A DNA stretch of 60,657 nt from a virus (Duplodnaviria > Caudoviricetes). Shown one piece after another: positions 1-60,657 of this stretch; positions within the stretch are counted from its first letter, which is position 1, and each line of letters begins with the position of its first letter. The notes under the pieces were generated by a model. The model was not told the origin of the DNA, ran no database searches, and saw only the letters and a list, made by a program, of their open reading frames with translations. The stretch is from the IMG/VR virus record IMGVR_UViG_3300028895_000276, positions 1 through 60,657 of that record. One strand, given 5' to 3'. Position numbers and translations under genes: made by a program.

Positions 1-144
1 GAAAAGCTCTACCCACTCAGCGTCGACAAACTCGCGGTCGTAATGGTCGGAGAGATTCGAGACCACCGGGACCGAGCTTATGTCATAGGTCGCTAGCTCC
101 AACATCCAAATGTCGCCCGCCACCGCTATGTCTTGCGTAAGCGC
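1..144. repeat. Terminal direct repeat, identical to 60514-60657 (circular assembly overlap)
   Basis: Exact match of gaaaagctct...ttgcgtaagcgc at both ends; a reading frame runs through the junction. Confidence 0.97.
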
Positions 145-621
145 CCGCGCCGCGCCACCGTCGACGCCGGTCAGAATCGCAAGCCGACAGGAATGGGCCG
201 GGACACTGGACAGCCCGCCGTAGTCGGTCAGAGCCGTGGGGAACTCCAGGACCGCCGCGCCGTAGTCTGGCGTGCCATCGTAAGCGTTGTCCGTGTTGTT
301 CTGGACAAGCACCACCGTGTCGGTCCTGCTTGCCGCGGGCGTGCTGGGGGTGAAGTCCACATTCGACGTGCCGGATGGCGTGGTCGTGTCCTCGTTTAGG
401 AATCCGTGCCCGCGCACAAGCGCTCCACCAGCCGCAACGCGGATAGTCACGCCGCTCGGGTTCGTGACTTCCAAGGCGTCGTGGATTGCATAGAACACGC
501 CGTGGTCCGCCTCATTCCTCACTTGCAGATTCAGAAGCCTGGCCCACTGGTTAGCCGTGTAGCCGCCCGCGTCGGGATAGGTGATTTGCCGCCCTTGCTG
601 GGGTCTTGAGATTTGCGTCAT
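1..621 (-). CDS. 5' part of a tail/baseplate protein spanning the circular junction (about 367 aa total; continues at 60513 to 60031)
   Basis: Hand translation from ATG at 621 (MTQISRPQQG...) has no stop down to base 1 and is in frame with ORF 60031..60636; RBS GGAGAG upstream; missing from the ORF track. Confidence 0.85.
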   Translation of the reverse strand, partial: MTQISRPQQGRQITYPDAGGYTANQWARLLNLQVRNEADHGVFYAIHDALEVTNPSGVTIRVAAGGALVRGHGFLNEDTTTPSGTSNVDFTPSTPAASRTDTVVLVQNNTDNAYDGTPDYGAAVLEFPTALTDYGGLSSVPAHSCRLAILTGVDGGAARALTQDIAVAGDIWMLELATYDISSVPVVSNLSDHYDREFVDAEWVELF

Positions 622-630
622 TTCGCTCTC

Positions 631-1806
631 CTACGGTGCTAGCTCGTACTCAACAACAAAGCCCAGGACGTGAACCGGGCCAGCGATTGTGTCAGCCGGG
701 TCGGTAGCGTCTCTTCCGAACTCCAACGTCAGAACGTCGCCGGGTAGCTGGTCAGCGTAAGCGAAGAGCCCGTCGTATTCGGGGGAACCGACAGAGACCA
801 TGAGCGGTGCCACCGAGAAAGGTTCGGTAGTATCACCGCCGCCAGTCGCCGTCCATCCTCTAGCCGGCAACCTAAACCACGCAGCTTTCGACGTCCAGAA
901 TAGTTCGCCGGATTCGTCGACAGATTCGACCACCGCCCGGACGCTTACGCCGTTTCCCCAGTCTACAGGAAGAACAGCGTCGCCCATAGCTACCGCCCAT
1001 GCGTTGTCAGGAAGCTCGACCACCGAGCGCCCTTGCGCCGTACCCGACCACCAGCGACTCTCGCCATACGTGGTCGCCTGAATCTCACCGCCCGTTGTCT
1101 TGTTGAGTCCGACGTCAGCCGGAATCCACAGCGTCTTGTTGCCGTTGGCTACTTCGACAGAGACCGCCGCGACGGAGTCCGCGGTCGTGTACTTGACCAC
1201 GAAGCCCAGAACGTGAACCGGACCAGCGATTGTATCCGCCGCGCCGGTCGCGTCTCTCATAACTTCAAGCGAAAGGGAATAGCCGGGCGCCAGAGGAAGC
1301 GCCGCAATCCGCGTTGTCGGTCCGGTCTCTTGCCGTTGCCACTTGTACACAAAATCCGTGAGCATCGCCGGGCTTGAACTTCCGCCGGTAGGACCCGTCA
1401 GAGAAGCCCAGGCCGTCTTGACCAGAACCTCGGACGTCCCCAACTCTTCCTCGTTCTCTGTGATAACGTTGACAGAGACAGCCCCGCCGAAGTCCTCAGG
1501 TAAAATGACGTGCCCGACAGCAATGGACAGCGCCCCATCAGGCAACGAAACGACGGGGTAACCCGCCGCAATGTTTGCCCGGTAGGTACTGAATCCGTGA
1601 GGAATCGCCCAGAGCTGCCGGTCTCCTGTCAAGTTGTAGCCAGCCGTAGCAGGTACGTACAGACTCTTAATGCCATCCACAGAGACCGCTCTGACTTCAC
1701 CGGGCGGAAGCCGTCGCGCCGCACTTGCGCCGGAATCCATACCCAAGACAACAAGAACCAAAACCGTAGCAAGTATTCCACTTACGAATCTAAGCCATTT
1801 AGACAC
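631..1806 (-). CDS. Predicted exported protein with two tandem homologous domains, inside the tail module
   Basis: GTG at 1806 after AGGAGG; signal-peptide-like N-terminus (SKWLRFVSGILATVLVLVVLGMDSGASA); motif RDAT..ADTIAGPVHVLGFVV.Y occurs twice. Confidence 0.7.
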   Translation of the reverse strand: MSKWLRFVSGILATVLVLVVLGMDSGASAARRLPPGEVRAVSVDGIKSLYVPATAGYNLTGDRQLWAIPHGFSTYRANIAAGYPVVSLPDGALSIAVGHVILPEDFGGAVSVNVITENEEELGTSEVLVKTAWASLTGPTGGSSSPAMLTDFVYKWQRQETGPTTRIAALPLAPGYSLSLEVMRDATGAADTIAGPVHVLGFVVKYTTADSVAAVSVEVANGNKTLWIPADVGLNKTTGGEIQATTYGESRWWSGTAQGRSVVELPDNAWAVAMGDAVLPVDWGNGVSVRAVVESVDESGELFWTSKAAWFRLPARGWTATGGGDTTEPFSVAPLMVSVGSPEYDGLFAYADQLPGDVLTLEFGRDATDPADTIAGPVHVLGFVVEYELAP

Positions 1807-1814
1807 GTCGCCTC

Positions 1815-3032
1815 CTAGATTGTCCCGTACCGATTCCGCCAAGTCAGGTTGACGGCGCTCGTTGGCGCCGCTCCTGAGAATTCTACCGTGAGCGTGTTAA
1901 CACGGTCATTAGCTGCATCTTGTGAAATGATGAACCCGGAAACGTCGCCGGTTAGGTACATGAAGAGGTCATCGCCCGCCGCGTTCGTCGCCGTTAGGTT
2001 CAAGGTGTCAATGGTCACCACCTCGCCAGCGCCCACCGCGTAGTTGAAGCTGATTTGCGACGCCAGCGGGTTGTTCTTGATGAGGGTGTCTTCCGCTGGA
2101 CCCGTGATCGTAATAACAGGAACCGCACCCTCGTGTCCCCAGTAGGGAATGGCTATGTCATCGCTTACGAAACTGTCAGCGAAGAGCCACCGCTCGGTTC
2201 CCGGAGTCGCGCCAAACGCTGCTCCAGCGTCAGCCACCGCTACGCCAGACGAGCCATAGTCGAAGACCAGGTTCTCGAACTCGTTCGGAATCGCCCAGCT
2301 TTGGGACTGTTCCGCCCCGTACCAGAACGGATCGTTGGCCACGAACCGCAACACCTCGCTATAGCCATCTAGCGCCTGGTCACCACGATCGAACTGTGGC
2401 CCTAGCTCGCAAATACAATACAGATCGCGGTACGCCGGCTCCGTGCGAAACTCCCAGCCAATGCCGGTCTCGTCGTTGGTCATGTTGGTACCCAACGTCA
2501 CACGTCCATCGTGGTTAACCTCAGAGATCGCGTACGTACCGTCATCTGCAGCACTGCCCGATATCGTTAGCCGGCTGCCAGCACGCAACCCATAGTGAGC
2601 GAAGCGCGCCGTGATGCTCTGCACCTCGTCACTGCCGGCTGTCAGCACCAAGTCATGGCCGCGTACGACCATACCGCCGGCAAGCCACCTGCGGTAGATC
2701 AGCGGTGTGGGTTGGCTAGCAGCCGGGAAGAGCCTAGAAGGCCGCAGCAGATCCACCATATCCCATCTGACCTCTTGCTGCGCCAGGATACACCGTAGCT
2801 GCTCGACTATCACAACCTGGATGATACGGTTGTCATACCTGAAGTCTAGTAGCGTAGAGCCGTGCTGCAGCGGTCCGCGCTGTTCGATTATCCGGATAGG
2901 TGGCATCCCGAACCCGCTAGCAGACTGTAGCTGCGAGTGCGTCGCACCCAGCAGCGTCAGCAACGGATATTGGCGATAGGTACCATCTGGCATAGGTACG
3001 CGTATGAGGTCAGCTACGTCAAGATAGCTCAT
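1815..3032 (-). CDS. Distal tail (Dit-like) protein
   Basis: Immediately downstream of the tape measure gene; Dit-like segments (GFGMPP, F.ANDPFWYG, PVITITGP, W.NRY at the C-terminus). Confidence 0.75.
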   Translation of the reverse strand: MSYLDVADLIRVPMPDGTYRQYPLLTLLGATHSQLQSASGFGMPPIRIIEQRGPLQHGSTLLDFRYDNRIIQVVIVEQLRCILAQQEVRWDMVDLLRPSRLFPAASQPTPLIYRRWLAGGMVVRGHDLVLTAGSDEVQSITARFAHYGLRAGSRLTISGSAADDGTYAISEVNHDGRVTLGTNMTNDETGIGWEFRTEPAYRDLYCICELGPQFDRGDQALDGYSEVLRFVANDPFWYGAEQSQSWAIPNEFENLVFDYGSSGVAVADAGAAFGATPGTERWLFADSFVSDDIAIPYWGHEGAVPVITITGPAEDTLIKNNPLASQISFNYAVGAGEVVTIDTLNLTATNAAGDDLFMYLTGDVSGFIISQDAANDRVNTLTVEFSGAAPTSAVNLTWRNRYGTI

Positions 3033-5719
3033 GCCGCTATCGCTCCTTTAGCTTCCATAGCGCTGAATTCTAAAGCCAGCCCACCAGGACGTAGCATACT
3101 CTGCGCCACTAGTGTGTACTGCGGACTGTAAGTCGTGTTGTTCTCGATCACGCTGCTACCCTGTCCGGGCATCGTGTACTGCCCACCGGTGTTAGAACCA
3201 GCCATCCCCGGTAGTACCATCTGTGGCTGTATCACCATCCTGTCCATATCCTTGGCGAAGTCAGCCCACGCTGTGTGGATAGGCAACGGTGACCCCGGTG
3301 TTGCCCAGTCTGGTAAGTCAGGTATCTTGATCTTGAAGCTAAACACCTTACCAGTGATCCAATTCCAGAAACCCTTGACCGCTGCGACTAGCTGATCCCA
3401 GTTCTCCTTCACTGGTGCGATGGCCGTTTCGATGCTGGTCATGGCCGATTCCCATATCAGACGGAACGCCTCGACCGCGTTCTGTAGCCGGACCTCTAGC
3501 CAGTCCTTGATTACCGCCCATATCGGCTCGATGATCTTCCAGGCTGCCTGGAAATCAGCCTTCATCTTGTTCCAGTCATCTTTCCACTTATTCATCAAGA
3601 GATCGATCCACGGCATCAAGTTATCGTTGATCCAACGTCCGATCTCTGCCCATAGGGTCTCGATGAAGTACCACGCGTTGCTAGTAGCTAGCTCGATGTC
3701 TGCCCAGATCTCTGTCCACTTGTTCCACAGATCCTCGACCGTAGGTATGAGCTTGCCTGTCACCCACTCGCTTAGGGTAGTCCAGATGTTCTCGATGGTA
3801 GCCCACGCATTCTCTAGTGCTGATTGAATAGCAGGCCATGCGGTATTTACCCAAAAGTCCTTGAGCGTAGCGAGTGCTGCGGGCACGTTCTCCTGCAGCC
3901 ACGTCCATACCTGTTCCAGTACTGGACGCGCTGTGCCGTCCCAAAACGCCGTGAGTGCCGAAGCTATACCGAGGAAATCCTCTTCCCATAGCTTACGTAG
4001 ACTGGCTACCACTGCGATAGCTAGGCCGATAGCCGCTACCACCGCCGCGATGGGCGCTAGGAACGACACCACAGCCGGCACTACCACGCCCAGTATGACA
4101 CCAGCTAGGACCACCAACACATCCTGTAGCGCGATGTTGTCTACCACCCACGCTCGTACGGTCTCGATGAGCGGCAGCACGTTCTCCTGCAGCCAGATCA
4201 CCGCTTCGACTATCGCGTACATGATGTCTGCTAGCCACTCCGGGAAGATGTCCTCCCACGGGTAGTCGATGCCGAACACGCCAGCTTGCATATCCTGGAA
4301 CAGCAATATCAGGCCGCCGATGATCTCTAGCACCGGCTGTGCGAACTCTGGCACGTGCGTTAGCCAGTCGTTCAGCAGATCACCGTCCTCTGATACCGCT
4401 AGCAGGTACTTAAGCACGCCACTTAAGCCCTCGCCTATGCTCTCGAAGATAGCTATCAGGGTAGGTCCGTGCGTCTCGACCATGCTAGCAACCCAGCCTA
4501 GCAGATCCGTCAGTACTGGCATCAGCGCCGTACCTATCTGGATCTTGATGGTCTCGACAGTGCCCTCGAATGCCTCCATCCGTCCTGCTAGCGTATCAGC
4601 CTTACGCGCCGCCTGCTCCTGTGTGGTGGCCGCTTCGGAGATCGCTTCCTCCATATCGCGCCACCCATCAGCACCAGCCTGTAGCAGCTTACCCATGCCG
4701 CGTTGACCTTGCTTCGTGAAGATGGTTGCCAACGCCGCGTCGCGCTCTGCAGCGCCCAGGTCGACGAACGCATCTTCGAACTCCTCCACGATGTTAACCA
4801 TGGGTTTCATCTGGCCGGTGACTGTGTCGCGTACCTCGATGCCGAGGTCAGCTAGCGCCTCCGCGCCGGCGTCTGTAGGTGCCTTCAGGCTGTCCAGTGC
4901 GTTTGCCACTGCTGTACCAGCGAAGGATCCTTCCATGCCCTGCATACTAAGGACTGCCAGCGCCGTGTTCATCTCTTCGATGGGGCGGTTGGCGCTCGAG
5001 AAAGACGTACTAGCCATCTGCCACGCGGCTGCCATCCCGGTAACGTCCGTCTTGGACGCATCCGCAGCCATCACCATGTTGTTGAGTGCGTCGTTCATGA
5101 ACTGCGCCTTGTCGGCGTCAGTATCTAGCTCACTCCCGAACGACGACAGCGCCACGGTAGCCAGACCGGATGCCGCAGCCATATCCAGCTCTGTGGCTGC
5201 TGCCATGTCGATAGAAGCACGCAGCGCACCGCCTAACTCAGCCGTGCCAGCTAGGTAGCCCTGCAGATCACCGAATACGAGGTTAGTGCTCAGACCAGAC
5301 TTATATAGCTCGATCAGCGATTCGGAAGCACCGGTGGCAGACACGCCTAGCAAGTCCGTGTCGCCACCCACCATGATAGCCGCATCGCGTAATGTGTCGA
5401 ACGACAAGCCGGTAGCGCTGGCCGCTATCTCCAGATCCGCCATCGAGGAGTCAAAGTCGATTGCCATGCCGACGCCCTCTTCGACGAAGTCGCCCATGGC
5501 CCTACCGGCACCGCGCACGGCGTTGACCGCCGAGTTAGCCGCGTTTACTAGAGTGTTACCTAGAGCAGTACCTAGTGTCGTGGACACGGTGCGCGACAAG
5601 AGGCTGCCGGTCTTGTCCAGACCCATCATCAGCTTGTCAGCACCACCCAGCGCCGACTTGAACTGTCCCCAGCCCTGAACTAGGAACTCGGTAACGAACT
5701 GCTCAGTCACTCCGGGCAT
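3029..5719 (-). CDS. Tail tape measure protein (TP901-like)
   Basis: 896 aa, Ala-rich helical, FDSSM..L and GS.AGTA motifs, Trp-periodic C-terminal repeats, central hydrophobic segments. Confidence 0.93.
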   Translation of the reverse strand: MPGVTEQFVTEFLVQGWGQFKSALGGADKLMMGLDKTGSLLSRTVSTTLGTALGNTLVNAANSAVNAVRGAGRAMGDFVEEGVGMAIDFDSSMADLEIAASATGLSFDTLRDAAIMVGGDTDLLGVSATGASESLIELYKSGLSTNLVFGDLQGYLAGTAELGGALRASIDMAAATELDMAAASGLATVALSSFGSELDTDADKAQFMNDALNNMVMAADASKTDVTGMAAAWQMASTSFSSANRPIEEMNTALAVLSMQGMEGSFAGTAVANALDSLKAPTDAGAEALADLGIEVRDTVTGQMKPMVNIVEEFEDAFVDLGAAERDAALATIFTKQGQRGMGKLLQAGADGWRDMEEAISEAATTQEQAARKADTLAGRMEAFEGTVETIKIQIGTALMPVLTDLLGWVASMVETHGPTLIAIFESIGEGLSGVLKYLLAVSEDGDLLNDWLTHVPEFAQPVLEIIGGLILLFQDMQAGVFGIDYPWEDIFPEWLADIMYAIVEAVIWLQENVLPLIETVRAWVVDNIALQDVLVVLAGVILGVVVPAVVSFLAPIAAVVAAIGLAIAVVASLRKLWEEDFLGIASALTAFWDGTARPVLEQVWTWLQENVPAALATLKDFWVNTAWPAIQSALENAWATIENIWTTLSEWVTGKLIPTVEDLWNKWTEIWADIELATSNAWYFIETLWAEIGRWINDNLMPWIDLLMNKWKDDWNKMKADFQAAWKIIEPIWAVIKDWLEVRLQNAVEAFRLIWESAMTSIETAIAPVKENWDQLVAAVKGFWNWITGKVFSFKIKIPDLPDWATPGSPLPIHTAWADFAKDMDRMVIQPQMVLPGMAGSNTGGQYTMPGQGSSVIENNTTYSPQYTLVAQSMLRPGGLALEFSAMEAKGAIAA

Positions 5720-5747
5720 ATCTCACCTGCCGATCTAGTCGGCGTGT

Positions 5748-6176
5748 CTAGTCCTCGTCTGCTGTGCTGGACATCGACATGATCGCCTTGCACAACTCCC
5801 ACGCTTCAGCTTCGTCTTCGACCACCTCGTGCAGCACCCACGCAGCCCGGACCGATCGCTGGTTCTCACTGCTCAGTCCCATTTCGACCAGCATCTCTGC
5901 CATCTCTTTAGGTGGGTCTGTTACGATGCCGTAGCCGAAGCAGTAGTTCATGATACCCATGACGGATCTGGTCTGTGACGACCTCAGACCGTTCTTGACG
6001 ATAGCAGCACGCACCTCGTCCTGCGAGTTGGCGTCTGCCAGATCCTTGTTGCCGGCGCTGAGCTTGATCATCAGCGATGTGAGCGGCAACGTGTTGACCT
6101 TCCTGCATACGATGGTCACGCCGCGTGCGGTGGTCACCTCTAGCGTGCCCGGTGCCTCTCCTGCCTTGGTTTGCAT
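5748..6176 (-). CDS. Probable tail assembly chaperone
   Basis: Position just upstream of the tape measure gene; ATG at 6176 after AAGGAGG. Confidence 0.55.
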   Translation of the reverse strand: MQTKAGEAPGTLEVTTARGVTIVCRKVNTLPLTSLMIKLSAGNKDLADANSQDEVRAAIVKNGLRSSQTRSVMGIMNYCFGYGIVTDPPKEMAEMLVEMGLSSENQRSVRAAWVLHEVVEDEAEAWELCKAIMSMSSTADED

Positions 6177-6210
6177 CCTACTGCCTCCTTGGTGATGGTG
6201 GTCCTCGCTT

Positions 6211-6316
6211 CCGATGCCGTCCCGCTGCAACGGGAGATACTCTCCTTGCTCTTCGTGGTATCCTAAGCTATGTCAGGCCCTGTGTGAGCCGTCCCGTGCA
6301 AGGAAAATACCTTCCG
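6211..6316 (-). repeat. Dispersed intergenic hairpin element, copy A
   Basis: Minus-strand arms CGGAAGGTATTTTCCTTGC and GCAAGGAGAGTATCTCCCG; homologous to copies at 14859, 32279, 37942, 49554. Confidence 0.85.
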
Positions 6317-7000
6317 TTAAAGCCGACGTCTACCGCCACGACCTTTATTGCTAGCCTCCCTGTCTGCCAACCACTTGATCTTGGCTAGAATCGCGTACTG
6401 TGCTACCACCTCGCTCTGCTCCGGTCCCGTCAGGCTGCAGAACTCCTGCCACGATAGATGCTGCTCGGTGGCCGCTAGACGTGCCTGCAAGACTGCGGAC
6501 ATCCGTGCGTCGCCACCGGTGATGCGGTACTGCTCTAGCGGTATGCCCTTCCACCTAGCGTCGAATGCTGCGTACGCCTCATCTAGACCTCGTTCTGTCA
6601 CGGTGCTTAGGTACAGGGTCTCTTCGACGACAGACACTAGGTCATCGCGTGACCCTAGTGCTATGTTCTGCAAGTACTCTATGGTGCTGTCCGTCGAGAT
6701 CCCGAGGTCATGCATCTCCAGCACCCGAGGATCCCGCCGCCAGTCAGCCGGCTCCACTATCAGCACCGAGTGTGCTAAGATGTTCAACTGCTCTAAGGCC
6801 ATCGAGACCCGGTATTCCTGCATAGCCGCCTGGTAGTCAGGATCATCTAGTACCGGCACCTCTTCCACGCCGCCGCCCAGCACGACCACCTCGCGTACCG
6901 GTGGCTGTGGCGCCGGCTGCGATACAGAGTATCTGTCGATCACGCGCCGGTCTATGCGCACGATTTCCAGCACTACGCCGGCGGACGTTATGTAGCGCAC
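6317..7000 (-). CDS. Probable tail assembly chaperone
   Basis: 227 aa ORF between the tail tube genes and the tape measure gene. Confidence 0.55.
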   Translation of the reverse strand: MRYITSAGVVLEIVRIDRRVIDRYSVSQPAPQPPVREVVVLGGGVEEVPVLDDPDYQAAMQEYRVSMALEQLNILAHSVLIVEPADWRRDPRVLEMHDLGISTDSTIEYLQNIALGSRDDLVSVVEETLYLSTVTERGLDEAYAAFDARWKGIPLEQYRITGGDARMSAVLQARLAATEQHLSWQEFCSLTGPEQSEVVAQYAILAKIKWLADREASNKGRGGRRRL

Positions 7001-7014
7001 TCAGCACCAGTATG

Positions 7015-7056
7015 ACGGCAAGGCACAGAACCTAAGCCCTGTGCCTAGTACCGTCA
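7015..7056 (-). terminator. Stem-loop after the tail tube genes
   Basis: gacggcaaggcacag...ctgtgcctagtaccgtc imperfect inverted repeat just after the stop at 7069; no U-tract. Confidence 0.5.
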
Positions 7057-7068
7057 CGCTATGCTGCA

Positions 7069-8076
7069 CTACGAAATCACCGCGACGAAGCCGGTGTTGG
7101 CTCCATCCCCTCCAACAACGAGTGCGCGGTTGTTGTCGCAGCACACCACATCAGCCGGAGCATAGTCGGTGGTTAGAGCGTCGAAGCCAGTCTCCGCTAC
7201 CCACTGCCCCGTACCCCACCCAGTATTGCGATAGACCTTGTGCTGCGCTGGGAGTCCGTCACCGGTAGCCACGACGTAGGTAACCCCAGCCTTGTCGATG
7301 CTGCCGCAAGGACATGACGAGATCGCCGTGATCGCTGGCGAAGAATCGAGGTCGGGCAACTCTGCTTGCTGCGTCCAGGTCTCGCCGCCGTCTGTGGTCT
7401 GCCACAACTCGCCGTCATCGTTGCCGACCAGCACGTCGTTCTCACCGACGATCTCGATAGCGGTCAACGCGTCTGTGGCACTCGGTCCGGTCAGAGCAAA
7501 CCACGAGTAGCCGCCGTTCGTGCTCTTGATGATCGCGTTGCTCGCGCCGATCGCGTAGACCACGCTCGGGTTGCGTCGGCAGATCTTGACCTTGGTGAGG
7601 TTCTGTGCTGTGGCGCTGCCGCTCTCCACCTCTGTGTAGGTCTGTCCGTAGTCCGTGGACAACCATACTCGCCCGGTGCCACCAACGATAATGCACAAGG
7701 ACGGATGGACGCAGTCGCCGGCGTACGGTTCGTACGTTGCCATGGACGTAGCACCAGCAACGTAGGAGACAGAGCTACCCTTGTCGCCGGACACTGCCAG
7801 CGGTAGCGTCTCACCGCCGTTGATAACGGTCAGGAAATCGCCCACGCCGAAAACGTCCGAAGGATCCTCTGTGGTCCACGAGGTCAGGCCGATGCCGGAC
7901 CATTGCGAGAAGATGCCACCCTTCTCATTGACGTAGAGCCACGGTGAACCCTCGTTGCCAAGGACTGACACGATCGCAAACGCGCACTCCTCAGCTTCGG
8001 CGCAGCCCTTAGCACAGCCCTCGCCGTTGAGCGAGACTGCCGCTGCGATAGAGACATCTTGTGTGATCTCAGCCAT
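7069..8076 (-). CDS. BNR/YCF48-like beta-propeller virion protein (tail-associated)
   Basis: Asp-box repeats STDYGQTY, STNGGYSW, TTDGGETW; ATG at 8076 after GGAGG. Confidence 0.75.
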   Translation of the reverse strand: MAEITQDVSIAAAVSLNGEGCAKGCAEAEECAFAIVSVLGNEGSPWLYVNEKGGIFSQWSGIGLTSWTTEDPSDVFGVGDFLTVINGGETLPLAVSGDKGSSVSYVAGATSMATYEPYAGDCVHPSLCIIVGGTGRVWLSTDYGQTYTEVESGSATAQNLTKVKICRRNPSVVYAIGASNAIIKSTNGGYSWFALTGPSATDALTAIEIVGENDVLVGNDDGELWQTTDGGETWTQQAELPDLDSSPAITAISSCPCGSIDKAGVTYVVATGDGLPAQHKVYRNTGWGTGQWVAETGFDALTTDYAPADVVCCDNNRALVVGGDGANTGFVAVIS

Positions 8077-8078
8077 CT

Positions 8079-8567
8079 TTACGTACCTCCGCCGAAGGTT
8101 GATACAGCCATCGCCACGCGCCTGATCGTGCACTGACTGACGGCAGACCACGGCAAGCTGGTAACCAGCTCCTCTTCATCCTCAGACATCGAGGAGCCGC
8201 CCTTGTCGACGGTGTCTGCGTTGCCCATCACTGCACGAACGATCTTGTCCCATGAGTTGAACGCGCCTAGGTCGCGGCACGCGTGCCTGCGGTCGATGTC
8301 CCACAAGCACGTCTCCAGGTCATCACCGATACCAGCCGAAACCGATTCCTTGACGGTGAGCGTCGTGGTCACGAGACCGGGTGTGCCCTTGGTCGTGCCA
8401 GTCACCTGCAGGCCGCCATTCGGACCCTGACAGAACGTCGGATTCGTGCTACCCTTCTCCTCGACGATCCTGTCGATTGCGGCACAGCGCCCAGCCCACT
8501 GAAAAGGCTCCAGACCGTAGCTGCGCCGCGCCCATACGGTGTTCTGAGTAGTCGTAACGACATCCAT
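8079..8567 (-). CDS. Probable tail tube (major tail) protein domain
   Basis: Synteny between neck genes and chaperones; Thr/Gly-rich; ATG at 8567 after AGGAGGG. Confidence 0.5.
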   Translation of the reverse strand: MDVVTTTQNTVWARRSYGLEPFQWAGRCAAIDRIVEEKGSTNPTFCQGPNGGLQVTGTTKGTPGLVTTTLTVKESVSAGIGDDLETCLWDIDRRHACRDLGAFNSWDKIVRAVMGNADTVDKGGSSMSEDEEELVTSLPWSAVSQCTIRRVAMAVSTFGGGT

Positions 8568-8581
8568 GCTAAACCCTCCTG

Positions 8582-9121
8582 TTATCCTCTGTCCATCTTG
8601 CGGACTGCCCTGCGCCACGCGTTCTCGGTCTCCCTAGAGTAGTACCGCTTGTGCAGGTTAGCAACCACCTGTGGCCACTCCCTAGGAGCGGTACCAGGAT
8701 GGTCTATTACCACCGGTCCACGAAACGTACCGTTGGCAACCGTACCAGGACCGCCAAACCACGTGCCTCCAGGACCGGTCTTGGCCATGTACGAACCCTT
8801 ACCACCCCAGTTGAAACTGAGATGTGGTGCGTTCTTAGCCTGGATAGGGTGCGGATCAGTGCCTTGGACGTTCCACCACCATATCTGCTTGACCTCGTCC
8901 GATCCTACAGGGTACACGTACAGTCTGAACCCGTCAACCGAAGCAACAAACCTGCCACGGAACGATGGCTTGTTAGTCCAGTTGGCGACGATCCTGTCGA
9001 ACGCCGATACAAACTCAGGCTTGACCCTGTCGTTATGTACGCGTTCCATCTCATCAAGGACCAGCGGGTACCTGCCAAACTTGCGCCTCCCACGGTGAAG
9101 CCGCATAGCTACATTGGCCAT
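8582..9121 (-). CDS. Neck/tail-completion protein (HK97 gp10-like)
   Basis: Basic protein with GT.PH.I and HPGT motifs typical of tail completion proteins. Confidence 0.6.
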   Translation of the reverse strand: MANVAMRLHRGRRKFGRYPLVLDEMERVHNDRVKPEFVSAFDRIVANWTNKPSFRGRFVASVDGFRLYVYPVGSDEVKQIWWWNVQGTDPHPIQAKNAPHLSFNWGGKGSYMAKTGPGGTWFGGPGTVANGTFRGPVVIDHPGTAPREWPQVVANLHKRYYSRETENAWRRAVRKMDRG

Positions 9122-10191
9122 TACAGCACCGCCGACCTATAGAGCTGCATACCCGGCGCCTTGGCGAAGTTGTACGCCGCCCATGCGCCTTCCTCAGGTC
9201 CGAATAGCGAGATGCCACGGTTTGGTCTCCCTAGCGAGTCCACCACGACCATTCGGTCCCTCTCCCACATCCGGTTCGCTGCGTCACACCCGCACGGCTC
9301 TGACGGCATCTTGGCATGCGCTAGCCTGATGATGGCGTCTTGCGCCTGTCTGCCCCACGAGGTGAGGTAACCATTCTCATCAGCATACTCTCTGCCGGCG
9401 TAGTAGTTTAGCCGTGCCTTGTACAACCGCCCACACGCGGTGATGCAGTCAGCCCTCACCAGCACGCTACCTATCAAAGGCTTGCGCACGTAAATGCACG
9501 CATCCTGTGTGGTCTCGGTGCACGATGTCCTGGTCTGGCACTGCTGGAACACCAGCTCTGCCGGGTTGTTGTCCACGTTGTAGACGCGCACCACATCAGC
9601 GGTAGCCGAGAAGTTGTTCACGTCGTCGTAGGCGATGCCGGCTGTGCTGTTATCCACCAACTCAGGCTTGACCATCCTGCAGCGCGGTATACTGATCGTC
9701 ATTGCGCCACCCGAGATCGTGATAGCTGATGGTATGATCTCGATGTCGCTGCCAGGGTGATATACCTTGATCTCTCGAGGATCCGTGACCGTGGTAGCGA
9801 ACGGACCAACCGTGGCCGGGTCATCCACATGAGAGACAGCCTGCCCAGCAGTGATCGTAGTTACCGTGCGCACGCCGCCGCTGATCACGTATCCCCAGTC
9901 AGCGATGATTGGCCACTCGTAGTCGTGCTCTTCGTCCGTCTGCCAGCGTCGCCCGATCGTGTAGTTGAGGACCTCTTCGATCTCGTACTGAGCCTCTGCC
10001 AGGTAGTACTGTATCCAGTCTCTCTGGTCCTTGGTCCATATAGTACGGCAGTCGGCACTAGGTACGCAGTCAGCGTTTCCAACCACGCCGAACATCGAAC
10101 ACTCGCACACCTGCACGTGTCGTGCATAGGCAGCTAGCGAGACTATGCTAGTCTCTGGTACCTGTAGCGTCTGCTCTGGTACAATGGCCAT
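9121..10191 (-). CDS. Probable head-tail connector protein
   Basis: Synteny; AEAQYEIEEVL and LNYYAG...AIIRLAH segments resemble gp6-like adaptors. Confidence 0.55.
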   Translation of the reverse strand: MAIVPEQTLQVPETSIVSLAAYARHVQVCECSMFGVVGNADCVPSADCRTIWTKDQRDWIQYYLAEAQYEIEEVLNYTIGRRWQTDEEHDYEWPIIADWGYVISGGVRTVTTITAGQAVSHVDDPATVGPFATTVTDPREIKVYHPGSDIEIIPSAITISGGAMTISIPRCRMVKPELVDNSTAGIAYDDVNNFSATADVVRVYNVDNNPAELVFQQCQTRTSCTETTQDACIYVRKPLIGSVLVRADCITACGRLYKARLNYYAGREYADENGYLTSWGRQAQDAIIRLAHAKMPSEPCGCDAANRMWERDRMVVVDSLGRPNRGISLFGPEEGAWAAYNFAKAPGMQLYRSAVL

Positions 10192-10225
10192 GCTTGTCTC
10201 CTATAGCCCCAGCGCAATTCGGCGC

Positions 10226-10804
10226 CTAAAGGGAAAACCACCGCAGAGCAACGTAAGACCTCGTCATGGTGTACCGCCCATCATCCACGGACTCCAGAAT
10301 AACGCTCGCCGGTCGCCCAGCGTCAGAGCTTGTCACGCACGCGCAGATGGTCTCCACTCCGTCAGACTCACCGCTCAACTCTACACCTAGCCAGTCCGGG
10401 TAAAAAGCGACCATGTCGGGTAGCCACATTGCCGCGTTGGTCACCTCATACATTCCAGTTATTGCGATAACCTGACCGTAGGCATTGAAGCTGTTCCGGT
10501 CAGCCGTTAGCCGCATACCGCAAGAGGAACGCCAGAATGGGTTCGTGGCTTTCCCGGTGTGTGCCCATTGCATTTCGACCCGAATTCCGCCTGCTTGATG
10601 GTGCTGGTTAAAGACCATGTAGAGCCTTGCCGTAGCCGCTCCGGTCGGGTTGTTGACTTCGACCCAGGTCCCCTCAGCAATTGGATTGCTCCCGCCTTGA
10701 TCCGTAGACACATAGAAGCCGGAAGGGGGAGCGTCACACGGACAACTCACACTACTACCACCGCCGAACAAACCCGCCTGGTATGCCTTCAGTGCCGCTT
10801 TCAT
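10226..10804 (-). CDS. Putative virion decoration protein (shares its N-terminus with the neighbour)
   Basis: Begins MKAALKAYQAGLFGGG, identical to ORF 10801..11610. Confidence 0.6.
   Translation of the reverse strand: MKAALKAYQAGLFGGGSSVSCPCDAPPSGFYVSTDQGGSNPIAEGTWVEVNNPTGAATARLYMVFNQHHQAGGIRVEMQWAHTGKATNPFWRSSCGMRLTADRNSFNAYGQVIAITGMYEVTNAAMWLPDMVAFYPDWLGVELSGESDGVETICACVTSSDAGRPASVILESVDDGRYTMTRSYVALRWFSL
10761..10804. repeat. 44-bp exact direct repeat (second copy 11567-11610) encoding a shared N-terminal module
   Basis: ccgccgaacaaacccgcctggtatgccttcagtgccgctttcat present twice. Confidence 0.93.
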
Positions 10805-11610
10805 AGCGGTCCAGTTATGACCACTTGCCCGTGACCGCTTCTAACGCCGCCGGTAGTCGAGCCGTTTGCCACAGCGACCACCGGGAAGTTTCCCTCGGGT
10901 ATTGACACGACGCCGCCGATGTAGGAAGAGCCACCGCCGCCGTACTGGGCATTGCTCGTGTGACCGCCGAACCATCCACCACCGCCAGCCCCGCGAGCGA
11001 AGTCCGGGTACGAAGGCGGAATTCCCTGACCGTGGCCGAAAGAAAAGCCCGTGTCTTGTCCGCCTGGCCCGCCGCCTGTCTGATCCCCGCGATAGTACCC
11101 GCGTTCCCCAACAAGCCCGCCGCCGTATCCGCCATTGCTATTGAACACGCCAGGTTCAGCCGCGCCACCACCACCACCGCCGCCAACGACTACCCGGTCA
11201 TCGTATCCGGTGCCGCCGATCCGCACGTCGGACCCACCGCCGCCACCGCCGCCTACCCTATCGAACCGATTGATTACCCAGCCGCCGCCATTCCAGCCAC
11301 CGCGGGGGTCAACGGTCGAAACCGGGAAACCGCCCACGAAGACGTAGACGGTAGTGGGCGCCGCCAGTGAGACCTCGCCGGTAGCGTAGCCGCCAAGCCC
11401 GCCGGGCGAGCACTCTGTCGCGCCGTTCGTCCCGACGCCACCCTCAGCACCCCAACACTCGATCTTGAAGGTGCCAGCCGGTAGAAGCTGGGACTGAGAA
11501 GAGCCATCCAGCCCGTTCGTACCGTTGTACGTGAATGTATAGACCACGGACGGCACGCTACCACCGCCGCCGAACAAACCCGCCTGGTATGCCTTCAGTG
11601 CCGCTTTCAT
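10801..11610 (-). CDS. Glycine-rich domain protein (putative fibre/decoration)
   Basis: IECWGAEGG, GGGGSDVRIGG, VVGGGGGG, GGGGWFGG, GGGSSYI motifs of glycine-rich (polyglycine II) domains. Confidence 0.8.
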   Translation of the reverse strand: MKAALKAYQAGLFGGGGSVPSVVYTFTYNGTNGLDGSSQSQLLPAGTFKIECWGAEGGVGTNGATECSPGGLGGYATGEVSLAAPTTVYVFVGGFPVSTVDPRGGWNGGGWVINRFDRVGGGGGGGSDVRIGGTGYDDRVVVGGGGGGGAAEPGVFNSNGGYGGGLVGERGYYRGDQTGGGPGGQDTGFSFGHGQGIPPSYPDFARGAGGGGWFGGHTSNAQYGGGGSSYIGGVVSIPEGNFPVVAVANGSTTGGVRSGHGQVVITGPL

Positions 11611-11943
11611 CTAGCCCGCCGTGTAGCTGATCCAGTCATCCTCGGTGCCGTTTAGATGGCACTGGGACAGGTCAAGCGCCATCAGTAGTCGGGTCTCGCC
11701 AGCCGGAACCACGAGCCCGTTGCCGGTCCCGTCGACCTCGTTGGTAACCTGGCCGTTTCCGACCGTCACCGCTCCAGCGTTATCCGCGTCAGCCGTGACG
11801 AAGACGCACGCCTGAGGAAGTCGCCGCCGCACTGTTGAAAACTGGATAGGGATCCCAGTAGTCGCAACCATAACCTGCCCTGTCAGGGGTGGGTCGTTTG
11901 GGGTCTCTGTTTCTGACAGTCTCACCGGTTCACTTGTTGGCAT
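11611..11943 (-). CDS. Hypothetical virion protein
   Basis: 110 aa ORF with RBS, in operon. Confidence 0.6.
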   Translation of the reverse strand: MPTSEPVRLSETETPNDPPLTGQVMVATTGIPIQFSTVRRRLPQACVFVTADADNAGAVTVGNGQVTNEVDGTGNGLVVPAGETRLLMALDLSQCHLNGTEDDWISYTAG

Positions 11944-11958
11944 CGTTCTTCTCCTATA

Positions 11959-12336
11959 CTAACCACTCGCCACCGGGGGACGCCCTAGCGCCTCGGTGAC
12001 CTCTACCCGCAAATCGTCAGGTGGCATGCGACCTAGCTCAGCCGCCCAGCCCATGAGAACTTCCCAGGTCCTACGGAGCAACCGCAGCACTGTCCGAAGC
12101 TGTTCGCACAGGTCCGCGTTCTGTCTCTCGATCTTCTCCACGCGACCTTCAAGCTTAATCCGCGCTTCCCGTTCATGTGCTAAGTCAATTCGCAAGTTCT
12201 TGACAAGCTCTCCAGCCGCCGCGCTTATGGACTCGCTCGCGTCCGCGTCGTTCTTTCTTATACCCGCAAAGACGCCTATCAAGCCCACCGCGCTACCGGC
12301 AAGGCCTACCAGAAGAGTTACCAGCCAGTCAGGCAT
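11959..12336 (-). CDS. Membrane-anchored coiled-coil protein
   Basis: N-terminal TM segment followed by heptad repeats. Confidence 0.6.
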   Translation of the reverse strand: MPDWLVTLLVGLAGSAVGLIGVFAGIRKNDADASESISAAAGELVKNLRIDLAHEREARIKLEGRVEKIERQNADLCEQLRTVLRLLRRTWEVLMGWAAELGRMPPDDLRVEVTEALGRPPVASG

Positions 12337-12661
12337 GGGCCGTACCGCTTCGTTTATTCAACTCATGCCTCACAACTTCGACGCCCAAAAAGAGCATCAT
12401 CAAGACGCCGTGGACCCGGATACCCTGAGACCACAAGACCCTGAAGGGATGAGGAATCAGCGCCAACAAAGCCACGAAAGTGTAGATCAGAACGTGAGCA
12501 ACCCACACAAGTGGACCCGTCGACCAGGTCGCATGTCCTTTTAGCATCAGCACGCGAATCCAGACAATGAGCGCCGGGATAGCACACGCCAGAATGAGAA
12601 GCCGCTCGTGTCGTGTGTTGATCGCCACGTCACAGAAAAGGCATGCTAGCTCATTTTCCAT
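12329..12661 (-). CDS. Membrane protein (about 3 TM; possible holin)
   Basis: Three hydrophobic segments, basic C-terminus. Confidence 0.55.
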   Translation of the reverse strand: MENELACLFCDVAINTRHERLLILACAIPALIVWIRVLMLKGHATWSTGPLVWVAHVLIYTFVALLALIPHPFRVLWSQGIRVHGVLMMLFLGVEVVRHELNKRSGTAHA

Positions 12662-12673
12662 CGCCCTCTCCTA

Positions 12674-13006
12674 CTATGCGTCGTGATCTCCTCGAACAAC
12701 GGTCTCCAGTAAAGACTGCCCTCCGGCAATGCTACCAGACAGCAGCACCCACTGCATGACGCCCAGCCGCAAACCAGCCACGATGACAGCGGCTGCGAAC
12801 ATCGACATCCACACTCCCACGCAGTAGGGACACCCTAACAGATCCTGCAGCGTATTCCATAGCCGCGCCGGCTTTCTGTCGTACATCAGCATCGAAGACG
12901 GCAAAGACCGCAGCCACACGAACACCTCGAACGGTCCGTCATCGAACACGATCATCTCCGCGCCACGGTAGGCGAATAGCACGCCAATCAACATCCACTG
13001 TAGCAC
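12674..13006 (-). CDS. DUF1360-like membrane protein
   Basis: DGPF...R and LLGCPYCVGVW motifs. Confidence 0.7.
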   Translation of the reverse strand: MLQWMLIGVLFAYRGAEMIVFDDGPFEVFVWLRSLPSSMLMYDRKPARLWNTLQDLLGCPYCVGVWMSMFAAAVIVAGLRLGVMQWVLLSGSIAGGQSLLETVVRGDHDA

Positions 13007-13010
13007 TGTG

Positions 13011-14840
13011 CTAGCCTCTAGCCTTGACAACAGCCTGCACATCGCGCTTGATGATCTTGCCATCCCTGCCCGTACCCGTCACCTCTGCTAGGTCCACGCC
13101 ACTGACCTCTGCGAACGAGGCCGCAGCGGGTGACACGTTGTATTCGACAGGCTCAACGGGAGTCGGCGCCGGCGCAACGACCTTCTCTTTCTGCGGCTCC
13201 TCGCTCGGTGTCGGTTCGGGTGATTTAACCACACTCTCTTCTGGCTGCGGCTGGACTGCCGGCAACGCTGCCCTCTCGAATTCGACCATCCCTGTGAGCC
13301 ATTCGGCGTCCACCGGGTCAGCCCAAAACATCATGTTGCGCTGGTTGCGCCCATACTTGTAGCGTTGGCCAGTTGGACCGTTGATAGTCTGGTTGCCGAT
13401 GTTGGCGCCCAGGTACTTGACCAACACGCTGCCGTCATCTCTAGACGCAGCTAGCGCCGCTACTGCAGGACTGGACCTAGTCCCAGTCTTGCTAACCACC
13501 ACCCGAGGTGTCGTCTTTCGCCTACCACCACAACAAGCCATCGGTAACTCCCCTTTCGAGTAAACAGCACTGTGGATCCGCGCCACCTTGTGCAAGAAAT
13601 AGGACCGAGGACGAGGTACCCGTTGCGTGCGTCCTTGCCCCTCGCGCCTATAGCAATAGTGCGCCTCCCGCAGATGTACTCCACAGTACCCGTGCAACCC
13701 TAGGTTGATGTTGAACTCCCAGTCCTCTCGCCCGTTGTCCATCCTGTTAGAATAGCCACCGGTTTCCAACCATGCAATACGCGGAAACATGATACCCTTA
13801 TGCATACAGTTACGGTCTAACAGTTCATCAAACACGTACTCTGGCATGACCTTACGCTGTCGTGCTCCGTTCCTGCCGTGGTAGACGATGTCGTCGTAGA
13901 CCACGCTGTGTGGGTTTGCTAGCTGCAACTCGTACATGCGCTCTAGCCGCCGAGGTGCCATCCAGTCATCGCCATCCAGGACCGTGCAGAACCTGCCCTT
14001 GGCTATGCTCAGGCCGGCGTTAGCCGCCGAACTCGCGCCACCGTTGCGCTGCCGTACGTAGTGAATCGCCTTCCACGGGTCGTGTAGTCTCTGCCCGACT
14101 ATGGGCGTATTGTCCATGCTGCCGTCGTCCACTATAATGATCTCGGTAGCCTGGAACGTCTGGTCTAGCACCGAAGTCACAGCCTGCTCTAGATAGCGCC
14201 CATAGTTGTAGCACGTTATGATCACGCTGATCTCTGGTGGCGTCTTGATCAACCACCGTCTAGCTGCCCTGTCGCCACCAACATCCTCTATAGCCTGTCT
14301 GATACTGGTGCCGTAGGTCTTCGGTCTCTTATGCTTGAAGTAGCCACGCACGTCCAGCGGCTGCACCCGGAACCCGCTGCGGCACGCCCGCAGTTGATAC
14401 TCGCACGTGGCACCCCATAGTGGATAGAGGTCTCCGTTGAAGCCGCCTATAGCGTTCAGCAGGTCACGACGCACGAACATGAACGTTCCCTGTACATAGC
14501 CGTTAGGCCAGCCAGGGTGTTTCATAACGCCGTCACCGATGATCGCATAGCTCTGTCTCTCTGCTAGCGCACGCTGCCATCCGTTCAGCAACTCGCCGTC
14601 CTGGTTCAGCACCAGCACGTCCGTGTCACACTCAGCGAACCCACGGTTGCAGCCGCCCGAGAAGTAGCCGCGCTCATGCTGCTTGATCACGCGCACGTTA
14701 GGCCATCTGGATACGTCTGGTGGCGCACTGCCGTAATCGTTGATGACCAGGGTGGGGATATCCGCCGGCACGGTGTCCAGAAGAGCCGGCAACGTTGCGT
14801 GACCGTGCCAGAACGGGATGACTACAGTTAGGTTGTCCAA
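13011..14840 (-). CDS. Tandem GT2 glycosyltransferase with a C-terminal E3-binding-like domain
   Basis: Two GT-A units (VVIP/INDYGS/LNQD and SVIITCYN/IVDDGSMD/LDGDD/EDWE); C-terminal SPAA..FAE..GVDL.EV.GTGRDGKI.K.DV; start chosen at TTG after GGAGGG (track start 14888 lies in a hairpin repeat). Confidence 0.88.
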   Translation of the reverse strand: MDNLTVVIPFWHGHATLPALLDTVPADIPTLVINDYGSAPPDVSRWPNVRVIKQHERGYFSGGCNRGFAECDTDVLVLNQDGELLNGWQRALAERQSYAIIGDGVMKHPGWPNGYVQGTFMFVRRDLLNAIGGFNGDLYPLWGATCEYQLRACRSGFRVQPLDVRGYFKHKRPKTYGTSIRQAIEDVGGDRAARRWLIKTPPEISVIITCYNYGRYLEQAVTSVLDQTFQATEIIIVDDGSMDNTPIVGQRLHDPWKAIHYVRQRNGGASSAANAGLSIAKGRFCTVLDGDDWMAPRRLERMYELQLANPHSVVYDDIVYHGRNGARQRKVMPEYVFDELLDRNCMHKGIMFPRIAWLETGGYSNRMDNGREDWEFNINLGLHGYCGVHLREAHYCYRREGQGRTQRVPRPRSYFLHKVARIHSAVYSKGELPMACCGGRRKTTPRVVVSKTGTRSSPAVAALAASRDDGSVLVKYLGANIGNQTINGPTGQRYKYGRNQRNMMFWADPVDAEWLTGMVEFERAALPAVQPQPEESVVKSPEPTPSEEPQKEKVVAPAPTPVEPVEYNVSPAAASFAEVSGVDLAEVTGTGRDGKIIKRDVQAVVKARG

Positions 14841-14858
14841 CAAACCCTCCGCTTTAAC

Positions 14859-14943
14859 CGAAGGTACTTTCCTTGCACGTGACGGCATTCAGTGCTATGC
14901 TGGCCGCTATGTGTGCCGTCCTGTGCAAGGAAAATGCCTCCCG
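14859..14943. repeat. Dispersed intergenic hairpin element, copy B
   Basis: cgaaggtactttccttgcacgtgacggca ... tgccgtcctgtgcaaggaaaatgcctcccg long imperfect inverted repeat. Confidence 0.8.
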
Positions 14944-14973
14944 TTGCGTCCCGTGATGCTTCCGATGCAAGAC

Positions 14974-15010
14974 CACCGTGGGGAGAGTGGTATTAGCCCT
15001 CCCCACGGTG
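14974..15010 (-). terminator. Stem-loop downstream of the major capsid gene
   Basis: caccgtggggag ... ctccccacggtg perfect 12-bp stem; no U-tract. Confidence 0.65.
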
Positions 15011-15052
15011 CAGAGCGCTGTCATCCACGCCAGGACGACAGCTAGTGTCTCA

Positions 15053-16375
15053 TTACGGGCAGACCGCTGCGTCGAAGCTGGTCTCGGGGTAGAAGCTGGT
15101 CTCAGCCGGGTCTGGCGACAGCGGGTCAACCGCGCTGCGGCAGACAACGTCCTGGAACCGGATCTGCGCCCAAGGAGCCGCACAGAACAGACGCGGGTGA
15201 TGCCACAGCTTGAGCTTGTAGCACTCGTTGTCTGTGTCGTATTTGCCCAGCAACCTGCCGTTGTCCAGTGTGAAGTAGTCGCCCACGTTGGCGCCGGTGA
15301 CGTTGGGTGCGAAGTTGGACAGAGCCGTGTTAGCGCTGAGCATCTCGCCTTCGAGAATGCGTCGCCCGCCGATGCTGCCGGTCAGGAAGTACATGTCGAA
15401 ACGCGTCGGTCCGTTGATCGTCTCCCAGTCGTAGGCCATCAGCGGAATGGTGATACCGTCCAGCGTGATGTAGCCATGACCGTACAGGTTCGCCGGGTTC
15501 GTGGCCGAGATGAGGTTATCGCGGAACATCCGCGCCTCGTAGGTCTGCAGGTTGACCTCGCTGTACTGCTGGCCCGCGCAAACACTCCAGCATGTGTAGA
15601 AGTCCAGCAGACACTCAGCCGCGAAAGTCGGCAACAGGATGATCATGTCGCCCAGCGCCGGCAACGAACCGCCGAGGATGGGTGACCAGGACAGCCGCTG
15701 GCGAATGCGTCGGAAGATCGCCTGTAGCACGTCGATGATGTCGAACGTCGCGTCGATGCCGTCGCCGTTGACGGTGATACCAGCACCACCGGTCATCGGG
15801 TTGTCATTCCAGTCCACCACCCATGCGTTGAGCGGTGCACCGTGCCCGGTAGAGATCCACTGTTGCAAGCCGTCGAACTGACCGCCGACTGCGTCGTTGC
15901 CGGTGATCACCAGCCGGCGCATGTCGTCCATGATCTGGTCGGTCGTGAACAGCATATCCCACTCCTGCTCGCTGTCAACGGGTGAACCGTCGAGACGATA
16001 GCGAGGAGAGGTCTTGCAGTAGTACTTGGGCTTCATGATCTCGCGGGTCGGACCGGCACGCGTGATACGCCCGAAGTCCTCGACTGAGATGCTGCGTGTC
16101 CCGAACTCCCAGGAGTTAGGATCGGCACACGGGTCACTCTGATAGCCGGCGCTATCGCCGCTGCTGTCTGGCCGGCGGAAGGTGATGAACTCGAGAGTGC
16201 GCTTGCACTCTTCCGTCACCTGGAAGTTGAGCCAGTCCAGGAACCCCATGGTCCCACGGTACGTGAGGCTCAGGATCTCGTCGGCGCACTGATCGAAGTA
16301 GTTGCAGCACCCGAAGGGTGTCGCACTCGTCGACAGGGTGAGCCGCTGCTGGATCGGAAGTCGGTTCTGGTTCAT
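15053..16375 (-). CDS. Major capsid protein
   Basis: 440 aa, downstream of the protease/scaffold gene, strong C/G third-position bias, GND...QFDGL motif, followed by a stem-loop. Confidence 0.8.
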   Translation of the reverse strand: MNQNRLPIQQRLTLSTSATPFGCCNYFDQCADEILSLTYRGTMGFLDWLNFQVTEECKRTLEFITFRRPDSSGDSAGYQSDPCADPNSWEFGTRSISVEDFGRITRAGPTREIMKPKYYCKTSPRYRLDGSPVDSEQEWDMLFTTDQIMDDMRRLVITGNDAVGGQFDGLQQWISTGHGAPLNAWVVDWNDNPMTGGAGITVNGDGIDATFDIIDVLQAIFRRIRQRLSWSPILGGSLPALGDMIILLPTFAAECLLDFYTCWSVCAGQQYSEVNLQTYEARMFRDNLISATNPANLYGHGYITLDGITIPLMAYDWETINGPTRFDMYFLTGSIGGRRILEGEMLSANTALSNFAPNVTGANVGDYFTLDNGRLLGKYDTDNECYKLKLWHHPRLFCAAPWAQIRFQDVVCRSAVDPLSPDPAETSFYPETSFDAAVCP

Positions 16376-16422
16376 GATGCTTCGTCCTCCTAGATGGTCC
16401 TACATATGAGAGACTGCCGCCG

Positions 16423-18081
16423 CTACGGCTGCAGGCCCTTCTCCTTGAGCCGCTCCGCGACAATCTCGGTGGTCGGCTTCTCATCGCCAGTGTCCTCCGT
16501 CTCACGCGTAGTGCGCGGACGAACGACCTTCAGCGGTCGAGGCTCTGGCAGATCAGACCGCCACGCTCGCTGCCGCTCCTGCTCCGTATCCTCCAGCGCC
16601 TCGATCCTGCTCGCGATGTCCGGCAGCATCTCCGCGATGGCAACGACTGCAGAGTGCAGGTCGCTGATCTCGGACCTCAACTGTACGATGAAGTCAACGT
16701 CTTCGGTCTCGCCGGTGTCGTCCGTGGTTTCGACATCCTGCTCGACGTCAACGTCGGTGTCCTCGTCAGTCTCGGTGCTCTCTACGGTGTCGGCATCCCT
16801 CGCGATGAGGCCATCGCTGGCCACACGCTCATTGATGTCGTCCACCTGTCCCTCAAGTGCCGCCATCTGCTCAGCACCCAAGAGCCGCTCCAGTGCTTCA
16901 CGTGCTTGCTGGTTCATGTCATCACTCCTAGTGTTCATGCTGGTGAACCACGCCGCAGCGCGGTCTCGCGGCAGTAGAGCGATACGCTCAAGCGTGCCCT
17001 CTTCCCATACCGGAAACTCCACGCCGTCGCCGCAGTCAACAAACGATGGAACGGCTGTAGGCTTGTACTGAATACTCGCACCCCAGTAATCAGGCTCCCG
17101 TTCCAACCCATCAGCCGCAGCACGCCCAATGTCCGTGTCATCGAACAGGCCGCTGGCAATCAGGACATAACCATCCTGGATGACCGTGTCTACGGTACCC
17201 AGGAACAGATGCTCGTGGTAGAAATCCAACCGCACCGGATCCTCCTCAGCATCCCGGCTGTTAAACCGCTCCACGAAGCTACCGAACAACGAGGTGCTAT
17301 CCACCTCGCCGCTGCGATTAAGGACAGCCGTGCAGACCACGCCGCCCCAGCGGACACGCCCATCGTCCTGTCGGAATATGGACAGACCGCGCTGAACCGG
17401 TACGTGCTCAACCTGCACGTGCACCCACTCCCCGATATCGACCTCCTCGCCGCTCATGGTGATGCTAGCTCTGTAGAGCTTGCCCTCGCGACTGCCGATA
17501 GCGTAGAACTCGCCGCTGCTATCAGTATATAGGTCGTGCAACCAGATCTCCTCGCCGTACTCCGCGCCGGCGTTCTGTGCCCACATAGCATACTGCACCA
17601 TCTCTACCACTTGGCCGATGCTGTAGGCACGTTCGGTCTCGGGTGGCGACTCGCCGGCTGCCTCGTACACGCTGTCCGGTGCAGTCTCGTCCATCTGCTC
17701 GTAGGCCGAGATCAGCTTGCCGGCTGCCTCGCGTACGGCAGCTTCCCAGGTATCTTCTGGAACGTCATCCGGACGAACGACAGCACTGATGCCCCGTCCG
17801 CCGGCTGCGGCATAGACAGCTTTGTCCACGTACACGCCATCGCTATCGCCTGGTCGGCGCACAGGTAGCATGCAGTGAGACTGTGTCCACTCGGAAGGAT
17901 CGTCACGCCCGGCTGCCGCGTTGACGTTGATGAGGCTTGCTCCGCAGTACTGTTCGGTGCTCTCGTAGTTGGACGCTGCGCCGTCCCACTCGTCCACTTC
18001 CACTACCTCACGCTGCTGGGGATGCAGCATCGAGGCCACTAGCTCTGTTAGCCCTCGCTTGATGTTGTTCCACGCTGTCAC
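16423..18081 (-). CDS. Prohead protease/scaffold protein
   Basis: Central protease-like segment (LDFYH, GASIQY) and acidic coiled-coil C-terminus; upstream of the capsid gene. Confidence 0.65.
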   Translation of the reverse strand: MTAWNNIKRGLTELVASMLHPQQREVVEVDEWDGAASNYESTEQYCGASLINVNAAAGRDDPSEWTQSHCMLPVRRPGDSDGVYVDKAVYAAAGGRGISAVVRPDDVPEDTWEAAVREAAGKLISAYEQMDETAPDSVYEAAGESPPETERAYSIGQVVEMVQYAMWAQNAGAEYGEEIWLHDLYTDSSGEFYAIGSREGKLYRASITMSGEEVDIGEWVHVQVEHVPVQRGLSIFRQDDGRVRWGGVVCTAVLNRSGEVDSTSLFGSFVERFNSRDAEEDPVRLDFYHEHLFLGTVDTVIQDGYVLIASGLFDDTDIGRAAADGLEREPDYWGASIQYKPTAVPSFVDCGDGVEFPVWEEGTLERIALLPRDRAAAWFTSMNTRSDDMNQQAREALERLLGAEQMAALEGQVDDINERVASDGLIARDADTVESTETDEDTDVDVEQDVETTDDTGETEDVDFIVQLRSEISDLHSAVVAIAEMLPDIASRIEALEDTEQERQRAWRSDLPEPRPLKVVRPRTTRETEDTGDEKPTTEIVAERLKEKGLQP

Positions 18082-18172
18082 TGGTAAGCCTCCTCACACA
18101 AGAGACCACGCAGATTGTCGGCTGCGTGGTCTCGCTGGACTCGCCGTGATATTGGATACCTCGTGTACACCA

Positions 18173-18201
18173 ATTATACCACAGCTTGCGCTTCGTGTCA
18201 A
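18173..18201 (-). promoter_or_regulatory. Consensus sigma70 promoter for the head operon
   Basis: Minus strand TTGACA-17 bp-TATAAT with TGTGG extended -10. Confidence 0.88.
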
Positions 18202-18216
18202 GTATGTGTACATCGC

Positions 18217-18438
18217 TCAACGCTCCGCGTCTTCTATCGCCAACTTAAACTCATCCCACGGAATGTAGTAGTCTGGATCACCTCGTCTGCGCACCTGCCG
18301 GCAGTTCAACGGCAGTCTGATGTGTACCATAGGACCGGATGCTGTACCTATCACTCGAAACAGCACGGTGCCCCTGTCATCGCCAACGCGGACGAATCCG
18401 TCGTCGTCCCTGACTACTTGATCGAGACTTCGTGCCAT
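18217..18438 (-). CDS. Hypothetical protein
   Basis: 73 aa ORF overlapping the end of the upstream sulfotransferase. Confidence 0.55.
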   Translation of the reverse strand: MARSLDQVVRDDDGFVRVGDDRGTVLFRVIGTASGPMVHIRLPLNCRQVRRRGDPDYYIPWDEFKLAIEDAER

Positions 18439-19253
18439 CGTCTGTAGTCCTGCCAGCAGCCGTGTATAATCATCGTCTCCTGCTCTTTGTTCAAGTCCTC
18501 GCAGTACCGATCGATATGTGCTTGCTCCGTATCCACGATAGACGCCATCTGTACCCGCTCTTCATGCGTGCGCTGCTCTAGCCCTAGAGCCTCGTACAGC
18601 TTGAATATCTGAGCGTCAGGTTCGCCAACTAACCGCTCTAACTCCATGACCGCGTAGTTGTCCTCGTCAACCAGCAGCCTCTGGTCCCACGCCTGCTTCA
18701 TCCGCTCGTGATACCACCACGGGAAGTCGCCATACCTGATCGGTCCCCACTTGCGCGGTACCACCGATGCTGCCACGTCACGCGGGTCACGGATAACGTG
18801 CACGAACTTGGCGTCGGGTAGGGACATCTGCAGGAACGATGCCCAACCCACACACGCCGGCTCCTTGATGACGATGTCCGTCTTGCCTACGTGTGGACAG
18901 ATCATGCCGAATGCCCGCCGCATGAAGAACCGCGCATACTCGTACCTAGTACGGGTGCTGGTAGCTGCCATGTAGTCTAGGTGGCGCCAGGTCTCCGGTG
19001 TGTAGATCTGGTCTGCCCGATCCCACACGCCGAACCGCTTCAGGTTGTTTAGCATCGTGCAGTTGTAGCGTTCCAGCAGATTAGCTATAAACTCCTCTCT
19101 GTCGATGTCGTTCCTGTACGCGTAGTCTGCCAGTCCCCCAGGACCAAACAGCCACTTAGGTTCATAGAACACCGCGAACCTGCCGTCACGTTGCAGGATC
19201 TGCCCCAGCAGCGTCGTGCCACTGCGTCCAGTGCCTCCCACGAAGATAATCAC
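18414..19253 (-). CDS. Sulfotransferase family protein
   Basis: PAPS loop FVGGTGRSGTTLL and 3'-phosphate motif HVIRDPRDVAAS; GTG start after GGAGG. Confidence 0.88.
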   Translation of the reverse strand: MIIFVGGTGRSGTTLLGQILQRDGRFAVFYEPKWLFGPGGLADYAYRNDIDREEFIANLLERYNCTMLNNLKRFGVWDRADQIYTPETWRHLDYMAATSTRTRYEYARFFMRRAFGMICPHVGKTDIVIKEPACVGWASFLQMSLPDAKFVHVIRDPRDVAASVVPRKWGPIRYGDFPWWYHERMKQAWDQRLLVDEDNYAVMELERLVGEPDAQIFKLYEALGLEQRTHEERVQMASIVDTEQAHIDRYCEDLNKEQETMIIHGCWQDYRRWHEVSIK

Positions 19254-19909
19254 TCTCGCCTCCGTACTCGACCCATCATACTCATGCACCTGTCTCGTCT
19301 GCCAATCCAGTCAGCCAGCATAACCACCGCAGAGTAGGTGTCGCCCTGCGTCAGCTCTCTGTAGTGCAACGGCAGATGTGGTCGCTGTTGCAGCTTCAGA
19401 AAGTCGTGGATGCTCTGGTAGTAGTCGGCGTATAGCCTAGCCCACTGCACCTCGCTGTGGCGCCTGTTGTTTCTCCTGATCAGGCTCTCGATGACGCTGG
19501 TCTCGTCCCTGTACGTGATCACATAGCGCGGTATGCAGTGTTCCTCTCTCAGGATCCTGTCCCACGCGAAGCACGTCAGACTGGTCCTAGGATCCTTGAA
19601 GCCCCACTCGTCGTGTACGCTCCTCTCTCGGATAGCCTGCACCATTATATCGTGCAGCAACTCCGTAGCATCAGATAGCGCCGCTATAGACGGTACTTTA
19701 GCCCAGCTACCACCGGCAGTCTTTAGCAGTGCTCTGTTGACGGTGGACATGCCGGTGTCTTCGAAATACCCGTACGGTTGATGGGTATCGCGCCGGCTGC
19801 GGTCCTCCTCGCTGCACATCGGCAACCCAGCGGCATCCAGCATTGAAGCTGCCAGCGAAGTGCCCGTTCTATGCATCCCCAGCACCACATAGACGACCGG
19901 ACGTTTCAT
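19250..19909 (-). CDS. Sulfotransferase family protein
   Basis: VLGMHRTGTS, PYGYFED, WGFKDPRT motifs. Confidence 0.88.
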   Translation of the reverse strand: MKRPVVYVVLGMHRTGTSLAASMLDAAGLPMCSEEDRSRRDTHQPYGYFEDTGMSTVNRALLKTAGGSWAKVPSIAALSDATELLHDIMVQAIRERSVHDEWGFKDPRTSLTCFAWDRILREEHCIPRYVITYRDETSVIESLIRRNNRRHSEVQWARLYADYYQSIHDFLKLQQRPHLPLHYRELTQGDTYSAVVMLADWIGRRDRCMSMMGRVRRRE

Positions 19910-20556
19910 ACGTCGCTCCTCCCACGGTAGTCCAGATAGCACTGACAATTAGTCAGACACACGGTCTCGCCGCTGCCAGGGATAGCCGGTCTACCGCTGC
20001 TAGGCGATATAAACTCTTCGTCGATGCTCTTCCAACCCTCGCCGCTGAGGTCCTCACAGTCTGGGCAGTTCTCCGCAGCAGCGTTCATCACCCATCGATG
20101 CTCGGAATATCCACGCGACTGGCTCGCAGCCAGCAGCCCACGCTCATATGCCTCGCGGCTCGAGTTGGCATACATACGTGCTCTCGCACGGATCTGGCCC
20201 TCTGTAAGATCACCGGCTGCTACCTCGCCGTAGAAGCCGTCTAGATAGCGGTACTGGTCTGCTATGCTGCCGCCGATGCTGCCCCAGTCAGATTGCGTCA
20301 TCTGGTCGGTGCCACCACGCCCCACCAGGTATTGAGCGATGTACTGGTCCTTGATCTCCGTGCGCATCGCTGCGTGCCAGTCATCCGGACTGATGCTGTT
20401 GGTAGAGACCATATCCGCTAGGACGCCCATAACGTCACCGCCGGCAGAGATCGCCGTGTCGATCTCCGTCCGCACCTCAGCGTATGTAACTAGCCTGCCG
20501 GTCTCGATGTTGCGGTACCCGGTCCCTCTGAGCCTTGGATCGTATGTAAACGGCAT
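19906..20556 (-). CDS. Head morphogenesis (MuF-like) minor capsid protein
   Basis: After the portal; C-terminal W...CPDC...PG...C..NCQC.L pattern. Confidence 0.7.
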   Translation of the reverse strand: MPFTYDPRLRGTGYRNIETGRLVTYAEVRTEIDTAISAGGDVMGVLADMVSTNSISPDDWHAAMRTEIKDQYIAQYLVGRGGTDQMTQSDWGSIGGSIADQYRYLDGFYGEVAAGDLTEGQIRARARMYANSSREAYERGLLAASQSRGYSEHRWVMNAAAENCPDCEDLSGEGWKSIDEEFISPSSGRPAIPGSGETVCLTNCQCYLDYRGRSDV

Positions 20557-20565
20557 ACGCTACTC

Positions 20566-22248
20566 CTAGTCGCTCTCGTCCACGGTCTCCGCGTCTGGCA
20601 GACCCTGCCATTCGTCGTCGTGCCGCTGGTCCCACTTCTGTATAGACCGCTGCACATCGGCGCCGGTGATGATCACCTCCTCATTCTCGAACAACACCTC
20701 GTCTGGCTCGTACGTCTTACGCTGTTTCGGCACGCTGTAGTACGTTCGAGGTGTCAGAGCCTGTGCGCCGCTGTTCCACAGGGTGCGGATCTGATACCCG
20801 CTCCTCCAGTGCCAAGATAACCGCACGATGGGTTCGTCGCGGAACGTGTCACACGCTCGCAGTATGGCCGGCTGCGACAACATCCGCTCCATCTCGGTAT
20901 CCGTCGAGGTCACGTCCTCTTCGGTGATAGTCCACTCCTCCGGTATGAAGCCCTTCTCAGCATACAGGATGCGCCGCTGCTCTGACGACAGGGTAGGTGC
21001 GTCCATGTTCGACGCCGGCGCCGCCATAGCGTTGACCGCTTCGGCATAGGCTTTGATAGCTTCGTACTCTGCAGCCTCTCCCGCTTCATCGCGCTGCTCG
21101 AACTCGAACAGCAGGGTAGGCGGCAGCTCGCGCTGCAGATTATCCTGGAACGACAGCGCCCAGTCTAGGCCACCCTTCCCAGATGCTTTGATTGCCTGAA
21201 TCTCTGACTCACGCCCGGTGCCTAGGCTGCCACCCGAGACTGGCCAGAACTCTCGAGGATCGTAGCCGAAGACCAGTGCATACCCGTACATGAGCATGTT
21301 GGTCCACGACTCCATGTCGAAGTTATGCGGTAACTGGGACAGCGACACCAGCTTGGCATCTACGTCGCCCTCCATGCCCGAGAAGAAGATAGAGAGACCA
21401 GCGAAGAACTCACGCTCCTTGGCTGTGAGCAGCTCTTTGTTGGTCTGCATGGCGGTCTCCCAGTCGGTTTCGCTGATACCCTTCATCAGCAGCAGCCCCT
21501 TGGGCATCAGGCTGAACAACATCTCGCGGTCGTGCCTGAAGATAGCCACCATCAGCACAGCAAACTGTAGCGCACGCATCACAGCACAGTACCCGAGGTC
21601 GTGGAACTGGTCCTGGATGGACGGCAGAGAGGACGTGCGGAAATAGTCCTCCGGTGACCATACCTGCCTCTTATCCGTGCTAGGGAAGTACTCTAGCGGT
21701 GCGTTAGCATCGCCAGTCAGCCGGCAGCGCGTAGGATCCGCGTGATATAGTGCGCCCATAGGACCCTGGTCACCTAGCCTGCCGATCTCGGTGACACAAC
21801 CCATGTTAGTGGTCCAGTACGATTCCGACTGCTTAGACGCGAAGATACGCCAGCCGGCGCCGTTCTCTACATTACGCAGAACACGCGTGAACCGGGACAC
21901 CTGATTGCGCCCCCCGGTGAGCGTCCACCCTCTGTTCTTGTCGATACTTACCACGTTGGATACCACACCAGACAAAAGCGACTCCGTACGCCAGAAGTCG
22001 CTTAGCCACTTGTCCAGGGTACGGCTGTCCTCCGAATAGTTGGGTATCGTGAGTAGGCTATCCTTTGACCACGCATTACGTAACTGCGTCCACGCGAACC
22101 GTGCAGCAGTCGCACTGTCCGTGAACCTTGGCTGCTGGCTGTCCGCATCTGCCCGCTGGATAGACGCGTTGCTTAGCGTCGTGTTATTCTCTCGCAACTC
22201 TGCCTTGGCAACCTTGATCACCGCCGCAGCGTCTCGTTGTTCATCCAT
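20566..22248 (-). CDS. Portal protein
   Basis: 560 aa directly downstream of the large terminase. Confidence 0.8.
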   Translation of the reverse strand: MDEQRDAAAVIKVAKAELRENNTTLSNASIQRADADSQQPRFTDSATAARFAWTQLRNAWSKDSLLTIPNYSEDSRTLDKWLSDFWRTESLLSGVVSNVVSIDKNRGWTLTGGRNQVSRFTRVLRNVENGAGWRIFASKQSESYWTTNMGCVTEIGRLGDQGPMGALYHADPTRCRLTGDANAPLEYFPSTDKRQVWSPEDYFRTSSLPSIQDQFHDLGYCAVMRALQFAVLMVAIFRHDREMLFSLMPKGLLLMKGISETDWETAMQTNKELLTAKEREFFAGLSIFFSGMEGDVDAKLVSLSQLPHNFDMESWTNMLMYGYALVFGYDPREFWPVSGGSLGTGRESEIQAIKASGKGGLDWALSFQDNLQRELPPTLLFEFEQRDEAGEAAEYEAIKAYAEAVNAMAAPASNMDAPTLSSEQRRILYAEKGFIPEEWTITEEDVTSTDTEMERMLSQPAILRACDTFRDEPIVRLSWHWRSGYQIRTLWNSGAQALTPRTYYSVPKQRKTYEPDEVLFENEEVIITGADVQRSIQKWDQRHDDEWQGLPDAETVDESD

Positions 22249-22269
22249 TCCTCACCTCGCTGTCAGTCA

Positions 22270-23619
22270 TCATGTTCCTCGACCGCCGCCGCCTCTCGTA
22301 GCCATCAGGTAACAGAGCGCCCCAGCAACTATGCTGTCTGGCGGATGGCCGCTTCCAAATAGGTCGTCGGTCTTGACGTATTCATGCTCTCCCCGCATCC
22401 ACTCGATGTTTGGACAGACGATGGCGTCGTCCTCGATCGCTGCTACATAGTTGGAAAAAATGCTCTTGCGCCGTGCCCCTGTCAGCAACACACCGTGGCC
22501 CGGTGACTTGGAATAGTCGTGCACCACACTGCCGATGCCGGTCTTGTCGTGCGCATTCTTACCCCTGTAACGCTGGCAACGCTTGTCATAACGTCCAACC
22601 ATCTTAGGCCACTGCTCGCGCCGGCGTCTCTCGAATGCCACCACACGATAAGGGTACACATCCACGCGCATCGTTAGGATAACGGTCCAGTCATTTTCTT
22701 TCGCCCAGTCCGCACCGGTAACGTACCGTGCGCCTTTCTCCGGTGCTTCGAACTCCAGGTATCTGCCGGCTGCCCCAGCAAACGTACCGAGACCGGCGTC
22801 GAACATCGCCCGCACGTTGTCCGTGATGATAGCGCGTCCCTCTGCGACTGGCTCTTGTAGGTCGTACTCGATCTCCCACATAGCCTGCGTGACCTCGCTG
22901 CGTTTGGCCGCCACCTCGCTCGGTAGCAGCCACCCACCCGCGGCACTGGTCTCCTGCCAGCCCCATTCATGGATGCTCCAGTCCCTATCCCTAGCCCTCT
23001 TAAGGATCTCCGTCATGGTCTTGTCAGGATAGTGATGGGTGCTACTCGCCACCGTCTGTGCAGGTATTAAAACTGCACCATCCTGAACCTTGGACATCGT
23101 CTGCCCCATCGCGGCATCGAACAGCGGCAGCGCCATCTCGTCCACCTCATCCAGTCTCAGCCGCTGCGGGTGCGGACCACGGATGCTCTTTGACGATGCT
23201 AGCAACGCCTGGATCGTGTTACCGTGCCTGAACCGCGAGATGGTCGTCAGCGGCTCTCCGTTCCACATGTGCCGTGGGCAGTTACGGCTCAGGAAGAAGT
23301 CCTCGCTTACATAGTCCTGCACGTTCTTCGACTGCGCGCCACTACCACCGAGGATCTTGACATCAGCACCCAGGGTCAATGCTTCGGTCAGTCCCAACAG
23401 TGCCAACAGAAAGCTCTTACCACCGAAGCCGCGAGACGCCTTCCATACGCTTACCCGGCTGCGTGCGAAGTAGGCATCCGAGAACGCTCTCCATGGTGTC
23501 GAGTGTCCTGGTACTACCACCCTGTCCGGTATCTTAGCACCGAACGCTATGTGAACGAATTTACGTAGTGTCTGCTCCGTGCGGATAGGTAGCGTGAACT
23601 CGTGCATATTCGCCGGCAC
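22270..23619 (-). CDS. terL: Terminase large subunit
   Basis: ATPase motifs SRGFGGKS and LRLDEVDE; RNase H-like nuclease GADWAKENDWT ... PDSIVA. Confidence 0.9.
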   Translation of the reverse strand: MPANMHEFTLPIRTEQTLRKFVHIAFGAKIPDRVVVPGHSTPWRAFSDAYFARSRVSVWKASRGFGGKSFLLALLGLTEALTLGADVKILGGSGAQSKNVQDYVSEDFFLSRNCPRHMWNGEPLTTISRFRHGNTIQALLASSKSIRGPHPQRLRLDEVDEMALPLFDAAMGQTMSKVQDGAVLIPAQTVASSTHHYPDKTMTEILKRARDRDWSIHEWGWQETSAAGGWLLPSEVAAKRSEVTQAMWEIEYDLQEPVAEGRAIITDNVRAMFDAGLGTFAGAAGRYLEFEAPEKGARYVTGADWAKENDWTVILTMRVDVYPYRVVAFERRRREQWPKMVGRYDKRCQRYRGKNAHDKTGIGSVVHDYSKSPGHGVLLTGARRKSIFSNYVAAIEDDAIVCPNIEWMRGEHEYVKTDDLFGSGHPPDSIVAGALCYLMATRGGGGRGT

Positions 23620-24140
23620 TACAGACTCCCGATGTCGTCGTCCTCGTCATCGTACTCGCCATCTTCAGTTACGACGAGGTCAGGATCGTCCACGTGCTCG
23701 AACACCCTAAGCACCATGCCATCATACGGCATATCGCCGTCCGGTGTAGTCGGTGCTATCTTGTCCGGTGCATTCAAGCCTACCAGCTTGGACCGCCGCT
23801 CTGAGATCTTGAGCGCCTTCTCGATGGCTTGCAGGTTGCCATCCAGCACCTCTGGCCAGATAGCACGCAGCATCTCATCCAGCCGATCACACTCCATGCG
23901 GACGAGTTTCCTAGCGTCCAGGTACGTCTGCCTGCCTTGCCGGTCAAGCTCGCGCTTTACATCGCGGTACGCGTAGATAGCGTCCCAGTGCTTAGGCAGC
24001 TTTTCGACGCCGAAGTGCTCTACTGCCATCTCCGCTATCTCGCGGTACTTGTACCCCGCTATGCGCTTCGACAGCACGAACGCTCGACGGATCCTCGCAG
24101 CCACGAAGACTGGGCGTGTCTCGTTGGTTGTTTTACCCAT
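23619..24140 (-). CDS. terS: Terminase small subunit
   Basis: HTH-like GYKYREIA, LKISERRSKLVGLNAP; directly upstream of terL. Confidence 0.8.
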   Translation of the reverse strand: MGKTTNETRPVFVAARIRRAFVLSKRIAGYKYREIAEMAVEHFGVEKLPKHWDAIYAYRDVKRELDRQGRQTYLDARKLVRMECDRLDEMLRAIWPEVLDGNLQAIEKALKISERRSKLVGLNAPDKIAPTTPDGDMPYDGMVLRVFEHVDDPDLVVTEDGEYDDEDDDIGSL

Positions 24141-24180
24141 AGATCATCCTATTTTACCACGGATCTCCTAGATACAGACA

Positions 24181-24217
24181 GTCCGCAGAGCGGTAACTAG
24201 GGAACCGCTCTGCGGAC
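24181..24217 (-). terminator. Stem-loop
   Basis: gtccgcagagcggt ... accgctctgcggac perfect 14-bp stem. Confidence 0.65.
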
Positions 24218-24255
24218 CGCGTGAAGTGGGGAACCATCCCCCTGTTCATTTGGCC

Positions 24256-24726
24256 CTAGGCCAAGAACACTAACGCCAGCACAACTGCCGCAATGCTGAG
24301 AACCACGATGACGGCTGCCACGATGAGTGCAGTCTTCTCGTCACCGCTCAGTACTGTCTCCTCCTCCTCACCGAGGATCGCAGCGCCAGCCACCTCTGCA
24401 TTTCGGGTCTCTTTGATAGCAGCGACTCGCGCCGTCTCTGGAGTGATAGCATGCGTAGCCTGGTTGCTTACCACCGCTGCAACCAACATCAGGAACAAGC
24501 CCTTCAGCTCTTCCTGACTGCAGGCCACACCGGTAAGACCGAGACACCCGCCAACGAAGAGGATAGCCACCGCGCCGACCAGCAGCGCCAGCATGAACAC
24601 CTGCCTGATGGTCACGCGCAGCCTGCCGTACCAGTCGCTGAACGCCGGCACATACTTCATGAGCAGCGACAGCAACACACCGGCAAGAACACCGATCTCC
24701 TGAGAGGACGAAACCGAAGTAATCAT
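24256..24726 (-). CDS. Holin-like membrane protein
   Basis: About four TM segments; first gene of the late operon. Confidence 0.55.
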   Translation of the reverse strand: MITSVSSSQEIGVLAGVLLSLLMKYVPAFSDWYGRLRVTIRQVFMLALLVGAVAILFVGGCLGLTGVACSQEELKGLFLMLVAAVVSNQATHAITPETARVAAIKETRNAEVAGAAILGEEEETVLSGDEKTALIVAAVIVVLSIAAVVLALVFLA

Positions 24727-24765
24727 CGAACGTCTCCTATCCTTGATTGAGGAACGTACACTACA

Positions 24766-24794
24766 ATTAAAGCACAGCTAGTGCTCTCTGTCAA
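24766..24794 (-). promoter_or_regulatory. Sigma70-type promoter for the holin/terminase operon
   Basis: Minus strand TTGACA-17 bp-TTTAAT with TGTG upstream of the -10. Confidence 0.8.
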
Positions 24795-25633
24795 TCCTCC
24801 TGGTCGTATGGCAGCACTCGATACATGGTGTCGCGTAGGCACTCGCCGGTGACTCTCTCAACCACGCCGTCCTTCTCCAGCGTCCTCATGGCGCGTCTGA
24901 CATATGCCTTGTCGAACCCGAACCACTGCTGCAAAGGCCACGACACGTTGACTATGCGGCACGGCTTACCATCACCGATTAGCACAGCCAGCACCAACTC
25001 GGTGAGCGTGTGCACGTAGTTCAACTGTGCGTAGGGATGCTCTAGCGTCTTGCACGGTCTGCGCCACAGCACGTTCCACACCTCGTGTGCCGTCACCGTA
25101 TCGATGTCCTCCCTGCCCCACAGATAGGTCCTGCCGAAGATAGGGTAGTCAACTGCCTCAGGCTGCAGATCAGCGGTATCGAACACGGATGCTAGCAGCG
25201 CTGCACTCATCCGCTTACCGAGGAACCCGTGCCCGCGTAGCACGTCCGCGCCATCGCCACGCACCGGTACCCGGATCTCGTAGTTGCCGCGAGGGTTGGT
25301 GTCTCTGGTAAACAGCTTCTGCATGACCAACGTGTTGATCGCCCGGTGCGCCAGGTTCGATTCGTTAGGCGTGTCGTACTCTAGGGTGTGCTCCGATAGA
25401 CGACTCGTCCCGTTCAGCAACTTGGCTATGGCGTACACGTACGTGCGCCACAGCGCTATGCCCCTCGCCCCACCGCCGAACACCTGGTCGATGCTCCTGG
25501 TGGCTACGGTGGCCAGATCCAGCAACATAGTCTTGCGCATCGCGCTTATTGCCTGTGCCATCGCTACGTTCACTCCTGTCGTGTCTGCTTCCAGTCTCAC
25601 CCGTACATCATCAAGACCCATCGCTGTCGCCAT
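24791..25633 (-). CDS. Hypothetical protein with winged-helix-like segments
   Basis: HRAINTLVMQKLF and VRRAMRTLEKDGVVER resemble wHTH recognition helices. Confidence 0.55.
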   Translation of the reverse strand: MATAMGLDDVRVRLEADTTGVNVAMAQAISAMRKTMLLDLATVATRSIDQVFGGGARGIALWRTYVYAIAKLLNGTSRLSEHTLEYDTPNESNLAHRAINTLVMQKLFTRDTNPRGNYEIRVPVRGDGADVLRGHGFLGKRMSAALLASVFDTADLQPEAVDYPIFGRTYLWGREDIDTVTAHEVWNVLWRRPCKTLEHPYAQLNYVHTLTELVLAVLIGDGKPCRIVNVSWPLQQWFGFDKAYVRRAMRTLEKDGVVERVTGECLRDTMYRVLPYDQED

Positions 25634-27260
25634 ATCTCCCTCCGTGTGCTTTGATCGCCTGCGACATAGTCTCGTGCACGTGCCGGCGTGCCTCGCTATC
25701 GCGCTTCCCTGACACGCCGAACCAGTCCGACAAGACCGTTATCACCTCGTCCACGTCCGCAGACCCTACCCAGCGCCACCGGGTGTACCGACCATTCCCA
25801 GCACACTCCACGGCTCCGGTCTCACGCAGACGCGCTAGATACCTCTTAAACGTCGCCCTACCGACCACCTCCTCACCCATCGTAGCTAGCAACTCCGATA
25901 CGCTGCCCCACTCGCCGGCTTGCGATAGCATCGCCGTCAGCACTCGGATGCCAGCCTTCCCCATCCCAGTGCTATAGACCAGATCGCTACGCTGCAGCTC
26001 TCCCAGGATATTGCGATTAAATGAACCCGTCCGTGGATGAGCCGAGAACGCACCGTCTCTTTCGGCTCTTTCGGAATCATCTTTTTCTGTTAAGTCTTTG
26101 AAAGAAAATGATTCTGCGTGAGCCGAAAGAAGGGTATCGACGGACAGCCTATACTCCCTGGACGTAACCATAGAACCTGCCTTGCTGGTCTCCAGGATGC
26201 CGGCGTCTAGTAGTCGCTGCACTGCGGACCATGCGCCCTTGTAGCTGCTGCCTATGTTCTCAGCTATCTGCCTAAGAGACTGACTGCGGCACAAACCGTT
26301 ACCGCTGAGACGATAGTCAGTAATGTCACCGGTCAGCAGCGCGATGAATGCAGCCTGCGAGTTGCGCCTCGCCACCGCACCCCAGCCGCCGAGGTGTGCC
26401 CAATCGATCAGGGACGCAGCAGCAGTGATCTCGTCTAGCCTTTCAGCTATTTCAACTCCGTTATGTTCGAGGAACCCGGCTGCGCCCTCGTACGTGCGCA
26501 TCAACCACGCATCCGCATCCGCAGCCGGCAGCGCCGCGTAGTGCCCATATCCGCCGTCTTGCCGCAGCAGCCTGCCAATATCGTCCAGCGGAACGCCGGT
26601 ACTGCAGAGACTGCAGACTATGCTGGCATCCGAAGCACTCGCGCCACCGCTGGTGGTCAGCCTGTATGCCGGATCCCCACGCAGCATCGTGTCTGCCCGT
26701 AGGCTTATGTACCAGGATGGTGCCGGCTGCAGACCAGGGAACACCCGCTGCACGTCGGCAAACTCCAGCATCGGGACATTGCGATAGTCAAGCATCGAGG
26801 ACCACATGTACTCTCTGCCCTCTGGATGCAAGCTAGGCGGTAGCAGCGCCGCCACCCCTCGCCCGAGGAACTCGAGGTCTTGCACGTCTGCCGAGTTGGA
26901 CGTAGCCGGCGCCGTGTCCAAACGCAGCATCGCTTTCACGCCGCCCGCGTGTGCACCCGTGCTTCCACTCACTATCTCTGGCAGCACGTCGAACCCGAGG
27001 TGGCACAACCGGCGCCATAGCTCGTCGCTAGCGGATGGGGAATCGGCATCGAACACCAACAGGTTGCCGCTGGCAGACCCGCACGCCACAGCCACATTGC
27101 TGTCGTCCGCGAAGACAGCCGGCAGCAGTGACGCCGGCATCGCTCTACCTAGCAGAGGTCGCGTGTGCACGCTGGGTCGCTTAGCACCCTTGAGGAACGG
27201 GATGGGACTGTAGCCGGCAGCTAACAGATCAGCCGCCGCTCGAAGACTGCTCATAGGCAT
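25611..27260 (-). CDS. Bifunctional primase-polymerase (Prim-Pol/AEP) replication protein with C-terminal wHTH regions
   Basis: GYSPIP..KRP, NVAVACG..SGNLLVFDAD, LLPPSLHPEG.EY.W motifs; ATG at 27260 after AGGGGAG. Confidence 0.85.
   Translation of the reverse strand: MPMSSLRAAADLLAAGYSPIPFLKGAKRPSVHTRPLLGRAMPASLLPAVFADDSNVAVACGSASGNLLVFDADSPSASDELWRRLCHLGFDVLPEIVSGSTGAHAGGVKAMLRLDTAPATSNSADVQDLEFLGRGVAALLPPSLHPEGREYMWSSMLDYRNVPMLEFADVQRVFPGLQPAPSWYISLRADTMLRGDPAYRLTTSGGASASDASIVCSLCSTGVPLDDIGRLLRQDGGYGHYAALPAADADAWLMRTYEGAAGFLEHNGVEIAERLDEITAAASLIDWAHLGGWGAVARRNSQAAFIALLTGDITDYRLSGNGLCRSQSLRQIAENIGSSYKGAWSAVQRLLDAGILETSKAGSMVTSREYRLSVDTLLSAHAESFSFKDLTEKDDSERAERDGAFSAHPRTGSFNRNILGELQRSDLVYSTGMGKAGIRVLTAMLSQAGEWGSVSELLATMGEEVVGRATFKRYLARLRETGAVECAGNGRYTRWRWVGSADVDEVITVLSDWFGVSGKRDSEARRHVHETMSQAIKAHGGRYGDSDGS
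26058..26130. other. AT-rich inverted repeat within the Prim-Pol gene (candidate origin)
   Basis: tctttcggctc/gagccgaaaga outer arms, gaatcat/atgattc inner arms, AT-rich core. Confidence 0.5.
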
Positions 27261-27291
27261 CTCCCCTGGTACGCGTGGGTGTGGTCCTTTT

Positions 27292-27320
27292 ATTAAACCA
27301 CACGATGGCGCCGAGGTCAA
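27292..27320 (-). promoter_or_regulatory. Leftward promoter for Prim-Pol
   Basis: Minus strand TTGACC-17 bp-TTTAAT with TGTGG. Confidence 0.8.
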
Positions 27321-27364
27321 GTACCTGACAAACGACAAGGATACCTATCATATGCCGCACATGA

Positions 27365-27519
27365 CATAGAACGCCTGTCCTACAGTACCGAAGTCATGTC
27401 ATGCCTAATACATGACATGTGTCATGTCTTGCCAGAAAATACTTGACAAAGAGGCCAAGGTGTGGTTTAATGGGGGTAGATCAGAGGACGCAGACAGAGA
27501 GACCAGGAGAGACAAGATG
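27365..27519 (+). repeat. Early promoter cassette copy 1
   Basis: ATGACATGTGTCAT 27412-27425, TTGACA 27443, TTTAAT 27466, RBS, ATG 27517. Confidence 0.92.
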
Positions 27520-27783
27520 ACACGCAGAGACGAGAGCACGATCAAGGCCGAGACCGCCAAGCAAGAGAGCAAGCTGGCAGCCATCCGCGCAGAGATCGCC
27601 CGCATCGAGGCCGGCGCCATCCAGAACTGGACCGAGGACCTCAACGACTACGCGAACACCGTATACAACGAGGAGTGGCACATCGAGTGCATGCTCCACA
27701 CGCTGGACATGGAGTTGGAAACACTGGACTGGACAGCCGCCGAATGGGCAACCTACAGCCTCGTGCAGCGCAACATCGACTAG
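27517..27783 (+). CDS. Early hypothetical protein
   Basis: ATG after GGAGAG downstream of cassette 1. Confidence 0.75.
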   Translation: MTRRDESTIKAETAKQESKLAAIRAEIARIEAGAIQNWTEDLNDYANTVYNEEWHIECMLHTLDMELETLDWTAAEWATYSLVQRNID

Positions 27784-27808
27784 CAGACACCCACATAGGA
27801 GAGACGAG

Positions 27809-28174
27809 ATGACGACAGAGACCGAAGCCAAGACCCTCAAGACCGAAGCAGACCGCGACGACGCGTACCTGATGCAGGTAGCCGACACCATCCTAAGGCA
27901 GATGGGTGGCGCCGGCAAGCTCAAGGCAATGATCAACGCCCGCAGCTTCATCGCCCTCGATGGCGAAGGTGGACTCAAGTTCCGATTCAGCGGATGCCGC
28001 AAGGCTAACACGTGCGTGATCACCCACGACAGCACCTACGACGTTTACACGTTCAGGCTCTACAAGCTGCATCGCGATTACACGTCTGAGCTGGTATACG
28101 ACCTCTACAGCGTCTACGCAGACATGCTGGTGTGGACATTCGAACGCGAGACCGGGTTGGATCTGAGCCTTTAG
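27809..28174 (+). CDS. Early hypothetical protein
   Basis: RBS GGGAGAGACGAG-ATG; coding-like codon bias. Confidence 0.8.
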   Translation: MTTETEAKTLKTEADRDDAYLMQVADTILRQMGGAGKLKAMINARSFIALDGEGGLKFRFSGCRKANTCVITHDSTYDVYTFRLYKLHRDYTSELVYDLYSVYADMLVWTFERETGLDLSL

Positions 28175-28197
28175 ATCAGCAGACAGGGAGAGACGAC

Positions 28198-28650
28198 ATG
28201 ACACGCACACTGATATACGCAGTAGCCGAGCAGGAAGACACATTCACCCGGATAGTCACCAACGAATCATTCGCCGTGATCAAGCGCGAGGTAGACATCT
28301 GCAACGAGCGGCTGGGACACAAGAAGTACTGCGTGGTAGCCTGGCTGCACTCGGAAGAGTTCGAGTGCCCGATGTACGTTGGCGAAACCTGGCGTGAGCT
28401 TGACCCGCTGAAGGTGCTAGGCGGTCCGAAGGCGATGGACCTCGAGCAGAAACTGGCACCCGGCGCCGGCATCGTGGCTGCAGCGTTCGAATACGCGGAC
28501 AACTACAGCGCGCAGTATGGACCGCTGGACGACGAGACCTACGTGGCCATCTTTAACACGCACTTCAAGTGGCTGATGCAGAAGCTGGCCAACAACAGCC
28601 CGACCACCGACGAGATCGTCGCGTGGCGCCACGATCCAGCACGACGCTAA
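28198..28650 (+). CDS. Early hypothetical protein
   Basis: RBS GGGAGAGACGAC-ATG. Confidence 0.75.
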   Translation: MTRTLIYAVAEQEDTFTRIVTNESFAVIKREVDICNERLGHKKYCVVAWLHSEEFECPMYVGETWRELDPLKVLGGPKAMDLEQKLAPGAGIVAAAFEYADNYSAQYGPLDDETYVAIFNTHFKWLMQKLANNSPTTDEIVAWRHDPARR

Positions 28651-28662
28651 CAGACATATACC

Positions 28663-28709
28663 TTGACACGGTGGCCAGCTTGTGGTTTAATAGAAGTAAG
28701 CTGGCCACC
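28663..28709 (+). promoter_or_regulatory. Promoter with a 12-bp inverted repeat flanking the -10
   Basis: TTGACA 28663, TTTAAT 28686; ggtggccagctt/aagctggccacc arms. Confidence 0.8.
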
Positions 28710-28733
28710 ACCAGCCAGCATAAGGAGGACGAG

Positions 28734-28925
28734 ATGTGCGCCGAATTGGTAAAGATCGAGTCCAGGCAGGGATCCTGCACCGTGCAGACGGTACCTGATG
28801 GTCGAGGATTCAGGACCACCGTAACCAAGGCAGGGTCACCCGTCACGTGCGTAGCCGGCGTCTGTCGCACCAGCAGAGAAGCCCACCGGCAGCACCGCGA
28901 GACCGTGAAGAGCGTCAAGCGCTAG
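28734..28925 (+). CDS. Early hypothetical protein
   Basis: ATG after TAAGGAGG. Confidence 0.65.
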   Translation: MCAELVKIESRQGSCTVQTVPDGRGFRTTVTKAGSPVTCVAGVCRTSREAHRQHRETVKSVKR

Positions 28926-28943
28926 CGGCAGCGCCTGACCACC

Positions 28944-28970
28944 GAGAGGAGCCTACCCCAGGCTCCTCTC
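28944..28970 (+). terminator. Stem-loop before cassette 2
   Basis: gagaggagcct/aggctcctctc perfect 11-bp stem. Confidence 0.65.
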
Positions 28971-28992
28971 ATCTGTTCCAGGGTGCCCGAGA

Positions 28993-29135
28993 CATAGAAC
29001 GCCCGTCCTACATGACCACGGTACTATATGACACCTGTCATGTCTTGCCCGGAAATACTTGACAAAGAGGCCAAGGTGTGGTTTAATGGGGGTAGATCAG
29101 AGGACACCAGCCAGCAGACAGGGAGAGACGAGATG
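28993..29135 (+). repeat. Early promoter cassette copy 2
   Basis: ATGACACCTGTCAT 29028, TTGACA 29059, TTTAAT 29082, ATG 29133. Confidence 0.93.
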
Positions 29136-29345
29136 ACAGACACGACACGGAAGCTCCTCAAGAACACGAATCGGGTAGTGGTCCTGGTCCAGGGTGGAGA
29201 CGCCATCGCCAAGGGCAAGCTCCGCAAGAGCCGTCGCGAATTCGGCAAGTGGGACGTGCTGGACACGCTGGATCGCCCCCGCATCGTCAGCTTCGGCAAC
29301 ATGGACGTGACCGACGTGATCAGCGGCATCATCACCATCAGCTAG
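29133..29345 (+). CDS. Early hypothetical protein
   Basis: ATG at the end of cassette 2. Confidence 0.75.
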   Translation: MTDTTRKLLKNTNRVVVLVQGGDAIAKGKLRKSRREFGKWDVLDTLDRPRIVSFGNMDVTDVISGIITIS

Positions 29346-29353
29346 GAGACGAG

Positions 29354-29659
29354 ATGACAACCTACAGCGCCTACCGGTGGGACTGCAACACCCGCACCCT
29401 CTCGCATCACGAAGAGCTGGACAGCCTGGACGAGGTCAACGAGTGGATGGCCCGCACCCGCCACACGCACGTGATCGTGATGCGCTACAACTACCCGAGC
29501 GACACGCCCAAGGTGTTGTACGCGTTCGAGGTCGAGCTGGCTGAGTACCTGGTTTACAAGGTCACCGACTGGGACCTCAACGGGCAGACTGGCGAATTCG
29601 AGATCGTCGCATCCGAACTCATCCGCGACGACACGCGCAACTGGCGCAAGGAGGCTTGA
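29354..29659 (+). CDS. Early hypothetical protein
   Basis: RBS AGGAGACGAG-ATG. Confidence 0.75.
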   Translation: MTTYSAYRWDCNTRTLSHHEELDSLDEVNEWMARTRHTHVIVMRYNYPSDTPKVLYAFEVELAEYLVYKVTDWDLNGQTGEFEIVASELIRDDTRNWRKEA

Positions 29660-29660
29660 C

Positions 29661-29954
29661 ATGACAGACCGCGAGCTAGCCAAGAGGCTGCACATCGGCA
29701 CCAACACCAAGCTGGCATACCCAGCGTGGCGACGCACCGAGCAGATGCTCAACGTCGAGGTGCAGATCTGCATGGCGTCTCGCGGTATCGAGTGGGCAAT
29801 CAGCACCGGCAGGCTGCCGGCAGCAGTCGAGATGTGGCTGCTGGGTCTCAGCGCCTACCAGCAGATCAAGGTGCTCAATCACATCATCACCACCGGCTGC
29901 ACGATGAACGACACGCCACGCGCACTGATCGCCCACCACGAGCGTGAAGCATAG
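29661..29954 (+). CDS. Early hypothetical protein
   Basis: RBS AAGGAGG; abuts the upstream stop. Confidence 0.7.
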   Translation: MTDRELAKRLHIGTNTKLAYPAWRRTEQMLNVEVQICMASRGIEWAISTGRLPAAVEMWLLGLSAYQQIKVLNHIITTGCTMNDTPRALIAHHEREA

Positions 29955-30092
29955 AACACCCGTCCTACATGACCACGGTACTATATGACAGGTGTCATGT
30001 CTTGGCCGGAAATACTTGACAAAGAGGCCAAGGTGTGGTTTAATAGGGGTAGATCAGAGGACACCAGCCAGCAGACAGGGAGAGACGAGATG
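29950..30092 (+). repeat. Early promoter cassette copy 3
   Basis: ATGACAGGTGTCAT 29985, TTGACA 30016, TTTAAT 30039, ATG 30090. Confidence 0.93.
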
Positions 30093-30299
30093 ACAATCAA
30101 GCTAGTGAGGATCGGCAAGAGCAGCGGAATCGACTACAGGGTCACGACAGACGGCGAGTACTTCGGGTGGCAGGTTGACATGCCCAACGGCATCCGCGAG
30201 ATGCTGCCCATCTTCAAGTATCAGAGCGTGGCCCAGCACAGCGCGCAGCGCGTCGCACGCGAGGTCGCCACCGCCATCCGCACCGGGAAGGACTACTAG
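30090..30299 (+). CDS. Early hypothetical protein
   Basis: ATG at the end of cassette 3. Confidence 0.75.
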   Translation: MTIKLVRIGKSSGIDYRVTTDGEYFGWQVDMPNGIREMLPIFKYQSVAQHSAQRVAREVATAIRTGKDY

Positions 30300-30301
30300 A
30301 G

Positions 30302-30532
30302 ATGGCGAACACAGAGTGGATCGAGCGCGAGATCGACAAGGTGCTGCGCGAAATGGCCGAGATTAAGACCAAGCTATCCGAGGCCGAGGTACTGCTGCAA
30401 GCACGCGTCGCGGACGATGAAGACACCAGCCTGCTGGAGGACTACATCGACCGGCTGTTCGATGCAGAGTGGAAAGCCGGCACCCGACTGATGAATCTGA
30501 GATTCCGACTGGCAGACGCGCAACGCCCCTAG
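30302..30532 (+). CDS. Small acidic coiled-coil protein
   Basis: 76 aa, translationally coupled. Confidence 0.7.
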   Translation: MANTEWIEREIDKVLREMAEIKTKLSEAEVLLQARVADDEDTSLLEDYIDRLFDAEWKAGTRLMNLRFRLADAQRP

Positions 30533-30555
30533 ACACACACAAGGAGACAGACGAG

Positions 30556-30855
30556 ATGACAGACACCGACGCCACCATCAACACCCTGCAGGCAGCCTCA
30601 ACGCCGGCACGCCCGGACATCAGCCTGGAGACAGCCATCGAGATGAGCCGCTTCTATGCCAAGATGGGATTCGCCGTGCAAGAGCAGCTTGACAGCCTCA
30701 TCGAGATGGGTGTGGACGAAGCCTTCGAGTGTGGCCACATCAGCACCAGCGGACTGCAGGATATCATGGACTACCTGGCATCCCTTCGGACCATCTGCAG
30801 CGAGTCCGACTACCTGTTCGAGGAGGTGGAGACCTGGCTAGCCGAGAACGCCTGA
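30556..30855 (+). CDS. Small acidic early protein
   Basis: RBS AAGGAGACAGACGAG-ATG. Confidence 0.75.
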   Translation: MTDTDATINTLQAASTPARPDISLETAIEMSRFYAKMGFAVQEQLDSLIEMGVDEAFECGHISTSGLQDIMDYLASLRTICSESDYLFEEVETWLAENA

Positions 30856-30909
30856 TCTAGTTTAATCACACGACCGCCACCATTCAACCAGTCACAAGGA
30901 GACAGACCC

Positions 30910-31131
30910 GTGGGTGAGACATACGCCAGAACCATTCGTCAGAAGCGCCGAACACTGTTCTTCATCGTCTTCACCGTGTGCACGCTGCTGGGCATCGCAG
31001 CCTGGCACACCACCAACGCCATCGCTCAGGGAGTGAAGCCCGACGCCGCCATCATTCAAGGCGCCTTCGGTTTCCTGATCACGCTGATCATCACCACCCG
31101 CATCATGCGCGGATTCTGGAAGAGCCTATGA
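30910..31131 (+). CDS. Small two-TM membrane protein
   Basis: Two hydrophobic segments; RBS AAGGAG. Confidence 0.7.
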   Translation: MGETYARTIRQKRRTLFFIVFTVCTLLGIAAWHTTNAIAQGVKPDAAIIQGAFGFLITLIITTRIMRGFWKSL

Positions 31132-31499
31132 CAGACCACACTCGCGTGGTCAAGCGTGCGCCGTGCAAGGTGTGCGGAATGCCCACCATCAGCGCACTGG
31201 GGATCTGCCGAGCTTGTCAGCACACGTGCCCGAGGTGCGGTGGCCGTAAGGGTCGCCACAGCGAGGTCTGCGTCACCTGCAAGCACGAGGACGAGTTCGG
31301 CACCCGCCTGACCGCAGCCGGCACCGAGCGTCTACCTACGATGGTAGCCAAGAAGCCGTGCAGCGTCTGCGGCAAACCAACCGGAAGCCCTACCGGCACG
31401 TGCCTTAAGTGCCGCAAGATCTGCCCCACGTGCGGTGGCCCGAAGCACCACCGCTCTAAGGAATGCGCCACGTGCGCACTAACCCACCACCAGCAGTAG
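31128..31499 (+). CDS. Cys-rich tandem zinc-ribbon protein
   Basis: Eight CxxC pairs in two duplicated halves. Confidence 0.75.
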   Translation: MTDHTRVVKRAPCKVCGMPTISALGICRACQHTCPRCGGRKGRHSEVCVTCKHEDEFGTRLTAAGTERLPTMVAKKPCSVCGKPTGSPTGTCLKCRKICPTCGGPKHHRSKECATCALTHHQQ

Positions 31500-31527
31500 T
31501 ACCTATCACACAGGGAGACATACCACG

Positions 31528-32262
31528 ATGACTATCGCAACCGAGATTCGCCGCCGTCCTGGAGGAGAAGTCGCCAACCGCCCGCTGCACTTCATCTGGA
31601 TCGCAGACTGCTCAGGGTCGATGATGGGTTCGAAGATGTCCAGCTTGAACACCGCCATCCGCGAAGCCCTACCCCACATGGAGAAGGTCGCAGACGAGAA
31701 CCCCAACGCCGCTGTCCTGGTACGCGCCATCGCGTTTGCAGATATCGCCCGTTGGCACGTGTCCCAGCCGACGCCGCTGGACGAATTCAAGTGGGAGGAC
31801 CTCACGTACGGTGGTTTGACCGCTATGGGTGACGCCTTCGATCTGCTGGCCGGCGCACTCGATGTAGAGAGGATGGGTAGTCGCGCACTGCCGCCGGTGC
31901 TGGTCCTGCTCAGCGATGGCCAACCCAGCGACGAGTGGAAAGGCAGTCTCGAGCGGTTGCTGTGCGAGCCGTGGGCAGTCAAAGCCGTGCGCCTGGCTAT
32001 CGCCATCGGTGACGACGCCGACCACGCACCGCTGGAAGCGTTCATCGACAACCCCGAGATCAACGTGCTGCAAGCCAACAACCCAGAGACCCTGGTGCGC
32101 TACATCCGCTGGGTGAGCACCGCCGTGCTGCAATCAGCCAGCGCGCCGGCTGTCAGCGGTGATGACAAGGATGGTCCGACCACCACAGCCGGCGTAGCTA
32201 TGGCCAGCGTGCCTATCCCCACCGCAGCCGGCAGCCCTATCGACGCAGCGGATCCCTGGTAG
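31528..32262 (+). CDS. terY: TerY-like von Willebrand factor A domain protein
   Basis: RRPGGEVANRPLHFIWIADCSGSM (MIDAS DxSxS), GGLTAMG, LVLLSDGQPSD. Confidence 0.85.
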   Translation: MTIATEIRRRPGGEVANRPLHFIWIADCSGSMMGSKMSSLNTAIREALPHMEKVADENPNAAVLVRAIAFADIARWHVSQPTPLDEFKWEDLTYGGLTAMGDAFDLLAGALDVERMGSRALPPVLVLLSDGQPSDEWKGSLERLLCEPWAVKAVRLAIAIGDDADHAPLEAFIDNPEINVLQANNPETLVRYIRWVSTAVLQSASAPAVSGDDKDGPTTTAGVAMASVPIPTAAGSPIDAADPW

Positions 32263-32278
32263 TAGCCACGAGACGCCA

Positions 32279-32387
32279 CGGAAGGCATCTCCCTTGCACG
32301 GAAGCGCACGCATACCCACGAACACACCCTCGATGCGACGGAGAGCAAGGGAGATACCACGGAGAGCAACGGAGACACATTCGGATC
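32279..32387 (+). repeat. Dispersed intergenic hairpin element, copy C
   Basis: cggaaggcatctcccttgc ... gcaagggagatacc ... cattcggat. Confidence 0.85.
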
Positions 32388-32403
32388 CTAGAGGAGGACA
32401 CCC

Positions 32404-32625
32404 ATGAGCATAACCAGACTGTTGCTGAGCCTACTGGCTATATCGTCCATCGCTACCGGCGCCGTTCTGCTGCTTACGCTACCAGATGCCGACTGCAGCA
32501 GCGGTGATTGTCTGCCGGCGCCGACCATCGTAGAGAGGCAGGCTTTCTACGCGATAGTCTGCATGGCGGTGGCGCAGGTACTGCTACTGATATGCAGCAT
32601 CCTGAGAGGACAAGAGCCACGATGA
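32404..32625 (+). CDS. Small membrane protein
   Basis: Two TM segments; RBS GAGGAGG. Confidence 0.65.
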   Translation: MSITRLLLSLLAISSIATGAVLLLTLPDADCSSGDCLPAPTIVERQAFYAIVCMAVAQVLLLICSILRGQEPR

Positions 32626-32795
32626 CCGAACCCAACGGGCGTATCGTCTGGAGGTGGCCAATCTTCCGCACCCTATGCATAAACGACCACTGCGTGTGGG
32701 GCATCCCAGTACGTGTGGTGCAGCATCGCCGCTGGTCATATACCCACGGACGTCGCGTGTGGGTAACCGTACGATTCTACAGATCGAGGTGGTAG
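32622..32795 (+). CDS. Small basic hypothetical protein
   Basis: ATGA overlap with the upstream gene. Confidence 0.5.
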   Translation: MTEPNGRIVWRWPIFRTLCINDHCVWGIPVRVVQHRRWSYTHGRRVWVTVRFYRSRW

Positions 32796-32797
32796 AG

Positions 32798-32989
32798 ATG
32801 AATACAGACTACGACAACATGAGTGATGAGCAGTTCCTAGCAGCCGCCGTGAACTCCGAGGATCGCACCGCGTTTCTGGAAGCCCTCACCCCGGAGCAGC
32901 TTGATCGGATGACGGCGCTGATCGCCAAGAGATTCGCGAGTTTCAACAAGCTGGTATCCGCTATCGTGGCGCCGCTACTGGAAGAGTGA
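32798..32989 (+). CDS. Small hypothetical protein
   Basis: RBS GAGGTGG; coupled to the downstream gene. Confidence 0.6.
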   Translation: MNTDYDNMSDEQFLAAAVNSEDRTAFLEALTPEQLDRMTALIAKRFASFNKLVSAIVAPLLEE

Positions 32990-33870
32990 TGGCACGCATC
33001 CAGTACGAGACACACAAGTTCAAGCAGAGCACCCTAGCTACCATCGCACAGGCTAACAGCATTATCACAGAGTACCACCAGCAAGACCTCACCCTGACCC
33101 TACGGCAACTCTACTACCAGCTAGTGGCGCGTGGTCTGCTGGACAACAAGCAGAAGGAGTATAAGCGCCTGAGCGCCGTACTGGTCAAGGCACGCCGTGC
33201 CGGTCTGGTTGACTGGAACGCCATCGTAGACCGCACACGTGCTACGTACTCGCGCACGCGATGGGACAACCCGGCACAGATCCTGGTCGCCGCCGTGGAC
33301 AGCTACCACGAGGACTGGTGGACACAGCAGCCCTACCGTGTCGAGGTATGGATAGAGAAGGACGCGCTAGCCGGCGTCATTGCGCAGCCGTGCCACGACT
33401 ACGACGCCCCCTACTTCCCTTGTCGAGGATACGCGAGCGACAGCGAGATGTGGGTATCAGCGCAGCGTCTGCTGCGGCATCAGAAAGCTGGGCAGATGCC
33501 TATCATCCTGCACATGGGTGACCACGATCCTAGCGGCATCGACATGACACGCGACATCGAAGAGCGGCTGTGGATGTTCGGCGTCAAAGCTGATGTGAAG
33601 CGCATCGCCCTCAACATGGACCAGGTTCGACAGTACAACCCGCCACCCAACCCAGCCAAGGTATCTGATAGCCGCTATGCTACCTACGTCAGACATTACG
33701 GACATCAGAGCTGGGAGCTGGACGCCCTCGACCCGGCAACGCTGCGGACACTAATCGAGCAGGAGATATCCAGCTACGTCGAAGGCGACAGGTGGGTCGA
33801 TGCCAAGGAGCACGAAGAGAGCAACCGAGACCTCATTCGCCAAGCAGCCATCGACATACAGGAGGAGTAA
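32986..33870 (+). CDS. Topoisomerase VI-A/Spo11-like TOPRIM protein
   Basis: LTLRQLYYQL, EVWIEKDAL, GDHDPSGIDM, WELDALDP motifs. Confidence 0.8.
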   Translation: MMARIQYETHKFKQSTLATIAQANSIITEYHQQDLTLTLRQLYYQLVARGLLDNKQKEYKRLSAVLVKARRAGLVDWNAIVDRTRATYSRTRWDNPAQILVAAVDSYHEDWWTQQPYRVEVWIEKDALAGVIAQPCHDYDAPYFPCRGYASDSEMWVSAQRLLRHQKAGQMPIILHMGDHDPSGIDMTRDIEERLWMFGVKADVKRIALNMDQVRQYNPPPNPAKVSDSRYATYVRHYGHQSWELDALDPATLRTLIEQEISSYVEGDRWVDAKEHEESNRDLIRQAAIDIQEE

Positions 33871-33872
33871 CC

Positions 33873-34031
33873 ATGGATTGCCTACCTACGCCCACGCCAG
33901 ATATGACTAGCGTCCTGGTAACCAAATTCGCCGGCAACGAAGACCTGCTGTTCTGGATACTGATGTCGTTCCTGATCATACTCATTCTGGTGGCACTGTC
34001 CGGACAACCTAACATTGCTAAGAGGTGGTAG
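33873..34031 (+). CDS. Small single-TM protein
   Basis: RBS GGAGGAG; hydrophobic segment. Confidence 0.55.
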   Translation: MDCLPTPTPDMTSVLVTKFAGNEDLLFWILMSFLIILILVALSGQPNIAKRW

Positions 34032-34181
34032 AACGCCTGTCCTACAGTACCGAGGTCATGTATGCCGACAACATGACAGGTGTCATGTCTTGCCCGGAAA
34101 TACTTGACAAAGAGGCCAAGGTGTGGTTTAATAGGGGTAGATCAGAGGACACCAGCCAGCAGACAGGAGACAGACGAGATG
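34029..34181 (+). repeat. Early promoter cassette copy 4
   Basis: ATGACAGGTGTCAT 34073, TTGACA 34104, TTTAAT 34127, ATG 34179. Confidence 0.93.
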
Positions 34182-34652
34182 ACAGAGCAGAACGAGAGCA
34201 AGGTCGAGTACCACGTAGTGATCGAGGATGCGAAGGGTCACACAGACGGCATCGCCCACTTCATCTACAGCGACTGGGGATCAGCCAGCACCAAGGCGCA
34301 GCAGATGACAGCCTACCACCGCCAGACATACGCGGTACACGCGGTCCTGTTCAGCCCGCGCTACAACTTCCCGCAGCGGATCGGCAAGGTGAGCAAGCCC
34401 TACAACCCGCCCATGATCGCGAACAACCGCCCCAACGACCGCACGCTCAAGGCGATGGTAGTGAAGATCCTGCAGCAAGCTCTGATCGACGATGCAGTCA
34501 CGGTCGAGGACATCTACAACATCGGCGCCGAGCTTGATGACGACTACGACGCCGCAGTGGTCGAGGTGCAGGATTTGGCCGACCTACACGTGGCCGGCAG
34601 CGACAAGCTCAGCCAGATGGTCGAAGCTTACTGGACAGCCAGCGTCGAGTGA
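34179..34652 (+). CDS. Early hypothetical protein
   Basis: ATG at the end of cassette 4. Confidence 0.78.
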   Translation: MTEQNESKVEYHVVIEDAKGHTDGIAHFIYSDWGSASTKAQQMTAYHRQTYAVHAVLFSPRYNFPQRIGKVSKPYNPPMIANNRPNDRTLKAMVVKILQQALIDDAVTVEDIYNIGAELDDDYDAAVVEVQDLADLHVAGSDKLSQMVEAYWTASVE

Positions 34653-34660
34653 AGCACCGC

Positions 34661-34726
34661 ATGACAGATGTCATGTCCAAGGCATGACATCTGTCACTAC
34701 CGCCCCACCGCCCGATGTGGTTTAAT
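34661..34726 (+). promoter_or_regulatory. Double-operator promoter lacking TTGACA
   Basis: ATGACAGATGTCAT 34661 and ATGACATCTGTCAC 34684; TGTGG-TTTAAT 34721. Confidence 0.8.
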
Positions 34727-34774
34727 TGGGATATAGCAGACACACACAGACCAGACGACCAACGAGGAGACGAG

Positions 34775-35212
34775 ATGAGCTACGGATACCAGACTGTCGA
34801 GATGCAGAGATTCTCCAAGTACCACGTGAAGCTGTTCCGGTTCGGGTACGTGATCGCCACGTGCAAGGACATGCCCGAAGCCAAGGTGGCCCGCCGCATT
34901 CACCGCCGGCTGCTGAAGGGTCTCAAGACCAACCACGAGTTCGACCCCCGCGAGGCATTCACCGGTGAGCGTGTCCGCGAGAGCGTAGCGTTCGAGATCC
35001 TGCACACCCTGCTGGATGACGGCATCGCCGCAGTGATGGCCGACCTCGACATCGTGACTGAGGACCACCACGAACGCGCCGTCGAGATCCTGAGCGAGTG
35101 CAAGATCACGGACGACAGCGTGATGGCAGTCACCGGCAAGCTGTCCGCAGAACTCGCCATCGGGATGCTGCAGGCATACTCGTACGTTGAAGGATTCTCC
35201 CGGACCGCGTAA
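34775..35212 (+). CDS. Hypothetical protein
   Basis: RBS GAGGAGACGAG-ATG. Confidence 0.75.
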   Translation: MSYGYQTVEMQRFSKYHVKLFRFGYVIATCKDMPEAKVARRIHRRLLKGLKTNHEFDPREAFTGERVRESVAFEILHTLLDDGIAAVMADLDIVTEDHHERAVEILSECKITDDSVMAVTGKLSAELAIGMLQAYSYVEGFSRTA

Positions 35213-35250
35213 TCAGACGACCACAGACCAGACGACAGGAGACAGATCAG

Positions 35251-36711
35251 ATGACCACACAAGCAGTCAGCATCGACCAATTCCTCGAAGAAGGCGTCCT
35301 GATCAGGGTATCGGTATTCGGTACCACGATGTTCAAAGAGCGCATCGGGTGGGCACAGTTGGGGGTAGACCCCAGTGACGTGGACAACCGCCGCGTGAAA
35401 CAGGCCCATCACATCCTCAGCCCCGAAGCCCACTCCATGCTGCACGTGTGGTCTGGCAAGATGCGTGGACTCGTCCGCGAGTACAGCGTGGACACCAGCG
35501 CCGTGGATGCTCTGATGGGTGGTCACTGGCACTGGGTGGCCAACGCATCACTGCCCGACTTTCAGGACGCGTGGGATCGACTGATGCTCAAGCGCGACGA
35601 CATCGTCATGCACATCATCACCCACCTGGACGAGTACCGCGAGGAAGCCCGCGACTACTGGCGCGAACAGGCAGCCGGCGCATGGGCAGCCATCCGATCA
35701 CGCATCGGTGGCGCCGCGTTCGCAGTCGAAGGACGCATCTTCGATGCCACCGAACAGCCCGAATTCATCCAGTACTGCGTGGACGCAGCCATCGCCCGAT
35801 TCCCCACCGAAGACAAGATCCGCAACGAGATTCACGCCGGTTATACCACCTTCGAGCCGTTCAGCAACGTCCAACGCGCCGAAGCCCGCGAGCAGGTAGC
35901 CCGCGCCGACCAGGCACAGAGCGAAGCCGCCATCAGCAGGATGCGCGCCGAGGATCTCGCGTTCACCAAGCAGACACGCCGGCAAGCCATCCGTCAGGCA
36001 CAGATAACCCGCGCACAGGCTCTGGTGTCCGCAGTTAAGGATCCGGTGCAGGAGTCGCTAGAGAAGGCACTCGCCACGGTGGCCGACGAGGTGCAGAACA
36101 TTACCGACAGCTACCAGCGCAACGGGTACCTGAACTGGACCCTGGTCGAGAAGGCCAAGAAGCTACGCAAGCTCTGGAGTATCCTAGGTGGCGATATGGC
36201 CGACCAGGATCGCATCAAGACCCTGCTGATCGACCTCGAACGCTTCATCGACGCATGCCCGGACCGCAAGTACTCGAAGGACGACGCACGCACTATCCTG
36301 GCCGCACTCGGTAGCATCGGCAGCGCCGTCGAGAAAGAAGCCGCCGATATCGCAGCCGGCATCCACAAGGCAGAGAAGGCAGCCGCCAGCGTACCGGACA
36401 ACGCCGACGAGATCCTGGCAGCCCTGATCACCGCAGTCACCAAAGCACCCGGCATCGAAGCCCACCACCGCCGGCTGAGGAACTGGATGAACGACCTCTC
36501 GCCGGACACCCAGCGCGCCAACAACCTGCTGGAGTTGTCAGTGCTGGAGCGCATCCCTGCAGACCTCGAGCGGTACCGCAAGACCTCGACGTTCCCCAAG
36601 ATGCTCTTCGTGAAGCAACTGGCCACCCGCATGGTAGCCAGCTACAGCATCGAGCCGGCAGTAGCCGAGTGGGTGGTCACCTGCTGGGACAAGGTTCTGG
36701 ACCAGCGCTAG
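35251..36711 (+). CDS. Large helical hypothetical protein
   Basis: 486 aa, strong coding bias, RBS AGGAG. Confidence 0.85.
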   Translation: MTTQAVSIDQFLEEGVLIRVSVFGTTMFKERIGWAQLGVDPSDVDNRRVKQAHHILSPEAHSMLHVWSGKMRGLVREYSVDTSAVDALMGGHWHWVANASLPDFQDAWDRLMLKRDDIVMHIITHLDEYREEARDYWREQAAGAWAAIRSRIGGAAFAVEGRIFDATEQPEFIQYCVDAAIARFPTEDKIRNEIHAGYTTFEPFSNVQRAEAREQVARADQAQSEAAISRMRAEDLAFTKQTRRQAIRQAQITRAQALVSAVKDPVQESLEKALATVADEVQNITDSYQRNGYLNWTLVEKAKKLRKLWSILGGDMADQDRIKTLLIDLERFIDACPDRKYSKDDARTILAALGSIGSAVEKEAADIAAGIHKAEKAAASVPDNADEILAALITAVTKAPGIEAHHRRLRNWMNDLSPDTQRANNLLELSVLERIPADLERYRKTSTFPKMLFVKQLATRMVASYSIEPAVAEWVVTCWDKVLDQR

Positions 36712-36716
36712 CACGC

Positions 36717-36782
36717 ATGACGGGTGTCATCCGCACAGGGTGACACCCGTCACTAGCATTCATACGCAAGATGTGGTTTACT
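36717..36782 (+). promoter_or_regulatory. Double-operator promoter lacking TTGACA
   Basis: ATGACGGGTGTCAT 36717 and GTGACACCCGTCAC 36740; TGTGG-TTTACT 36777. Confidence 0.75.
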
Positions 36783-36819
36783 GGAAAGACAGCCAACACC
36801 AACAGCAAAGGAGACCTAC

Positions 36820-37149
36820 ATGGCGTCAAAGATCACTATCACACGGATCGACTTCGTGACCACCGAAGAGATGGTGGTCGTGAACAAGGTCTACGAGGGC
36901 GTGTTGCGAGGTAATCGCGACATCGTCGTCGACACCAAGCAGCATCCCATAGCGAAGTTCGAAGGTATGCTGGACTGGTGTGAGAAGAACGGGTGGATCG
37001 TGCGCCGGTTCGAGCCGCGAGGTGCACGAGCGTGGAAGGGAAGCGAGCCACGCCCGGTGCGCACCAAGAAGGCTATCAAGAAGCTAGCGATGCGCCTGCA
37101 ACGAGATGGATTCGACAGCAACCGCTTCGACCTCAGGTATGATATGTGA
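36820..37149 (+). CDS. Basic hypothetical protein
   Basis: RBS AAAGGAG. Confidence 0.75.
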   Translation: MASKITITRIDFVTTEEMVVVNKVYEGVLRGNRDIVVDTKQHPIAKFEGMLDWCEKNGWIVRRFEPRGARAWKGSEPRPVRTKKAIKKLAMRLQRDGFDSNRFDLRYDM

Positions 37150-37166
37150 AGCAGGAGACAGACGAG

Positions 37167-37934
37167 ATGAACCTCACAGACAAGCAGACCATCCAGCGAG
37201 TGCTGAAGGCACTAGGCGTCAAGGCCGAGACCATCAAGAGCGACCTCGACGTCGATCGCCTAAGCGAGTACGACGGATCTATCGAGGATGCCGTGCTTAT
37301 CCTCATCCACAACGCGGCAATCAGGCTGCAAGCCGACGTGCCCGAGAGCATCAAGACCCGCGCCACAGTCAGCAGCAACGTGCTAGGGTTCAATATCGAG
37401 GTCACCGGTAACAGCGTCATCGACATCAAGGACGGGTACTACACAGCCATTCGCGCTATCACGGATCTGCGGCAGGAAGGTTTCCACGAGTTGGCCATGC
37501 GCGACGGCACGCGGGCACAACCCACGTACAGCGCAGAGCCGCCACCTATGCCCGAGGACAACCCGCCGCCACCAGCCGGCAGCCCACCACCCGCAGCCGG
37601 CAGCCAGCCTACAGGCAGCCCACCACCAGCCGGCAACGGCAACCCACCGATCCAAGGACCCACCGACATCAAGCGAGGTGTAGCTCAACTGCACGAGATC
37701 GGCGTCGATTCCGATGGTAAGGTCAAGTTCAAGGTGGGTGGGTTCAAGTGGCCGTTCCAGGAGGGACGTGGCGCCGAGATGGCAGCGTCGCTGTTCGACA
37801 CCGATCTTGGCTGGAACGCTAATCACTTCAAGCCTGGCGCCCACTACGGACCCGAGATCTGTGGCCCGCTGCACGTAGAGTGGGAGAAGCCTGGCAAGTA
37901 CTACAACGTGATACGCGTCTTCAAGCAGATCTGA
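37167..37934 (+). CDS. Hypothetical protein with a Pro-rich linker
   Basis: PPPAGS repeats join two domains; upstream of ssb. Confidence 0.75.
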   Translation: MNLTDKQTIQRVLKALGVKAETIKSDLDVDRLSEYDGSIEDAVLILIHNAAIRLQADVPESIKTRATVSSNVLGFNIEVTGNSVIDIKDGYYTAIRAITDLRQEGFHELAMRDGTRAQPTYSAEPPPMPEDNPPPPAGSPPPAAGSQPTGSPPPAGNGNPPIQGPTDIKRGVAQLHEIGVDSDGKVKFKVGGFKWPFQEGRGAEMAASLFDTDLGWNANHFKPGAHYGPEICGPLHVEWEKPGKYYNVIRVFKQI

Positions 37935-37941
37935 CGCACTA

Positions 37942-38050
37942 GAAGGTACTCTCCTTGCACAGGACGGCACCAACAGGCCCTAACACACCCTCGATGCGAC
38001 GGAGAGCAAGGGAGATACCACGGAGAGCAACGGAGACCCATTCGGATTCA
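37942..38050 (+). repeat. Dispersed intergenic hairpin element, copy D
   Basis: gaaggtactctccttgcacaggacggc...; 37982-38037 identical to 32321-32376. Confidence 0.88.
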
Positions 38051-38073
38051 GAACTACCCTACAGGAGAGAGCG

Positions 38074-38514
38074 ATGCACGAGAGATGGCAGATTATCGGC
38101 AACCTTGGCGGAGACCCCGAGATGCGCTACACTGCAGACGGCACACCCGTCACCAACGTTAGCATAGCAGTGACACGACGCTGGAACGACCGCAACAGCG
38201 GCAACCGCCGCGAGCATACCACCTGGTACCGGGTGGCCGCGTGGAGCCGCAACGCTGAAGTGCTGGCCGAATACACGCACAAGGGAAGCCGCGTCTTCAT
38301 CGAAGGCGTGCCGGCAACCGACGAAAACGGCAACCCGCGCATCTGGACCGGGCAGGACGGGCAAGCACGCGCTAGCTATGAACTGACCGCGCAGAAGATC
38401 GTCCTGCTGGGTGACAGCGGTGGACAGCGCGACGCCGGCAACCAGCGGCAGGGTACCAGTCGCTATGCGGCACCAACCTCTGTGGCCGATAACGACGACG
38501 CCATCCCATTCTGA
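38074..38514 (+). CDS. ssb: Single-stranded DNA-binding protein
   Basis: IIGNLGGDPEMRYT, TTWYRVAAW, KGSRVFIEG, acidic tail DDAIPF. Confidence 0.95.
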   Translation: MHERWQIIGNLGGDPEMRYTADGTPVTNVSIAVTRRWNDRNSGNRREHTTWYRVAAWSRNAEVLAEYTHKGSRVFIEGVPATDENGNPRIWTGQDGQARASYELTAQKIVLLGDSGGQRDAGNQRQGTSRYAAPTSVADNDDAIPF

Positions 38515-38526
38515 GGAGGAGCAGCG

Positions 38527-38748
38527 ATGCGTAAACACACACGAACGGCAAAGCTAGTCGGAGTAGCCGTCATCGCGGCAGTCTTCCAAGGCATCATTAT
38601 CGGACAGAACCACGGGTGGCTTGCACAGGCCATGCTTATCGCGTGGGTGCTGGTATCGGTGATAGCTATCGACCTCAAGGACCGCCGCGATGCTGAGCTG
38701 GCCGAGTACGTGTACGACAGAGAGGACGAAGACGATGACACCGGTTAA
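38527..38748 (+). CDS. Small two-TM membrane protein
   Basis: Hydrophobic segments, acidic tail. Confidence 0.65.
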   Translation: MRKHTRTAKLVGVAVIAAVFQGIIIGQNHGWLAQAMLIAWVLVSVIAIDLKDRRDAELAEYVYDREDEDDDTG

Positions 38749-39274
38749 ACTGCACGACACCTTGCATGCCGCCGTCTTCGACGAGACGAAGTTCTGGCGA
38801 CAAACACATTACGGCAGCCTAGCACACCTATGGGCAGCCCGCAGAGGACAGGCATTCAGTCTGTGCGGTGCACGCCGTAGCCGGCACGTAATCGAAAGCC
38901 AGATAGCACGACCGAACGCGAAGCGATGCGCCAAGTGCGAAGCGTACGCAGACGCCTACCGGCACAGTCTGCAGCCGCTGCAAGTCAGCTTCGGGTCGCA
39001 AGGATCCTTCACCGACGAACGGTGGATCATAGCAACCCACCTCTACCACGAACTAACCGAGGATATCGTGCAGAGCATCCTGGCACAAGTCACCAAGGAC
39101 CACGACAGACTGCCGGCAAGGGTCATCTGCAGTGACGGCAACAGATCAGCGGTGACCGCCGCCGTGCGCAGGTTCAACCGGATGGAACGCACCGTGGTCC
39201 TGAGCGAAGCAGACAGCGTATGCGAATCCGGTCATCTATGGATTAAACTGCAACACGGGAGGGTCTACTCATGA
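38735..39274 (+). CDS. Hypothetical protein with a zinc-finger-like segment
   Basis: H...SLCG...CAKC pattern. Confidence 0.65.
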   Translation: MTPVKLHDTLHAAVFDETKFWRQTHYGSLAHLWAARRGQAFSLCGARRSRHVIESQIARPNAKRCAKCEAYADAYRHSLQPLQVSFGSQGSFTDERWIIATHLYHELTEDIVQSILAQVTKDHDRLPARVICSDGNRSAVTAAVRRFNRMERTVVLSEADSVCESGHLWIKLQHGRVYS

Positions 39275-39573
39275 CCAGACGTATCGTACGCGTGGACGAG
39301 ATATCAGGAGACAAGCGCGATGCCAGCGTAGTACGCCGCATCACCGTACCGTTTACGCCGGCTGAACTCGGTATCCTAGGCCGGGCAGCGGATGAAGCTG
39401 GCACCAACTTCAAACACCTCGTCAGATGCCTGGTGATCACAGGACTGCTGCAGCACTTCAGCGAGATAGCTAACCCGCTGCAGCACATCCTCACCGACGA
39501 GACTGACGATACCATCCACGAAAGTCTGCTACTGCCCGAGGTGGCTGATGGCAACCAGGATCTTGATGGGTAG
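39271..39573 (+). CDS. Small protein, possibly ribbon-helix-helix DNA-binding
   Basis: RRITVPFTPAEL..L..AA...G.NF..LVR pattern. Confidence 0.5.
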   Translation: MTRRIVRVDEISGDKRDASVVRRITVPFTPAELGILGRAADEAGTNFKHLVRCLVITGLLQHFSEIANPLQHILTDETDDTIHESLLLPEVADGNQDLDG

Positions 39574-40468
39574 TGCAGCCCTAGCTGCAGCAGCAGCCGA
39601 GGCCCTGCACACCGTCCTCAACCAGAAGACCGAGAGCGAGTATGCAGGACCGTGCCCCAAGTGCGGAGGTGAGGACCGGTTCGTCGTCTTCACGGATGGC
39701 AAACCGCGCTACTGGTGCAGGCAATGCGGGTACCGTGGTTTCCTGGACGGTATTCTAGAGATGACAGACGAGGACCGCGCCGCATACCAGGCAGCATCAG
39801 AAGAGCAGCGCGCCGCCGAAGCAGCCGCACGCGTCAAAGCCGAAGCCAAGATGGCCGAGAGCAAGGACCATCTGCAGTACTACAGTGCACTGCTAGCCAG
39901 ACCCGAACACATAGCCTACTGGACCGGTGAGGGCATCACCATGGATAGCATCCACAGATTCCAACTAGGATGGTGCGCTCACTGCCCCACCGACAGCGAA
40001 GGACGGTCCTCGTACACAATACCGATGTGGCGCGAAGGGAAGCTGGTTAACATTCGTCACCGACTGGAGACCACCGCATCTGGAGACCGCTACCGCCCAC
40101 ACGCCAAGCACCTACCGCGCAAGCTGCTGTTCAACCACGACGAGGCATTCGGCGCCAGTACCGGTATCATCCTGGAAGGCGCCAAGAAAGCCATCGTGCT
40201 AGGGCAACTTGGCTATGCTACGGTAGCCATCTGCGGCAAAAGCAACTACGACGAGAGGACCCTGGCACCGATACGGCACTGGGATCCAGCTTACGTGATG
40301 CTTGACCCGGATGCTACCGACACCGCGCTAGACATAGCCCGCATGTTGCACGGCAGAGGCTACCTAGTCAAGACCATCGTGAAGCCTGACGACCTCATCG
40401 TGCAGGGACACGGCAGCGCCGCCGATGTGGCACTGCTGCTGAAGTACGCTAGGAGGATCACACCATGA
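39548..40468 (+). CDS. DNA primase (zinc-binding + TOPRIM)
   Basis: GPCPKCGGEDRF..YWCRQC; IILEG..KA; MLDPD; KPDD. Confidence 0.85.
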   Translation: MATRILMGSAALAAAAAEALHTVLNQKTESEYAGPCPKCGGEDRFVVFTDGKPRYWCRQCGYRGFLDGILEMTDEDRAAYQAASEEQRAAEAAARVKAEAKMAESKDHLQYYSALLARPEHIAYWTGEGITMDSIHRFQLGWCAHCPTDSEGRSSYTIPMWREGKLVNIRHRLETTASGDRYRPHAKHLPRKLLFNHDEAFGASTGIILEGAKKAIVLGQLGYATVAICGKSNYDERTLAPIRHWDPAYVMLDPDATDTALDIARMLHGRGYLVKTIVKPDDLIVQGHGSAADVALLLKYARRITP

Positions 40469-40821
40469 ACAAGCAACTCAGCATGCTGCCACGCGTCAAG
40501 ACGCGCCAGCACGGACCGGGTGCACTGGATCCACACACGCCGCAGCAGAAGCGACTGTTTCAGGAGCTGCACCGCACCTACGCCGCGCTAGGACGACGAG
40601 CGCCTCGCCGGTTCGCAACCATCCAACAGGCAGAAGCCTACCAAACCGCCGCCGAGGAGCTAGGTGACGAATACAACGAGCTACTGCTCATGTCACTGCA
40701 AGCCGGCAGGACCAGCATGGCCGGCGTGTTGCGCTACCTGCAAGCGTGCGTTAGGTCGCGCAAAGAGACAGCCAGCGACGACAGCGAACCCAACGTCGTA
40801 AAGATGCCATGGACGGACTGA
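40465..40821 (+). CDS. Hypothetical protein (replication cluster)
   Basis: Coupled between primase and helicase. Confidence 0.65.
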   Translation: MNKQLSMLPRVKTRQHGPGALDPHTPQQKRLFQELHRTYAALGRRAPRRFATIQQAEAYQTAAEELGDEYNELLLMSLQAGRTSMAGVLRYLQACVRSRKETASDDSEPNVVKMPWTD

Positions 40822-41804
40822 CAGACGGGTCTCGCGGCATCGTCCACTCACCTGAGGACATCAGCCGCGCCACTACCGAATGGGCAAACCGCTGGACCGG
40901 TGACTACGGTCTAGGATTTGACTTCGGCGTGGACATCGTGGATCAGGATATGCTACCCTTCCGACCAGGCAGACAGACCATCGTCATAGCGCGTCCTGGC
41001 AATGGCAAGACCACGCTGCTGTGCTACATCACCACGCAGATCTGCAAGCAGCTAATAGAGCGACAGCAACCCAACAAGGCAGTCATCGCGTTCACGTGGG
41101 AGCAGTACGTCGAGGAGCTAGCAGCTACCATCGCTGCCACACCCGGTGCCATGCTGGGAGAGATCGAGCGTGGAGAAGCCAACCCTAACGCCATCACCGA
41201 GATGGGTATGCGCCTGCTGCGTCTGCCGCTCTGGATAGTAGGGTACAGCTACGAGCTACAGGACTACGTCATCACCTCGCTGGATGGCAAGAGCCACAAG
41301 CTACCCAAGCTAACACCAGACGCTATCACATCGGCTGTTGACTGGATATACAACGAGTATGGCGTCGAGCCGGCAGCATTCACCTACGACTACCTGCAGG
41401 AAATGACCATACCTGGAGACTTCGACAAACGGCAGCAGGTTGACTCTGCAGCACATACCACGAAAGAGATGGCGCTCAGGTACGAAGCACCCAGCATCGT
41501 AGCCGCACAGGCCAAGCGCGAGGTGGACGACTACAAGTTCAAGACGCCGATGCTGGGAGACTGCCAATGGTCGAGTGTGGGAGAGCAGGTCAGCGATACG
41601 GTACTAGGACTGTGGATGCCCTACATCGCGATGGGACAGGGAGAGCTAGACATCCACGGCACGCGCTATGAGGTCACGCCCAAGATGCTTGTCTGCCGCA
41701 TGAACAAACAGCGCGGAGGAATTCCCCGCGCCACGTGGGTGCTGGCCATCAACCATCGCCGGCTGAGCCTAAGCGAATATGTGGAAATAGAGGACCTCTA
41801 CTAG
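40809..41804 (+). CDS. dnaB: DnaB-like replicative helicase (C-terminal domain only)
   Basis: ARPGNGKT Walker A, DYLQ, AQAKRE, EQVSD, KQRGG. Confidence 0.9.
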   Translation: MDGLTDGSRGIVHSPEDISRATTEWANRWTGDYGLGFDFGVDIVDQDMLPFRPGRQTIVIARPGNGKTTLLCYITTQICKQLIERQQPNKAVIAFTWEQYVEELAATIAATPGAMLGEIERGEANPNAITEMGMRLLRLPLWIVGYSYELQDYVITSLDGKSHKLPKLTPDAITSAVDWIYNEYGVEPAAFTYDYLQEMTIPGDFDKRQQVDSAAHTTKEMALRYEAPSIVAAQAKREVDDYKFKTPMLGDCQWSSVGEQVSDTVLGLWMPYIAMGQGELDIHGTRYEVTPKMLVCRMNKQRGGIPRATWVLAINHRRLSLSEYVEIEDLY

Positions 41805-41922
41805 ATGGATCTCGCACGCGTAAGGACTACCCCTACCCCAAGACGTATGGAGGATACATGTAACGTGCTTACCCCGGTAACACGGACGTATCCGCATTTT
41901 GGGGAAGTGGGGCAGGGGACTA

Positions 41923-41988
41923 ATGATAGGTGTCATGTACGACTAGGACGACCGCCACTTGACGCCTACGGACAGGGTGTGGTTTAAT
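41923..41988 (+). promoter_or_regulatory. Polymerase promoter with operator
   Basis: ATGATAGGTGTCAT 41923, TTGACG 41959, TGTGG-TTTAAT 41983. Confidence 0.8.
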
Positions 41989-42013
41989 AGTGCACAAGCA
42001 AGGAGGGACGACC

Positions 42014-43825
42014 ATGAGCTACTACGCCTTAAGCTTCGAACCCGGTGACGTAGAAGAGCCTCTGACAGCAGAGGACATCGCCGCGATAGCTGCATCAGAT
42101 ATGGTGGCTATCGACACGGAGACCACCGGGCTGGACTACGACAGCAGGATCCTTGGTATTAGCGTAGCGTGGCGCGTGCCCGGTGCTATGCACAGTGCCT
42201 ACCTGAACCTTAGTCACCCGCTGAGCCTGTTTTCAGCACGCATCGACGACGACATCGTCGCGGACGTGATGAGAGCGGTCTTTGAACCGGACCGACCGGT
42301 GGCTCTGCTAAACGCCGTCTTCGACATAGAGAAGCTGTCACGCTGGGGTCACCTGGAGCTGCCTATCGAATACCCGTACCTCTACGACGCACAGATCCTG
42401 GCGCGTTGGCTGATGTCCTTCGAGAAGTTCCAAGGCGTCAGCATGGAGAAGCTAGTTAGCCGGCGCCTAGGCGGCATGCCGCCGTGGATGAGCAGCATGA
42501 AGAAGATGAGGTCCAAGCTAGGGACGCTACCAGCGGAGAAGGTCAGCCCGTACGCCCGCGCCGACGCCGAGTTCACCTTGATGCTGGTCGAGGATCTGAT
42601 GCGCGAGGGTAGACTGCTCTACGACGACGAAGTCCTAGACACGATGCTGGAACGCGAGAGCCGGTTTTTGTGGTTACTCACCCGGATCCAGCGACACGGT
42701 ATCCTGCTGGACCTCGAAGAGATCCACGAGCGGTCCGTACGAATGACCGCAGACATGCAAGAGCTGCGAGCGTTCCTGAAGCAGAACGGCATTCACAACC
42801 CGGACAGCCGCGATAGCGTTCTCAAGGGTCTACCTATGCACATCGTGGCAGGACTACCGCAGACCGACAACGGCAACTACAAGATCGACAGTGCTGCCCT
42901 AGCCGGAAAAGGACCGGTGGCCGAGGCAGTATTGCGCTATCGCAGTTTAGGCAAGGCCGTTGGTACGTGGCTGGACGGTTTCCGCAGCAAGGTAGCCAGC
43001 GATGGCCGGCTGCATCCGCGATTCCGCGCTGCCGGCACGGTCTCTGGCCGGCTGTCCTGCAACGAGCCGAATTTGCAGGCTGTCCCACTAGCGGACCGTG
43101 GCGCCGCGTTCGGTAGCCTGATGGGTATATTCAAGGCAGCACCTGGATTCTCGCTGTTGGCTGCAGACTACGAGCAAGCCGAGCTTCGGACGTGCGCCGC
43201 GTATGCTAAGTCTACCGCTATGGCCAACGCATTCAAGAACGGAGAGGATATTCACTCGTTTGCTGCTAGTCTGATGTGGCCGGACTCGGAGATCAACTAC
43301 GAGCTACGGCAGCTAGGCAAACGTTGCAACTACTGCACCACCTACGGTGGCGGGTACCGTGCGCTGGCCGAGAACACTGGCATACCTGAGAGCGAAGCCA
43401 AGATCGTCATCAACACGTACCGTCGTGCCTTCCCTGAACTGGTAGCAGCACAGAATCGCGCCGGTGACGTATGGGAGCAGCGAGGGTACATCACGATGTG
43501 GAATGGCCGCCGGCACTACAAGTCACCTAACGACGGCAGCTACAAAGCCTTCAACCAGGTCATGCAGGGTGACGTAGCTGAGCTGGTCAAGGACGCTATG
43601 CTGAGTGTGGACGCCCGGTTCGCAGAGATGGGTGTTGGCAACATCGTGCTACAGATCCACGACAGCATCGAAGTCGAGGTACAGACCGACGCCGTCGAGG
43701 ACGTGAAAGCGATGATGCGTAAGGAGATGGTAGCCGCCGCACCGCTGCACATCATGAACCGCACTGAGCCGCCTATCACCATGGACGTTGGGTTCGAGAA
43801 CTGGTACCCCGAGGAGGACGAATGA
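42014..43825 (+). CDS. polA: Family A DNA polymerase with 3'-5' exonuclease (candidate DpoZ)
   Basis: Exo I DTETTG, Exo II NAVFD, Exo III YARAD; SGRLS..PNLQ; motif A DYEQAELR; motif B KRCNYCTTYG; motif C IHDS. Confidence 0.95.
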   Translation: MSYYALSFEPGDVEEPLTAEDIAAIAASDMVAIDTETTGLDYDSRILGISVAWRVPGAMHSAYLNLSHPLSLFSARIDDDIVADVMRAVFEPDRPVALLNAVFDIEKLSRWGHLELPIEYPYLYDAQILARWLMSFEKFQGVSMEKLVSRRLGGMPPWMSSMKKMRSKLGTLPAEKVSPYARADAEFTLMLVEDLMREGRLLYDDEVLDTMLERESRFLWLLTRIQRHGILLDLEEIHERSVRMTADMQELRAFLKQNGIHNPDSRDSVLKGLPMHIVAGLPQTDNGNYKIDSAALAGKGPVAEAVLRYRSLGKAVGTWLDGFRSKVASDGRLHPRFRAAGTVSGRLSCNEPNLQAVPLADRGAAFGSLMGIFKAAPGFSLLAADYEQAELRTCAAYAKSTAMANAFKNGEDIHSFAASLMWPDSEINYELRQLGKRCNYCTTYGGGYRALAENTGIPESEAKIVINTYRRAFPELVAAQNRAGDVWEQRGYITMWNGRRHYKSPNDGSYKAFNQVMQGDVAELVKDAMLSVDARFAEMGVGNIVLQIHDSIEVEVQTDAVEDVKAMMRKEMVAAAPLHIMNRTEPPITMDVGFENWYPEEDE

Positions 43826-44448
43826 CCGAAGAGAAAGAGCCGTATCTGGACCACCCCAGCGCCACAGAGCAAGACGCTACCTGGAGGAACACATCCAGCG
43901 TGGATTGGCTGTCGCCACCCGAGGTGCTAGCAGCCGCCCGCAACGTCATGGGCAAGTTCGATCTCGATCCAGCCAGCAGCGAGAAGGCTAACCAGTTCGT
44001 GCGCGCCGAGGTATTCTTCGGACAGGACAACGGCACGGACGGTCTGCAGATGCCCTGGCGTGGCAGGGTCTGGTTGAATCCACCATACGGTAAGTACAAA
44101 CCGGGTGTCAGCCGTGCCGGCATGTGGGGCAAGAAGCTACTCGAGGAGTACATCGCAGGCAAGGTAATAGAAGCGTGCCTGTACGTCAAGACCGCCGTTG
44201 GCTATAAGTGGTTCGACAAACTACTGCAGCAGGCCGATGCCGTCTGTTTCCTGTGGGGTCTGCCCGAGCACCTGAACCTCGTAGACAACCGCTACGGGAA
44301 GTGCAAGATGGGCAGAGCAGTGATGTACTACGGGTCGCACCCTGCACAGTTCGTGCAGTGCTTTAGGCACCTAGGCTATTTCCGGTTCGACGCCGCCGAC
44401 CGCACGGATTACCACGTCCTACGCGCTGTTGGTATGGCCAAATTCTAA
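43822..44448 (+). CDS. Phage DNA N6-adenine (amino) methyltransferase
   Basis: W.SPP, FDLDPAS, DGL..PW.GRVWLNPPYG motifs of the phage Dam-like family. Confidence 0.9.
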   Translation: MTEEKEPYLDHPSATEQDATWRNTSSVDWLSPPEVLAAARNVMGKFDLDPASSEKANQFVRAEVFFGQDNGTDGLQMPWRGRVWLNPPYGKYKPGVSRAGMWGKKLLEEYIAGKVIEACLYVKTAVGYKWFDKLLQQADAVCFLWGLPEHLNLVDNRYGKCKMGRAVMYYGSHPAQFVQCFRHLGYFRFDAADRTDYHVLRAVGMAKF

Positions 44449-44462
44449 CGGAAGGAGACACC

Positions 44463-44786
44463 ATGAAGGACTCGTTGCAAGCGAAGGTCGGATCCGTGCT
44501 GTTCATGTTGGCGATGATTGGGTTGACCATCGGCGCCGCTGCCTACTTCGGCAATCTGCTGATCGAGGAGATAGTCAGCAACCGCGCCGAGACCATCCTG
44601 GCGAACGGTGAGCTGGCTATCGATGAAGCCATCGCCCGCAGCATCGACGCCGGCACAGCCGCTTCGATGGCAGACACCAGGCTAGCCACCGCTATGTCCT
44701 GGTACCCGTTCGTCATCGGAGTAACTGCCGTGTTCGCTGTCGTTTTCTACGTCCTACTGACAGCGCCGGCACGGAAGAACAGTTAA
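44463..44786 (+). CDS. Two-TM membrane protein
   Basis: N- and C-terminal hydrophobic helices; RBS AAGGAG. Confidence 0.7.
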   Translation: MKDSLQAKVGSVLFMLAMIGLTIGAAAYFGNLLIEEIVSNRAETILANGELAIDEAIARSIDAGTAASMADTRLATAMSWYPFVIGVTAVFAVVFYVLLTAPARKNS

Positions 44787-44788
44787 TA

Positions 44789-44845
44789 GTCATGTGTAGC
44801 TAGTGACACCTGACACTAGCACGGAGCAGCAAACTGGTGTTTAAT
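44789..44845 (+). promoter_or_regulatory. Operator-type promoter of the purZ operon
   Basis: Half site GTCAT 44789, GTGACACCTGACAC 44803, TTTAAT 44840; no TTGACA. Confidence 0.65.
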
Positions 44846-44876
44846 AGGGTCACGTCACAACCCACAGGAGGAAGCG

Positions 44877-45974
44877 ATGTTACAGCAGGTATGGAGTATC
44901 GTTGGCGGTCAGGCCGGCAGCGAAGGCAAAGGCAAGGCAGCCGGGTATCTGGCAGCCGCTCTCAAGCCCGAGGTGGTAGCGTGCGCGTTCACCGCCAACG
45001 CTGGCCACACAGCGTATGACCGGGACGGCAACAAGATCGTCGTGCACACCATCCCGATTGGCGCGTTCTTCGGCGCAAAGCTGGTCGTCATCGGACCGGG
45101 TGCTGCCATCCGCACGTGGCGCCTGATCGAGGAGATGGAAGCGTTGCACCGCGTGAACCCGGACTGCAAGGTGCTGCTAGACGAGAACGTGGTACTCATC
45201 TCACCGGAGCAGGTAGCGTGGGAAGCCGAGACGATGAAGAAGATCTCGTCCACGTGCCAAGGCGTGGGACGCGCACAGGCCGACAGGCTACTGCGGCAGG
45301 GTCGCGCAGACACCGCTAGCAACCACGCACCCACCTTCATCGAAGGTCTCACAGTAGGCAGCGCCGCCGAGGTGTTGCAGGTGCGCTACGATTCCGGTGA
45401 CAAGATCCAGATCGAAGGTTGTCAAGGTATCGACATCGACCTACTACACGGGATCCAGTACCCGTACTGCACCAGCCGCAGCATCACCGCCGCAGCCGTG
45501 GCTAACGACTGTGGATTCCCTGCAACCCGCGTGGACAGCGTGGTCTCGGTGTTCCGCACCTACCCTATCCGCGTGGGCAACGTGGTTGAGGAAGGCAAGC
45601 AGGTTGGATGGAGCGGACCTATCCCACGGGACAGCGACGAGTTGACGTGGGACGAGATGACCAAGCTGGCCGGCAGCCCCGAGAGACTAGAGGAGCGAAC
45701 CACCGTCACCAAGAAGGTACGCCGCATCTTCACGTGGAGCCGGCAGCGCTACATCGTCTCGCAGTGGCTGAACAACGCCACGCACGCGTGGGTTAACTTC
45801 GGTGACTACCTCGACTGGAACATCCACGGCGTGTGCGGCAACACCACAGAGCTGCATAGCATCAGCAAGACCGCTGCGCAGTGGGTTGACACCGAGATCG
45901 GCATGTCACACCTGCTGGCACTCGGTACCGGTCCTGGCATGGATGACGTGATCGCGCATCCTAGACTGAGGTAG
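44877..45974 (+). CDS. purZ: N6-succino-2-amino-dAMP synthetase (PurZ/PurZ0 type, PurA paralogue)
   Basis: GGQAGSEGKGK (Ser for the PurA Asp of GDEGKGK), NAGHT, EGCQG, YPYCTSR, RTYPIRVG, ERTTVTKKVRR, LGTGP; 365 aa. Confidence 0.88.
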   Translation: MLQQVWSIVGGQAGSEGKGKAAGYLAAALKPEVVACAFTANAGHTAYDRDGNKIVVHTIPIGAFFGAKLVVIGPGAAIRTWRLIEEMEALHRVNPDCKVLLDENVVLISPEQVAWEAETMKKISSTCQGVGRAQADRLLRQGRADTASNHAPTFIEGLTVGSAAEVLQVRYDSGDKIQIEGCQGIDIDLLHGIQYPYCTSRSITAAAVANDCGFPATRVDSVVSVFRTYPIRVGNVVEEGKQVGWSGPIPRDSDELTWDEMTKLAGSPERLEERTTVTKKVRRIFTWSRQRYIVSQWLNNATHAWVNFGDYLDWNIHGVCGNTTELHSISKTAAQWVDTEIGMSHLLALGTGPGMDDVIAHPRLR

Positions 45975-45976
45975 CG

Positions 45977-47116
45977 ATGATCGAGCGCTACAACAACGCA
46001 GACATCGCTGGTATCTGGAGCACCACGAGCCAGTACCAGCGATGGCTGGACATCGAGAGGACTTGGATACGCTGCTTACTGGACATCGATCCACCGATGG
46101 TACCAGGAGAGGTGGTTATTCACGACATCCGCGTCAATACGTACGAGATCGAGCACTTCGAGACCGTGACACACCACGATGTGCGAGCATTCCTGATGTG
46201 GCTAGAGCGTGAGCTGCCGTCGCCGCTACGCAGATACCTACACCTAGGACTAACAAGCTCTGATGTCGTAGACACCGGCACAGCCCTAGCAGTGCGCGGT
46301 AGCGTGCGCGTGTTGGATGATATCTACAGCCGGCTGATACACTACCTGTACAAGAGTGCAGCCAGCGCGCCGCCGCTGCTACCATCCTACTCACACGGGC
46401 AGCCGGCACGCAGCATCTCGAGCGCCCACTTCTACCGGCGTCTAGAGATACCCATAGGTAGAGCGTTCTCAGAGGTGAGCGTATCGCAGCTGCCCATAGC
46501 CATCGGTGGTCCTACTGGCGAATGGTCAAGCTTACCACCAGGAGCCACGTCCACGCTGCTGCAAGCACGCTCATCTTTCAACGTCATCATGTCCACCCGC
46601 TACGGCGTAAAGAACGTAGCGCCGAGATCGCAGGCTCTGGACCGCTCTTACTACACGAAGCTAGCACAGGCACTCAGCAGGATGTCCAACGCACTGTCAC
46701 AGGCTGCCCTGCACCTGAGGTTCTACCACCTACGCGGTATGCTGCGGATAGGCGGTACAGCCTCATCATCAGCGATGCCGAACAAGAGCAACCCAGTACG
46801 CCTAGAGAAGGTGTGCGGCATGGCACGCGTAGCGCGAGGGTACGCTCTGATGGCCGGCTGCAACCAGGACACGTGGGAGCTACGCGACATCAGCAACTCG
46901 TCAGTAGAAAGGGTCTGGATGCCGGATCTGTTCCACACGGTGGCACACCAGGTTAGCACGCTCTGCAACGTGATCGCCAAGATGCAGTGGGTCGAGCCGG
47001 CAATCGACGCTGAGCTAGCAGCCTTCCCCAATGACCCATTCGGAAAGATGGTGGCGTTGCAAGCCACCGGGATGCACTACAACAAAGCATGGCGCACAGC
47101 CAAGGAGGACACATGA
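45977..47116 (+). CDS. purB: Adenylosuccinate lyase homologue
   Basis: HHDV, HLGLTSSDVVDT, SHGQPA, SSAMPNKSNP..E, RDISNSSVER; 379 aa, short C-terminus. Confidence 0.92.
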   Translation: MIERYNNADIAGIWSTTSQYQRWLDIERTWIRCLLDIDPPMVPGEVVIHDIRVNTYEIEHFETVTHHDVRAFLMWLERELPSPLRRYLHLGLTSSDVVDTGTALAVRGSVRVLDDIYSRLIHYLYKSAASAPPLLPSYSHGQPARSISSAHFYRRLEIPIGRAFSEVSVSQLPIAIGGPTGEWSSLPPGATSTLLQARSSFNVIMSTRYGVKNVAPRSQALDRSYYTKLAQALSRMSNALSQAALHLRFYHLRGMLRIGGTASSSAMPNKSNPVRLEKVCGMARVARGYALMAGCNQDTWELRDISNSSVERVWMPDLFHTVAHQVSTLCNVIAKMQWVEPAIDAELAAFPNDPFGKMVALQATGMHYNKAWRTAKEDT

Positions 47117-47601
47117 GCACTGACTACAGCCGGCTGGGAGTGGTACCTATTGCCGACGTCACACAGGACCACGTGCAAGGATACGCCCGCGAGATGACAC
47201 CCAGCGCCGGCATCGTTCCGCTACACGACATCGAGCGCGTCATCGCGAGTATGTTTCTCAAGGTCAGGGACGGCGCTATGGACCGGATGCCCGGTACCCT
47301 GTCATTGTACGATGACGCGATGGCTATAGCGCCTCGCGTGCCCGGTATCGCGGACAAGCAACACGCTTTGGCCGAGGTACGCGCACGCATCAAAGAGCGA
47401 GGCGAGCAGTACGGGTGTGCCGTCCTCAACCTGATGGGTACCTGGTACACTAGCTCAAACGTGGCTGCCAAGCTACTGCGCGTGTGGGATCACTGGACAC
47501 AGCACAAGATCCTACTGACCGACGAAGTGCTAGACATCGCTGGGTACTGCATCTTGAACATGGCGATACTCACCCACAGCATGGCCGAGGTCGGACAATG
47601 A
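47113..47601 (+). CDS. All-alpha nucleotide pyrophosphohydrolase-like protein (candidate MazZ analogue)
   Basis: KERGEQYG ... KLLR ... DEVLDIAGY pattern of nucleotide-modification-associated MazG-like domains; operonic with purZ. Confidence 0.6.
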   Translation: MSTDYSRLGVVPIADVTQDHVQGYAREMTPSAGIVPLHDIERVIASMFLKVRDGAMDRMPGTLSLYDDAMAIAPRVPGIADKQHALAEVRARIKERGEQYGCAVLNLMGTWYTSSNVAAKLLRVWDHWTQHKILLTDEVLDIAGYCILNMAILTHSMAEVGQ

Positions 47602-48458
47602 ACAGCATCTACCTAGCCGGTCCTCTGGACTACGCCAACCTAGGCGACAAGGCAGCGTGGCGCGAACGGTTCGCAGCTCTGCTGGGTCAGCACTCTCCCA
47701 TGTCCGCACAGCTACCGCTGCTCTACGATCCTAGCAAGCCTTTCACCAACCCGCTGTCCAGCCCGGACACGCTGGTTTCCGTGAACATGGCCGCACTGGA
47801 AGCAAGCTCTATCGTGATAGCACTGGTTATCTCGACCGAGCCGTCGTGGGGCACACCCATCGAGATATGGGAAGCACGCCGGCAAGGCAAGCCCGTGCTG
47901 TTGTGGGTACCGAACGAGGACTGCCCGCCCTACCTCATCGCAGACACTGAACGGTATCTGACGCTGAACGCCATCGCCGCTAGGACCGCTGAGATGTTGT
48001 ACCAGGACGCAGATACCGACCTCGTCACCACGTCTCAAGACCTACTGTACGAGAACGGTGGTATCCAGTTCCCCAAGATCTCTGGTGATGTAGGGTATGA
48101 CGTCGAGGTGATGTCACAGACCAGGCTACTGCCGCACGCCATCACCAAGGTGCCATTGGGATTCAACGGTGAGCCACTACGCGTGAAGACACCGCGTGGT
48201 ACGTGGTTCTCGATGTTCCCACGCAGCAGCATGGTCGACAAGGGTCTAATGGTCGTGAAGACCGTCTGCGACGAAGGGTACACCGGTGATCTGTTCATGT
48301 TCGTGTACAACACCACCAACAAGCTGCTGATGCTGCTACCCGGACAGAGGATCGGGCAGATCGTGCTGTTCGATAGCGTCACGCCGCAGATGCGCCACGT
48401 GTCTACACTACCGCGCACCGCACGTGGCAGTAACGGTTTCGGCAGCACAGGGACGTGA
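47598..48458 (+). CDS. Fusion of a nucleoside 2-deoxyribosyltransferase-like domain and a trimeric dUTPase-like domain
   Basis: N-terminal IYLAGP and SWGTPIE..EA...GKPV; C-terminal GDVGYD, PRSS, CDEGYTG, GQRIGQ, RGSNGFGSTG. Confidence 0.88.
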   Translation: MNSIYLAGPLDYANLGDKAAWRERFAALLGQHSPMSAQLPLLYDPSKPFTNPLSSPDTLVSVNMAALEASSIVIALVISTEPSWGTPIEIWEARRQGKPVLLWVPNEDCPPYLIADTERYLTLNAIAARTAEMLYQDADTDLVTTSQDLLYENGGIQFPKISGDVGYDVEVMSQTRLLPHAITKVPLGFNGEPLRVKTPRGTWFSMFPRSSMVDKGLMVVKTVCDEGYTGDLFMFVYNTTNKLLMLLPGQRIGQIVLFDSVTPQMRHVSTLPRTARGSNGFGSTGT

Positions 48459-48898
48459 CCGTGAATAGGGACAGCCTACGCATCATCCGCACCACACCAA
48501 ACCCGAAAGACTACGCGTTGCACTGGTCAACCGCGTGGAACAGACACGTGAAACAGCGGTCAGTGATGCCAGAACCGATCTGCACCGACACCACCGGTGA
48601 GCTGGAGTTCGCCTACGCAGACCTCGACCGGCACTGGCGCTTCGACTGGTGTATACCCGAAGCCAAGGTCGCAGTAGAGGTGGACGGCGGCAAGATGATC
48701 GTACGCCGCACGCGTAGCGGCAAGGTCGTGCCAGTAGGCCGGCACATACAGGACGACGACGCGTGGAAGCTAAACAGCGCCGCGTCCCTAGGGTGGTTGG
48801 TATTCACCTTCACTCCGGCAATGCTGCGCAAAGACCCTGTCCGCTGCGTCGAGATGGTCGAGGAGACCGTGCTACAACGACTAGCGGGTTTGGTTTAA
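48455..48898 (+). CDS. PD-(D/E)xK endonuclease (DUF559/Vsr-like)
   Basis: EF...R.WRFD...KVAVEVDGG...H...D..K.N.A..LGW.VF.F. Confidence 0.8.
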   Translation: MTVNRDSLRIIRTTPNPKDYALHWSTAWNRHVKQRSVMPEPICTDTTGELEFAYADLDRHWRFDWCIPEAKVAVEVDGGKMIVRRTRSGKVVPVGRHIQDDDAWKLNSAASLGWLVFTFTPAMLRKDPVRCVEMVEETVLQRLAGLV

Positions 48899-48973
48899 TC
48901 ACACACAACCAACGGGAGCACGGGACTGCGGCAGACGCGGCAGCCCCGGCGCCCACCAACAAGGGAGAGACAC

Positions 48974-49372
48974 ATGAAGATCATTCTGGACATCACCACC
49001 ATACCGGTAGGCCGCAACGAGGATACAGACGAAGATCTGTTTGCTGTAGGCGTTGCCGTGGACATCCTGAGTTCTATCCTCGATGAGGACAACGAACTGC
49101 GACGAGCTATCGAGTACGGCACGGCAGCCGCCTTCTATCACACCCTCGTCTACGTCACCGAGAACATGGAACCCGCCGAACTATCCAGCATAATCGATGT
49201 GGCCACCACCGACGACGGATTCGACATCGTCACCGCTATCTCGCTACACACTACCAGCGCTATAGTCGGCGTCTTCAAACAGTTCTTGATCAACACGGGC
49301 AAGATGGCACCAAACAACGACGACACCGAAGAGTTGCTGGCCGAAGCACGCCGGCTGCTAGGAGCGGACTGA
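48974..49372 (+). CDS. Acidic hypothetical protein
   Basis: RBS AAGGGAG; 132 aa. Confidence 0.7.
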   Translation: MKIILDITTIPVGRNEDTDEDLFAVGVAVDILSSILDEDNELRRAIEYGTAAAFYHTLVYVTENMEPAELSSIIDVATTDDGFDIVTAISLHTTSAIVGVFKQFLINTGKMAPNNDDTEELLAEARRLLGAD

Positions 49373-49548
49373 TGGCTACACGCAAACGATCACGCAGACA
49401 CCTATCCGTCATCTGCAGCGAGTGCGGCAGAGAGATCAACTGGTCGTCCGCAGAGCAGTGCAGCCTGTGCGGCACAACGCTCTGCAAGTCGTGCTGGACA
49501 CGCTCTGGACGCTGCACACCCTGTGACCGATCCTTCAGAGACTACTAA
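49372..49548 (+). CDS. Small zinc-finger protein (58 aa, below the ORF-track cutoff)
   Basis: Hand translation MATRKRSRRHLSVICSECG...CSLCG..LCKSC...CTPC; TGATG overlap. Confidence 0.7.
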   Translation: MATRKRSRRHLSVICSECGREINWSSAEQCSLCGTTLCKSCWTRSGRCTPCDRSFRDY

Positions 49549-49553
49549 ACGCA

Positions 49554-49666
49554 CGGGAAGGTATTCTCCTTGCACGGGACGGCGTCTATAGGGGCCGACA
49601 TAGCCCTAGGTACCACGAAGAGCAAGGAGACTATCTCCCGTTGCAACGGAGACCCATTCGGATTCA
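49554..49666 (+). repeat. Dispersed intergenic hairpin element, copy E
   Basis: cgggaaggtattctccttgc ... gcaaggagactatctcccg ... cattcggattca. Confidence 0.88.
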
Positions 49667-49690
49667 AAACCACCCCTGCAGGAAGACATC

Positions 49691-49957
49691 ATGACGAACA
49701 AGATAATCTCAGGCATAGCCCTAGCAATGATCATCGTGGTCCTGTTCGTGTGGCTGGGTGGTATGCTCCGGGTGACAAACTGCTTCTGCTCCATGCTCAG
49801 CCAGTCCATGGGGCAGTACGACCGCCTAGGGTTCGCGTTCACCTACAGAGATGGCGTGATATCCGTCAATCGCGCCGAGGTGTGGATGCTACGTGCACAC
49901 TGTCAGTGCCAGATGCCGCTGCTACTCGGTCCTGACGAATGGAAGCTACCGTGGTAA
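49691..49957 (+). CDS. Small membrane-anchored protein
   Basis: N-terminal TM segment; last plus-strand gene. Confidence 0.55.
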   Translation: MTNKIISGIALAMIIVVLFVWLGGMLRVTNCFCSMLSQSMGQYDRLGFAFTYRDGVISVNRAEVWMLRAHCQCQMPLLLGPDEWKLPW

Positions 49958-50003
49958 CGTCGTAAGTAGATTACGCTAGAGCGGACGTATTCCTGGTAGA
50001 AGT

Positions 50004-50035
50004 GGAGCCGGTGGGGGAAGCAGCCCACCGGCTCC
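50004..50035. terminator. Stem-loop between convergent transcription units
   Basis: ggagccggtggg/cccaccggctcc perfect 12-bp stem. Confidence 0.7.
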
Positions 50036-50110
50036 GTGCTACGGGGGAGACACCACCGGGCAAAGGGTCAGATGCCCGGTCTGGCCACCACCAGCCAGCG
50101 AAGTAAGGTA

Positions 50111-52585
50111 CTACACCCAGGCCGACGACTGAGCCAGCATCAACTGCAGGTTGCCGTCCGTGCCTGGTTCGCAGATCTCGAAGTCGTCCCAACCCCAATT
50201 GCCGTGGCAGAATATGGTCAGCATCGCGCACCGGTTCTGGTTATGTGCGTTCCACTCTGCTGTCAGATTGCGGAAGGTGGTCATCTGCTGCAGGTACTCG
50301 AGGAACGTACCGCACGACCGCCAACCCTTGCCGCTGTTGAAGTTCAATCCATCTGGAGCGTAAACGATGCCACCCTCACCCAATGCGTATCGTGGATAGA
50401 TGCCGTTGGCTGTGAACACGTCGTCCCAGCGACACCACCGTCCAGCGTGAATGTCCCAGTACTCGACCAGGTAGTTACGGTCTCGGTTGGCTGTCCAGTA
50501 CGCGTGGTATCCAACGAAACCGTCGTAGAGCATCGCTGCCCGCGCTGCCGGCAGCATGATCTCGACCTCAGTTTCGTGTGGGTTGCCCACCGCGCCGGTG
50601 AGACCAACTGCCTTGAGCGCCGCGCCATAGCGTGAGTAAACCGCCTCGTAGAAGCCCACGTCGTAGTCCACCACGCGCCGTAGCTCATCCGGTGAGAACG
50701 TAGGTATGCGTTCGTTGCGCGATTCAAGCCCGGTGTTAGGGCCGAGTGCCTCGATCACCTGCGTCTCGGTCATCCCAGTATTAGCCGCGTGCGCCTGAAT
50801 CTCTGTGCTGTAACGGTCCAACAGTACCACCGGGTCGTTCATCGCTGCGTCGTCGTTATCGGAGTAACGCCGCCAGACAACCACCGCTCGAGGATCAGAC
50901 ACCAGCCGGCGGCACTCCATCGCGAACCCGCAAGAGAAAACCTTCATGCCGTTCGGCGCCGCGCCGGTCCAGTAGTCAGGCCAGTTCTTACGCTGCTCGC
51001 CCGAATGCAGGCCGATCGTGTTGCTTGACCTAAGTGCGATAGTCGGAATGTCTGGTGGCTCCGGGTCTGGATCTGGATCCGGGTCGGTGTCGCCCTTGCG
51101 GACCATAGCGTCCACTAGCACCGGGTCGAGACCAAGCTCCTCTTTGAGCCACGCCACCGGGTCTACCCACCCGTCGTGCGTCAGATACTCGCGCTGCACG
51201 GGAGTAGAGGACACGCCGAAGTGCAAGTGATCGCCGCCGTCACCGCCGGTCCAGTCTGCGATGCCGCCGAGTGCCTGCCCCGAGTCCACGTGGCTACCTT
51301 CGACCAGACCAGAACGGGTGATGTGTGCATACTGCACCCACCAGTCACGACCGTTCACACGGTGCTTGACGACCATCATACCGATGCCGCCCCAATCGTC
51401 GGTCCAGTAGTGAACGTCGCCGGCAGAGACGGCAGTCACCGGATGGCCGCGTTCCACGTCACCCCATGGCGCGATATCCAAGTTGATGTCGATAGCCGGG
51501 TGCGCCGCTGAATAGTTCACGCTGTCTGGCACGTACCACGCTCTCGGTGGGTACTTGCTCATATCCAGCGGGAAACGAGGTACTGTGTACTCGTCACGGA
51601 ACATCAGCTCAACAATCGGGTAGTGGTCCGCATAGAACGCTGCTAGCGCGTCCTTGTCCCAGTCATCCGGGTGCACGCTAATAGCGATGACCGTGATGTC
51701 ATCGAGATCGCCCACGCCGGCATCGTCAGCACTGAATCCCCACTGCCAACCGTTGGCGTGCGCCTCTGGCAGCAATCGTCCCATCAGCTCGGACAGCTCC
51801 AGTGCGGTAATCTTCTCCCGAGGTGGCAACAGCAGCGTAGTCTTGGCATACTTCGTGCGTGGCAAACCACGACACTCACCGCCCTCTGGCGGATCTGGCG
51901 GGTCCGGCTCAGCCGGCACTGCGTCAACCTCGATCTCGTCCACGAAGTATGTGATGCCCGCCTGTGACGCGCTTTCCAGGTCGATGCAAAGCGTTGCCGC
52001 CCCTGTAACGTCTGCCTCGACGCTCAGAGCGTAGTACTCGTACTCCCGGTCCTCGATGTTCAGCTTGTACGTGTGCCAGGTACCGCCGCCAACGGCGCCG
52101 TCCGCGCCGACCAGGTATGCCCGCCATCTGCACGCTCCGAGTGAACCATCGCCCCACGGACCATCTGGTGGGTTGTATGGATGAAAGTGAGTGTTGACCG
52201 GTACTGCCACGTCTAGCGTGTCGCCTGGTTTAGCGCCGGTCTCCTCTGCCGGCAGTAGGATCTCCATCGTGAAGCTAAATGGGCTGTACGCGCTGAACAC
52301 CTTGAAACATGTATCACCGCCCAAGATCAACGCGTCAGACCCGCCCGGCTGCTGCTCCGGTGGCAAGTCAATCGTGCTGATGTGCCGCACCTCAGGGATA
52401 GTCTGCACGACCTCCATCACTGGCGGATCGTCACCAGGAAACACGCCGGTGCTCTTCAGCGGACTACCACTAGGTAAGGCCGAGATCAACCAGTCGTCAG
52501 GTTGCTGTGCCATTCGCCCAGGGTCGCCGTCGCTACCCCCTATCCAGATGTCTTTGTGTCCGTTCTCGAAACTCAGGTTTAGCAT
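50111..52585 (-). CDS. Large modular cell-wall hydrolase (M23 peptidase plus glycoside-hydrolase-like domain); probable endolysin
   Basis: M23 motifs HPAIDI, YAHI, HLHF; Pro/Asp linkers; C-terminal NE...GYHAY...LGEGG TIM-barrel-like domain. Confidence 0.8.
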   Translation of the reverse strand: MLNLSFENGHKDIWIGGSDGDPGRMAQQPDDWLISALPSGSPLKSTGVFPGDDPPVMEVVQTIPEVRHISTIDLPPEQQPGGSDALILGGDTCFKVFSAYSPFSFTMEILLPAEETGAKPGDTLDVAVPVNTHFHPYNPPDGPWGDGSLGACRWRAYLVGADGAVGGGTWHTYKLNIEDREYEYYALSVEADVTGAATLCIDLESASQAGITYFVDEIEVDAVPAEPDPPDPPEGGECRGLPRTKYAKTTLLLPPREKITALELSELMGRLLPEAHANGWQWGFSADDAGVGDLDDITVIAISVHPDDWDKDALAAFYADHYPIVELMFRDEYTVPRFPLDMSKYPPRAWYVPDSVNYSAAHPAIDINLDIAPWGDVERGHPVTAVSAGDVHYWTDDWGGIGMMVVKHRVNGRDWWVQYAHITRSGLVEGSHVDSGQALGGIADWTGGDGGDHLHFGVSSTPVQREYLTHDGWVDPVAWLKEELGLDPVLVDAMVRKGDTDPDPDPDPEPPDIPTIALRSSNTIGLHSGEQRKNWPDYWTGAAPNGMKVFSCGFAMECRRLVSDPRAVVVWRRYSDNDDAAMNDPVVLLDRYSTEIQAHAANTGMTETQVIEALGPNTGLESRNERIPTFSPDELRRVVDYDVGFYEAVYSRYGAALKAVGLTGAVGNPHETEVEIMLPAARAAMLYDGFVGYHAYWTANRDRNYLVEYWDIHAGRWCRWDDVFTANGIYPRYALGEGGIVYAPDGLNFNSGKGWRSCGTFLEYLQQMTTFRNLTAEWNAHNQNRCAMLTIFCHGNWGWDDFEICEPGTDGNLQLMLAQSSAWV

Positions 52586-52917
52586 CAGATGCCCTCCAGC
52601 AACTCCCACACACGCCCGACGATCACCGGGCCGTAGAACATGCCGATTAACCGCTTAAGCAGCACCACGTCCTCAGCCGTCAGCACTGCCTCTTCGAAGT
52701 CCCCAATCGCTATCGCCAGCTTATAGCGCTTGAACTTCTCAACGCCATCCACCTGCTCAGTGCGGTAAGTAGCCGTCAGTGCCTGTACCAGCGCTGCCCC
52801 GATGGTTAGGTCCTCCTGCTCGGTGACGTGCCCGCAGACCTCGCACCTATCCTTGGTGGTTGCCCGGATAGGTACCCCGTTCAGGTCGATCAACAACATC
52901 TTCGTGTTCAGTTTCAT
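52585..52917 (-). CDS. Hypothetical protein after the tail fibre (possible fibre chaperone)
   Basis: ATG after AAAGGGGAG; EKFKRYKLA..I and GPVIVGRVWELLE. Confidence 0.65.
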   Translation of the reverse strand: MKLNTKMLLIDLNGVPIRATTKDRCEVCGHVTEQEDLTIGAALVQALTATYRTEQVDGVEKFKRYKLAIAIGDFEEAVLTAEDVVLLKRLIGMFYGPVIVGRVWELLEGI

Positions 52918-52942
52918 GTATCTCCCCTTTCCTACTCGCTGA

Positions 52943-55843
52943 TTATATCCAATAACCCCAACACCGCAGCACGGTGTCAAGCGTCAGGGTCCCGGTCGCG
53001 TAGACCGCAAACCAAACGTCGCCGTCCGTGCAAGGAACCGCGCAATGCTGGCCCGCCCACCGGTCGTTTGCTATGCCGTTAACCCAACACCGCGCCGCGT
53101 AGGTGTACGTCGAAGTCGGACCGATCTCGAAGCGTTCGCCGCCGGTAGCCGCCGCGCTCCCGCTGTCCTTAGCCGCCATTTCAAGAAGCAGCGCCTTAGC
53201 GTTTGACGGGATTGTGCTCGACCAGCTCGTATTCTCGATCTTTGTCGCGCTTGTGTCAGAATATGCCGTGACGTTGAAGCTTGCATTCGTTAGGGGAGTA
53301 GTCAGCGGATGAAAAGCGTAGACGTCGTAAGTAGAGCCACCCTTTACAGACTTAAGGTTGCCGTCGTAATAGATATCATCCGCGTCTGGATTCGTGCCAG
53401 TGCTCCCAACGTATAAGCCTCCACCAAACCGCCCGTCCGCGTCAACGACCAGGTTATCCGTGCCAGGGTCGGATGCACCACCAACGTGAACACCACCATC
53501 GAAGCGCCCATAGTCGGAGATATAAACCGCACCTGATACCGTGATACCATAGGTCGGGTCAATGGTCGCACCGTTAAACGCTCCTTGGCCATCCACGATC
53601 AGGTTGTCGGTGCCGGGGTCACTGGTCCCGCCAACGTGACAGCCGCCGATTAGCTGCGAATAGTCCTGTACGTAGAGGATCGCGGTACCAGGGTCGGCTG
53701 CACTGCCCACCGTAACGCCGCCGGCTGCATAGACGTAGTCATCAACCTGCAAGTAGCTCTGTACCCACCCATAGCCATCCACCCACAGGTTGTCCGTGCC
53801 AGGGTCTGAGTTGCCGCCAACATGGATACCGCCCATCGCTACCAGGTAGTCGGACACAAAGATCTGCCCGTTGACGTCGAGTTCATAGGTGAAGTCCACG
53901 GCTGTGTTGATCGCCAGCCTATCGAAGGTAGCACCGTTCTGGAAGTCTGGTGTGCCCGTGAACGTGTGATCGCCAGTCCACGCGAAATCGTACGACTCAT
54001 TGACGCTGATGTTCCGGTTGGCTGCTATCGTACCACCACCAGACAGACCAGTACTAGCCGTGATAGAGACAGTCGTGTGGTCGATATGGTCGTTGGCGTC
54101 GTAGTTCAGTAGCGCGTCGTGATCGATCGCCGCGTCATCAGTCTCGATGGTATCCGCGTTGACAGCGATACCGGTCCCGGCGCCCACGTTGAAAGTCCGG
54201 TTGGCCGCTATCGTACCACCACCCGTCAGGCCGGCGCCGGCTGTCAGATCGATGCTAGTGTGGTCGATGTGCTCGTTGGCCACGAAGCCTACCAAGCTAT
54301 CGTGATCAACCGTATCCGCGCCGCCGCTCTCGTGACTGGAAGCATGCGCCGCTACTCCGCTGCTGCCGGCATCGCCAACCACGGTGAGCTTGTCGTCGTG
54401 CGCGAACAGCAACACCCAATCGTCACCGCTGATGGGTAGGTCATTACCGGTCAAGACCGTAATGTTGCCCGTACCGTGCTTGATCGTGATGGTGTCGCCG
54501 GTATCTGCCTGGATTGCTACTAGTTGTCTGTCGATCGTGCCGTTGATCGTGTCGAGGTCGTCCGTAATGCCTGTTTCGGCTGCGATGATGTGCGTGTTCT
54601 GCGTGACTGTCACCGCGCCGGTGGCTATGGTCAAGGTGTCCGGAATCAGGGTAAACGCTAGCGGATCTGGTATATCATAGGCTGCGCCAGGGATGCCAGT
54701 TCTGGATACGTTGCTAGTACGCCAATCTACATAATCGTCGCCGGTATCCGTAGAGAGTATCCTAGCTTTCACGCTGTTGCCGTAAATGTCGCGTGTCTGG
54801 AAGATAACCGTGGCTATAGGCGTCATCTCTGGCGCCGGCAAGGATCCTAGCAGCAGGTTGGTGATCTCGACCTCTGCACCCGCCCTAGCTGCTGCCCGGT
54901 TGTCATACTCATTCTGTCCCATGATCGCTATCATGGGGTAGTCTACTTCAGTCGTGGCCCATACGTGGCACAACACCAAGTCAGCGTTGTCTACCTCGCT
55001 CTGCTGCCAGGTGGCGCCGGTCCACTCGTTCCAGTTGAGCCGCCCCAATGCCGTATTCAGCACCGAGAAGCCCGCTACCGTGGTCTTGCGCCAATCGCCG
55101 TTCGCGCCGCTGCGCCAGTAGACCGGCAGACCAGTCGTGCTGCCTACCGCGTTTAACGTTTCGTAGATGTCCTCGTCTGCAACGCCGCCGCTATCCGTGC
55201 CGAACTGCGCATGGGTATTGCTAGAGCCGTTGCCGTCCACGACCATCCCGGTAAGCCCCAGGCCGTTCAAGTAGGCCAGCCCTTGAGTGTAGTGCAAGTA
55301 TGCATGCGTGACACCGTCCATCGTCAGACCGTGCCGCTCCTCACCCACGTAAATGCCGTCGTTGTTGGTGGCATCCCAGTACAGGATGCAGATCAGCGCC
55401 CTCTCGCGGATCAGGATGTCGATGTCGCTGGCTCCGGGATTAACCCACTCGGTGAGCGTATCGCCGTTGTAGTGGATGAAGTGCAAACCCTCTACATCTG
55501 TCGTGTTGATCGAGTCAGCGCCGGTCTTGACGTACTCAACACCCTCGATGAAGTAGCTGAACGATGCGCCTGTAGGGGCAATCTCGAAGTAGCGCGCCGC
55601 ATCCGTAAACGTGAACGCCGAGTCATTACGGTTCGGGAACCCGGTTGGCTCATCGGTGACTGCCCCGATATTGATGTACCACAACCAGTCAGTGCCATCG
55701 AACCGCCCTAGCTCCTCTGTATCGGTAGCATAAGCCACGGCACCCTCGTCGCCGGCAACCAAAGTCAGCGCCTCGATAGCAGTCTTGGTGTCAGCAAAGA
55801 CCAGGCCGGGTAACGTGGTCGCCTTGTCCGCGTGTCTGCTCAT
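52943..55843 (-). CDS. Long tail fibre/receptor-binding protein
   Basis: 966 aa, Gly/Thr/Asp-rich; repeats DHD.L....N.HIDHT....G.GL.GGGTIAANR (x2) and GG.HVGG.SDPGTDNL.VD (about x4). Confidence 0.8.
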   Translation of the reverse strand: MSRHADKATTLPGLVFADTKTAIEALTLVAGDEGAVAYATDTEELGRFDGTDWLWYINIGAVTDEPTGFPNRNDSAFTFTDAARYFEIAPTGASFSYFIEGVEYVKTGADSINTTDVEGLHFIHYNGDTLTEWVNPGASDIDILIRERALICILYWDATNNDGIYVGEERHGLTMDGVTHAYLHYTQGLAYLNGLGLTGMVVDGNGSSNTHAQFGTDSGGVADEDIYETLNAVGSTTGLPVYWRSGANGDWRKTTVAGFSVLNTALGRLNWNEWTGATWQQSEVDNADLVLCHVWATTEVDYPMIAIMGQNEYDNRAAARAGAEVEITNLLLGSLPAPEMTPIATVIFQTRDIYGNSVKARILSTDTGDDYVDWRTSNVSRTGIPGAAYDIPDPLAFTLIPDTLTIATGAVTVTQNTHIIAAETGITDDLDTINGTIDRQLVAIQADTGDTITIKHGTGNITVLTGNDLPISGDDWVLLFAHDDKLTVVGDAGSSGVAAHASSHESGGADTVDHDSLVGFVANEHIDHTSIDLTAGAGLTGGGTIAANRTFNVGAGTGIAVNADTIETDDAAIDHDALLNYDANDHIDHTTVSITASTGLSGGGTIAANRNISVNESYDFAWTGDHTFTGTPDFQNGATFDRLAINTAVDFTYELDVNGQIFVSDYLVAMGGIHVGGNSDPGTDNLWVDGYGWVQSYLQVDDYVYAAGGVTVGSAADPGTAILYVQDYSQLIGGCHVGGTSDPGTDNLIVDGQGAFNGATIDPTYGITVSGAVYISDYGRFDGGVHVGGASDPGTDNLVVDADGRFGGGLYVGSTGTNPDADDIYYDGNLKSVKGGSTYDVYAFHPLTTPLTNASFNVTAYSDTSATKIENTSWSSTIPSNAKALLLEMAAKDSGSAAATGGERFEIGPTSTYTYAARCWVNGIANDRWAGQHCAVPCTDGDVWFAVYATGTLTLDTVLRCWGYWI

Positions 55844-56733
55844 AGGTTATCTGCCCTCAGTAGTTCAACCGTTAGCCCTTGGCACGTGATCGTGTTGCCC
55901 ACCGCCGCCGCGCCCCACTCAGCCGTCACATCGACCGCAAGCGCCGCGGTCGTGTTCTCTACACTTAGCCCTACGTTCTCAGCCCGGTGCCGCGTGTCAT
56001 CGTCGTACTCGAAGAGACCACTGGCCACAACTGACCCTAGCGCCCCGGTCGTTCTGCAAACGATCAGGACCTCGAAGGTAAACCCCAGCGAAGAGATACC
56101 GCTCAGAAGCGTAACCGCGCCGGTACTGCAAACCTCAACCGCGCCCAGCTTGAACCGAACATTCAGGGTCGGGGTCCCCGTGTCGCTGAGGTACCCGAAA
56201 CCCTTAACCCTAACCACTGACCCAGCGACAAGAACACCAGCCGGAACCGAAGCCGTGCCAGCACCAGCCCCGACCAGGGTCGTCTCGGTCGTTGTGTTTA
56301 CTATGGTAACGTCTACGGTCTGAGAGAAAAGAAGCGCCGCCTCAGCCATTGGGGAACCGGTGACCCAGACAGACCCATTGCTAACCGGAACGGACCCAGC
56401 CACACCAGGAACCGGGACGTGATAAATAGGGGTACCGTCGTCTATGTCGTCAGCGTGAAGCCCAGGATGGTCTGAGACCTTCCAGGCAGAGCGGTCGCCG
56501 CGTGTCGGTGTGACGTCAGCCTCGCCGCCGTTACCATATGCCGTTGCGTGACTGTAGACGCCGCCAGAGCTGAGGACTACGACAGTAACCCCAGCCTGGG
56601 AAACTTGGACCTTCTTTTCAGAGTCGACGGGTTCGTTTACAACTGTGACGCCAGCCTGGGAAACGTCGACAAGGTACTCGGGTTCGTTTACGACTGTAAT
56701 CCCAGCCTGGGAAACTCGGTGAGTGTTTGCCAT
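55840..56733 (-). CDS. Virion structural protein
   Basis: Three N-terminal VSQAG(I/V)TVV repeats; fibre cluster. Confidence 0.65.
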   Translation of the reverse strand: MANTHRVSQAGITVVNEPEYLVDVSQAGVTVVNEPVDSEKKVQVSQAGVTVVVLSSGGVYSHATAYGNGGEADVTPTRGDRSAWKVSDHPGLHADDIDDGTPIYHVPVPGVAGSVPVSNGSVWVTGSPMAEAALLFSQTVDVTIVNTTTETTLVGAGAGTASVPAGVLVAGSVVRVKGFGYLSDTGTPTLNVRFKLGAVEVCSTGAVTLLSGISSLGFTFEVLIVCRTTGALGSVVASGLFEYDDDTRHRAENVGLSVENTTAALAVDVTAEWGAAAVGNTITCQGLTVELLRADNL

Positions 56734-56745
56734 CGGTGCCCCTTG

Positions 56746-57744
56746 CTAGGCTATGCTTGCCTCGTAGCGCACCTTCAAAGCGTCTAGCGCTGCGTCGTCC
56801 CACTCACCGCCAGCCGGGTCTTGGTCGTCCATGTGGGTGTAGTAGTCCCAAGCCGTGGCAAGTGCATGCAGCTCTTGTGAGTCCGTGCCGCCAGAGTCCA
56901 CGCCAACGTATAACCCATCACCGTTAGCCGTGAGCGCCTGAGCCCGTACCCAGGACAGGACCGCCACCGGGGTGAGGGTCGGTTGTGTGAAGTCCTCCAG
57001 GTCTAGCTCGTCCGCGTCGCCGTCCGTGCTGGTTTCGTTGTAGTCGCTATCGCTTGCCGGTGTTTCGTCGACCATGGCGTAGTTGTCGGTCCCCGTACTT
57101 GGTGTGAAGTCATCCTGGCCCGTGTCCGCGTCGGGTCTCAGCTCTACACATCGCAAGTCTCCAAGGTAGCCCAGGTTGCCCCACACCATATCGTCAAAGT
57201 ACCATTCCCGGTAGGACGCGCCGCAGTATATCCGGAAGGAATCCACGCCCGTGGATGAACCCGGCAACGTGTCCCCGCTATAGTCAACGCACTGTTGTCC
57301 GTTTATCTTGATACCCAGAGCGCCGGAGTTGTCAGCGTGCATATACATTTGGACGTGGAAGAAGTCCGGAGTTGCGACAGCGACGCTACCGTCCGCGACC
57401 TTTACGCCGTTGACGTAGGCGTCCAGGGTTGACGCAGCCGTGTCCCACCTAGCCCCGACATACTCGCCGGTGTCCATTTGGTACTCGATGTAGAGCGGGC
57501 CGTATTGCATGCATGCGATGTTCTTTGGCTTGATCCACACAGACAAAGACGGGTAGACTTGCGTGCTTGGGAAATGCCAGCGTCCCCAACCGGAAGCCAG
57601 CCCGCCGATTATCAAACTACGGGAGCCGGTCTTAATATACGTAGCGTTCGTGTTGATGTCCGGGTCGCCGTGGCTGCCGTCGCGGTCCACCGCGGCGAGC
57701 CACTCGTTACCACACTCCCAGCTTCTAGCATCCAGAATTGCCAT
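56746..57744 (-). CDS. Virion protein with a lectin (ConA-like) domain
   Basis: Aromatic/acidic beta-rich sequence, IKING, WYFDD motifs; fibre cluster. Confidence 0.6.
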   Translation of the reverse strand: MAILDARSWECGNEWLAAVDRDGSHGDPDINTNATYIKTGSRSLIIGGLASGWGRWHFPSTQVYPSLSVWIKPKNIACMQYGPLYIEYQMDTGEYVGARWDTAASTLDAYVNGVKVADGSVAVATPDFFHVQMYMHADNSGALGIKINGQQCVDYSGDTLPGSSTGVDSFRIYCGASYREWYFDDMVWGNLGYLGDLRCVELRPDADTGQDDFTPSTGTDNYAMVDETPASDSDYNETSTDGDADELDLEDFTQPTLTPVAVLSWVRAQALTANGDGLYVGVDSGGTDSQELHALATAWDYYTHMDDQDPAGGEWDDAALDALKVRYEASIA

Positions 57745-57754
57745 GGTTTTGCTC

Positions 57755-58819
57755 CTAGCTTAACAAGACGTCGCCAGAACTACCGTAGACGTAGCAACCG
57801 ACCAGGCCGGGGTCCGTTATCGAAGTACCAACGGAAGAGTCTGCAGGTACCCGCACGCCGTACCCAGTCCCCGCGCCGTTTTGCGTTACCTTGATAATGC
57901 AATCGTAGAGGTAGACGGTAGAGGACGCCGCAACTTCCACGCCGTAATAAGTGCTTGTGTCGTTCTCGGATCGCTCGATGGTTAGATTCTCGATCCTGGT
58001 GTCGTCATTCATCGTGACTTCACCGTCTAGGATCGATCCGGTCCTGCTGTGACCACGCAGCACACCGTTAGCCAACGCCCAAGGCCCACCGCTGATGGTT
58101 ATATCCGGCAGAAGACAAACATCGCCGGCTGCCATAGCTGCCAACGCCGAGGTTAGGCCGCCATCAGTCGCTGCGTACTCTGCCACCGGTGAGCCGCCAC
58201 TATCATAGACAAGCACCGTGTCGCCGCCCAGCCCGACTGTATCGCCGCCGGTGACATCAATACCAGGACCCTCAAGGACCGCTGCCAGATACGGTAAGCC
58301 AGCAGGAATATCTGCAGCCACCAACGCTCTGAATGCTGGTTTGGCTGCCGGCGCCGAGGCCGGACCAGCCAGTACCGTGTTCTCAGTCTGTGTATCGAGG
58401 TCGAGTGCTTGTGTGCTGAGGTCGAGGATCGCTTGAATTTCAGCCGATGCTAGGGTGACTGCGTCGTGCACGGTGACGGTGTAGTCGCCGTTGGCGCCGC
58501 CGTCCACCGCCGATGCCCCGCCTGCCAGCACGAATCGCCGCTCATCCGTAAGCGTCCCATTAAGCGCCAGTGTTAGATATTGCGCGTCAACTGGTGCGCC
58601 GCCACCGCCACCGCCACCGCCGGTGCATTCCGTCCAGGCTGTACCCTCTACGCTGGACGTATTAGCATAGAGCCGTTGGTTGGTAACATCCCAACACAAC
58701 GAACTCTCGCGTGCGTTCAGCACACCATCGGGTGACCCAGCATACCACAACAGGATAGGTGTTTTGGCCAACAACGCTTGAATCTTGCGGATCCGTTCTG
58801 CTAGCCCAACCTCACCCAT
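57755..58819 (-). CDS. Tail fibre/spike protein with a beta-helix-like C-terminus
   Basis: GSPDG, polyGly linker, VLAGP....PAFRALVAADIP fibre motif, AL.A..AGD..LLP beta-helix cap. Confidence 0.7.
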   Translation of the reverse strand: MGEVGLAERIRKIQALLAKTPILLWYAGSPDGVLNARESSLCWDVTNQRLYANTSSVEGTAWTECTGGGGGGGGAPVDAQYLTLALNGTLTDERRFVLAGGASAVDGGANGDYTVTVHDAVTLASAEIQAILDLSTQALDLDTQTENTVLAGPASAPAAKPAFRALVAADIPAGLPYLAAVLEGPGIDVTGGDTVGLGGDTVLVYDSGGSPVAEYAATDGGLTSALAAMAAGDVCLLPDITISGGPWALANGVLRGHSRTGSILDGEVTMNDDTRIENLTIERSENDTSTYYGVEVAASSTVYLYDCIIKVTQNGAGTGYGVRVPADSSVGTSITDPGLVGCYVYGSSGDVLLS

Positions 58820-60029
58820 CGATGAAGTCTCCCATCTCTGGTGTCACCGTGACCACACCATCGTCTGCAGACGCCGAGACCCGTACAGCCGTCACTTTAC
58901 GATCAACCTGCCTACCGTATACGGTGTCTTCGGCAGTAACGAGGTCGCCAACTTGCCAGTGTACGCCGTAGCGGCTGGACAGAATCTGCTTAGTCTCTAC
59001 ATCTACCTCGACCTCTGGCCAGTTGTTGTATAGCTCTCCGCTAGCAATCGCGTTGAGTGCCGCCTGGTCTACCGCGTCGCGCTCCTCACGAATTATAACC
59101 TTGCGTGCCCAATCTGTCAAGGACGTTAGCGTGATATCGTAAGCCGTACCGCTCTTCTGCAACGGTCCTACACCCTGCCCGTGCACTATCACACCACTCA
59201 CAGACCCTAGGTACGAGATGCTGCTCTGCACGGATCCTACGTTCTGCATACGTGCCGAGAACAGCATAGGCCGGCGCACGCCGTTGCCAACACGCTTATC
59301 CAGACCCCAGTGTGGTGATCGCCACTGGAACTGCAGCAGCCTGTCGCCGGTTTGCACGACCATGTAGTCGCCAGGACCGGTGGTCACGTTGGCTATCTCC
59401 TGCAGCACATCGCCCAGCAGCTTGTACGAACGATCGCCGCTCCACGTACCACCCGTGCCACCGTCACTCTCTACACTCAAACCGGTGCGCACGCGACTGT
59501 ACCCGCCTGCGTCTAGGCCGGCTCCAGGACCGATGTTCTCGTTAACGTAGGCTTTGGCCACGGTCTCTGCAGCACCGGACTTCGAAGCGCCGCTGGTGCT
59601 CTCTGCGTAGTCGATGAACTCCGTGTACAGCACTTCGTTGTTGCCCCTGCCCCACACGCTAGAACTGTACACGCCATCTGCACCCTGGTTAAGCTTAGGC
59701 TGCGTCAGCACCATTCCTGAGAAGTCACGCCACCAGCCAGGACGCGCACTGTCCTTGCGGTAGGTCGGTAGCGACGCCAGGAACGCGTCGTACTCAGCAC
59801 CGCCGTAGAGGTCACGTAGCCAGAACTCCATAGTGTGGTAGGGTAGTACCTGCAGAACCCGCTCGTCATCGGCGTTAAACCCTATGTTCCAACTACCGGG
59901 TGTCCGCAGTCGCTTGTAGTAGCCGGCACGACGCATCCCACCGGGAGAGGTACCGCGTCGCCCTCTCCCAATGAACTCGTTGAGCTTCTCGCCCGCGTAG
60001 CCCCGGTGTACTACAAGTAGCTCGTGCAT
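58812..60029 (-). CDS. Minor tail (Tal/hub, siphovirus gp37-like) protein
   Basis: Position after Dit-associated genes; V.GQG.G and YGVHWQVGDLVTA motifs. Confidence 0.75.
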   Translation of the reverse strand: MHELLVVHRGYAGEKLNEFIGRGRRGTSPGGMRRAGYYKRLRTPGSWNIGFNADDERVLQVLPYHTMEFWLRDLYGGAEYDAFLASLPTYRKDSARPGWWRDFSGMVLTQPKLNQGADGVYSSSVWGRGNNEVLYTEFIDYAESTSGASKSGAAETVAKAYVNENIGPGAGLDAGGYSRVRTGLSVESDGGTGGTWSGDRSYKLLGDVLQEIANVTTGPGDYMVVQTGDRLLQFQWRSPHWGLDKRVGNGVRRPMLFSARMQNVGSVQSSISYLGSVSGVIVHGQGVGPLQKSGTAYDITLTSLTDWARKVIIREERDAVDQAALNAIASGELYNNWPEVEVDVETKQILSSRYGVHWQVGDLVTAEDTVYGRQVDRKVTAVRVSASADDGVVTVTPEMGDFIDG

Positions 60030-60030
60030 C

Positions 60031-60657
60031 CTACCGCTTCCAGCCCCAATACTTGAAGACCCAGCCCCAGATATACACCGCGGAACCGGTCAGAGTGTCA
60101 GAGCCCAAATCTGCATACCTTGCGAATTGGAATGTTAGGATGTCCCCGAGTTCTGGCGTTGACGTGTCAAGCGTAATGGGGAAGAACCTTTGGTACTTGC
60201 CGAAGTCCGCAGCACCACCCCATGCCTCTGTCCCCAGAGACCCGCCACCAGCTTGCGCCGAAGCAGTCGCCTCTTTCCACCTCACCACACCAGTGAATCC
60301 GTAAAGATCGCCGGTTGCCACCAATGCCCCAAGGTAACCACAAGACCAGGCCAGAGGGTCCGTGTCGTCAATGTAGTTTTGTGGGACGTGACAAACGCCC
60401 TCAACGAAATTCCGCACAGAGTCAGGACACACACCGACCGGGTCGCCTGCAGAATCCTCGCCTATGTATTGCGTTGTGGTGCTTGTGTACTCTTCGACAG
60501 CCGCAGCAGGCACGAAAAGCTCTACCCACTCAGCGTCGACAAACTCGCGGTCGTAATGGTCGGAGAGATTCGAGACCACCGGGACCGAGCTTATGTCATA
60601 GGTCGCTAGCTCCAACATCCAAATGTCGCCCGCCACCGCTATGTCTTGCGTAAGCGC
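60031..60657 (-). CDS. 3' part of the junction-spanning tail protein (starts at 621)
   Basis: In frame with 1..621 through the terminal repeat. Confidence 0.85.
   Translation of the reverse strand, partial: ALTQDIAVAGDIWMLELATYDISSVPVVSNLSDHYDREFVDAEWVELFVPAAAVEEYTSTTTQYIGEDSAGDPVGVCPDSVRNFVEGVCHVPQNYIDDTDPLAWSCGYLGALVATGDLYGFTGVVRWKEATASAQAGGGSLGTEAWGGAADFGKYQRFFPITLDTSTPELGDILTFQFARYADLGSDTLTGSAVYIWGWVFKYWGWKR
60514..60657. repeat. Terminal direct repeat, identical to 1-144
   Basis: Exact match. Confidence 0.97.

What the first reader, a model, noticed from the sequence alone, without database searches (positions are those of the whole stretch)
6211..49666. Five-copy intergenic hairpin element (~105 nt), mostly aligned with transcription
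Seen: copies at 6211-6316 (-), 14859-14943 (near-symmetric), 32279-32387, 37942-38050 and 49554-49666 (+). Each has a 5' arm GAAGGYAYTYTCCTTGCAC, a variable middle and a complementary GCAAGG.GA.A..T.C arm; four also have a GCA.CGG...CAT(T)CGG tail. Arm differences often keep pairing or give G-U pairs. Copies A, C, D and E begin within about 20 nt of a stop and end shortly before the next RBS, in both early and late operons, with no U-tract. Inference: an undescribed cis-acting RNA (for example an RNase III-type processing site), a paired protein-binding site, or a small mobile repeat.
Basis: partly seen in the sequence, partly recalled or inferred. Interest (0 to 1): 0.75.

Follow-up and report, generated by a model that had tools for sequence, protein, structure and literature searches.

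The report
Palindromic boundary repeat of PurZ phages
The five hairpin repeats are real copies of an uncatalogued 94-base palindromic spacer element that sits between genes in at least four unrelated groups of phages, all of which carry the gene for making aminoadenine DNA, and its arms are kept by their sequence rather than by RNA base pairing.

Summary
All five copies are real (covariance model: only these five sites in the window). The unit is about 94 nt: two inverted 19-nt arms (GAAGGTAYTTTCCTTGCAC type), each itself a small palindrome, separated by 43-44 nt, plus a window-specific tail. It matches no Rfam family and no GenBank phage. The same element occurs in three other phage lineages that share almost no genes with this one: five 150-kb myoviruses (about 21-23 sites each), 50-kb myoviruses (3 each) and a 47-kb siphovirus (2). 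Spacer length is fixed, spacer sequence is not. On 49 copies there is no covariation (fewer pairs than shuffles), and G-U pairs do not outnumber A-C mismatches, so the simple "covarying RNA / RNase III site" reading is not supported. Copies sit at gene ends, often between convergent genes, stay at orthologous positions, recombine with each other, and are occasionally gained or lost. No transposase was found. Every sufficiently complete carrier (10 of 10) encodes PurZ, yet 0 of 80 other PurZ loci carry the element. Best reading (about 0.4): a REP/REPIN- or PeSL-like boundary cassette recognised by sequence that also punctuates transcripts. The recognising factor and the PurZ link are unexplained.

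The parts
6200..6320 (-). Copy A: core 6227-6320 (5' arm starts at 6314), tail 6200-6226. Lies between the stop of ORF 6317-7000 and the ribosome-binding site/ATG (6176) of ORF 5748-6176, upstream of the tape-measure gene.
   Evidence: MFE -45.9, z -3.5; 80.6 bits
14854..14975 (.). Copy B: near-perfect palindrome 14854-14947. Flanks and inverted tail core (14948-14975) are in + orientation, while CATAGC loop motifs are on the - strand. It sits between - strand genes 15053-16375 and 13011-14888 (likely start TTG 14840).
   Evidence: I2, I14; z -5.5/-5.2; 80.0 bits on -, 73.3 on +
32275..32387 (+). Copy C: core 32275-32367 plus tail. Lies after the vWA-domain gene 31528-32262 and before the 73-aa ORF 32404-32625. 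Its arms carry two compensated changes relative to the consensus.
   Evidence: z -2.5; 65.5 bits
37936..38050 (+). Copy D: core 37936-38028 plus tail. Lies after ORF 37146-37934 and before the SSB gene 38074-38514. Its 3' half is copied from C and its pairing is poor.
   Evidence: D5, 82% to C; z -1.0; 63.2 bits
49551..49666 (+). Copy E: core 49551-49644 plus tail. Lies after the 58-aa four-CxxC ORF 49372-49548 and before ORF 49691-49957. It is 84% identical to A over 94 nt.
   Evidence: I1; z -3.1; 78.2 bits
44877..47116 (+). PurZ-like adenylosuccinate-synthetase homologue (44877-45974) and PurB-like lyase (45977-47116). These are essentially the only proteins this phage shares with the other element-bearing lineages. 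The functional link to the element is unexplained.

Best explanation
The element is the phage counterpart of the bacterial REP/REPIN (BIME) repeats and of the T4-type PeSL cassettes: a two-fold symmetric boundary cassette.

Anatomy (shown). Two inverted copies of a sequence-conserved arm are held 63 +/- 1 nt apart, start to start. Each arm is itself a 7-bp palindrome around GTAC, flanked by CCTTG on the inside. The spacer keeps its length but not its sequence.

History (shown). The arms are conserved as sequence, each on its own, in four unrelated phage lineages. Copies persist at orthologous gene junctions, exchange halves and loops with one another, and are occasionally gained or lost together with a ribosome-binding site.

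Mechanism (inferred). The arms are recognition sites for a factor that reads sequence on DNA, double- or single-stranded. That factor has not been identified. Because the cassette lies at gene ends and between convergent genes, every transcript that crosses it folds into a 17-22 bp hairpin. This hairpin most likely acts as a transcript boundary, by attenuating read-through, protecting the 3' end, or serving as an RNase III-type cut. That would uncouple the expression of neighbouring genes in genomes that otherwise show no canonical terminators.

Spread within and between genomes is by homologous recombination between copies, not by a resident transposase.
For: Only five sites in the window. 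The same architecture recurs elsewhere: 23, 21 and 22 sites in G001, G004 and G005; 3 each in G006 and G007; 2 in G011.

The spacer is 43-44 nt in every copy that has both arms. 49 of 77 sites are exactly 94 nt long and score at least 45 bits.

No covariation: 693 of 833 cells are paired against a shuffle mean of 710 (z -3.5). In a non-redundant set of 19 copies the figures are 274 of 323 against 279. G-T pairs number 29 and A-C mismatches 22 in the variable stem columns; in the window the count is 8 against 8.

Across 13 orthologous sites and 3 genome pairs, arms are 85-89% identical, loops 74% and flanks 75-83%. Orthologous positions are kept among G001, G004 and G005.

Chimeras exist. D equals C in its 3' half. 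The loop at the orthologous sheath site differs between G006 and G007. Reciprocal empty sites flank the Zn-ribbon gene in G006 and G007.

Position: with crude ORF calls, elements occupy 7 of 20 convergent junctions in G001 against 3 of 113 tandem junctions; 6 of 17 against 6 of 117 in G004; 5 of 17 against 7 of 116 in G005. In G006 they follow the DNA polymerase and tail sheath genes. In the window they follow the putative major tail gene and precede the SSB gene.

Canonical terminator-like sites in the window are at chance level: 11 against 9.1, 14 against 10.7, 8 against 7.1.

REPIN anatomy in print: invariant inverted 16-mers 71 bp apart, with spacer length and hairpin as the critical features (PMC3116915, passages). 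PeSLs act as terminator stem-loops and as recombination sites (PMC2839356, passages).
Against: No factor was found. Apart from PurZ (plus PurB and a dUTPase domain in some lineages), no protein is shared by the lineages at phmmer E<0.1. No Y1 transposase scores over the cut-off in 5 genomes.

REPINs show frequent compensatory changes; this element does not.

Three copies in G001 (148192-148751) lie between divergent genes, and five (78517-80594) lie in an ORF-poor, iteron-rich stretch, where a transcript boundary is not obviously needed.

No RNA data exist, so no transcript end has been seen.

The model does not explain why all carriers encode PurZ.

Gene calls in the other phages are a crude longest-ORF heuristic.
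Confidence: 0.4

Rival explanations
1. Pure cis-acting RNA. The long hairpin is the selected feature and works on the polycistronic mRNA as an RNase III-type processing site, a U-tract-less terminator/attenuator or a 3' stabiliser. Arm sequence is conserved only because copies are young or homogenised.
For: Intergenic position between stop codon and next ribosome-binding site, and 4 of 5 copies co-oriented with transcription. Strong folds for A, B, C and E (z -2.5 to -5.5). In the 150-kb phages the loop orientation agrees with the flanking genes in 15 of 19 classifiable tandem cases, though these are not independent. Enrichment at convergent junctions. Copy C has two compensated positions. No canonical terminators elsewhere in the window.
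Against: No covariation, and fewer pairs than shuffled partners. G-U does not exceed A-C. D pairs poorly yet is retained. B is effectively inverted. Arms are near-identical between 59% GC and 41% GC phages while the loops have drifted to each genome's composition; a mere hairpin would not require this. A fixed 43-44 nt loop is not needed for such functions.
Confidence: 0.2
2. Paired double-stranded DNA operator. Each near-palindromic arm binds a dimer of a phage-encoded (or Z-DNA-tolerant) DNA-binding protein. The fixed spacing lets two dimers cooperate. Bound elements act as roadblocks or insulators for transcription, or as organising sites for replication or packaging.
For: Arms are conserved independently as sequence, each is itself palindromic, and the spacing is fixed. 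Single-arm copies are followed by an ordinary terminator hairpin (G001 93412, 60262, 51176). There are clusters next to iteron-like arrays. The element is restricted to PurZ genomes, as expected if the protein must read aminoadenine DNA.
Against: No common DNA-binding protein was detected in the four lineages. The distance between arm centres is about 70 bp, which is not a whole number of helical turns (reading). Orientation bias with transcription is not expected for a symmetric operator.
Confidence: 0.2
3. Selfish miniature mobile DNA (MITE/REPIN-like) that spreads between co-infecting phages. The arms are terminal inverted repeats for a transposase encoded elsewhere.
For: The same arms occur in unrelated phages. 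There is within-genome similarity of copies (A/E 84%, C/D 82%). Gain and loss occurred between G006 and G007. One convincing copy lies in a Treponema genome at a contig end.
Against: No Y1 transposase over the cut-off in 5 carrier genomes. No target-site duplication at the two empty sites. Nearly all sites are orthologous among genomes that differ by 10-20%. Loops have ameliorated to genome GC while the arms stayed unchanged. Only 3 pattern hits in one genome for each of 185,579 prokaryote species, so no host reservoir exists.
Confidence: 0.12

Closest known systems
REPINs / REP-BIME elements of bacterial chromosomes (REP doublets forming hairpins, mobilised by RAYT transposases)
   Same: Both have two invariant short sequences in inverted orientation at a fixed distance, each itself an imperfect palindrome. 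The spacer is less conserved, and what is kept is its length. Both are extragenic, and copies persist for a long time (PMC3116915, abstract and passages; PMC3337134, abstract).
   Different: This element lives in phage genomes and has no RAYT/Y1 transposase. It shows no compensatory changes, whereas these are common in REPINs. It is shared by unrelated genomes and restricted to PurZ carriers. The GTAG/CGTC tag of REPs (title and abstract of PMC3733652) is not part of the consensus.
PeSL regulatory cassettes (promoter-early stem-loops) of T4-type phages
   Same: Both are repeats of about 100 bp between genes, with a stem-loop that terminates or attenuates transcription. Recombination between copies shuffles neighbouring genes and produces chimeric copies (PMC2839356, abstract and passages). 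Compare D/C in the window and G006/G007.
   Different: No sigma-70 promoter reads with the genes. A TTGCNC-N17-TATG arrangement exists, but only on the strand opposite to the window's genes (reading). The arms are far longer, sequence-invariant and shared across unrelated phage groups, whereas PeSLs are lineage-specific.
RNase III processing sites of the T7 early and late mRNAs (recalled, no paper read here)
   Same: Several similar hairpins per genome, each between a stop codon and the next ribosome-binding site and co-oriented with transcription.
   Different: Cleavage is untested. There is no structural covariation. The element is two-fold symmetric and also occurs between convergent and divergent genes.
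Stoperators of mycobacteriophage L5 and SAS/ESAS of Cluster K phages
   Same: Many copies of a short conserved site in short intergenic gaps, with an orientation bias relative to transcription.
   Different: Those are 13-17 bp sites tied to a known repressor or to start codons within one phage cluster. This one is a 94-nt inverted doublet found across unrelated phages.

Membership tests
Any Rfam 15 family | Score at or above the family's gathering threshold | tested here: not met
   0 hits in the window. At E<=1 on 15 loci there were only sub-threshold miRNA-precursor hairpins and one unrelated tRNA.
REPIN / REP-RAYT system | Two conserved REP-like sequences in inverted orientation at a fixed spacing, each an imperfect palindrome | tested here: met
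   19-nt arms with a 43-44 nt spacer. Arm self-pairing AAGGAAG-GTAC-TTTCCTT (reading; local hairpins).
REPIN / REP-RAYT system | Cognate single-copy RAYT (Y1 HUH transposase) in the same genome | tested here: not met
   PF01797 search of G000, G001, G004, G006 and G007 found nothing over the cut-off. The best match was 12.9 bits and contained stop codons. Positive controls hit in 7 of 14 genomes.
REPIN / REP-RAYT system | Compensatory changes across the hairpin are common | tested here: not met
   Paired cells 693 of 833 against a shuffle mean of 710. Only 4 of 13 pairs show any double change in the 17-sequence seed.
Intrinsic (Rho-independent) terminator | GC-rich hairpin directly followed by a U-tract | tested here: not met
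   No T-run after the 3' arm in A, C, D or E. The scan lists only a small hairpin at the edge of B (14864-14846) and an internal fragment of A.
T7-type RNase III site | About 20 bp of double-stranded RNA in an intergenic, co-oriented hairpin | tested here: met
   Stems of 17-22 pairs in A, B, C and E. D is weak.
T7-type RNase III site | Cleavage by RNase III / processed RNA ends | not testable with these tools
   No RNA run holds the sequence.
PeSL cassette | Strong sigma-70 promoter reading into the downstream gene, next to the stem-loop | tested here: not met
   The promoter scan lists none at the five sites on the gene strand. The phage's real repeated promoters lie elsewhere (D3/D6).
MITE | Terminal inverted repeats plus target-site duplication, and empty sites in relatives | tested here: inconclusive
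   Inverted arms are present. Two reciprocal empty sites exist between G006 and G007, but without a duplication. No empty site was seen at the single-copy junctions compared among G001, G004 and G005; comparisons within the multi-copy clusters were ambiguous.

The most novel reading that the evidence does not exclude
The element is a cis-module specific to aminoadenine (Z) genomes. It would be a sequence-defined boundary or recognition site whose function exists only on diaminopurine-substituted DNA. One possibility is a terminator/insulator that replaces U-tract terminators, because rU:dZ hybrids are too stable. Another is the site of a still-unknown Z-DNA-reading factor. This would explain why four otherwise unrelated phage lineages share only the element and PurZ.
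Probability: 0.15. Interest if true: 0.85.

Novelty: new variant of a known kind. Interest (0 to 1): 0.62.

Why it matters
Repeated palindromic boundary elements are known from bacterial chromosomes (REP/REPIN) and from single phage groups (PeSL, T7 R sites). This family keeps near-identical 19-nt arms and an identical spacer length in phages of 41-59% GC that share almost no genes, and no transposase accompanies it. Something common to these phages must read that sequence. The only common gene found is purZ, the marker of aminoadenine genomes. If the link is functional, it gives a first handle on how gene expression or DNA transactions are organised on Z-DNA. The idea can be tested with PCR templates made with dZTP. 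If the link is not functional, the family is still a clean case of recombination-spread regulatory cassettes crossing phage lineages, and a useful marker for gene exchange among such phages.

Tried and rejected
- Rfam at gathering score and at E<=1 gave nothing.
- megablast of 10 kb of the window against GenBank phages gave no match. blastn of the element gave only partial matches of 36% coverage or less in 14 records.
- RNA evidence: no RNA holder was listed. Laying four DNA contig sets showed only contigs breaking at the repeats and cross-mapping of A and E. There was no bridged empty site.
- Partner protein, Zn-ribbon idea. The 58-aa four-CxxC ORF before E weakly resembles the Zn-ribbon gene next to the G006/G007 element (E 0.17-0.3). 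G001 has no such small CxxC protein. Dropped.
- Partner protein, general search. phmmer among lineages down to E 20 gave no consistent family. Pfam on G011 gave nothing shared beyond PolA, PurZ, primase-polymerase and glycosyltransferase domains. Pfam over all proteins of the window, G006 and G001 was planned but not run.
- Transposase: PF01797 is absent.
- Promoter reading. TTGCNC-N17-TATG is present but on the strand opposite to the genes in the window. The conserved letters do not match the key -10 positions (reading). Rejected.
- Peptide reading. 'MKIAE...KESTKES' ORFs start inside G001 copies. They are absent in the window, so they are treated as translation of the repeat.
- Riboswitch-type sensor. 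The loop has no conserved fold, and copies lie at convergent junctions. Rejected.
- PurZ module as carrier of the element. 0 of 80 other PurZ loci (1.25 Mb) carry it; one 17-bit hit has E 0.3. The carriers' PurZ proteins are not one clade (4 changes for 5 rows; quick tree only, the careful search did not finish).
- Resemblances of the arms to Shine-Dalgarno/anti-Shine-Dalgarno, boxA and CIRCE sequences were noted from memory only and not tested.


Full report
THE OBJECT

The window is a complete 60,657-bp virus record with a 144-nt terminal repeat and 59% GC. One gene block runs on the - strand (tail, tape measure, terminase) and one on the + strand (early and replication genes, 27.4-50 kb).

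The 5' arm pattern gives 7 hits at up to 3 mismatches against 0.19 expected by chance. A covariance model (R1) finds exactly these five sites and nothing else above 7.4 bits.

Each copy has the following parts:
- a 19-nt 5' arm (GAAGGYAYYYYCCTTGCAC);
- 43-44 variable nucleotides;
- the complementary 3' arm;
- in A, C, D and E, a tail of the type GCARCGGRGAC..CAT(T)CGGA.

Predicted RNA folds are strong for A, B, C and E (z -2.5 to -5.5) but not for D (z -1.0).

- The 3' half of D is an almost exact copy of the 3' half of C, so D pairs badly.
- B has the 5' flank and the downstream layout of A, but on the + strand (pair I2). Its tail core is reverse-complemented, and its loop motifs read on the - strand. 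B is in effect an inverted or chimeric copy lying 106 nt from the upstream stop.
- On the sense strands of the five copies, G-T pairs number 8 and A-C mismatches number 8. The impression that differences give G-U pairs is not borne out.

A FAMILY THAT REACHES FAR BEYOND THIS PHAGE

The element matches no Rfam family. No GenBank phage matches it. No paper in the library contains the arm strings.

Exact-pattern scans of IMG/VR, followed by the model, show the same element in three other groups.

1. Five myoviruses of about 150 kb and 41% GC (G001-G005).
   - They give 44-47 strand-matches each.
   - This corresponds to 23, 21 and 22 distinct sites in the three genomes I fetched whole.
   - They carry T4-like replication genes, RtcB, and split polymerase and terminase genes.

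2. Myoviruses of about 50 kb (G006, G007; fragment G012), with three sites each. Two of the sites lie directly after the DNA polymerase gene and after the tail sheath gene.

3. A 47-kb, 50% GC siphovirus (G011), with two diverged copies. One has a loop containing CCTGACATAAC, like copy A.

Small fragments (G008, G010, G013) also carry weak copies. One convincing copy (65.9 bits) lies at a contig end of a Treponema genome. Only 3 pattern hits turned up in one genome for each of 185,579 prokaryote species, so there is no host reservoir.

The lineages share almost no proteins.

WHAT IS CONSERVED

The arms are near-identical between the 59% GC and the 41% GC phages. For example, the + strand arm of B is identical to the G001 consensus. 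The loops have each genome's own composition, yet they keep 43-44 nt.

Each arm is itself nearly palindromic (AAGGAAG-GTAC-TTTCCTT). It continues inward as CCTTG-NN-CTCKRA.

On 49 copies of exactly 94 nt, the stem shows no covariation. 693 of 833 cells are paired, which is below the mean of 710 obtained when 3' partners are shuffled among copies (z -3.5). A non-redundant set of 19 copies gives 274 of 323 against 279. The window's C and D (93 nt) and 26 other sites were left out of this count. C is the one copy with two clean compensations.

G-T pairs (29) do not significantly exceed A-C mismatches (22). Pairing therefore follows from each arm's own sequence conservation. Mismatched chimeras such as D are common.

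BEHAVIOUR IN GENOMES

Among G001, G004 and G005 (flanks 75-95% identical), essentially every single-copy site is orthologous. At 13 such sites the arms are 85-89% identical, the loops 74% and the flanks 75-83%.

G006 and G007 differ by a reciprocal presence/absence. The element, together with a ribosome-binding site, sits before the Zn-ribbon gene in one phage and after it in the other. There is no target duplication. At the orthologous sheath junction the two phages carry different loops, each like other copies of its own genome. So copies are stable, but they convert and recombine with each other.

With crude ORF calls, elements occupy:
- 7 of 20 convergent, 3 of 113 tandem and 1 of 20 divergent junctions in G001;
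- 6 of 17, 6 of 117 and 1 of 16 in G004;
- 5 of 17, 7 of 116 and 0 of 18 in G005.

Some G001 copies keep the 5' arm and loop but end in an ordinary terminator hairpin. Two clusters lie in ORF-poor DNA full of GGAAGACAAT-like iterons.

In the window, canonical terminator-like motifs are at chance level, and almost none lie on the sense strand of the early block.

No Y1 transposase is present in five carrier genomes.

THE PURZ LINK

The only proteins the window shares with the other lineages are:
- a PurZ-like adenylosuccinate synthetase;
- a PurB-like lyase (with G001 and G007);
- a dUTPase-type domain (with G006 and G007);
- PolA (with G011).

PurZ is present in all 10 carrier records that are at least 46% complete: G000, G001-G005, G006, G007, G011 and G012. 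G011 was picked from the DNA pattern alone before PurZ was looked for. PurZ was not found in the three fragments of 16-21% completeness. In the Treponema genome there is only a 467-aa PurA-like ORF on another contig.

In GenBank phages, PurZ homologues occur in 200 of 50,697 records, so four independent co-occurrences are very unlikely by chance.

The converse does not hold. 0 of 80 other PurZ loci (1.25 Mb) carry the element. The carriers' PurZ proteins are not a clade (4 changes for 5 rows on a quick tree). I have no tested explanation for the link.

INTERPRETATION

The anatomy is that of REPINs: invariant inverted ends, each a small palindrome, with a spacer whose length is what matters. 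The genomic behaviour is that of PeSL cassettes: terminator stem-loops at gene boundaries that recombine and shuffle neighbours. Two defining REPIN features were tested and not met, namely the RAYT transposase and compensatory changes. The PeSL promoter was also tested and not met. I therefore file the element under neither family.

My best reading (0.4) has three parts:
- It is a sequence-recognised boundary cassette. The recognising factor is unidentified.
- When transcribed, it forms a 17-22 bp hairpin that delimits transcripts.
- It spreads and is homogenised by recombination between copies.

What is shown: the anatomy, the distribution, the absence of covariation, the positional bias, the persistence at orthologous sites, and the chimeras. 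What is inferred: recognition by a factor, the effect on RNA, and the mode of spread.

The rivals are a pure RNA hairpin (0.2), a paired DNA operator (0.2) and a selfish mobile repeat (0.12).

The boldest reading not excluded is an element whose function depends on aminoadenine DNA (0.15).

LIMITS

- There are no RNA data.
- Gene calls in the other phages are heuristic.
- Only exact-pattern scans of the big collections were possible, so diverged carriers are under-sampled.
- The partner search was by sequence similarity only.

Noticed in passing
window 27377-27550, 28993-29166, 29950-30123, 34038-34211 (also 28662-28698, 34716-34740; inverted at 18166-18205 and 27291-27323): A second repeat family. 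It is a promoter cassette of about 174 nt: TTGACA, a 17-nt spacer ending in TGTGG, then TTTAAT (TATAAT at 18173-18201), followed by a shared ribosome-binding site and a GAGATGACA start region. It heads at least five early transcription units and two leftward ones.
   Followed up: partly
window 41990-48458: A gene run typical of aminoadenine (Z) genome phages: PolA with 3'-5' exonuclease, Dam-like methylase, PurZ-like synthetase, PurB-like lyase, and a fusion of a nucleoside deoxyribosyltransferase domain with a dUTPase/dCTP-deaminase-like domain. The phage probably replaces adenine in its DNA. No DatZ or MazZ homologue was looked for.
   Followed up: partly
window 49641-49694: After copy E, a 17-codon ORF starts at TTG 11 nt downstream of the AAGGAG in the 3' arm. 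It ends in a TGA that overlaps the ATG of gene 49691-49957 (ATGA). This is a possible coupling device. The same TTG in copy A is in frame with gene 5748-6176. It is absent in C and D.
   Followed up: no
window 27396-27426 and 34660-34690: 31-nt inverted pair (87% complementary) made of CATGACA-type short repeats. One member lies at the divergence point of the two gene blocks. It may be an operator or origin-like site.
   Followed up: no
window 13011-14888: A 625-aa ORF combining a family-2 glycosyltransferase domain with a C-terminal E3-binding (peripheral subunit-binding) domain, inside the structural gene block. G011 also carries three glycosyltransferase genes beside its head genes.
   Followed up: no
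G001 (L091-L092) 78,600-80,450: Between the clustered element copies lie dozens of GGAAGACAAT / GAAAGACAAT / AAGGATTAT short direct repeats in mirror orientation around a central AT-rich stretch with AACTTTAAAAAA repeats and a GC hairpin, just upstream of a tRNA cluster. It looks like a replication origin or an array of protein- or RNA-binding sites.
   Followed up: partly
G001: L094 2914-4407 and L095 7684-8883; L091 6522-6980 and L094 5971-7104: The family-B DNA polymerase and the large terminase are each encoded as two ORFs tens of kilobases apart. An element copy lies 6 nt after the terminase N-terminal fragment. G001 also encodes RtcB, a Ro-like RNA-binding protein, GroEL and a TnpB-type 'transposase'.
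   Followed up: no
L061 (Chloroflexota MAG contig), around 1001-1070: A short variant in which the arm cores TTTTCCTTGCAC and GTGCAAGGAAAA are separated by only 15 nt. It may be a minimal relative of the element or a chance hairpin.
   Followed up: no
window 53451-53833 and 54003-54287: Imperfect in-frame repeats (47 nt x 4; 102 nt x 2) inside the 966-aa - strand ORF 52943-55843, probably a repetitive tail-fibre-like protein.
   Followed up: no

Follow-up and report, generated by a model that had tools for sequence, protein, structure and literature searches.

A probable 2-aminoadenine nucleotide and replication module of the DutZ/DmtZ type in a complete phage genome

The window, the whole stretch of DNA that was analysed, is a complete virus record of 60,657 bp with terminal repeats of 144 bp. 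The module described here spans positions 41990..48898 and has all of its genes on the plus strand. A family A polymerase (PolA), a Dam-like methyltransferase and a small hydrophobic ORF precede the translationally coupled genes purZ, purB, orf162 and an NDT::dUTPase fusion.

41990..43825, + strand: family A DNA polymerase with 3'-5' exonuclease domain (Pfam DNA_pol_A, 5.4e-61; DNA_pol_A_exo1, 1.9e-11; phrog_17, 1.3e-102)
43822..44448, + strand: Dam-family N6-adenine-type DNA methyltransferase (PF05869, 4.6e-11; phrog_111, 1.5e-22; NPPY motif)
44463..44786, + strand: 107-aa ORF with hydrophobic stretches (translation)
44877..45974, + strand: PurZ-type synthetase (PF00709, 5.5e-32; phrog_1211, 4.9e-59; S15)
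45977..47116, + strand: PurB-like short-form adenylosuccinate lyase (Lyase_1, 1.3e-13; PDB relatives)
47113..47601, + strand: orf162, 162-aa all-helical protein (AF2 model)
47598..48458, + strand: NDT::dUTPase fusion, whole gene (PF05014, 1.2e-8; PF00692, 1.4e-18)
47598..48044, boundary approximate, + strand: NDT-like (DmtZ-like) N-terminal domain of the fusion (PF05014, 1.2e-8)
48045..48458, + strand: trimeric-dUTPase-like (DutZ-like) C-terminal domain of the fusion (PF00692, 1.4e-18)
48455..48898, + strand: 147-aa ORF coupled to the fusion (phrog_503, function unknown, 2.1e-12)

A gap of 2 nt separates purZ from purB, ATGA overlaps join purB to orf162 and orf162 to the fusion, and the fusion shares a GTGA overlap with the 147-aa ORF. 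In the coupled run, every start has a GAGG or AGGAGG motif ahead of it. The methyltransferase start overlaps the PolA stop, also in an ATGA. The tight coupling described in an earlier note on this DNA is thus confirmed, and every gene that it named is present; only the label MazG-like, given to one of them, is unsupported. The family A polymerase lies upstream of purZ as stated there; its ORF starts at 41990, and the start at 42014 given earlier is an internal ATG. The 147-aa ORF has no match in Pfam or PADLOC. The 107-aa ORF belongs to no Pfam or PHROG family and has no homolog in the other compared loci. A PrimPol gene is present elsewhere in the phage genome.

The P-loop of the PurZ-type synthetase, G14-S15-E16-G17-K18-G19-K20, lies within the stretch GGQAGSEGKGK and is PurA-like. 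S15 occupies the position of the catalytic aspartate of PurA (Asp13 in E. coli; S14 in phiVC8), and its presence in the translation verifies the earlier reading of GSEGKGK in place of GDEGKGK. The nearest solved relative is the PurZ of phage S-2L (7odx, 3.5e-36 in a PDB sequence search). All 204 of the 204 phage records matching the synthetase share less than 60% identity with it; S-2L, PMBT28, SH-Ab 15497 and Wayne-like phages are among the best phage matches listed. The dGMP-pocket and deoxy-selective residues of S-2L PurZ, as given in sections of PMC8342488, are S23, N49, A50, S131, T132, Q190, Y203-T205, R240, V241 and T273-T276, together with a loop insertion. The synthetase is identical to the S-2L pocket at N41/A42, S125/T126, Q183, Y197-C198-T199, R232-V233 and T275-T278 (phmmer alignment to 7odx; MAFFT), and the deoxy-selective loop insertion is present after V233. 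The only S-2L pocket residue without a match is Y21, where the synthetase has A13. The same alanine stands at the position of phiVC8 F12, an aromatic residue said in parts of 10.1101/2025.10.22.683976 to sit by the 2-amino group.

The NTP-base site of the synthetase is mixed. It retains F308 and Y311 for stacking, and the guanine-specifying aspartate D310 is kept as in canonical PurA and PurZ0 sequences, in place of the guanine-excluding amide of crown PurZ (S-2L Q308, phiVC8 N297). The Phe and Tyr found in PurZ enzymes that use ATP thus occur in one site with the Asp found in PurA and PurZ0, which use GTP. Judged from its homology and dGMP-pocket residues, the synthetase would convert dGMP, aspartate and an NTP to N6-succino-2-amino-2'-deoxyadenylate.

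Two trees, a 139-row LG+G4 tree and a 60-row PMSF tree, were built by quick searches and included five canonical PurA sequences. A branch with support of 100 parts all Ser-type sequences from the five canonical PurA in both trees. The synthetase lies inside the crown-PurZ clade (40 rows, support 100, in the larger tree; 30 rows, support 100, in the smaller), which includes phiVC8, S-2L, SH-Ab 15497 and PMBT28. Its own clade, nested within the crown-PurZ clade, has eight rows and support of 100 and 99. The PurZ0 references (Wayne, Ghobes, Hiyaa and Goodman-like) form a separate clade with support of 100 inside another branch, and membership of the synthetase in the PurZ0 subgroup is ruled out by the trees and by the P-loop (GSEGKGK versus GSEAKG). 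The grouping with phage PurZ, apart from canonical PurA, agrees with the assignment in the earlier note. By its sequence, the synthetase thus appears to represent a new, small and deep clade on the crown-PurZ side that nevertheless has the aspartate D310.

The serine has been taken as the mark of PurZ. It is necessary, but the statement is too strong, since species-representative prokaryote genomes encode Ser-type PurA paralogs at over 566 loci. Each of the five genomes tested has such a paralog in addition to a canonical PurA, and in all three cases examined the cellular gene is fused to a kinase and lies in an operon that does not belong to a phage. Because hundreds of cellular genomes carry such paralogs, serine in place of aspartate is not diagnostic by itself.

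The PurB-like lyase is short, with 379 residues, and the domain ADSL_C (PF10397) was not found in it by Pfam. The best 26 PDB matches are adenylosuccinate lyases throughout, headed by the S. aureus enzyme 2x75 (1e-30), and no homolog exceeds 33% identity. The motifs THHDV, LTSSDVVDT, SHGQPA and SSSAMPNKSNP are conserved in an alignment that includes 2x75; we take THHDV, SHGQPA and SSSAMPNKSNP to be the fumarate-lyase signature loop and the catalytic His/Ser. The lyase would split the succino intermediate into dZMP and fumarate. Phages Ghobes and Hiyaa, which are PurZ0-type in sections of PMC12884076 or group with such phages, have annotated PurB-like genes as well. Parts of PMC12884076, 10.1101/2025.10.22.683976 and PMC12783734 attribute the lyase step of the Z pathway to host PurB. 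The step is phage-encoded here, which bears out the description of the enzyme set as more autonomous.

The fusion protein combines PF05014 and PF00692 in one polypeptide, as the earlier note had proposed, and matches the fusions of Wayne-like phages and Hiyaa gp69 in the same domain order with 27-30% identity over 99-100% coverage. Residues Y5, D11, P45, N63 and E89 of the NDT domain align with Y6, D12, P57, N77 and E103 of Ghobes DmtZ, which were tested by mutagenesis according to sections of PMC12884076. The domain thereby keeps the catalytic Tyr, Asn and Glu, the dAMP-specifying Asp (Asp12 in Ghobes) and the equivalent of Pro57; the lid residue Trp124 of DmtZ is not conserved. When tblastn was run with the NDT domain by itself, no phage sequence matched at E<=0.01. 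We infer that it is a dAMP N-glycosidase and deoxyribose-5-phosphate transferase. The Dut domain aligns at the motifs PRSS, GYTGD, GQRIGQ and RGSNGFGSTG. Its best 30 phage matches in a ranked search are all Dut proteins of Microbacterium, Micrococcus, Arthrobacter and Streptomyces phages with 34-39% identity, and its nearest phage relatives include Cicada, PermaG and Hiyaa, phages shown with a PurZ-type gene. The Dut domain is probably a dATP/dGTP (and dUTP) diphosphohydrolase. In the portions of PMC12884076 that describe it, DmtZ-DutZ of Arthrobacter phage Wayne destroys dATP and dAMP and supplies dGMP, and PurZ0 genomes carry dutZ in 98 of 98 cases and dmtZ in 85 of these, fused in 77 of the 85.

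The product of orf162 has a confident AF2 model (pLDDT 91.4) of seven helices. It has no Pfam match even at E 10 and no sequence match in the PDB, and a Foldseek search with the model found nothing at E<=0.001. The best VIA Z for the model is 5.9, and the all-alpha dUTPase 2yay, with Z 5.0, is within noise. Comparison by hhalign gave a probability of 0.2% with S-2L MazZ and 0.05% with the DUF5664 protein of phage Beethoven. These results leave the label MazG-like or MazZ-like unsupported, and the operon includes, as a new element, one ORF without a recognised fold. Only four relatives were found among 1.84 billion representatives. DUF1599 makes up 52% of the top Atlas cluster (score 0.89), and hhalign against the DUF1599 alignment gave E 0.0023 and a probability of 12.6%; orf162 is possibly DUF1599-like. 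DUF1599 is described by Pfam as associated with nucleotide modification.

In the polymerase tree, PolA pairs with that of the locus L015 (support 99), and the sister group of the pair consists of PolAs from four PurZ loci of IMG/VR (SH-aLRT 88). Membership in DpoZ-1 (Ghobes and Beethoven) or DpoZ-2 (phiVC8) was rejected, as PolA falls outside both clades, each with support of 100, in a tree whose backbone is unresolved. Among solved structures it comes nearest to ordinary Pol I enzymes, and its closest cultured relatives are actinophage PolAs. From its place in the tree, PolA appears to be a new, third PurZ-linked polymerase lineage and is a candidate Z-incorporating polymerase. The closest relative, L015, has the same order PolA-methyltransferase-PurZ, and its methyltransferase is 48% identical.

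No HD, MazG, DUF550 or DUF5664 domain was matched by Pfam in the 56 other ORFs (E<=0.001). An HD-domain (DatZ) gene was not found among these 56 and a further 12 ORFs. As a tblastn query, phiVC8 DatZ reached E 4.6 at best, and the queries phiVC8 DatZ, S-2L MazZ and Beethoven DUF5664 together gave a best E of 0.014. A nucleotide kinase gene was not found in this phage. Among 80 PurZ-type loci of IMG/VR, a Dut homolog occurs in 48, DatZ in 2, both in none and PurB (within 10 kb) in 8, tallies that are biased because the picking patterns favour GSEG-type proteins.

The module resembles that of the PurZ0 actinophages Wayne, Ghobes and Hiyaa in its Ser-type synthetase, NDT::Dut order, DmtZ catalytic residues and nearby PolA, and also in the PrimPol gene elsewhere, the phage PurB-like lyase (annotated in Ghobes and Hiyaa) and the lack of a detected DatZ or MazZ. 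Clusters of this type consist of PurZ0, DutZ, DmtZ (often fused to DutZ) and PolA in sections of PMC12884076. However, the synthetase lies outside the PurZ0 clade, PolA lies outside the clade of Ghobes and Beethoven, DUF5664 was not found, and identities to proteins of PurZ0-type phages are only 27-39%. In Ghobes and Hiyaa, purB is kilobases away from the purZ cluster, whereas here it belongs to a single overlapping operon together with purZ, orf162 and the fusion. With the crown-PurZ phages phiVC8 and S-2L the module shares the synthetase clade, the F308/Y311 pair and the loop insertion after Arg-Val, but it differs in the P-loop (GSEGKGK versus GSTGKG), in D310 versus Gln/Asn, in a polymerase that is not DpoZ-2, in the phage-encoded lyase and in that DatZ and MazZ homologs were not found. 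The uncultured loci L131, L140 and L116 have a related PolA (29-32% identity), DnaB-like and primase-like genes, PurZ and Dut in one module, as here. PurB is in the same module in L131 (PurB-PolA-methyltransferase-PurZ-...-Dut) and in L140, where purZ and purB are adjacent. The methyltransferase between PolA and PurZ of L131 is PF01555, whereas that described here is PF05869. The PurZ of the three loci is on the PurZ0 side of the tree, unlike the crown-side synthetase, their Dut lacks the NDT fusion, and they have no orf162 homolog.

The genes at positions 41990-48898 most likely serve nucleotide metabolism and replication in a phage whose DNA carries 2-aminoadenine (Z) in place of adenine, by way of DutZ/DmtZ and not DatZ/MazZ. 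Counting against this reading are the poor specificity of the serine, the PurA-like P-loop, D310 and A13 of the synthetase, the NDT domain with its altered lid position and lack of phage matches, and a polymerase outside both DpoZ clades whose nearest solved relatives are ordinary. Homology and gene context support the production of Z nucleotides that the earlier note had proposed. Such nucleotides could instead substitute the genome only in part, or poison host replication or evade defence, with a polymerase that has no preference for Z. This is improbable, even though PolA is outside both DpoZ clades and closest to actinophage PolAs among cultured phages, and a Dam-family adenine methyltransferase, odd if no adenine is left, belongs to the module and is conserved in L015. 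The A-containing sites CAGCTG (one copy) and GAGCTC (zero copies) are strongly avoided, which fits partial substitution as well. Also against the favoured reading, sites made of G and C only do not stand out in the palindrome statistics (Mann-Whitney p 0.17 or 0.03, by background model). Against partial substitution, phages reported in sections of PMC12884076 to be fully substituted remove both dATP and dAMP with a fusion of this DmtZ-DutZ type, and PolA is the neighbour of purZ in this phage as well as in L015 and 36 of the 80 IMG/VR loci.

The synthetase and lyase could also act as PurA and PurB on IMP in purine salvage that raises AMP and ATP, with the fusion as an ordinary dUTPase bearing an accessory domain. 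The conversion of IMP to AMP takes exactly these two steps, GxEGKGK and the guanine-specifying D310 are kept as in PurA, and PurB-like genes also occur in phages without a PurZ match, such as Microcystis phage MaAM05. Salvage is nonetheless very improbable given the serine in place of the catalytic aspartate, the nesting in phage PurZ apart from the five canonical PurA, the deoxy-selective loop features, the Dut relatives in PurZ-type phages and the dAMP-specifying Asp of the NDT domain. We see similarly little chance that the product is another modified purine deoxynucleotide made from a substrate other than dGMP, with orf162 and the methyltransferase engaged in further modification. A13 and D310 differ from characterised PurZ substrate sites, orf162, weakly DUF1599-like and with no fold match, sits between purB and the fusion, and cellular Ser-type paralogs in other operons suggest more than one chemistry in the family, but the dGMP pocket has the residues of S-2L PurZ at most positions and the accompanying enzymes belong to the Z pathway.

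In the favoured Z-genome pathway, the NDT-like domain would remove dAMP as adenine and deoxyribose-5-phosphate and may pass the sugar phosphate to free Z. The PurZ-type synthetase would condense dGMP with aspartate, and the PurB-like lyase would release dZMP, a step independent of the host because the phage encodes its own lyase. Host kinases would make dZTP, and the adjacent family A polymerase would copy the genome with Z opposite T. We speculate, while regarding it as rather unlikely, that the clade of the synthetase and P0001-P0008 is an evolutionary intermediate of the Z pathway, in which a GTP-using PurZ (D310) already has the Phe/Tyr stacking pair and a self-contained purZ-purB-orf162-dmtZ::dutZ cassette turns dGTP and dATP into dZMP without host PurB. 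Here orf162 would be a new pathway component of undescribed fold, and the conserved Dam-type methyltransferase beside purZ would methylate 2-aminoadenine in DNA.

The enzyme set had been called non-canonical; as a claim that it is unrecognised, this does not hold, since the fusion is of the Wayne DmtZ-DutZ type and purB is annotated in Ghobes and Hiyaa. By homology, the phage very probably makes Z-DNA by a pathway whose type is already known, with the kind of enzyme set described in 2025-2026. New in this phage, where DatZ, MazZ and DUF5664 were not found, is the apparent pairing of a crown-side synthetase with accessory enzymes of the PurZ0 type.

ORF and family searches place the genes of the putative 2-aminoadenine (Z) module at the positions that the earlier note had claimed for them.

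Genes of the putative Z module
41990–43825, plus strand: PolA with an exonuclease domain
43822–44448, plus strand: Dam-family methyltransferase (PF05869)
44463–44786, plus strand: 107-residue hydrophobic ORF
44877–45974, plus strand: PurA-like synthetase (purZ) with a GSEGKGK motif
45977–47116, plus strand: PurB-like lyase (purB) of 379 residues
47113–47601, plus strand: 162-residue ORF (orf162)
47598–48458, plus strand: NDT::dUTPase fusion
48455–48898, plus strand: phrog_503 ORF

Read from the sequence, the junctions downstream of purZ consist of a 2-nucleotide gap followed by ATGA, ATGA, and GTGA overlaps. A Shine-Dalgarno-like motif is located ahead of each junction in the series purZ, purB, orf162, fusion, and phrog_503 ORF, and therefore the operon is correctly described as tightly coupled. 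The 90-nucleotide spacer upstream of purZ folds no better than shuffled sequences (z −0.15).

The synthetase matches phrog_1211 (4.9e-59). Its best solved relative is PurZ of phage S-2L (7odx, 3.5e-36), followed by Pyrococcus PurA and phiVC8 PurZ (~1e-30), and then by PurA of E. coli (1.9e-18). The identity is below 60% to every one of the 204 matching phage records; among the matches listed are S-2L, PMBT28, SH-Ab 15497, and ZP6, together with numerous phages of Arthrobacter and Microbacterium. A collection of 5.8 billion proteins contains eight relatives (P0001–P0008) with identities of 46–61%; the rest reach at most 41%. Two trees were rooted on five canonical GDEGKGK PurA proteins, one with 139 rows under LG+G4 and the other with 60 rows under a PMSF mixture model, both as quick searches with SH-aLRT support only. 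Ser-type proteins form a single clade in both trees (100). The synthetase and its eight relatives constitute a clade of their own (100 and 99 in the two trees), which is nested, in both, in a clade (100) with BpsS-140-like proteins and the crown PurZ of phiVC8, S-2L, SH-Ab 15497, and PMBT28. The PurZ0 references from Hiyaa, Beethoven, Cicada, and Ghobes are placed elsewhere in both trees. The phylogeny against PurA, PurZ0, and PurZ, proposed earlier as a check, hence groups the synthetase with crown PurZ and apart from canonical PurA in both quick trees.

The roles of synthetase residues were taken from the available text of PMC8342488 and 10.1101/2025.10.22.683976. In the alignment, the dGMP pocket and the deoxy-selective Arg-Val loop, including its insertion, are conserved, and the aspartate loop keeps TTVT. 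The adenine-stacking Phe and the neighboring Tyr are F308 and Y311. The residue corresponding to Q308 of S-2L and N297 of phiVC8 is D310, and Asp is also found at this position in canonical PurA and in four PurZ0 rows. The P-loop has the PurA-like form GSEGKGK, compared to GSTGKG in crown PurZ and GSEAKG in PurZ0, and the aromatic residue ahead of Gly-Ser is replaced by A13. Judged by these residues, the synthetase looks like a PurZ with a mixed NTP-base site, which does not point to one particular phosphate donor. The available part of PMC12884076 gives the preference of PurZ0 and PurZ as “ATP and GTP, respectively”; introductory text both there and in 10.1101/2025.10.22.683976 has PurZ using ATP. 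We take the wording “ATP and GTP, respectively” to be inverted. D310 provides a simple test of a switch of the phosphate donor from GTP to ATP.

The exchange of Asp for Ser had been regarded as the mark of PurZ. By itself, it does not mark a Z phage, because cellular PurA paralogs of the GSEGKG type are abundant: more than 566 loci encode one in representative species genomes from many phyla. The Ser motif alone is therefore not a sufficient basis for calling a Z phage. The Ser-type paralog occurs alongside canonical PurA in all five genomes tested. A PolA homolog is located nearby in one of 80 fetched genome loci carrying the paralog, and a Dut homolog in none. In the three loci examined, the paralog is fused to an N-terminal P-loop domain resembling nucleoside and nucleotide kinases, and the fusions are ~535–555 residues long.

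Bacterial kinase::PurA(Ser) loci
L177:6087–9711: Hydrogenophaga
L182:4012–9734: Mycobacterium gordonae
L189:5791–9661: Dyadobacter

All three loci share a conserved operon of an M78 peptidase (best PADLOC match capP), kinase::PurA(Ser), and DUF7002. The M. gordonae operon has two further neighbors, a Lyase_1 gene and a gene for a PRA-PH (MazG-like) protein. A text search of the literature for “DUF7002” gave no result. The operon may serve in defence or signalling through PurZ-like chemistry.

The lyase retrieves adenylosuccinate lyases in the top 26 rows of a PDB search (best 1e-30). It is a short form of the enzyme, with at most 33% identity to all its homologs, and keeps the signature loop SSSAMPNKSNP as well as the THHDV, LTSSDVVDT, and SHGQPA segments. 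PurB is already known as a phage gene: Ghobes gp36 and Hiyaa gp76 carry this annotation. Of 80 IMG/VR loci, 8 have a PurB homolog no more than 10 kb away from their PurZ-type gene, a tally biased by selection patterns favouring GSEG-type proteins. In the IMG/VR phage L140, the PurB homolog directly follows purZ. PMC12783734, in its available part, credits the lyase step to bacterial PurB, and neither “PurB” nor “lyase” is mentioned in the available text of PMC12884076. The searchable literature on the Z pathway still assigns this step to the host.

The fusion has the domain architecture characterised in Arthrobacter phage Wayne, as described in the accessible text of PMC12884076. According to the same text, the C-terminal Dut-like domain, DutZ, converts dATP, dGTP, and dUTP to monophosphates, and the N-terminal NDT-like domain, DmtZ, hydrolyses dAMP to adenine and can move deoxyribose-5-phosphate onto free Z. 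The two are separate genes in Ghobes. Among PurZ0 genomes, dutZ is reported there in 98 of 98 and dmtZ in 85 of 98, fused in 77 of these 85. The window fusion is 27–30% identical to the Wayne-like and Hiyaa fusions over 99–100% of its length. Its residues Y5, D11, P45, N63, and E89 correspond to Y6, D12, P57, N77, and E103 of Ghobes DmtZ, and the Trp124 lid of DmtZ is unmatched (alignment A3). With the Dut domain alone, the best 30 phage rows are all Dut genes of actinophages; Cicada, PermaG, and Hiyaa, each with a PurZ-type gene, are among them. For the NDT domain on its own, divergence is too great for tblastn to retrieve a phage homolog.

The product of orf162 had been labeled MazG-like; this label is not supported, as hhalign detects no resemblance either to MazZ of S-2L or to the Beethoven DUF5664 protein. 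A search of 1.84 billion representatives yields four relatives of the protein. An AF2 model from the resulting five-row alignment is all-helical with a pLDDT of 91.4, and the fold from the single sequence is poor (pLDDT 49.8). Foldseek finds nothing similar to the model at E≤0.001, and an exhaustive VIA search peaks at a Z-score of 5.9, inside the stated noise for helical proteins. A word-based search returns only orf162 itself, tblastn gives no match in phages, and a scan of IMG/VR with the orf162 alignment finds no relative. The nearest Atlas cluster (score 0.89, 187 shared features) is 52% DUF1599. Comparison by hhalign with four Bacteroidota DUF1599 proteins gives an E-value of 0.0023 and a probability of 12.6%; the RGxxYG motif and the AKxLR motif line up. 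This resemblance, the sole lead for orf162, is a weak one, because the Pfam DUF1599 model matches neither the window, at a threshold as lax as E 10, nor five PurZ-phage records, and a PDB sequence search retrieves no DUF1599 structure. A 4,439-bp contig is listed for both P0125, a relative of orf162, and P0008, a relative of PurZ, and a 39,541-bp contig for both P0151, which is PurB-like, and P0007, another PurZ relative. The equal lengths are suggestive of linkage; if each pair shares one contig, orf162 and purB would be conserved in the clade of the window synthetase.

PolA of the window pairs with the partial PolA of the closest relative, the 2,250-bp locus L015 (99), and the pair is sister (88) to PolAs of the IMG/VR loci L139, L116, L131, and L140. 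It is placed outside both the phiVC8-type and the Ghobes/Beethoven-type clades in a tree whose backbone lacks resolution. Its PDB relatives are ordinary Pol I enzymes. PolA is linked to PurZ by its position and falls in neither DpoZ clade. Pfam scans of 12 and 56 window ORFs detect no HD domain (DatZ), MazG, DUF550, DUF5664, or nucleotide kinase, and tblastn of phiVC8 DatZ, S-2L MazZ, and Beethoven DUF5664 finds no homolog in the window.

The methyltransferase genes between PolA and purZ in the window (43822–44448) and in L015 (L015:492–1085) both belong to PF05869 and are 48% identical. In the unrelated IMG/VR phage L131, the same slot (L131:9218–9934) is occupied by an N6_N4_Mtase (PF01555). 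The presence of different methyltransferase families at one position suggests a functional tie of DNA methylation to the Z module.

At 60,657 bp, the window is a complete virus record of IMG/VR. Its direct terminal repeats are exact and 144 bp long, and its G+C content is ~59%. The minus strand carries structural genes, among them those for tape measure and minor tail proteins and a weak terminase match. Replication and nucleotide genes form a plus-strand block from ~27.4 to 50 kb.

Additional genes outside the module
25611–27338, minus strand: PrimPol-domain protein (PF09250, 1.6e-13), additional to PolA
32986–33870, plus strand: 294-residue protein matching phrog_6247 (“DNA topoisomerase”, 3.8e-109), with no Pfam family at E≤0.001
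39548–40468: primase-like zinc-ribbon protein
40809–41804: DnaB-like helicase

A primase/polymerase gene is also present in Wayne-like and Ghobes phages. The minus-strand regions 10801–11610, 13011–14888, and 18414–19948 encode an ALK/LTK glycine-rich domain protein (6.9e-31), a family 2 glycosyltransferase with an E3-binding domain, and two adjacent sulfotransferase-family proteins, a set that is unusual among the structural genes of a siphovirus-like genome. The window has no relative among 50,697 phage records at the DNA level, and the sole match in a single-protein scan of IMG/VR is short and spurious. Promoter and terminator scans give no excess of matches over shuffled sequences. The AT skew of the plus strand is +0.15 to +0.27 in the early/replication block (26000–42000) and ~0 to −0.13 over the minus-strand structural blocks (1–26 kb and beyond 50 kb). 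The window contains 120 copies of GCCGGC, compared to 32–78 expected, one of CAGCTG, and none of CGGCCG, CGCGCG, CCCGGG, GGGCCC, or GAGCTC. The most depleted 4-mer palindrome is GGCC (166 copies versus 292 expected). Taken as an indirect sign of Z, avoidance of restriction sites does not clearly set palindromes made of G and C apart (Mann-Whitney p 0.17 or 0.03, according to the background model).

All activities of the Z module are assigned by homology, and its best-supported reading, which we regard as probable, is a six-step pathway for Z nucleotides. The DutZ and DmtZ domains would deplete dATP and dAMP and furnish dGMP, from which PurZ and the phage PurB would produce dZMP. Host kinases would convert dZMP to dZTP, and PolA would replicate the genome with Z nucleotides. 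Hiyaa, which encodes PurZ0, PurB, DmtZ-DutZ, and PolA, has a functional set equal to that of the window. In contrast to Hiyaa, the window combines a synthetase that groups with crown PurZ in the trees and the accessory set reported as typical for PurZ0 phages. Furthermore, the NTP site of the synthetase is mixed, the polymerase represents a third lineage, and the four genes from purZ to the fusion form one overlapping operon. The window module also includes orf162, with a fold without a match, and a Dam-type methyltransferase, the latter kept in L015.

The pairings reported in the available text of PMC12884076 are PurZ0 with DutZ, DmtZ, and DpoZ-1, and PurZ with DatZ, MazZ, and DpoZ-2. If confirmed, the window breaks both of them, and the mixing of accessory sets would be freer than is apparent from cultured phages. 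The module is a compact, translationally coupled cassette with a lyase step, and could help to produce Z-DNA where the host PurB acts poorly on the intermediate.

Follow-up and report, generated by a model that had tools for sequence, protein, structure and literature searches.

A variant PF05869 methyltransferase encoded between PolA and PurZ in a phage with a predicted Z genome, a candidate for N6 methylation of 2-aminoadenine

The analysed window, a stretch of 60,657 nucleotides, represents a complete 60.7-kb phage with a G+C content of 59%. Judged from its gene content, the phage probably swaps adenine for 2-aminoadenine (Z). Between its family A DNA polymerase (PolA) and its PurZ-type 2-aminoadenylosuccinate synthetase it encodes an amino-methyltransferase (MTase) of the PF05869 type with four unusual residues, S31, Y121, L147 and H150 (S/Y/L/H). 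The best explanation, to which we assign a probability of roughly 0.4, is that this MTase methylates the N6 of Z in the phage DNA. More tentatively, the S/Y/L/H proteins might form a subfamily of dedicated 2-aminoadenine N6-methyltransferases, in which case N6-methyl-2,6-diaminopurine, a new natural base, would be present in the phage DNA. No description of this compound as a natural DNA base was found in the papers searched.

Position, integrity and fold of the MTase

The features of the region are listed in Table 1. The ATG of the MTase gene (43822-43824) overlaps the PolA stop codon TGA (43823-43825) as ATGA, and GAGGAGGA is located just 5′ of this ATG, at 43811-43818. The gene ends 428 nt before the PurZ-type start. 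These observations bear out the earlier note, which had described an intact NPPY amino-MTase overlapping the polymerase stop about 430 bp upstream of purZ. The protein scored 43.1 bits on Pfam PF05869 Dam (gathering score 28.1; residues 28-144) and matched phrog_111 "DNA methyltransferase" with an E-value of 1.5e-22. On the TIGR01712 equivalog "phage N-6-adenine-methyltransferase" it reached 31 bits, below the cut-off of 97.05. The GC contents at the three codon positions (0.60/0.41/0.75) were in line with those of the neighbouring genes, and a promoter and terminator scan of 38000-50200 gave fewer matches than shuffled sequence and none within the operon. Contigs of four further public runs, placed on 41900-48500, covered 43766-44687 with no differing letter; the MTase gene was covered in part by three runs and in full by one, and the sequences were identical throughout. 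This indicated that the gene is no assembly accident. The phage occurs in sediment or seawater samples, and the listed data sets containing it included no RNA.

Table 1. Coordinates of the MTase, its motifs and the genes of the putative Z module in the window.
Feature	Position	Strand	Remarks
Primase-polymerase (PrimPol)	25614..27338	-	PF09250 E 1.6e-13; phrog_1156; member of the Wayne-like gene set
Family A DNA polymerase with 3′-5′ exonuclease (PolA)	41990..43825	+	PF00476 E 5.4e-61; PF01612 E 1.9e-11
MTase ORF	43822..44448	+	208 aa; PF05869-type SAM-dependent amino-methyltransferase, variant subfamily (S31, Y121, L147, H150)
FDLDP, residues 46-50	43957..43971	+	Invariant motif of the PF05869 family
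NPPY, catalytic motif IV, residues 86-89	44077..44088	+	Sequence read directly
L147-P-E-H150	44260..44271	+	Stands where the family has R-x-x-F; strand 6/7 hairpin; presumed motif VIII, base pocket
107-aa ORF with N- and C-terminal hydrophobic helices (two-helix membrane ORF)	44463..44786	+	No Pfam/PHROG family
PurZ-type 2-aminoadenylosuccinate synthetase	44877..45974	+	phrog_1211 E 4.9e-59
PurB-like adenylosuccinate lyase	45977..47116	+	PF00206 E 1.3e-13
170-aa protein	47089..47601	+	Occupies the slot of DUF5664 in Wayne-type phages
Nucleoside-deoxyribosyltransferase-like (NDT) and dUTPase-like fusion (DmtZ-DutZ type)	47598..48458	+	PF05014 E 8.9e-9; PF00692 E 1e-18

The AlphaFold2 model of the MTase had a mean pLDDT of 83, with a core above 90. 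The nearest solved folds were PCIF1 (Z 11.7), METTL5 (9.8), M.BseCI (9.5), E. coli Dam (9.4) and M.TaqI (9.4), and the top structural matches (Z 8.9-11.7) were mostly N6-adenine DNA or RNA MTases. Foldseek also placed PCIF1 first (E 7.6e-4). The model points to a class I SAM-MTase fold of the amino-MTase type. By sequence, phmmer and profile searches of the PDB found neither a homologue nor a solved structure of the family; three profile matches with E-values of 0.79-1.6 were DnaB N-terminal domains and appear to be fortuitous.

Altered residues and a second member of the subfamily

The motifs that define the family were preserved in the MTase. In the 119 homologues compared, D49 and P50 of FDLDP were present in all and L48 in 118, while N86, P87 and P88 of NPPY were invariant and Y89 was found in 117. 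The MTase retained FDLDP, W79, GRVWLNPPYG and G171, on which 107 to 119 of the 119 homologues agreed; counted singly, the positions of FDLDP and NPPY were shared by 103 to 119. Thus every invariant cofactor and catalytic residue appears to be kept, if FDLDP is, as seems probable, the cofactor (motif I-like) site.

Thirty-four positions were conserved in at least 80% of the homologues, and the MTase retained 28 of them. Three of the six departures were conservative, and three, L121Y, R147L and F150H, were radical and fell in strands 5 to 7. The near-invariant positions that changed were T31S, L121Y, R147L and F150H, at which the family has T (116/119), L (112/119), R (118/119) and F (116/119), respectively; His at position 150 was found in none of the 119 homologues. 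Following the general topology of amino-MTases, we take the strand 6/7 hairpin to be motif VIII and part of the base pocket. Together with the secondary structure of the model, this suggests that residues 31, 121, 147 and 150 line the base pocket. Taken with the location of both subfamily members between PolA and PurZ (see below), the four changes are consistent with an altered substrate, for example Z.

The S31/Y121/L147/H150 combination occurred in two of 274 domains (267 proteins) among the matches listed, which were the best matches from a search of 5.8 billion proteins and an exhaustive search of 1.84 billion representatives. The second holder, P0121, was 51% identical to the MTase and was encoded on a metagenome contig, L113, in the order PolA C-terminus, MTase and PurZ, as in the window. 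The PolA C-terminus and PurZ of the two phages were 62 and 60% identical, respectively. In L113, the P0121 stop overlapped the purZ start, so the MTase gene directly abutted purZ; the 107-aa ORF, which fills most of the gap between the two genes in the window, was missing. P0121 scored 31.2 bits on TIGR01712, also below the cut-off. Since both phages share the MTase gene, its unusual residues and its position despite a protein divergence of ~40-50%, all three have been kept. On this comparison, the S/Y/L/H MTases are a conserved and apparently selected subfamily, so far found beside purZ only (two members), and it is one that had not previously been separated within PF05869.

Close relatives were rare. 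Among the loci listed in the metagenome scan, L113 was the sole close relative, and none of the other 79 exceeded 45% identity to P0121, the first sequence of the alignment. Scans of IMG/VR with the MTase and with P0121 found no close relatives. Of 32 loci in GTDB species genomes, the best reached 36% identity across most of the MTase query, and higher values were confined to short segments. The nearest homologue of the MTase outside the subfamily was ~45% identical.

The Z module and the MTases of other purZ phages

The PurZ of the window had the P-loop GSEGKGK and shared all 39 columns that were invariant across nine PurZ sequences. Ser15 stands where PurA has its catalytic Asp13, and according to PMC12884076 this Ser signature is found in 100% of 147 phage PurZ. 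The protein scored 220.8 bits on NCBIfam NF038379, which was its top-scoring family though the cut-off is 300. In an unrooted tree of 12 sequences, it formed its own branch with the PurZ of L113, distinct from both PurZ0 and the PurZ sequences with GSTGKG. A scan of IMG/VR with this single protein gave one match, which was weak.

The PurB-like lyase scored 174.5 bits on TIGR00928 purB (cut-off 326). The 170-aa protein matched nothing in Pfam, PHROG or NCBIfam; likeness to Wawa gp50 was dropped (E 0.14), and so was DUF1599, an ESM Atlas lead whose score of 0.89 is below the trustworthy range. Residues 2-285 of the NDT-dUTPase fusion aligned over the full length with residues 3-303 of Wawa gp52 (25% identity, E 2e-20). 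With its NDT-like N-terminus and dUTPase-like C-terminus, the fusion is predicted to be of the DmtZ-DutZ type. According to PMC12884076, the Wayne-type DmtZ-DutZ protein destroys dATP and dAMP. The gene content thus supports the exclusion of adenine, through a fusion that aligns fully with the DmtZ-DutZ of Wawa, and such exclusion is plausible.

Some adenine may nevertheless remain in the phage DNA, because PolA lacks the Phe of DpoZ and falls below the DpoZ models, and neither DatZ nor MazZ was detected. PolA was 23% identical to phiVC8 DpoZ and 26% to Wawa PolA, and scored 133 on NCBIfam phage_DpoZ_1 (cut-off 500) and 96.3 on phage_DpoZ_2 (cut-off 350). The Tyr-to-Phe change in helix O, the sole mutation common to both DpoZ clades according to PMC8599892, was absent: PolA reads K-R-C-N-Y-C-T-T-Y-G, with Tyr at the last aromatic position, where phiVC8 and Wawa have Phe. 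The HD-domain dATPase DatZ (PF13023/PF12917) and the pyrophosphohydrolase MazZ (PF04447) had no match genome-wide at E-values up to 1. Pfam scans of the predicted ORFs agreed, and phiVC8 DatZ as a query had no match in the window.

The earlier note had seen a paradox in an adenine MTase within a module that would remove adenine. The paradox stood and became sharper with a two-member variant subfamily whose members both lie between PolA and PurZ; it is limited by a full substitution with Z that is presumed and by a PolA that lacks the DpoZ hallmark. The same note had proposed to count such MTases in purZ phages. In this count, PF05869 was found in none of 88 other purZ records, and amino-MTases of other families were found in 10 of 80 (~1 in 8). 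Two of these adjoined purZ, about what chance placement would give in 80 loci. MTases are common in phage replication modules, so adjacency is by itself weak evidence. In record G013, the enzyme lies between PurZ and MazZ/DatZ and has DLPY, as do 115 of its 120 closest homologues. A remodelled pocket as a general trait of Z-linked MTases was therefore dropped for G013, whose motif is the family norm; linkage to Z does not require a remodelled enzyme, because this ordinary one sits inside a Z cluster. No close relatives lacking purZ were found for comparison. The purZ papers searched contained no discussion of a phage-encoded MTase; the 116 dZ-associated Pfam domains compiled with the bioRxiv preprint may include one.

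Substrate of the MTase and comparison with known systems

We infer that the genome is Z-substituted and that Z is the MTase substrate. The MTase would be a functional SAM-dependent amino-methyltransferase and a fixed part of the Z-base/replication operon of this lineage. Translated together with PolA, it would most likely act on newly replicated phage DNA, flip out Z and, at specific sites, methylate its N6 amino group. The resulting N6-methyl-Z would further shield the DNA from those nucleases to which Z-DNA remains susceptible, and a post-replicative methylation would be stacked upon a pre-replicative base replacement. Such extra protection has a rationale because, according to PMC12944874, dZ-DNA is still cleaved by 47% of 147 restriction enzymes.

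An ordinary N6-adenine MTase is a less likely reading and, on our assessment, an unlikely one. It would methylate host-DNA adenine during takeover, or residual phage adenines if Z is partial, and the four residues would reflect a change in sequence specificity or lineage drift. NPPY is typical of N6-adenine enzymes, the PF05869/TIGR01712 family is annotated as adenine-specific, and ordinary-type amino-MTases occur in the purZ records counted above. Adenine may also persist, given the PolA and the absence of detected DatZ and MazZ. GATC is abundant (331 sites, 406 expected). Among other k-mers counted for traces of a target site, GGCC stood at 0.57 of expectation, CAGCTG was found once (18.5 expected) and GAGCTC never (9.3 expected); hexamer palindromes containing A/T numbered 710 (834 expected) and GC-only ones 182 (183 expected). 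However, an ordinary enzyme leaves unexplained why the sole two proteins with R147, F150 and L121 changed, among the 274 domains listed, both adjoin purZ, and the DmtZ-DutZ-type fusion speaks for an active clearance of dATP and dAMP (PMC12884076). The suggestion in the earlier note that the MTase marks residual adenine for removal found no support.

It is improbable that the MTase no longer methylates DNA and is a pseudo-enzyme, a DNA-binding factor or an enzyme whose substrate is something else, for example RNA or a nucleotide. The loss of the near-invariant R147 and F150 and the score far below the NCBIfam equivalog cut-off are compatible with this, as is the structural ranking, in which PCIF1, an m6A enzyme of RNA caps, comes first and RNA MTases are not far behind. 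Against it, no invariant cofactor or catalytic residue has been lost, both phages have an intact ORF with coupled translation, and the same four replacements in a second phage, whose MTase is only 51% identical, suggest selection on a working pocket. Retargeting to cytosine N4 (m4C), the other exocyclic amine in ZTGC-DNA, is slightly less probable still. The candidate base-pocket residues are remodelled, N6-type amino-MTases can show some N4-cytosine activity, the genome is G+C-rich, and purZ record G044 encodes an SPPY-type enzyme. SPPY or SPPF is the usual motif IV of N4-cytosine MTases, but the MTase has NPPY, and none of its listed structural neighbours was titled an N4-cytosine MTase.

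Phages with Z genomes are regarded as evading restriction by replacing adenine, and a conserved adenine-type MTase in the Z operon would be a second layer. If it methylates Z, its product would be a new natural base, the enzyme itself could be used to mark synthetic ZTGC-DNA site-specifically, and the four altered residues would reveal how a pocket for adenine can be adapted to a 2-amino purine. Methylation of adenine instead would mean either that such genomes retain adenine or that the phages modify the DNA of their hosts.

The precedent for an N6-adenine MTase methylating the N6 of Z is the work on E. coli Dam and M.EcoRI with 2-aminoadenine substrates, which PMC8342488 cites for methylation of Z-containing sites in vitro at an efficiency at least ten-fold lower than on ATGC-DNA. 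Those are host enzymes, whereas the MTase of the window is phage-encoded, resident in a Z cluster and altered at candidate pocket residues, and its activity is predicted. In canonical PurZ-MazZ-DatZ clusters, G013/L023 (PF01555, DLPY) and G039/L049 (PF02086, DPPY) have a same-strand adenine-type MTase within 2 kb of purZ; these belong to families unrelated to the window MTase and form no purZ-tied subfamily.

The Wayne-like (PurZ0-type) clusters of Arthrobacter phages Wayne and Wawa and Gordonia phage Ghobes, described in PMC12884076, PMC8599892 and bioRxiv 10.1101/2025.10.22.683976, share with the window the order PolA, variable slot, PurZ, small gene and NDT-dUTPase fusion, as well as PrimPol and the absence of DatZ and MazZ. 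The slot after PolA holds an HNH gene in Wawa and the MTase with the membrane ORF in the window, which also differs in its extra PurB-like lyase, in a PolA with Tyr where DpoZ has Phe, and in a PurZ on a separate branch. With the PF05869/TIGR01712 phage Dam-type MTases, the window MTase has in common the small single-domain layout, FDLDP, GRVWLNPPYG and G171; it is set apart from them by T31S, L121Y, R147L and F150H and by its place in a Z-base cluster.

The methyltransferase gene and its family

The methyltransferase (MTase) of this phage is real and intact, and it represents a new variant, linked to purZ, within a known family. Its start codon shares an ATGA (43822–43825) with the TGA of the preceding family A DNA polymerase gene (PolA, 41990–43825, plus strand), and 3 nt separate GAGGAGGA from this start codon. 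The protein matched Pfam PF05869 'Dam' (43.1 bits; cut-off 28.1) and phrog_111 'DNA methyltransferase' (E 1.5e-22), and its residues 86–89 are NPPY. The ORF, the PF05869 match and the motif confirmed the earlier note, which had described an intact NPPY amino-MTase overlapping the polymerase stop and lying about 430 bp upstream of purZ; the distance from the MTase stop to the PurZ-type gene was 428 nt. An inverted repeat (GCTAGTG / 8 nt / CACTAGC, 44799–44820) lies in the 90 nt that separate the membrane ORF from purZ; it lacks a T-run after it and is possibly a regulatory hairpin.

Features of the putative Z-genome module and of the sibling contig
Feature	Coordinates	Strand	Remarks
MTase ORF	43822–44448	+	208 aa
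Membrane ORF	44463–44786		107 aa; between the MTase and the PurZ-type gene
PurZ-type gene	44877–45974	+	phrog_1211, E 4.9e-59
PurB-like adenylosuccinate lyase	45977–47116	+	starts 2 nt downstream of PurZ
Protein of no family	47089–47601	+	170 aa; between the PurB-like gene and the NDT-dUTPase fusion
PurZ of contig L113	1070–2161		60% identical to window PurZ; ATG overlaps the MTase stop

The window, 60,657 bp long (G+C 59.1%), has direct terminal repeats and constitutes a complete virus record. Its DNA was also present in sediment and seawater metagenome runs from several studies, and the contigs covering the MTase region in four metagenome runs showed 0 differences. Amid the structural and packaging genes, the minus-strand segments 13014–14888 and 18417–19948 contain the gene for a family 2 glycosyltransferase that has an E3-binding tail, along with two neighbouring genes of the sulfotransferase family; such cargo is unusual for a siphovirus-like genome.

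No MTase relative above 60% identity was found in 50,697 phage records; 534 of them matched at E ≤1e-3, and among the matches listed the best were 27–36% identical. In a word-indexed search of 5.8 billion proteins, the nearest of 4,963 hits was 45% identical, and many of the hits were fusions to ParB-like domains. No solved PF05869 structure was found by sequence or profile search. The AlphaFold2 model (43-sequence alignment) had a mean pLDDT of 83, with the core above 90, and Foldseek matched it best to PCIF1, a cap m6A enzyme (E 7.6e-4). An exhaustive structural scan placed N6-adenine RNA and DNA MTases on top (Z-scores: PCIF1 11.7, METTL5 9.8, M.BseCI 9.5, E. coli Dam 9.4, M.TaqI 9.4).

Altered residues and a sibling enzyme

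The MTase was aligned with its 119 best homologues, and 28 of the 34 positions common to at least 80% of them were kept, including FDLDP (46–50), W79, GRVWLNPPYG (81–90) and G171. Three differences were conservative (E28D, T31S, and L43M) and three were radical: L121Y (L in 112/119 homologues, Y in none), R147L (R in 118/119) and F150H (F in 116/119, Y in two, W in one, H in none). In the predicted structure, the strand that follows the NPPY strand bears residue 121, and the next hairpin bears residues 147–150. These elements in amino-MTases are motifs VI and VIII, which hold the flipped base together with motif IV. We infer that the three radical changes lie in these base-holding motifs of the modeled enzyme.

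An exhaustive phmmer scan of 1.84 billion representatives returned 9,624 hits at E ≤0.001. The best was P0121, a protein of 197 aa (204 bits, 50% identical; 51% in pairwise alignment), which, like the window MTase, carries S, Y, L, and H at the positions of T31S, L121Y, R147L, and F150H. Only these two proteins had this combination among 274 domain hits in 267 collected proteins. P0121 is encoded on a 2,250-bp metagenome contig (L113) in the order PolA C-terminus (62% identical to window PolA), 85-nt gap, MTase and PurZ, and GAGGAGGA is found within the gap. The MTase gene, its position and its odd residues were thus kept across ~40–50% residue divergence, a pattern that speaks for selection on a specialised enzyme bound to this Z cluster rather than for decay.

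Recurrence in purZ phages and the likely substrate

The earlier note had proposed the frequency of this MTase in purZ phages as a check. PF05869 was absent from eight named phages (S-2L, phiVC8, SH-Ab 15497, Wawa, vB_BpsS-140, Kokobel2, Archimedes, and Bm1) and from 80 IMG/VR purZ records, the best 80 of at least 540 confirmed relatives, 22 of them at least 90% complete. Amino-MTases of other families occurred in 10 of these best 80 (PF01555 in eight, PF02086 in two) and in none of the eight named phages; PF00145 was found in 2/38 purZ records tested. Motif IV in the ten enzymes was DPPY in five, NPPY, DLPY, and SPPY in one each, and no classical motif in two. With PF05869 here and PF01555 and PF02086 elsewhere, Z phages therefore carry adenine-type MTases repeatedly, drawn from three families that are unrelated to one another.

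Two of the ten adjoin purZ on the same strand, in canonical PurZ-MazZ-DatZ clusters with the adenine-type MTase in the same gene string. The order was PurZ, PF01555 MTase (DLPY), MazZ and DatZ-like HD in record G013 (L023, 760–4137), and PolA, dCMP deaminase, PurZ, MazZ, HD, HTH, unknown and D12-class MTase (DPPY, 1.5 kb after PurZ) in record G039 (L049, 3344–9672). The recurrence is limited as evidence, because placement by chance within replication modules would yield about as many purZ-adjacent cases as the two seen in 80, and the G013 enzyme is an ordinary member of a large family (DLPY in 115/120 closest homologues).

We consider it most likely, with a probability of roughly 40%, that the MTase methylates N6 of Z (2-aminoadenine) in new phage DNA. 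The enzyme would be made along with the replication proteins and would bind SAM via the conserved FDLDP and NPPY framework; Z would be flipped out of the new DNA and methylated at N6, and T31S, L121Y, R147L, and F150H may give the 2-amino group space and partners for hydrogen bonds. Literature searches on purZ, 2-aminoadenine and diaminopurine methylation yielded no report of an MTase that is encoded by a phage and acts on Z; the word methyltransferase had 0 occurrences in PMC12884076 and in the main text of a bioRxiv preprint that has a supplementary list of 116 dZ-associated domains. According to PMC8342488, which cites studies of Dam and the EcoRI methylase, Z-containing sites can be methylated in vitro by E. 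coli methyltransferases, with an efficiency at least ten-fold lower than for ATGC-DNA.

That the enzyme acts on normal adenine, either in the host DNA or left over in phage DNA, is rather unlikely. The Z selectivity of window PolA is doubtful, because it retains Tyr in helix O (K-R-C-N-Y-C-T-T-Y-G) and scored far below both NCBIfam cut-offs for the Z-selective polymerase DpoZ; its best phage matches were mycobacteriophage PolI (~27% identical). The DpoZ of phiVC8 and Wawa have Phe there, which both DpoZ clades share by the criterion in PMC8599892. On the other side stand the odd residues kept beside PurZ in both genomes. The suggestion that the enzyme marks residual A for removal found no support. 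An MTase inactive on DNA, or with another substrate, is improbable: the loss of the near-invariant R147 and F150 would fit this reading, and against it stand the intact SAM and NPPY framework and the intact sibling gene. A move to cytosine N4 is about as improbable; the radical changes could be read this way, and against it the structural scan gave N6-adenine enzymes on top.

The putative Z module beside Wayne-type phages

The PurZ-type protein agrees with a nine-PurZ alignment at every one of its 39 invariant columns, Ser15 of GSEGKGK among them; by PMC12884076, 100% of the 147 phage PurZ carry this Asp-to-Ser change, and 99% of the PurA group have Asp. It scored below the NCBIfam PurZ cut-off (220.8 vs 300). 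In an unrooted tree of 12 sequences with long branches, it and the sibling PurZ stood alone on a separate long branch (support 100/99) and joined neither the Wawa/Archimedes PurZ0 pair nor the GSTGKG PurZ group. The branch is distinct from PurZ0, yet the genome has the PurZ0-type fusion. This fusion of nucleoside-deoxyribosyltransferase-like (NDT) and dUTPase-like domains lies downstream of PurZ and aligned end to end with Arthrobacter phage Wawa gp52 (25% identity, E 2e-20). PMC12884076 characterises the Wayne homologue as DmtZ-DutZ: its Dut part turns dATP and dGTP into monophosphates by hydrolysis, and its NDT part makes adenine from dAMP and is able to pass deoxyribose-5-phosphate on to Z.

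The PurB-like lyase may make the phage independent of host PurB for step two of dZMP synthesis. Of 38 other purZ records, only one had PF00206: in Gordonia phage Archimedes it lies ~7 kb away from purZ. The word PurB had 0 occurrences in PMC12884076.

The Ser signature, the fusion, a Wawa-like gene order and a PrimPol therefore make adenine exclusion plausible from gene content. The case for the full substitution considered in the earlier note is weakened by the Tyr and DpoZ scores of PolA and by the low PurZ score and separate PurZ branch.

GGCC was strongly avoided in the window (166 vs 292 expected), and some A/T-containing hexamer palindromes were nearly absent (CAGCTG 1 vs 18.5 expected, GAGCTC 0 vs 9.3); GC-only hexamer palindromes were not depleted as a group (182 vs 183). 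With full shielding of A-containing sites by Z, such depletion would not be expected. PMC12944874 gives 47% as the share of 147 restriction enzymes that still cleave dZ-DNA.

The gene order was that of Wawa (PolA, HNH, PurZ, gp50, gp51, fusion), but the MTase and the membrane ORF occupied the HNH slot. Wayne-type phages have DUF5664 at the place of the 170-aa protein, for which the sole lead was DUF1599 (ESM Atlas, 0.89) and whose stop overlaps the ATG of the fusion. PrimPol was found in the window, and neither DatZ nor MazZ was detectable in the genome by profile and sequence searches, a combination that corresponds to the description of Wayne-like Z phages in PMC8599892 and bioRxiv 10.1101/2025.10.22.683976.
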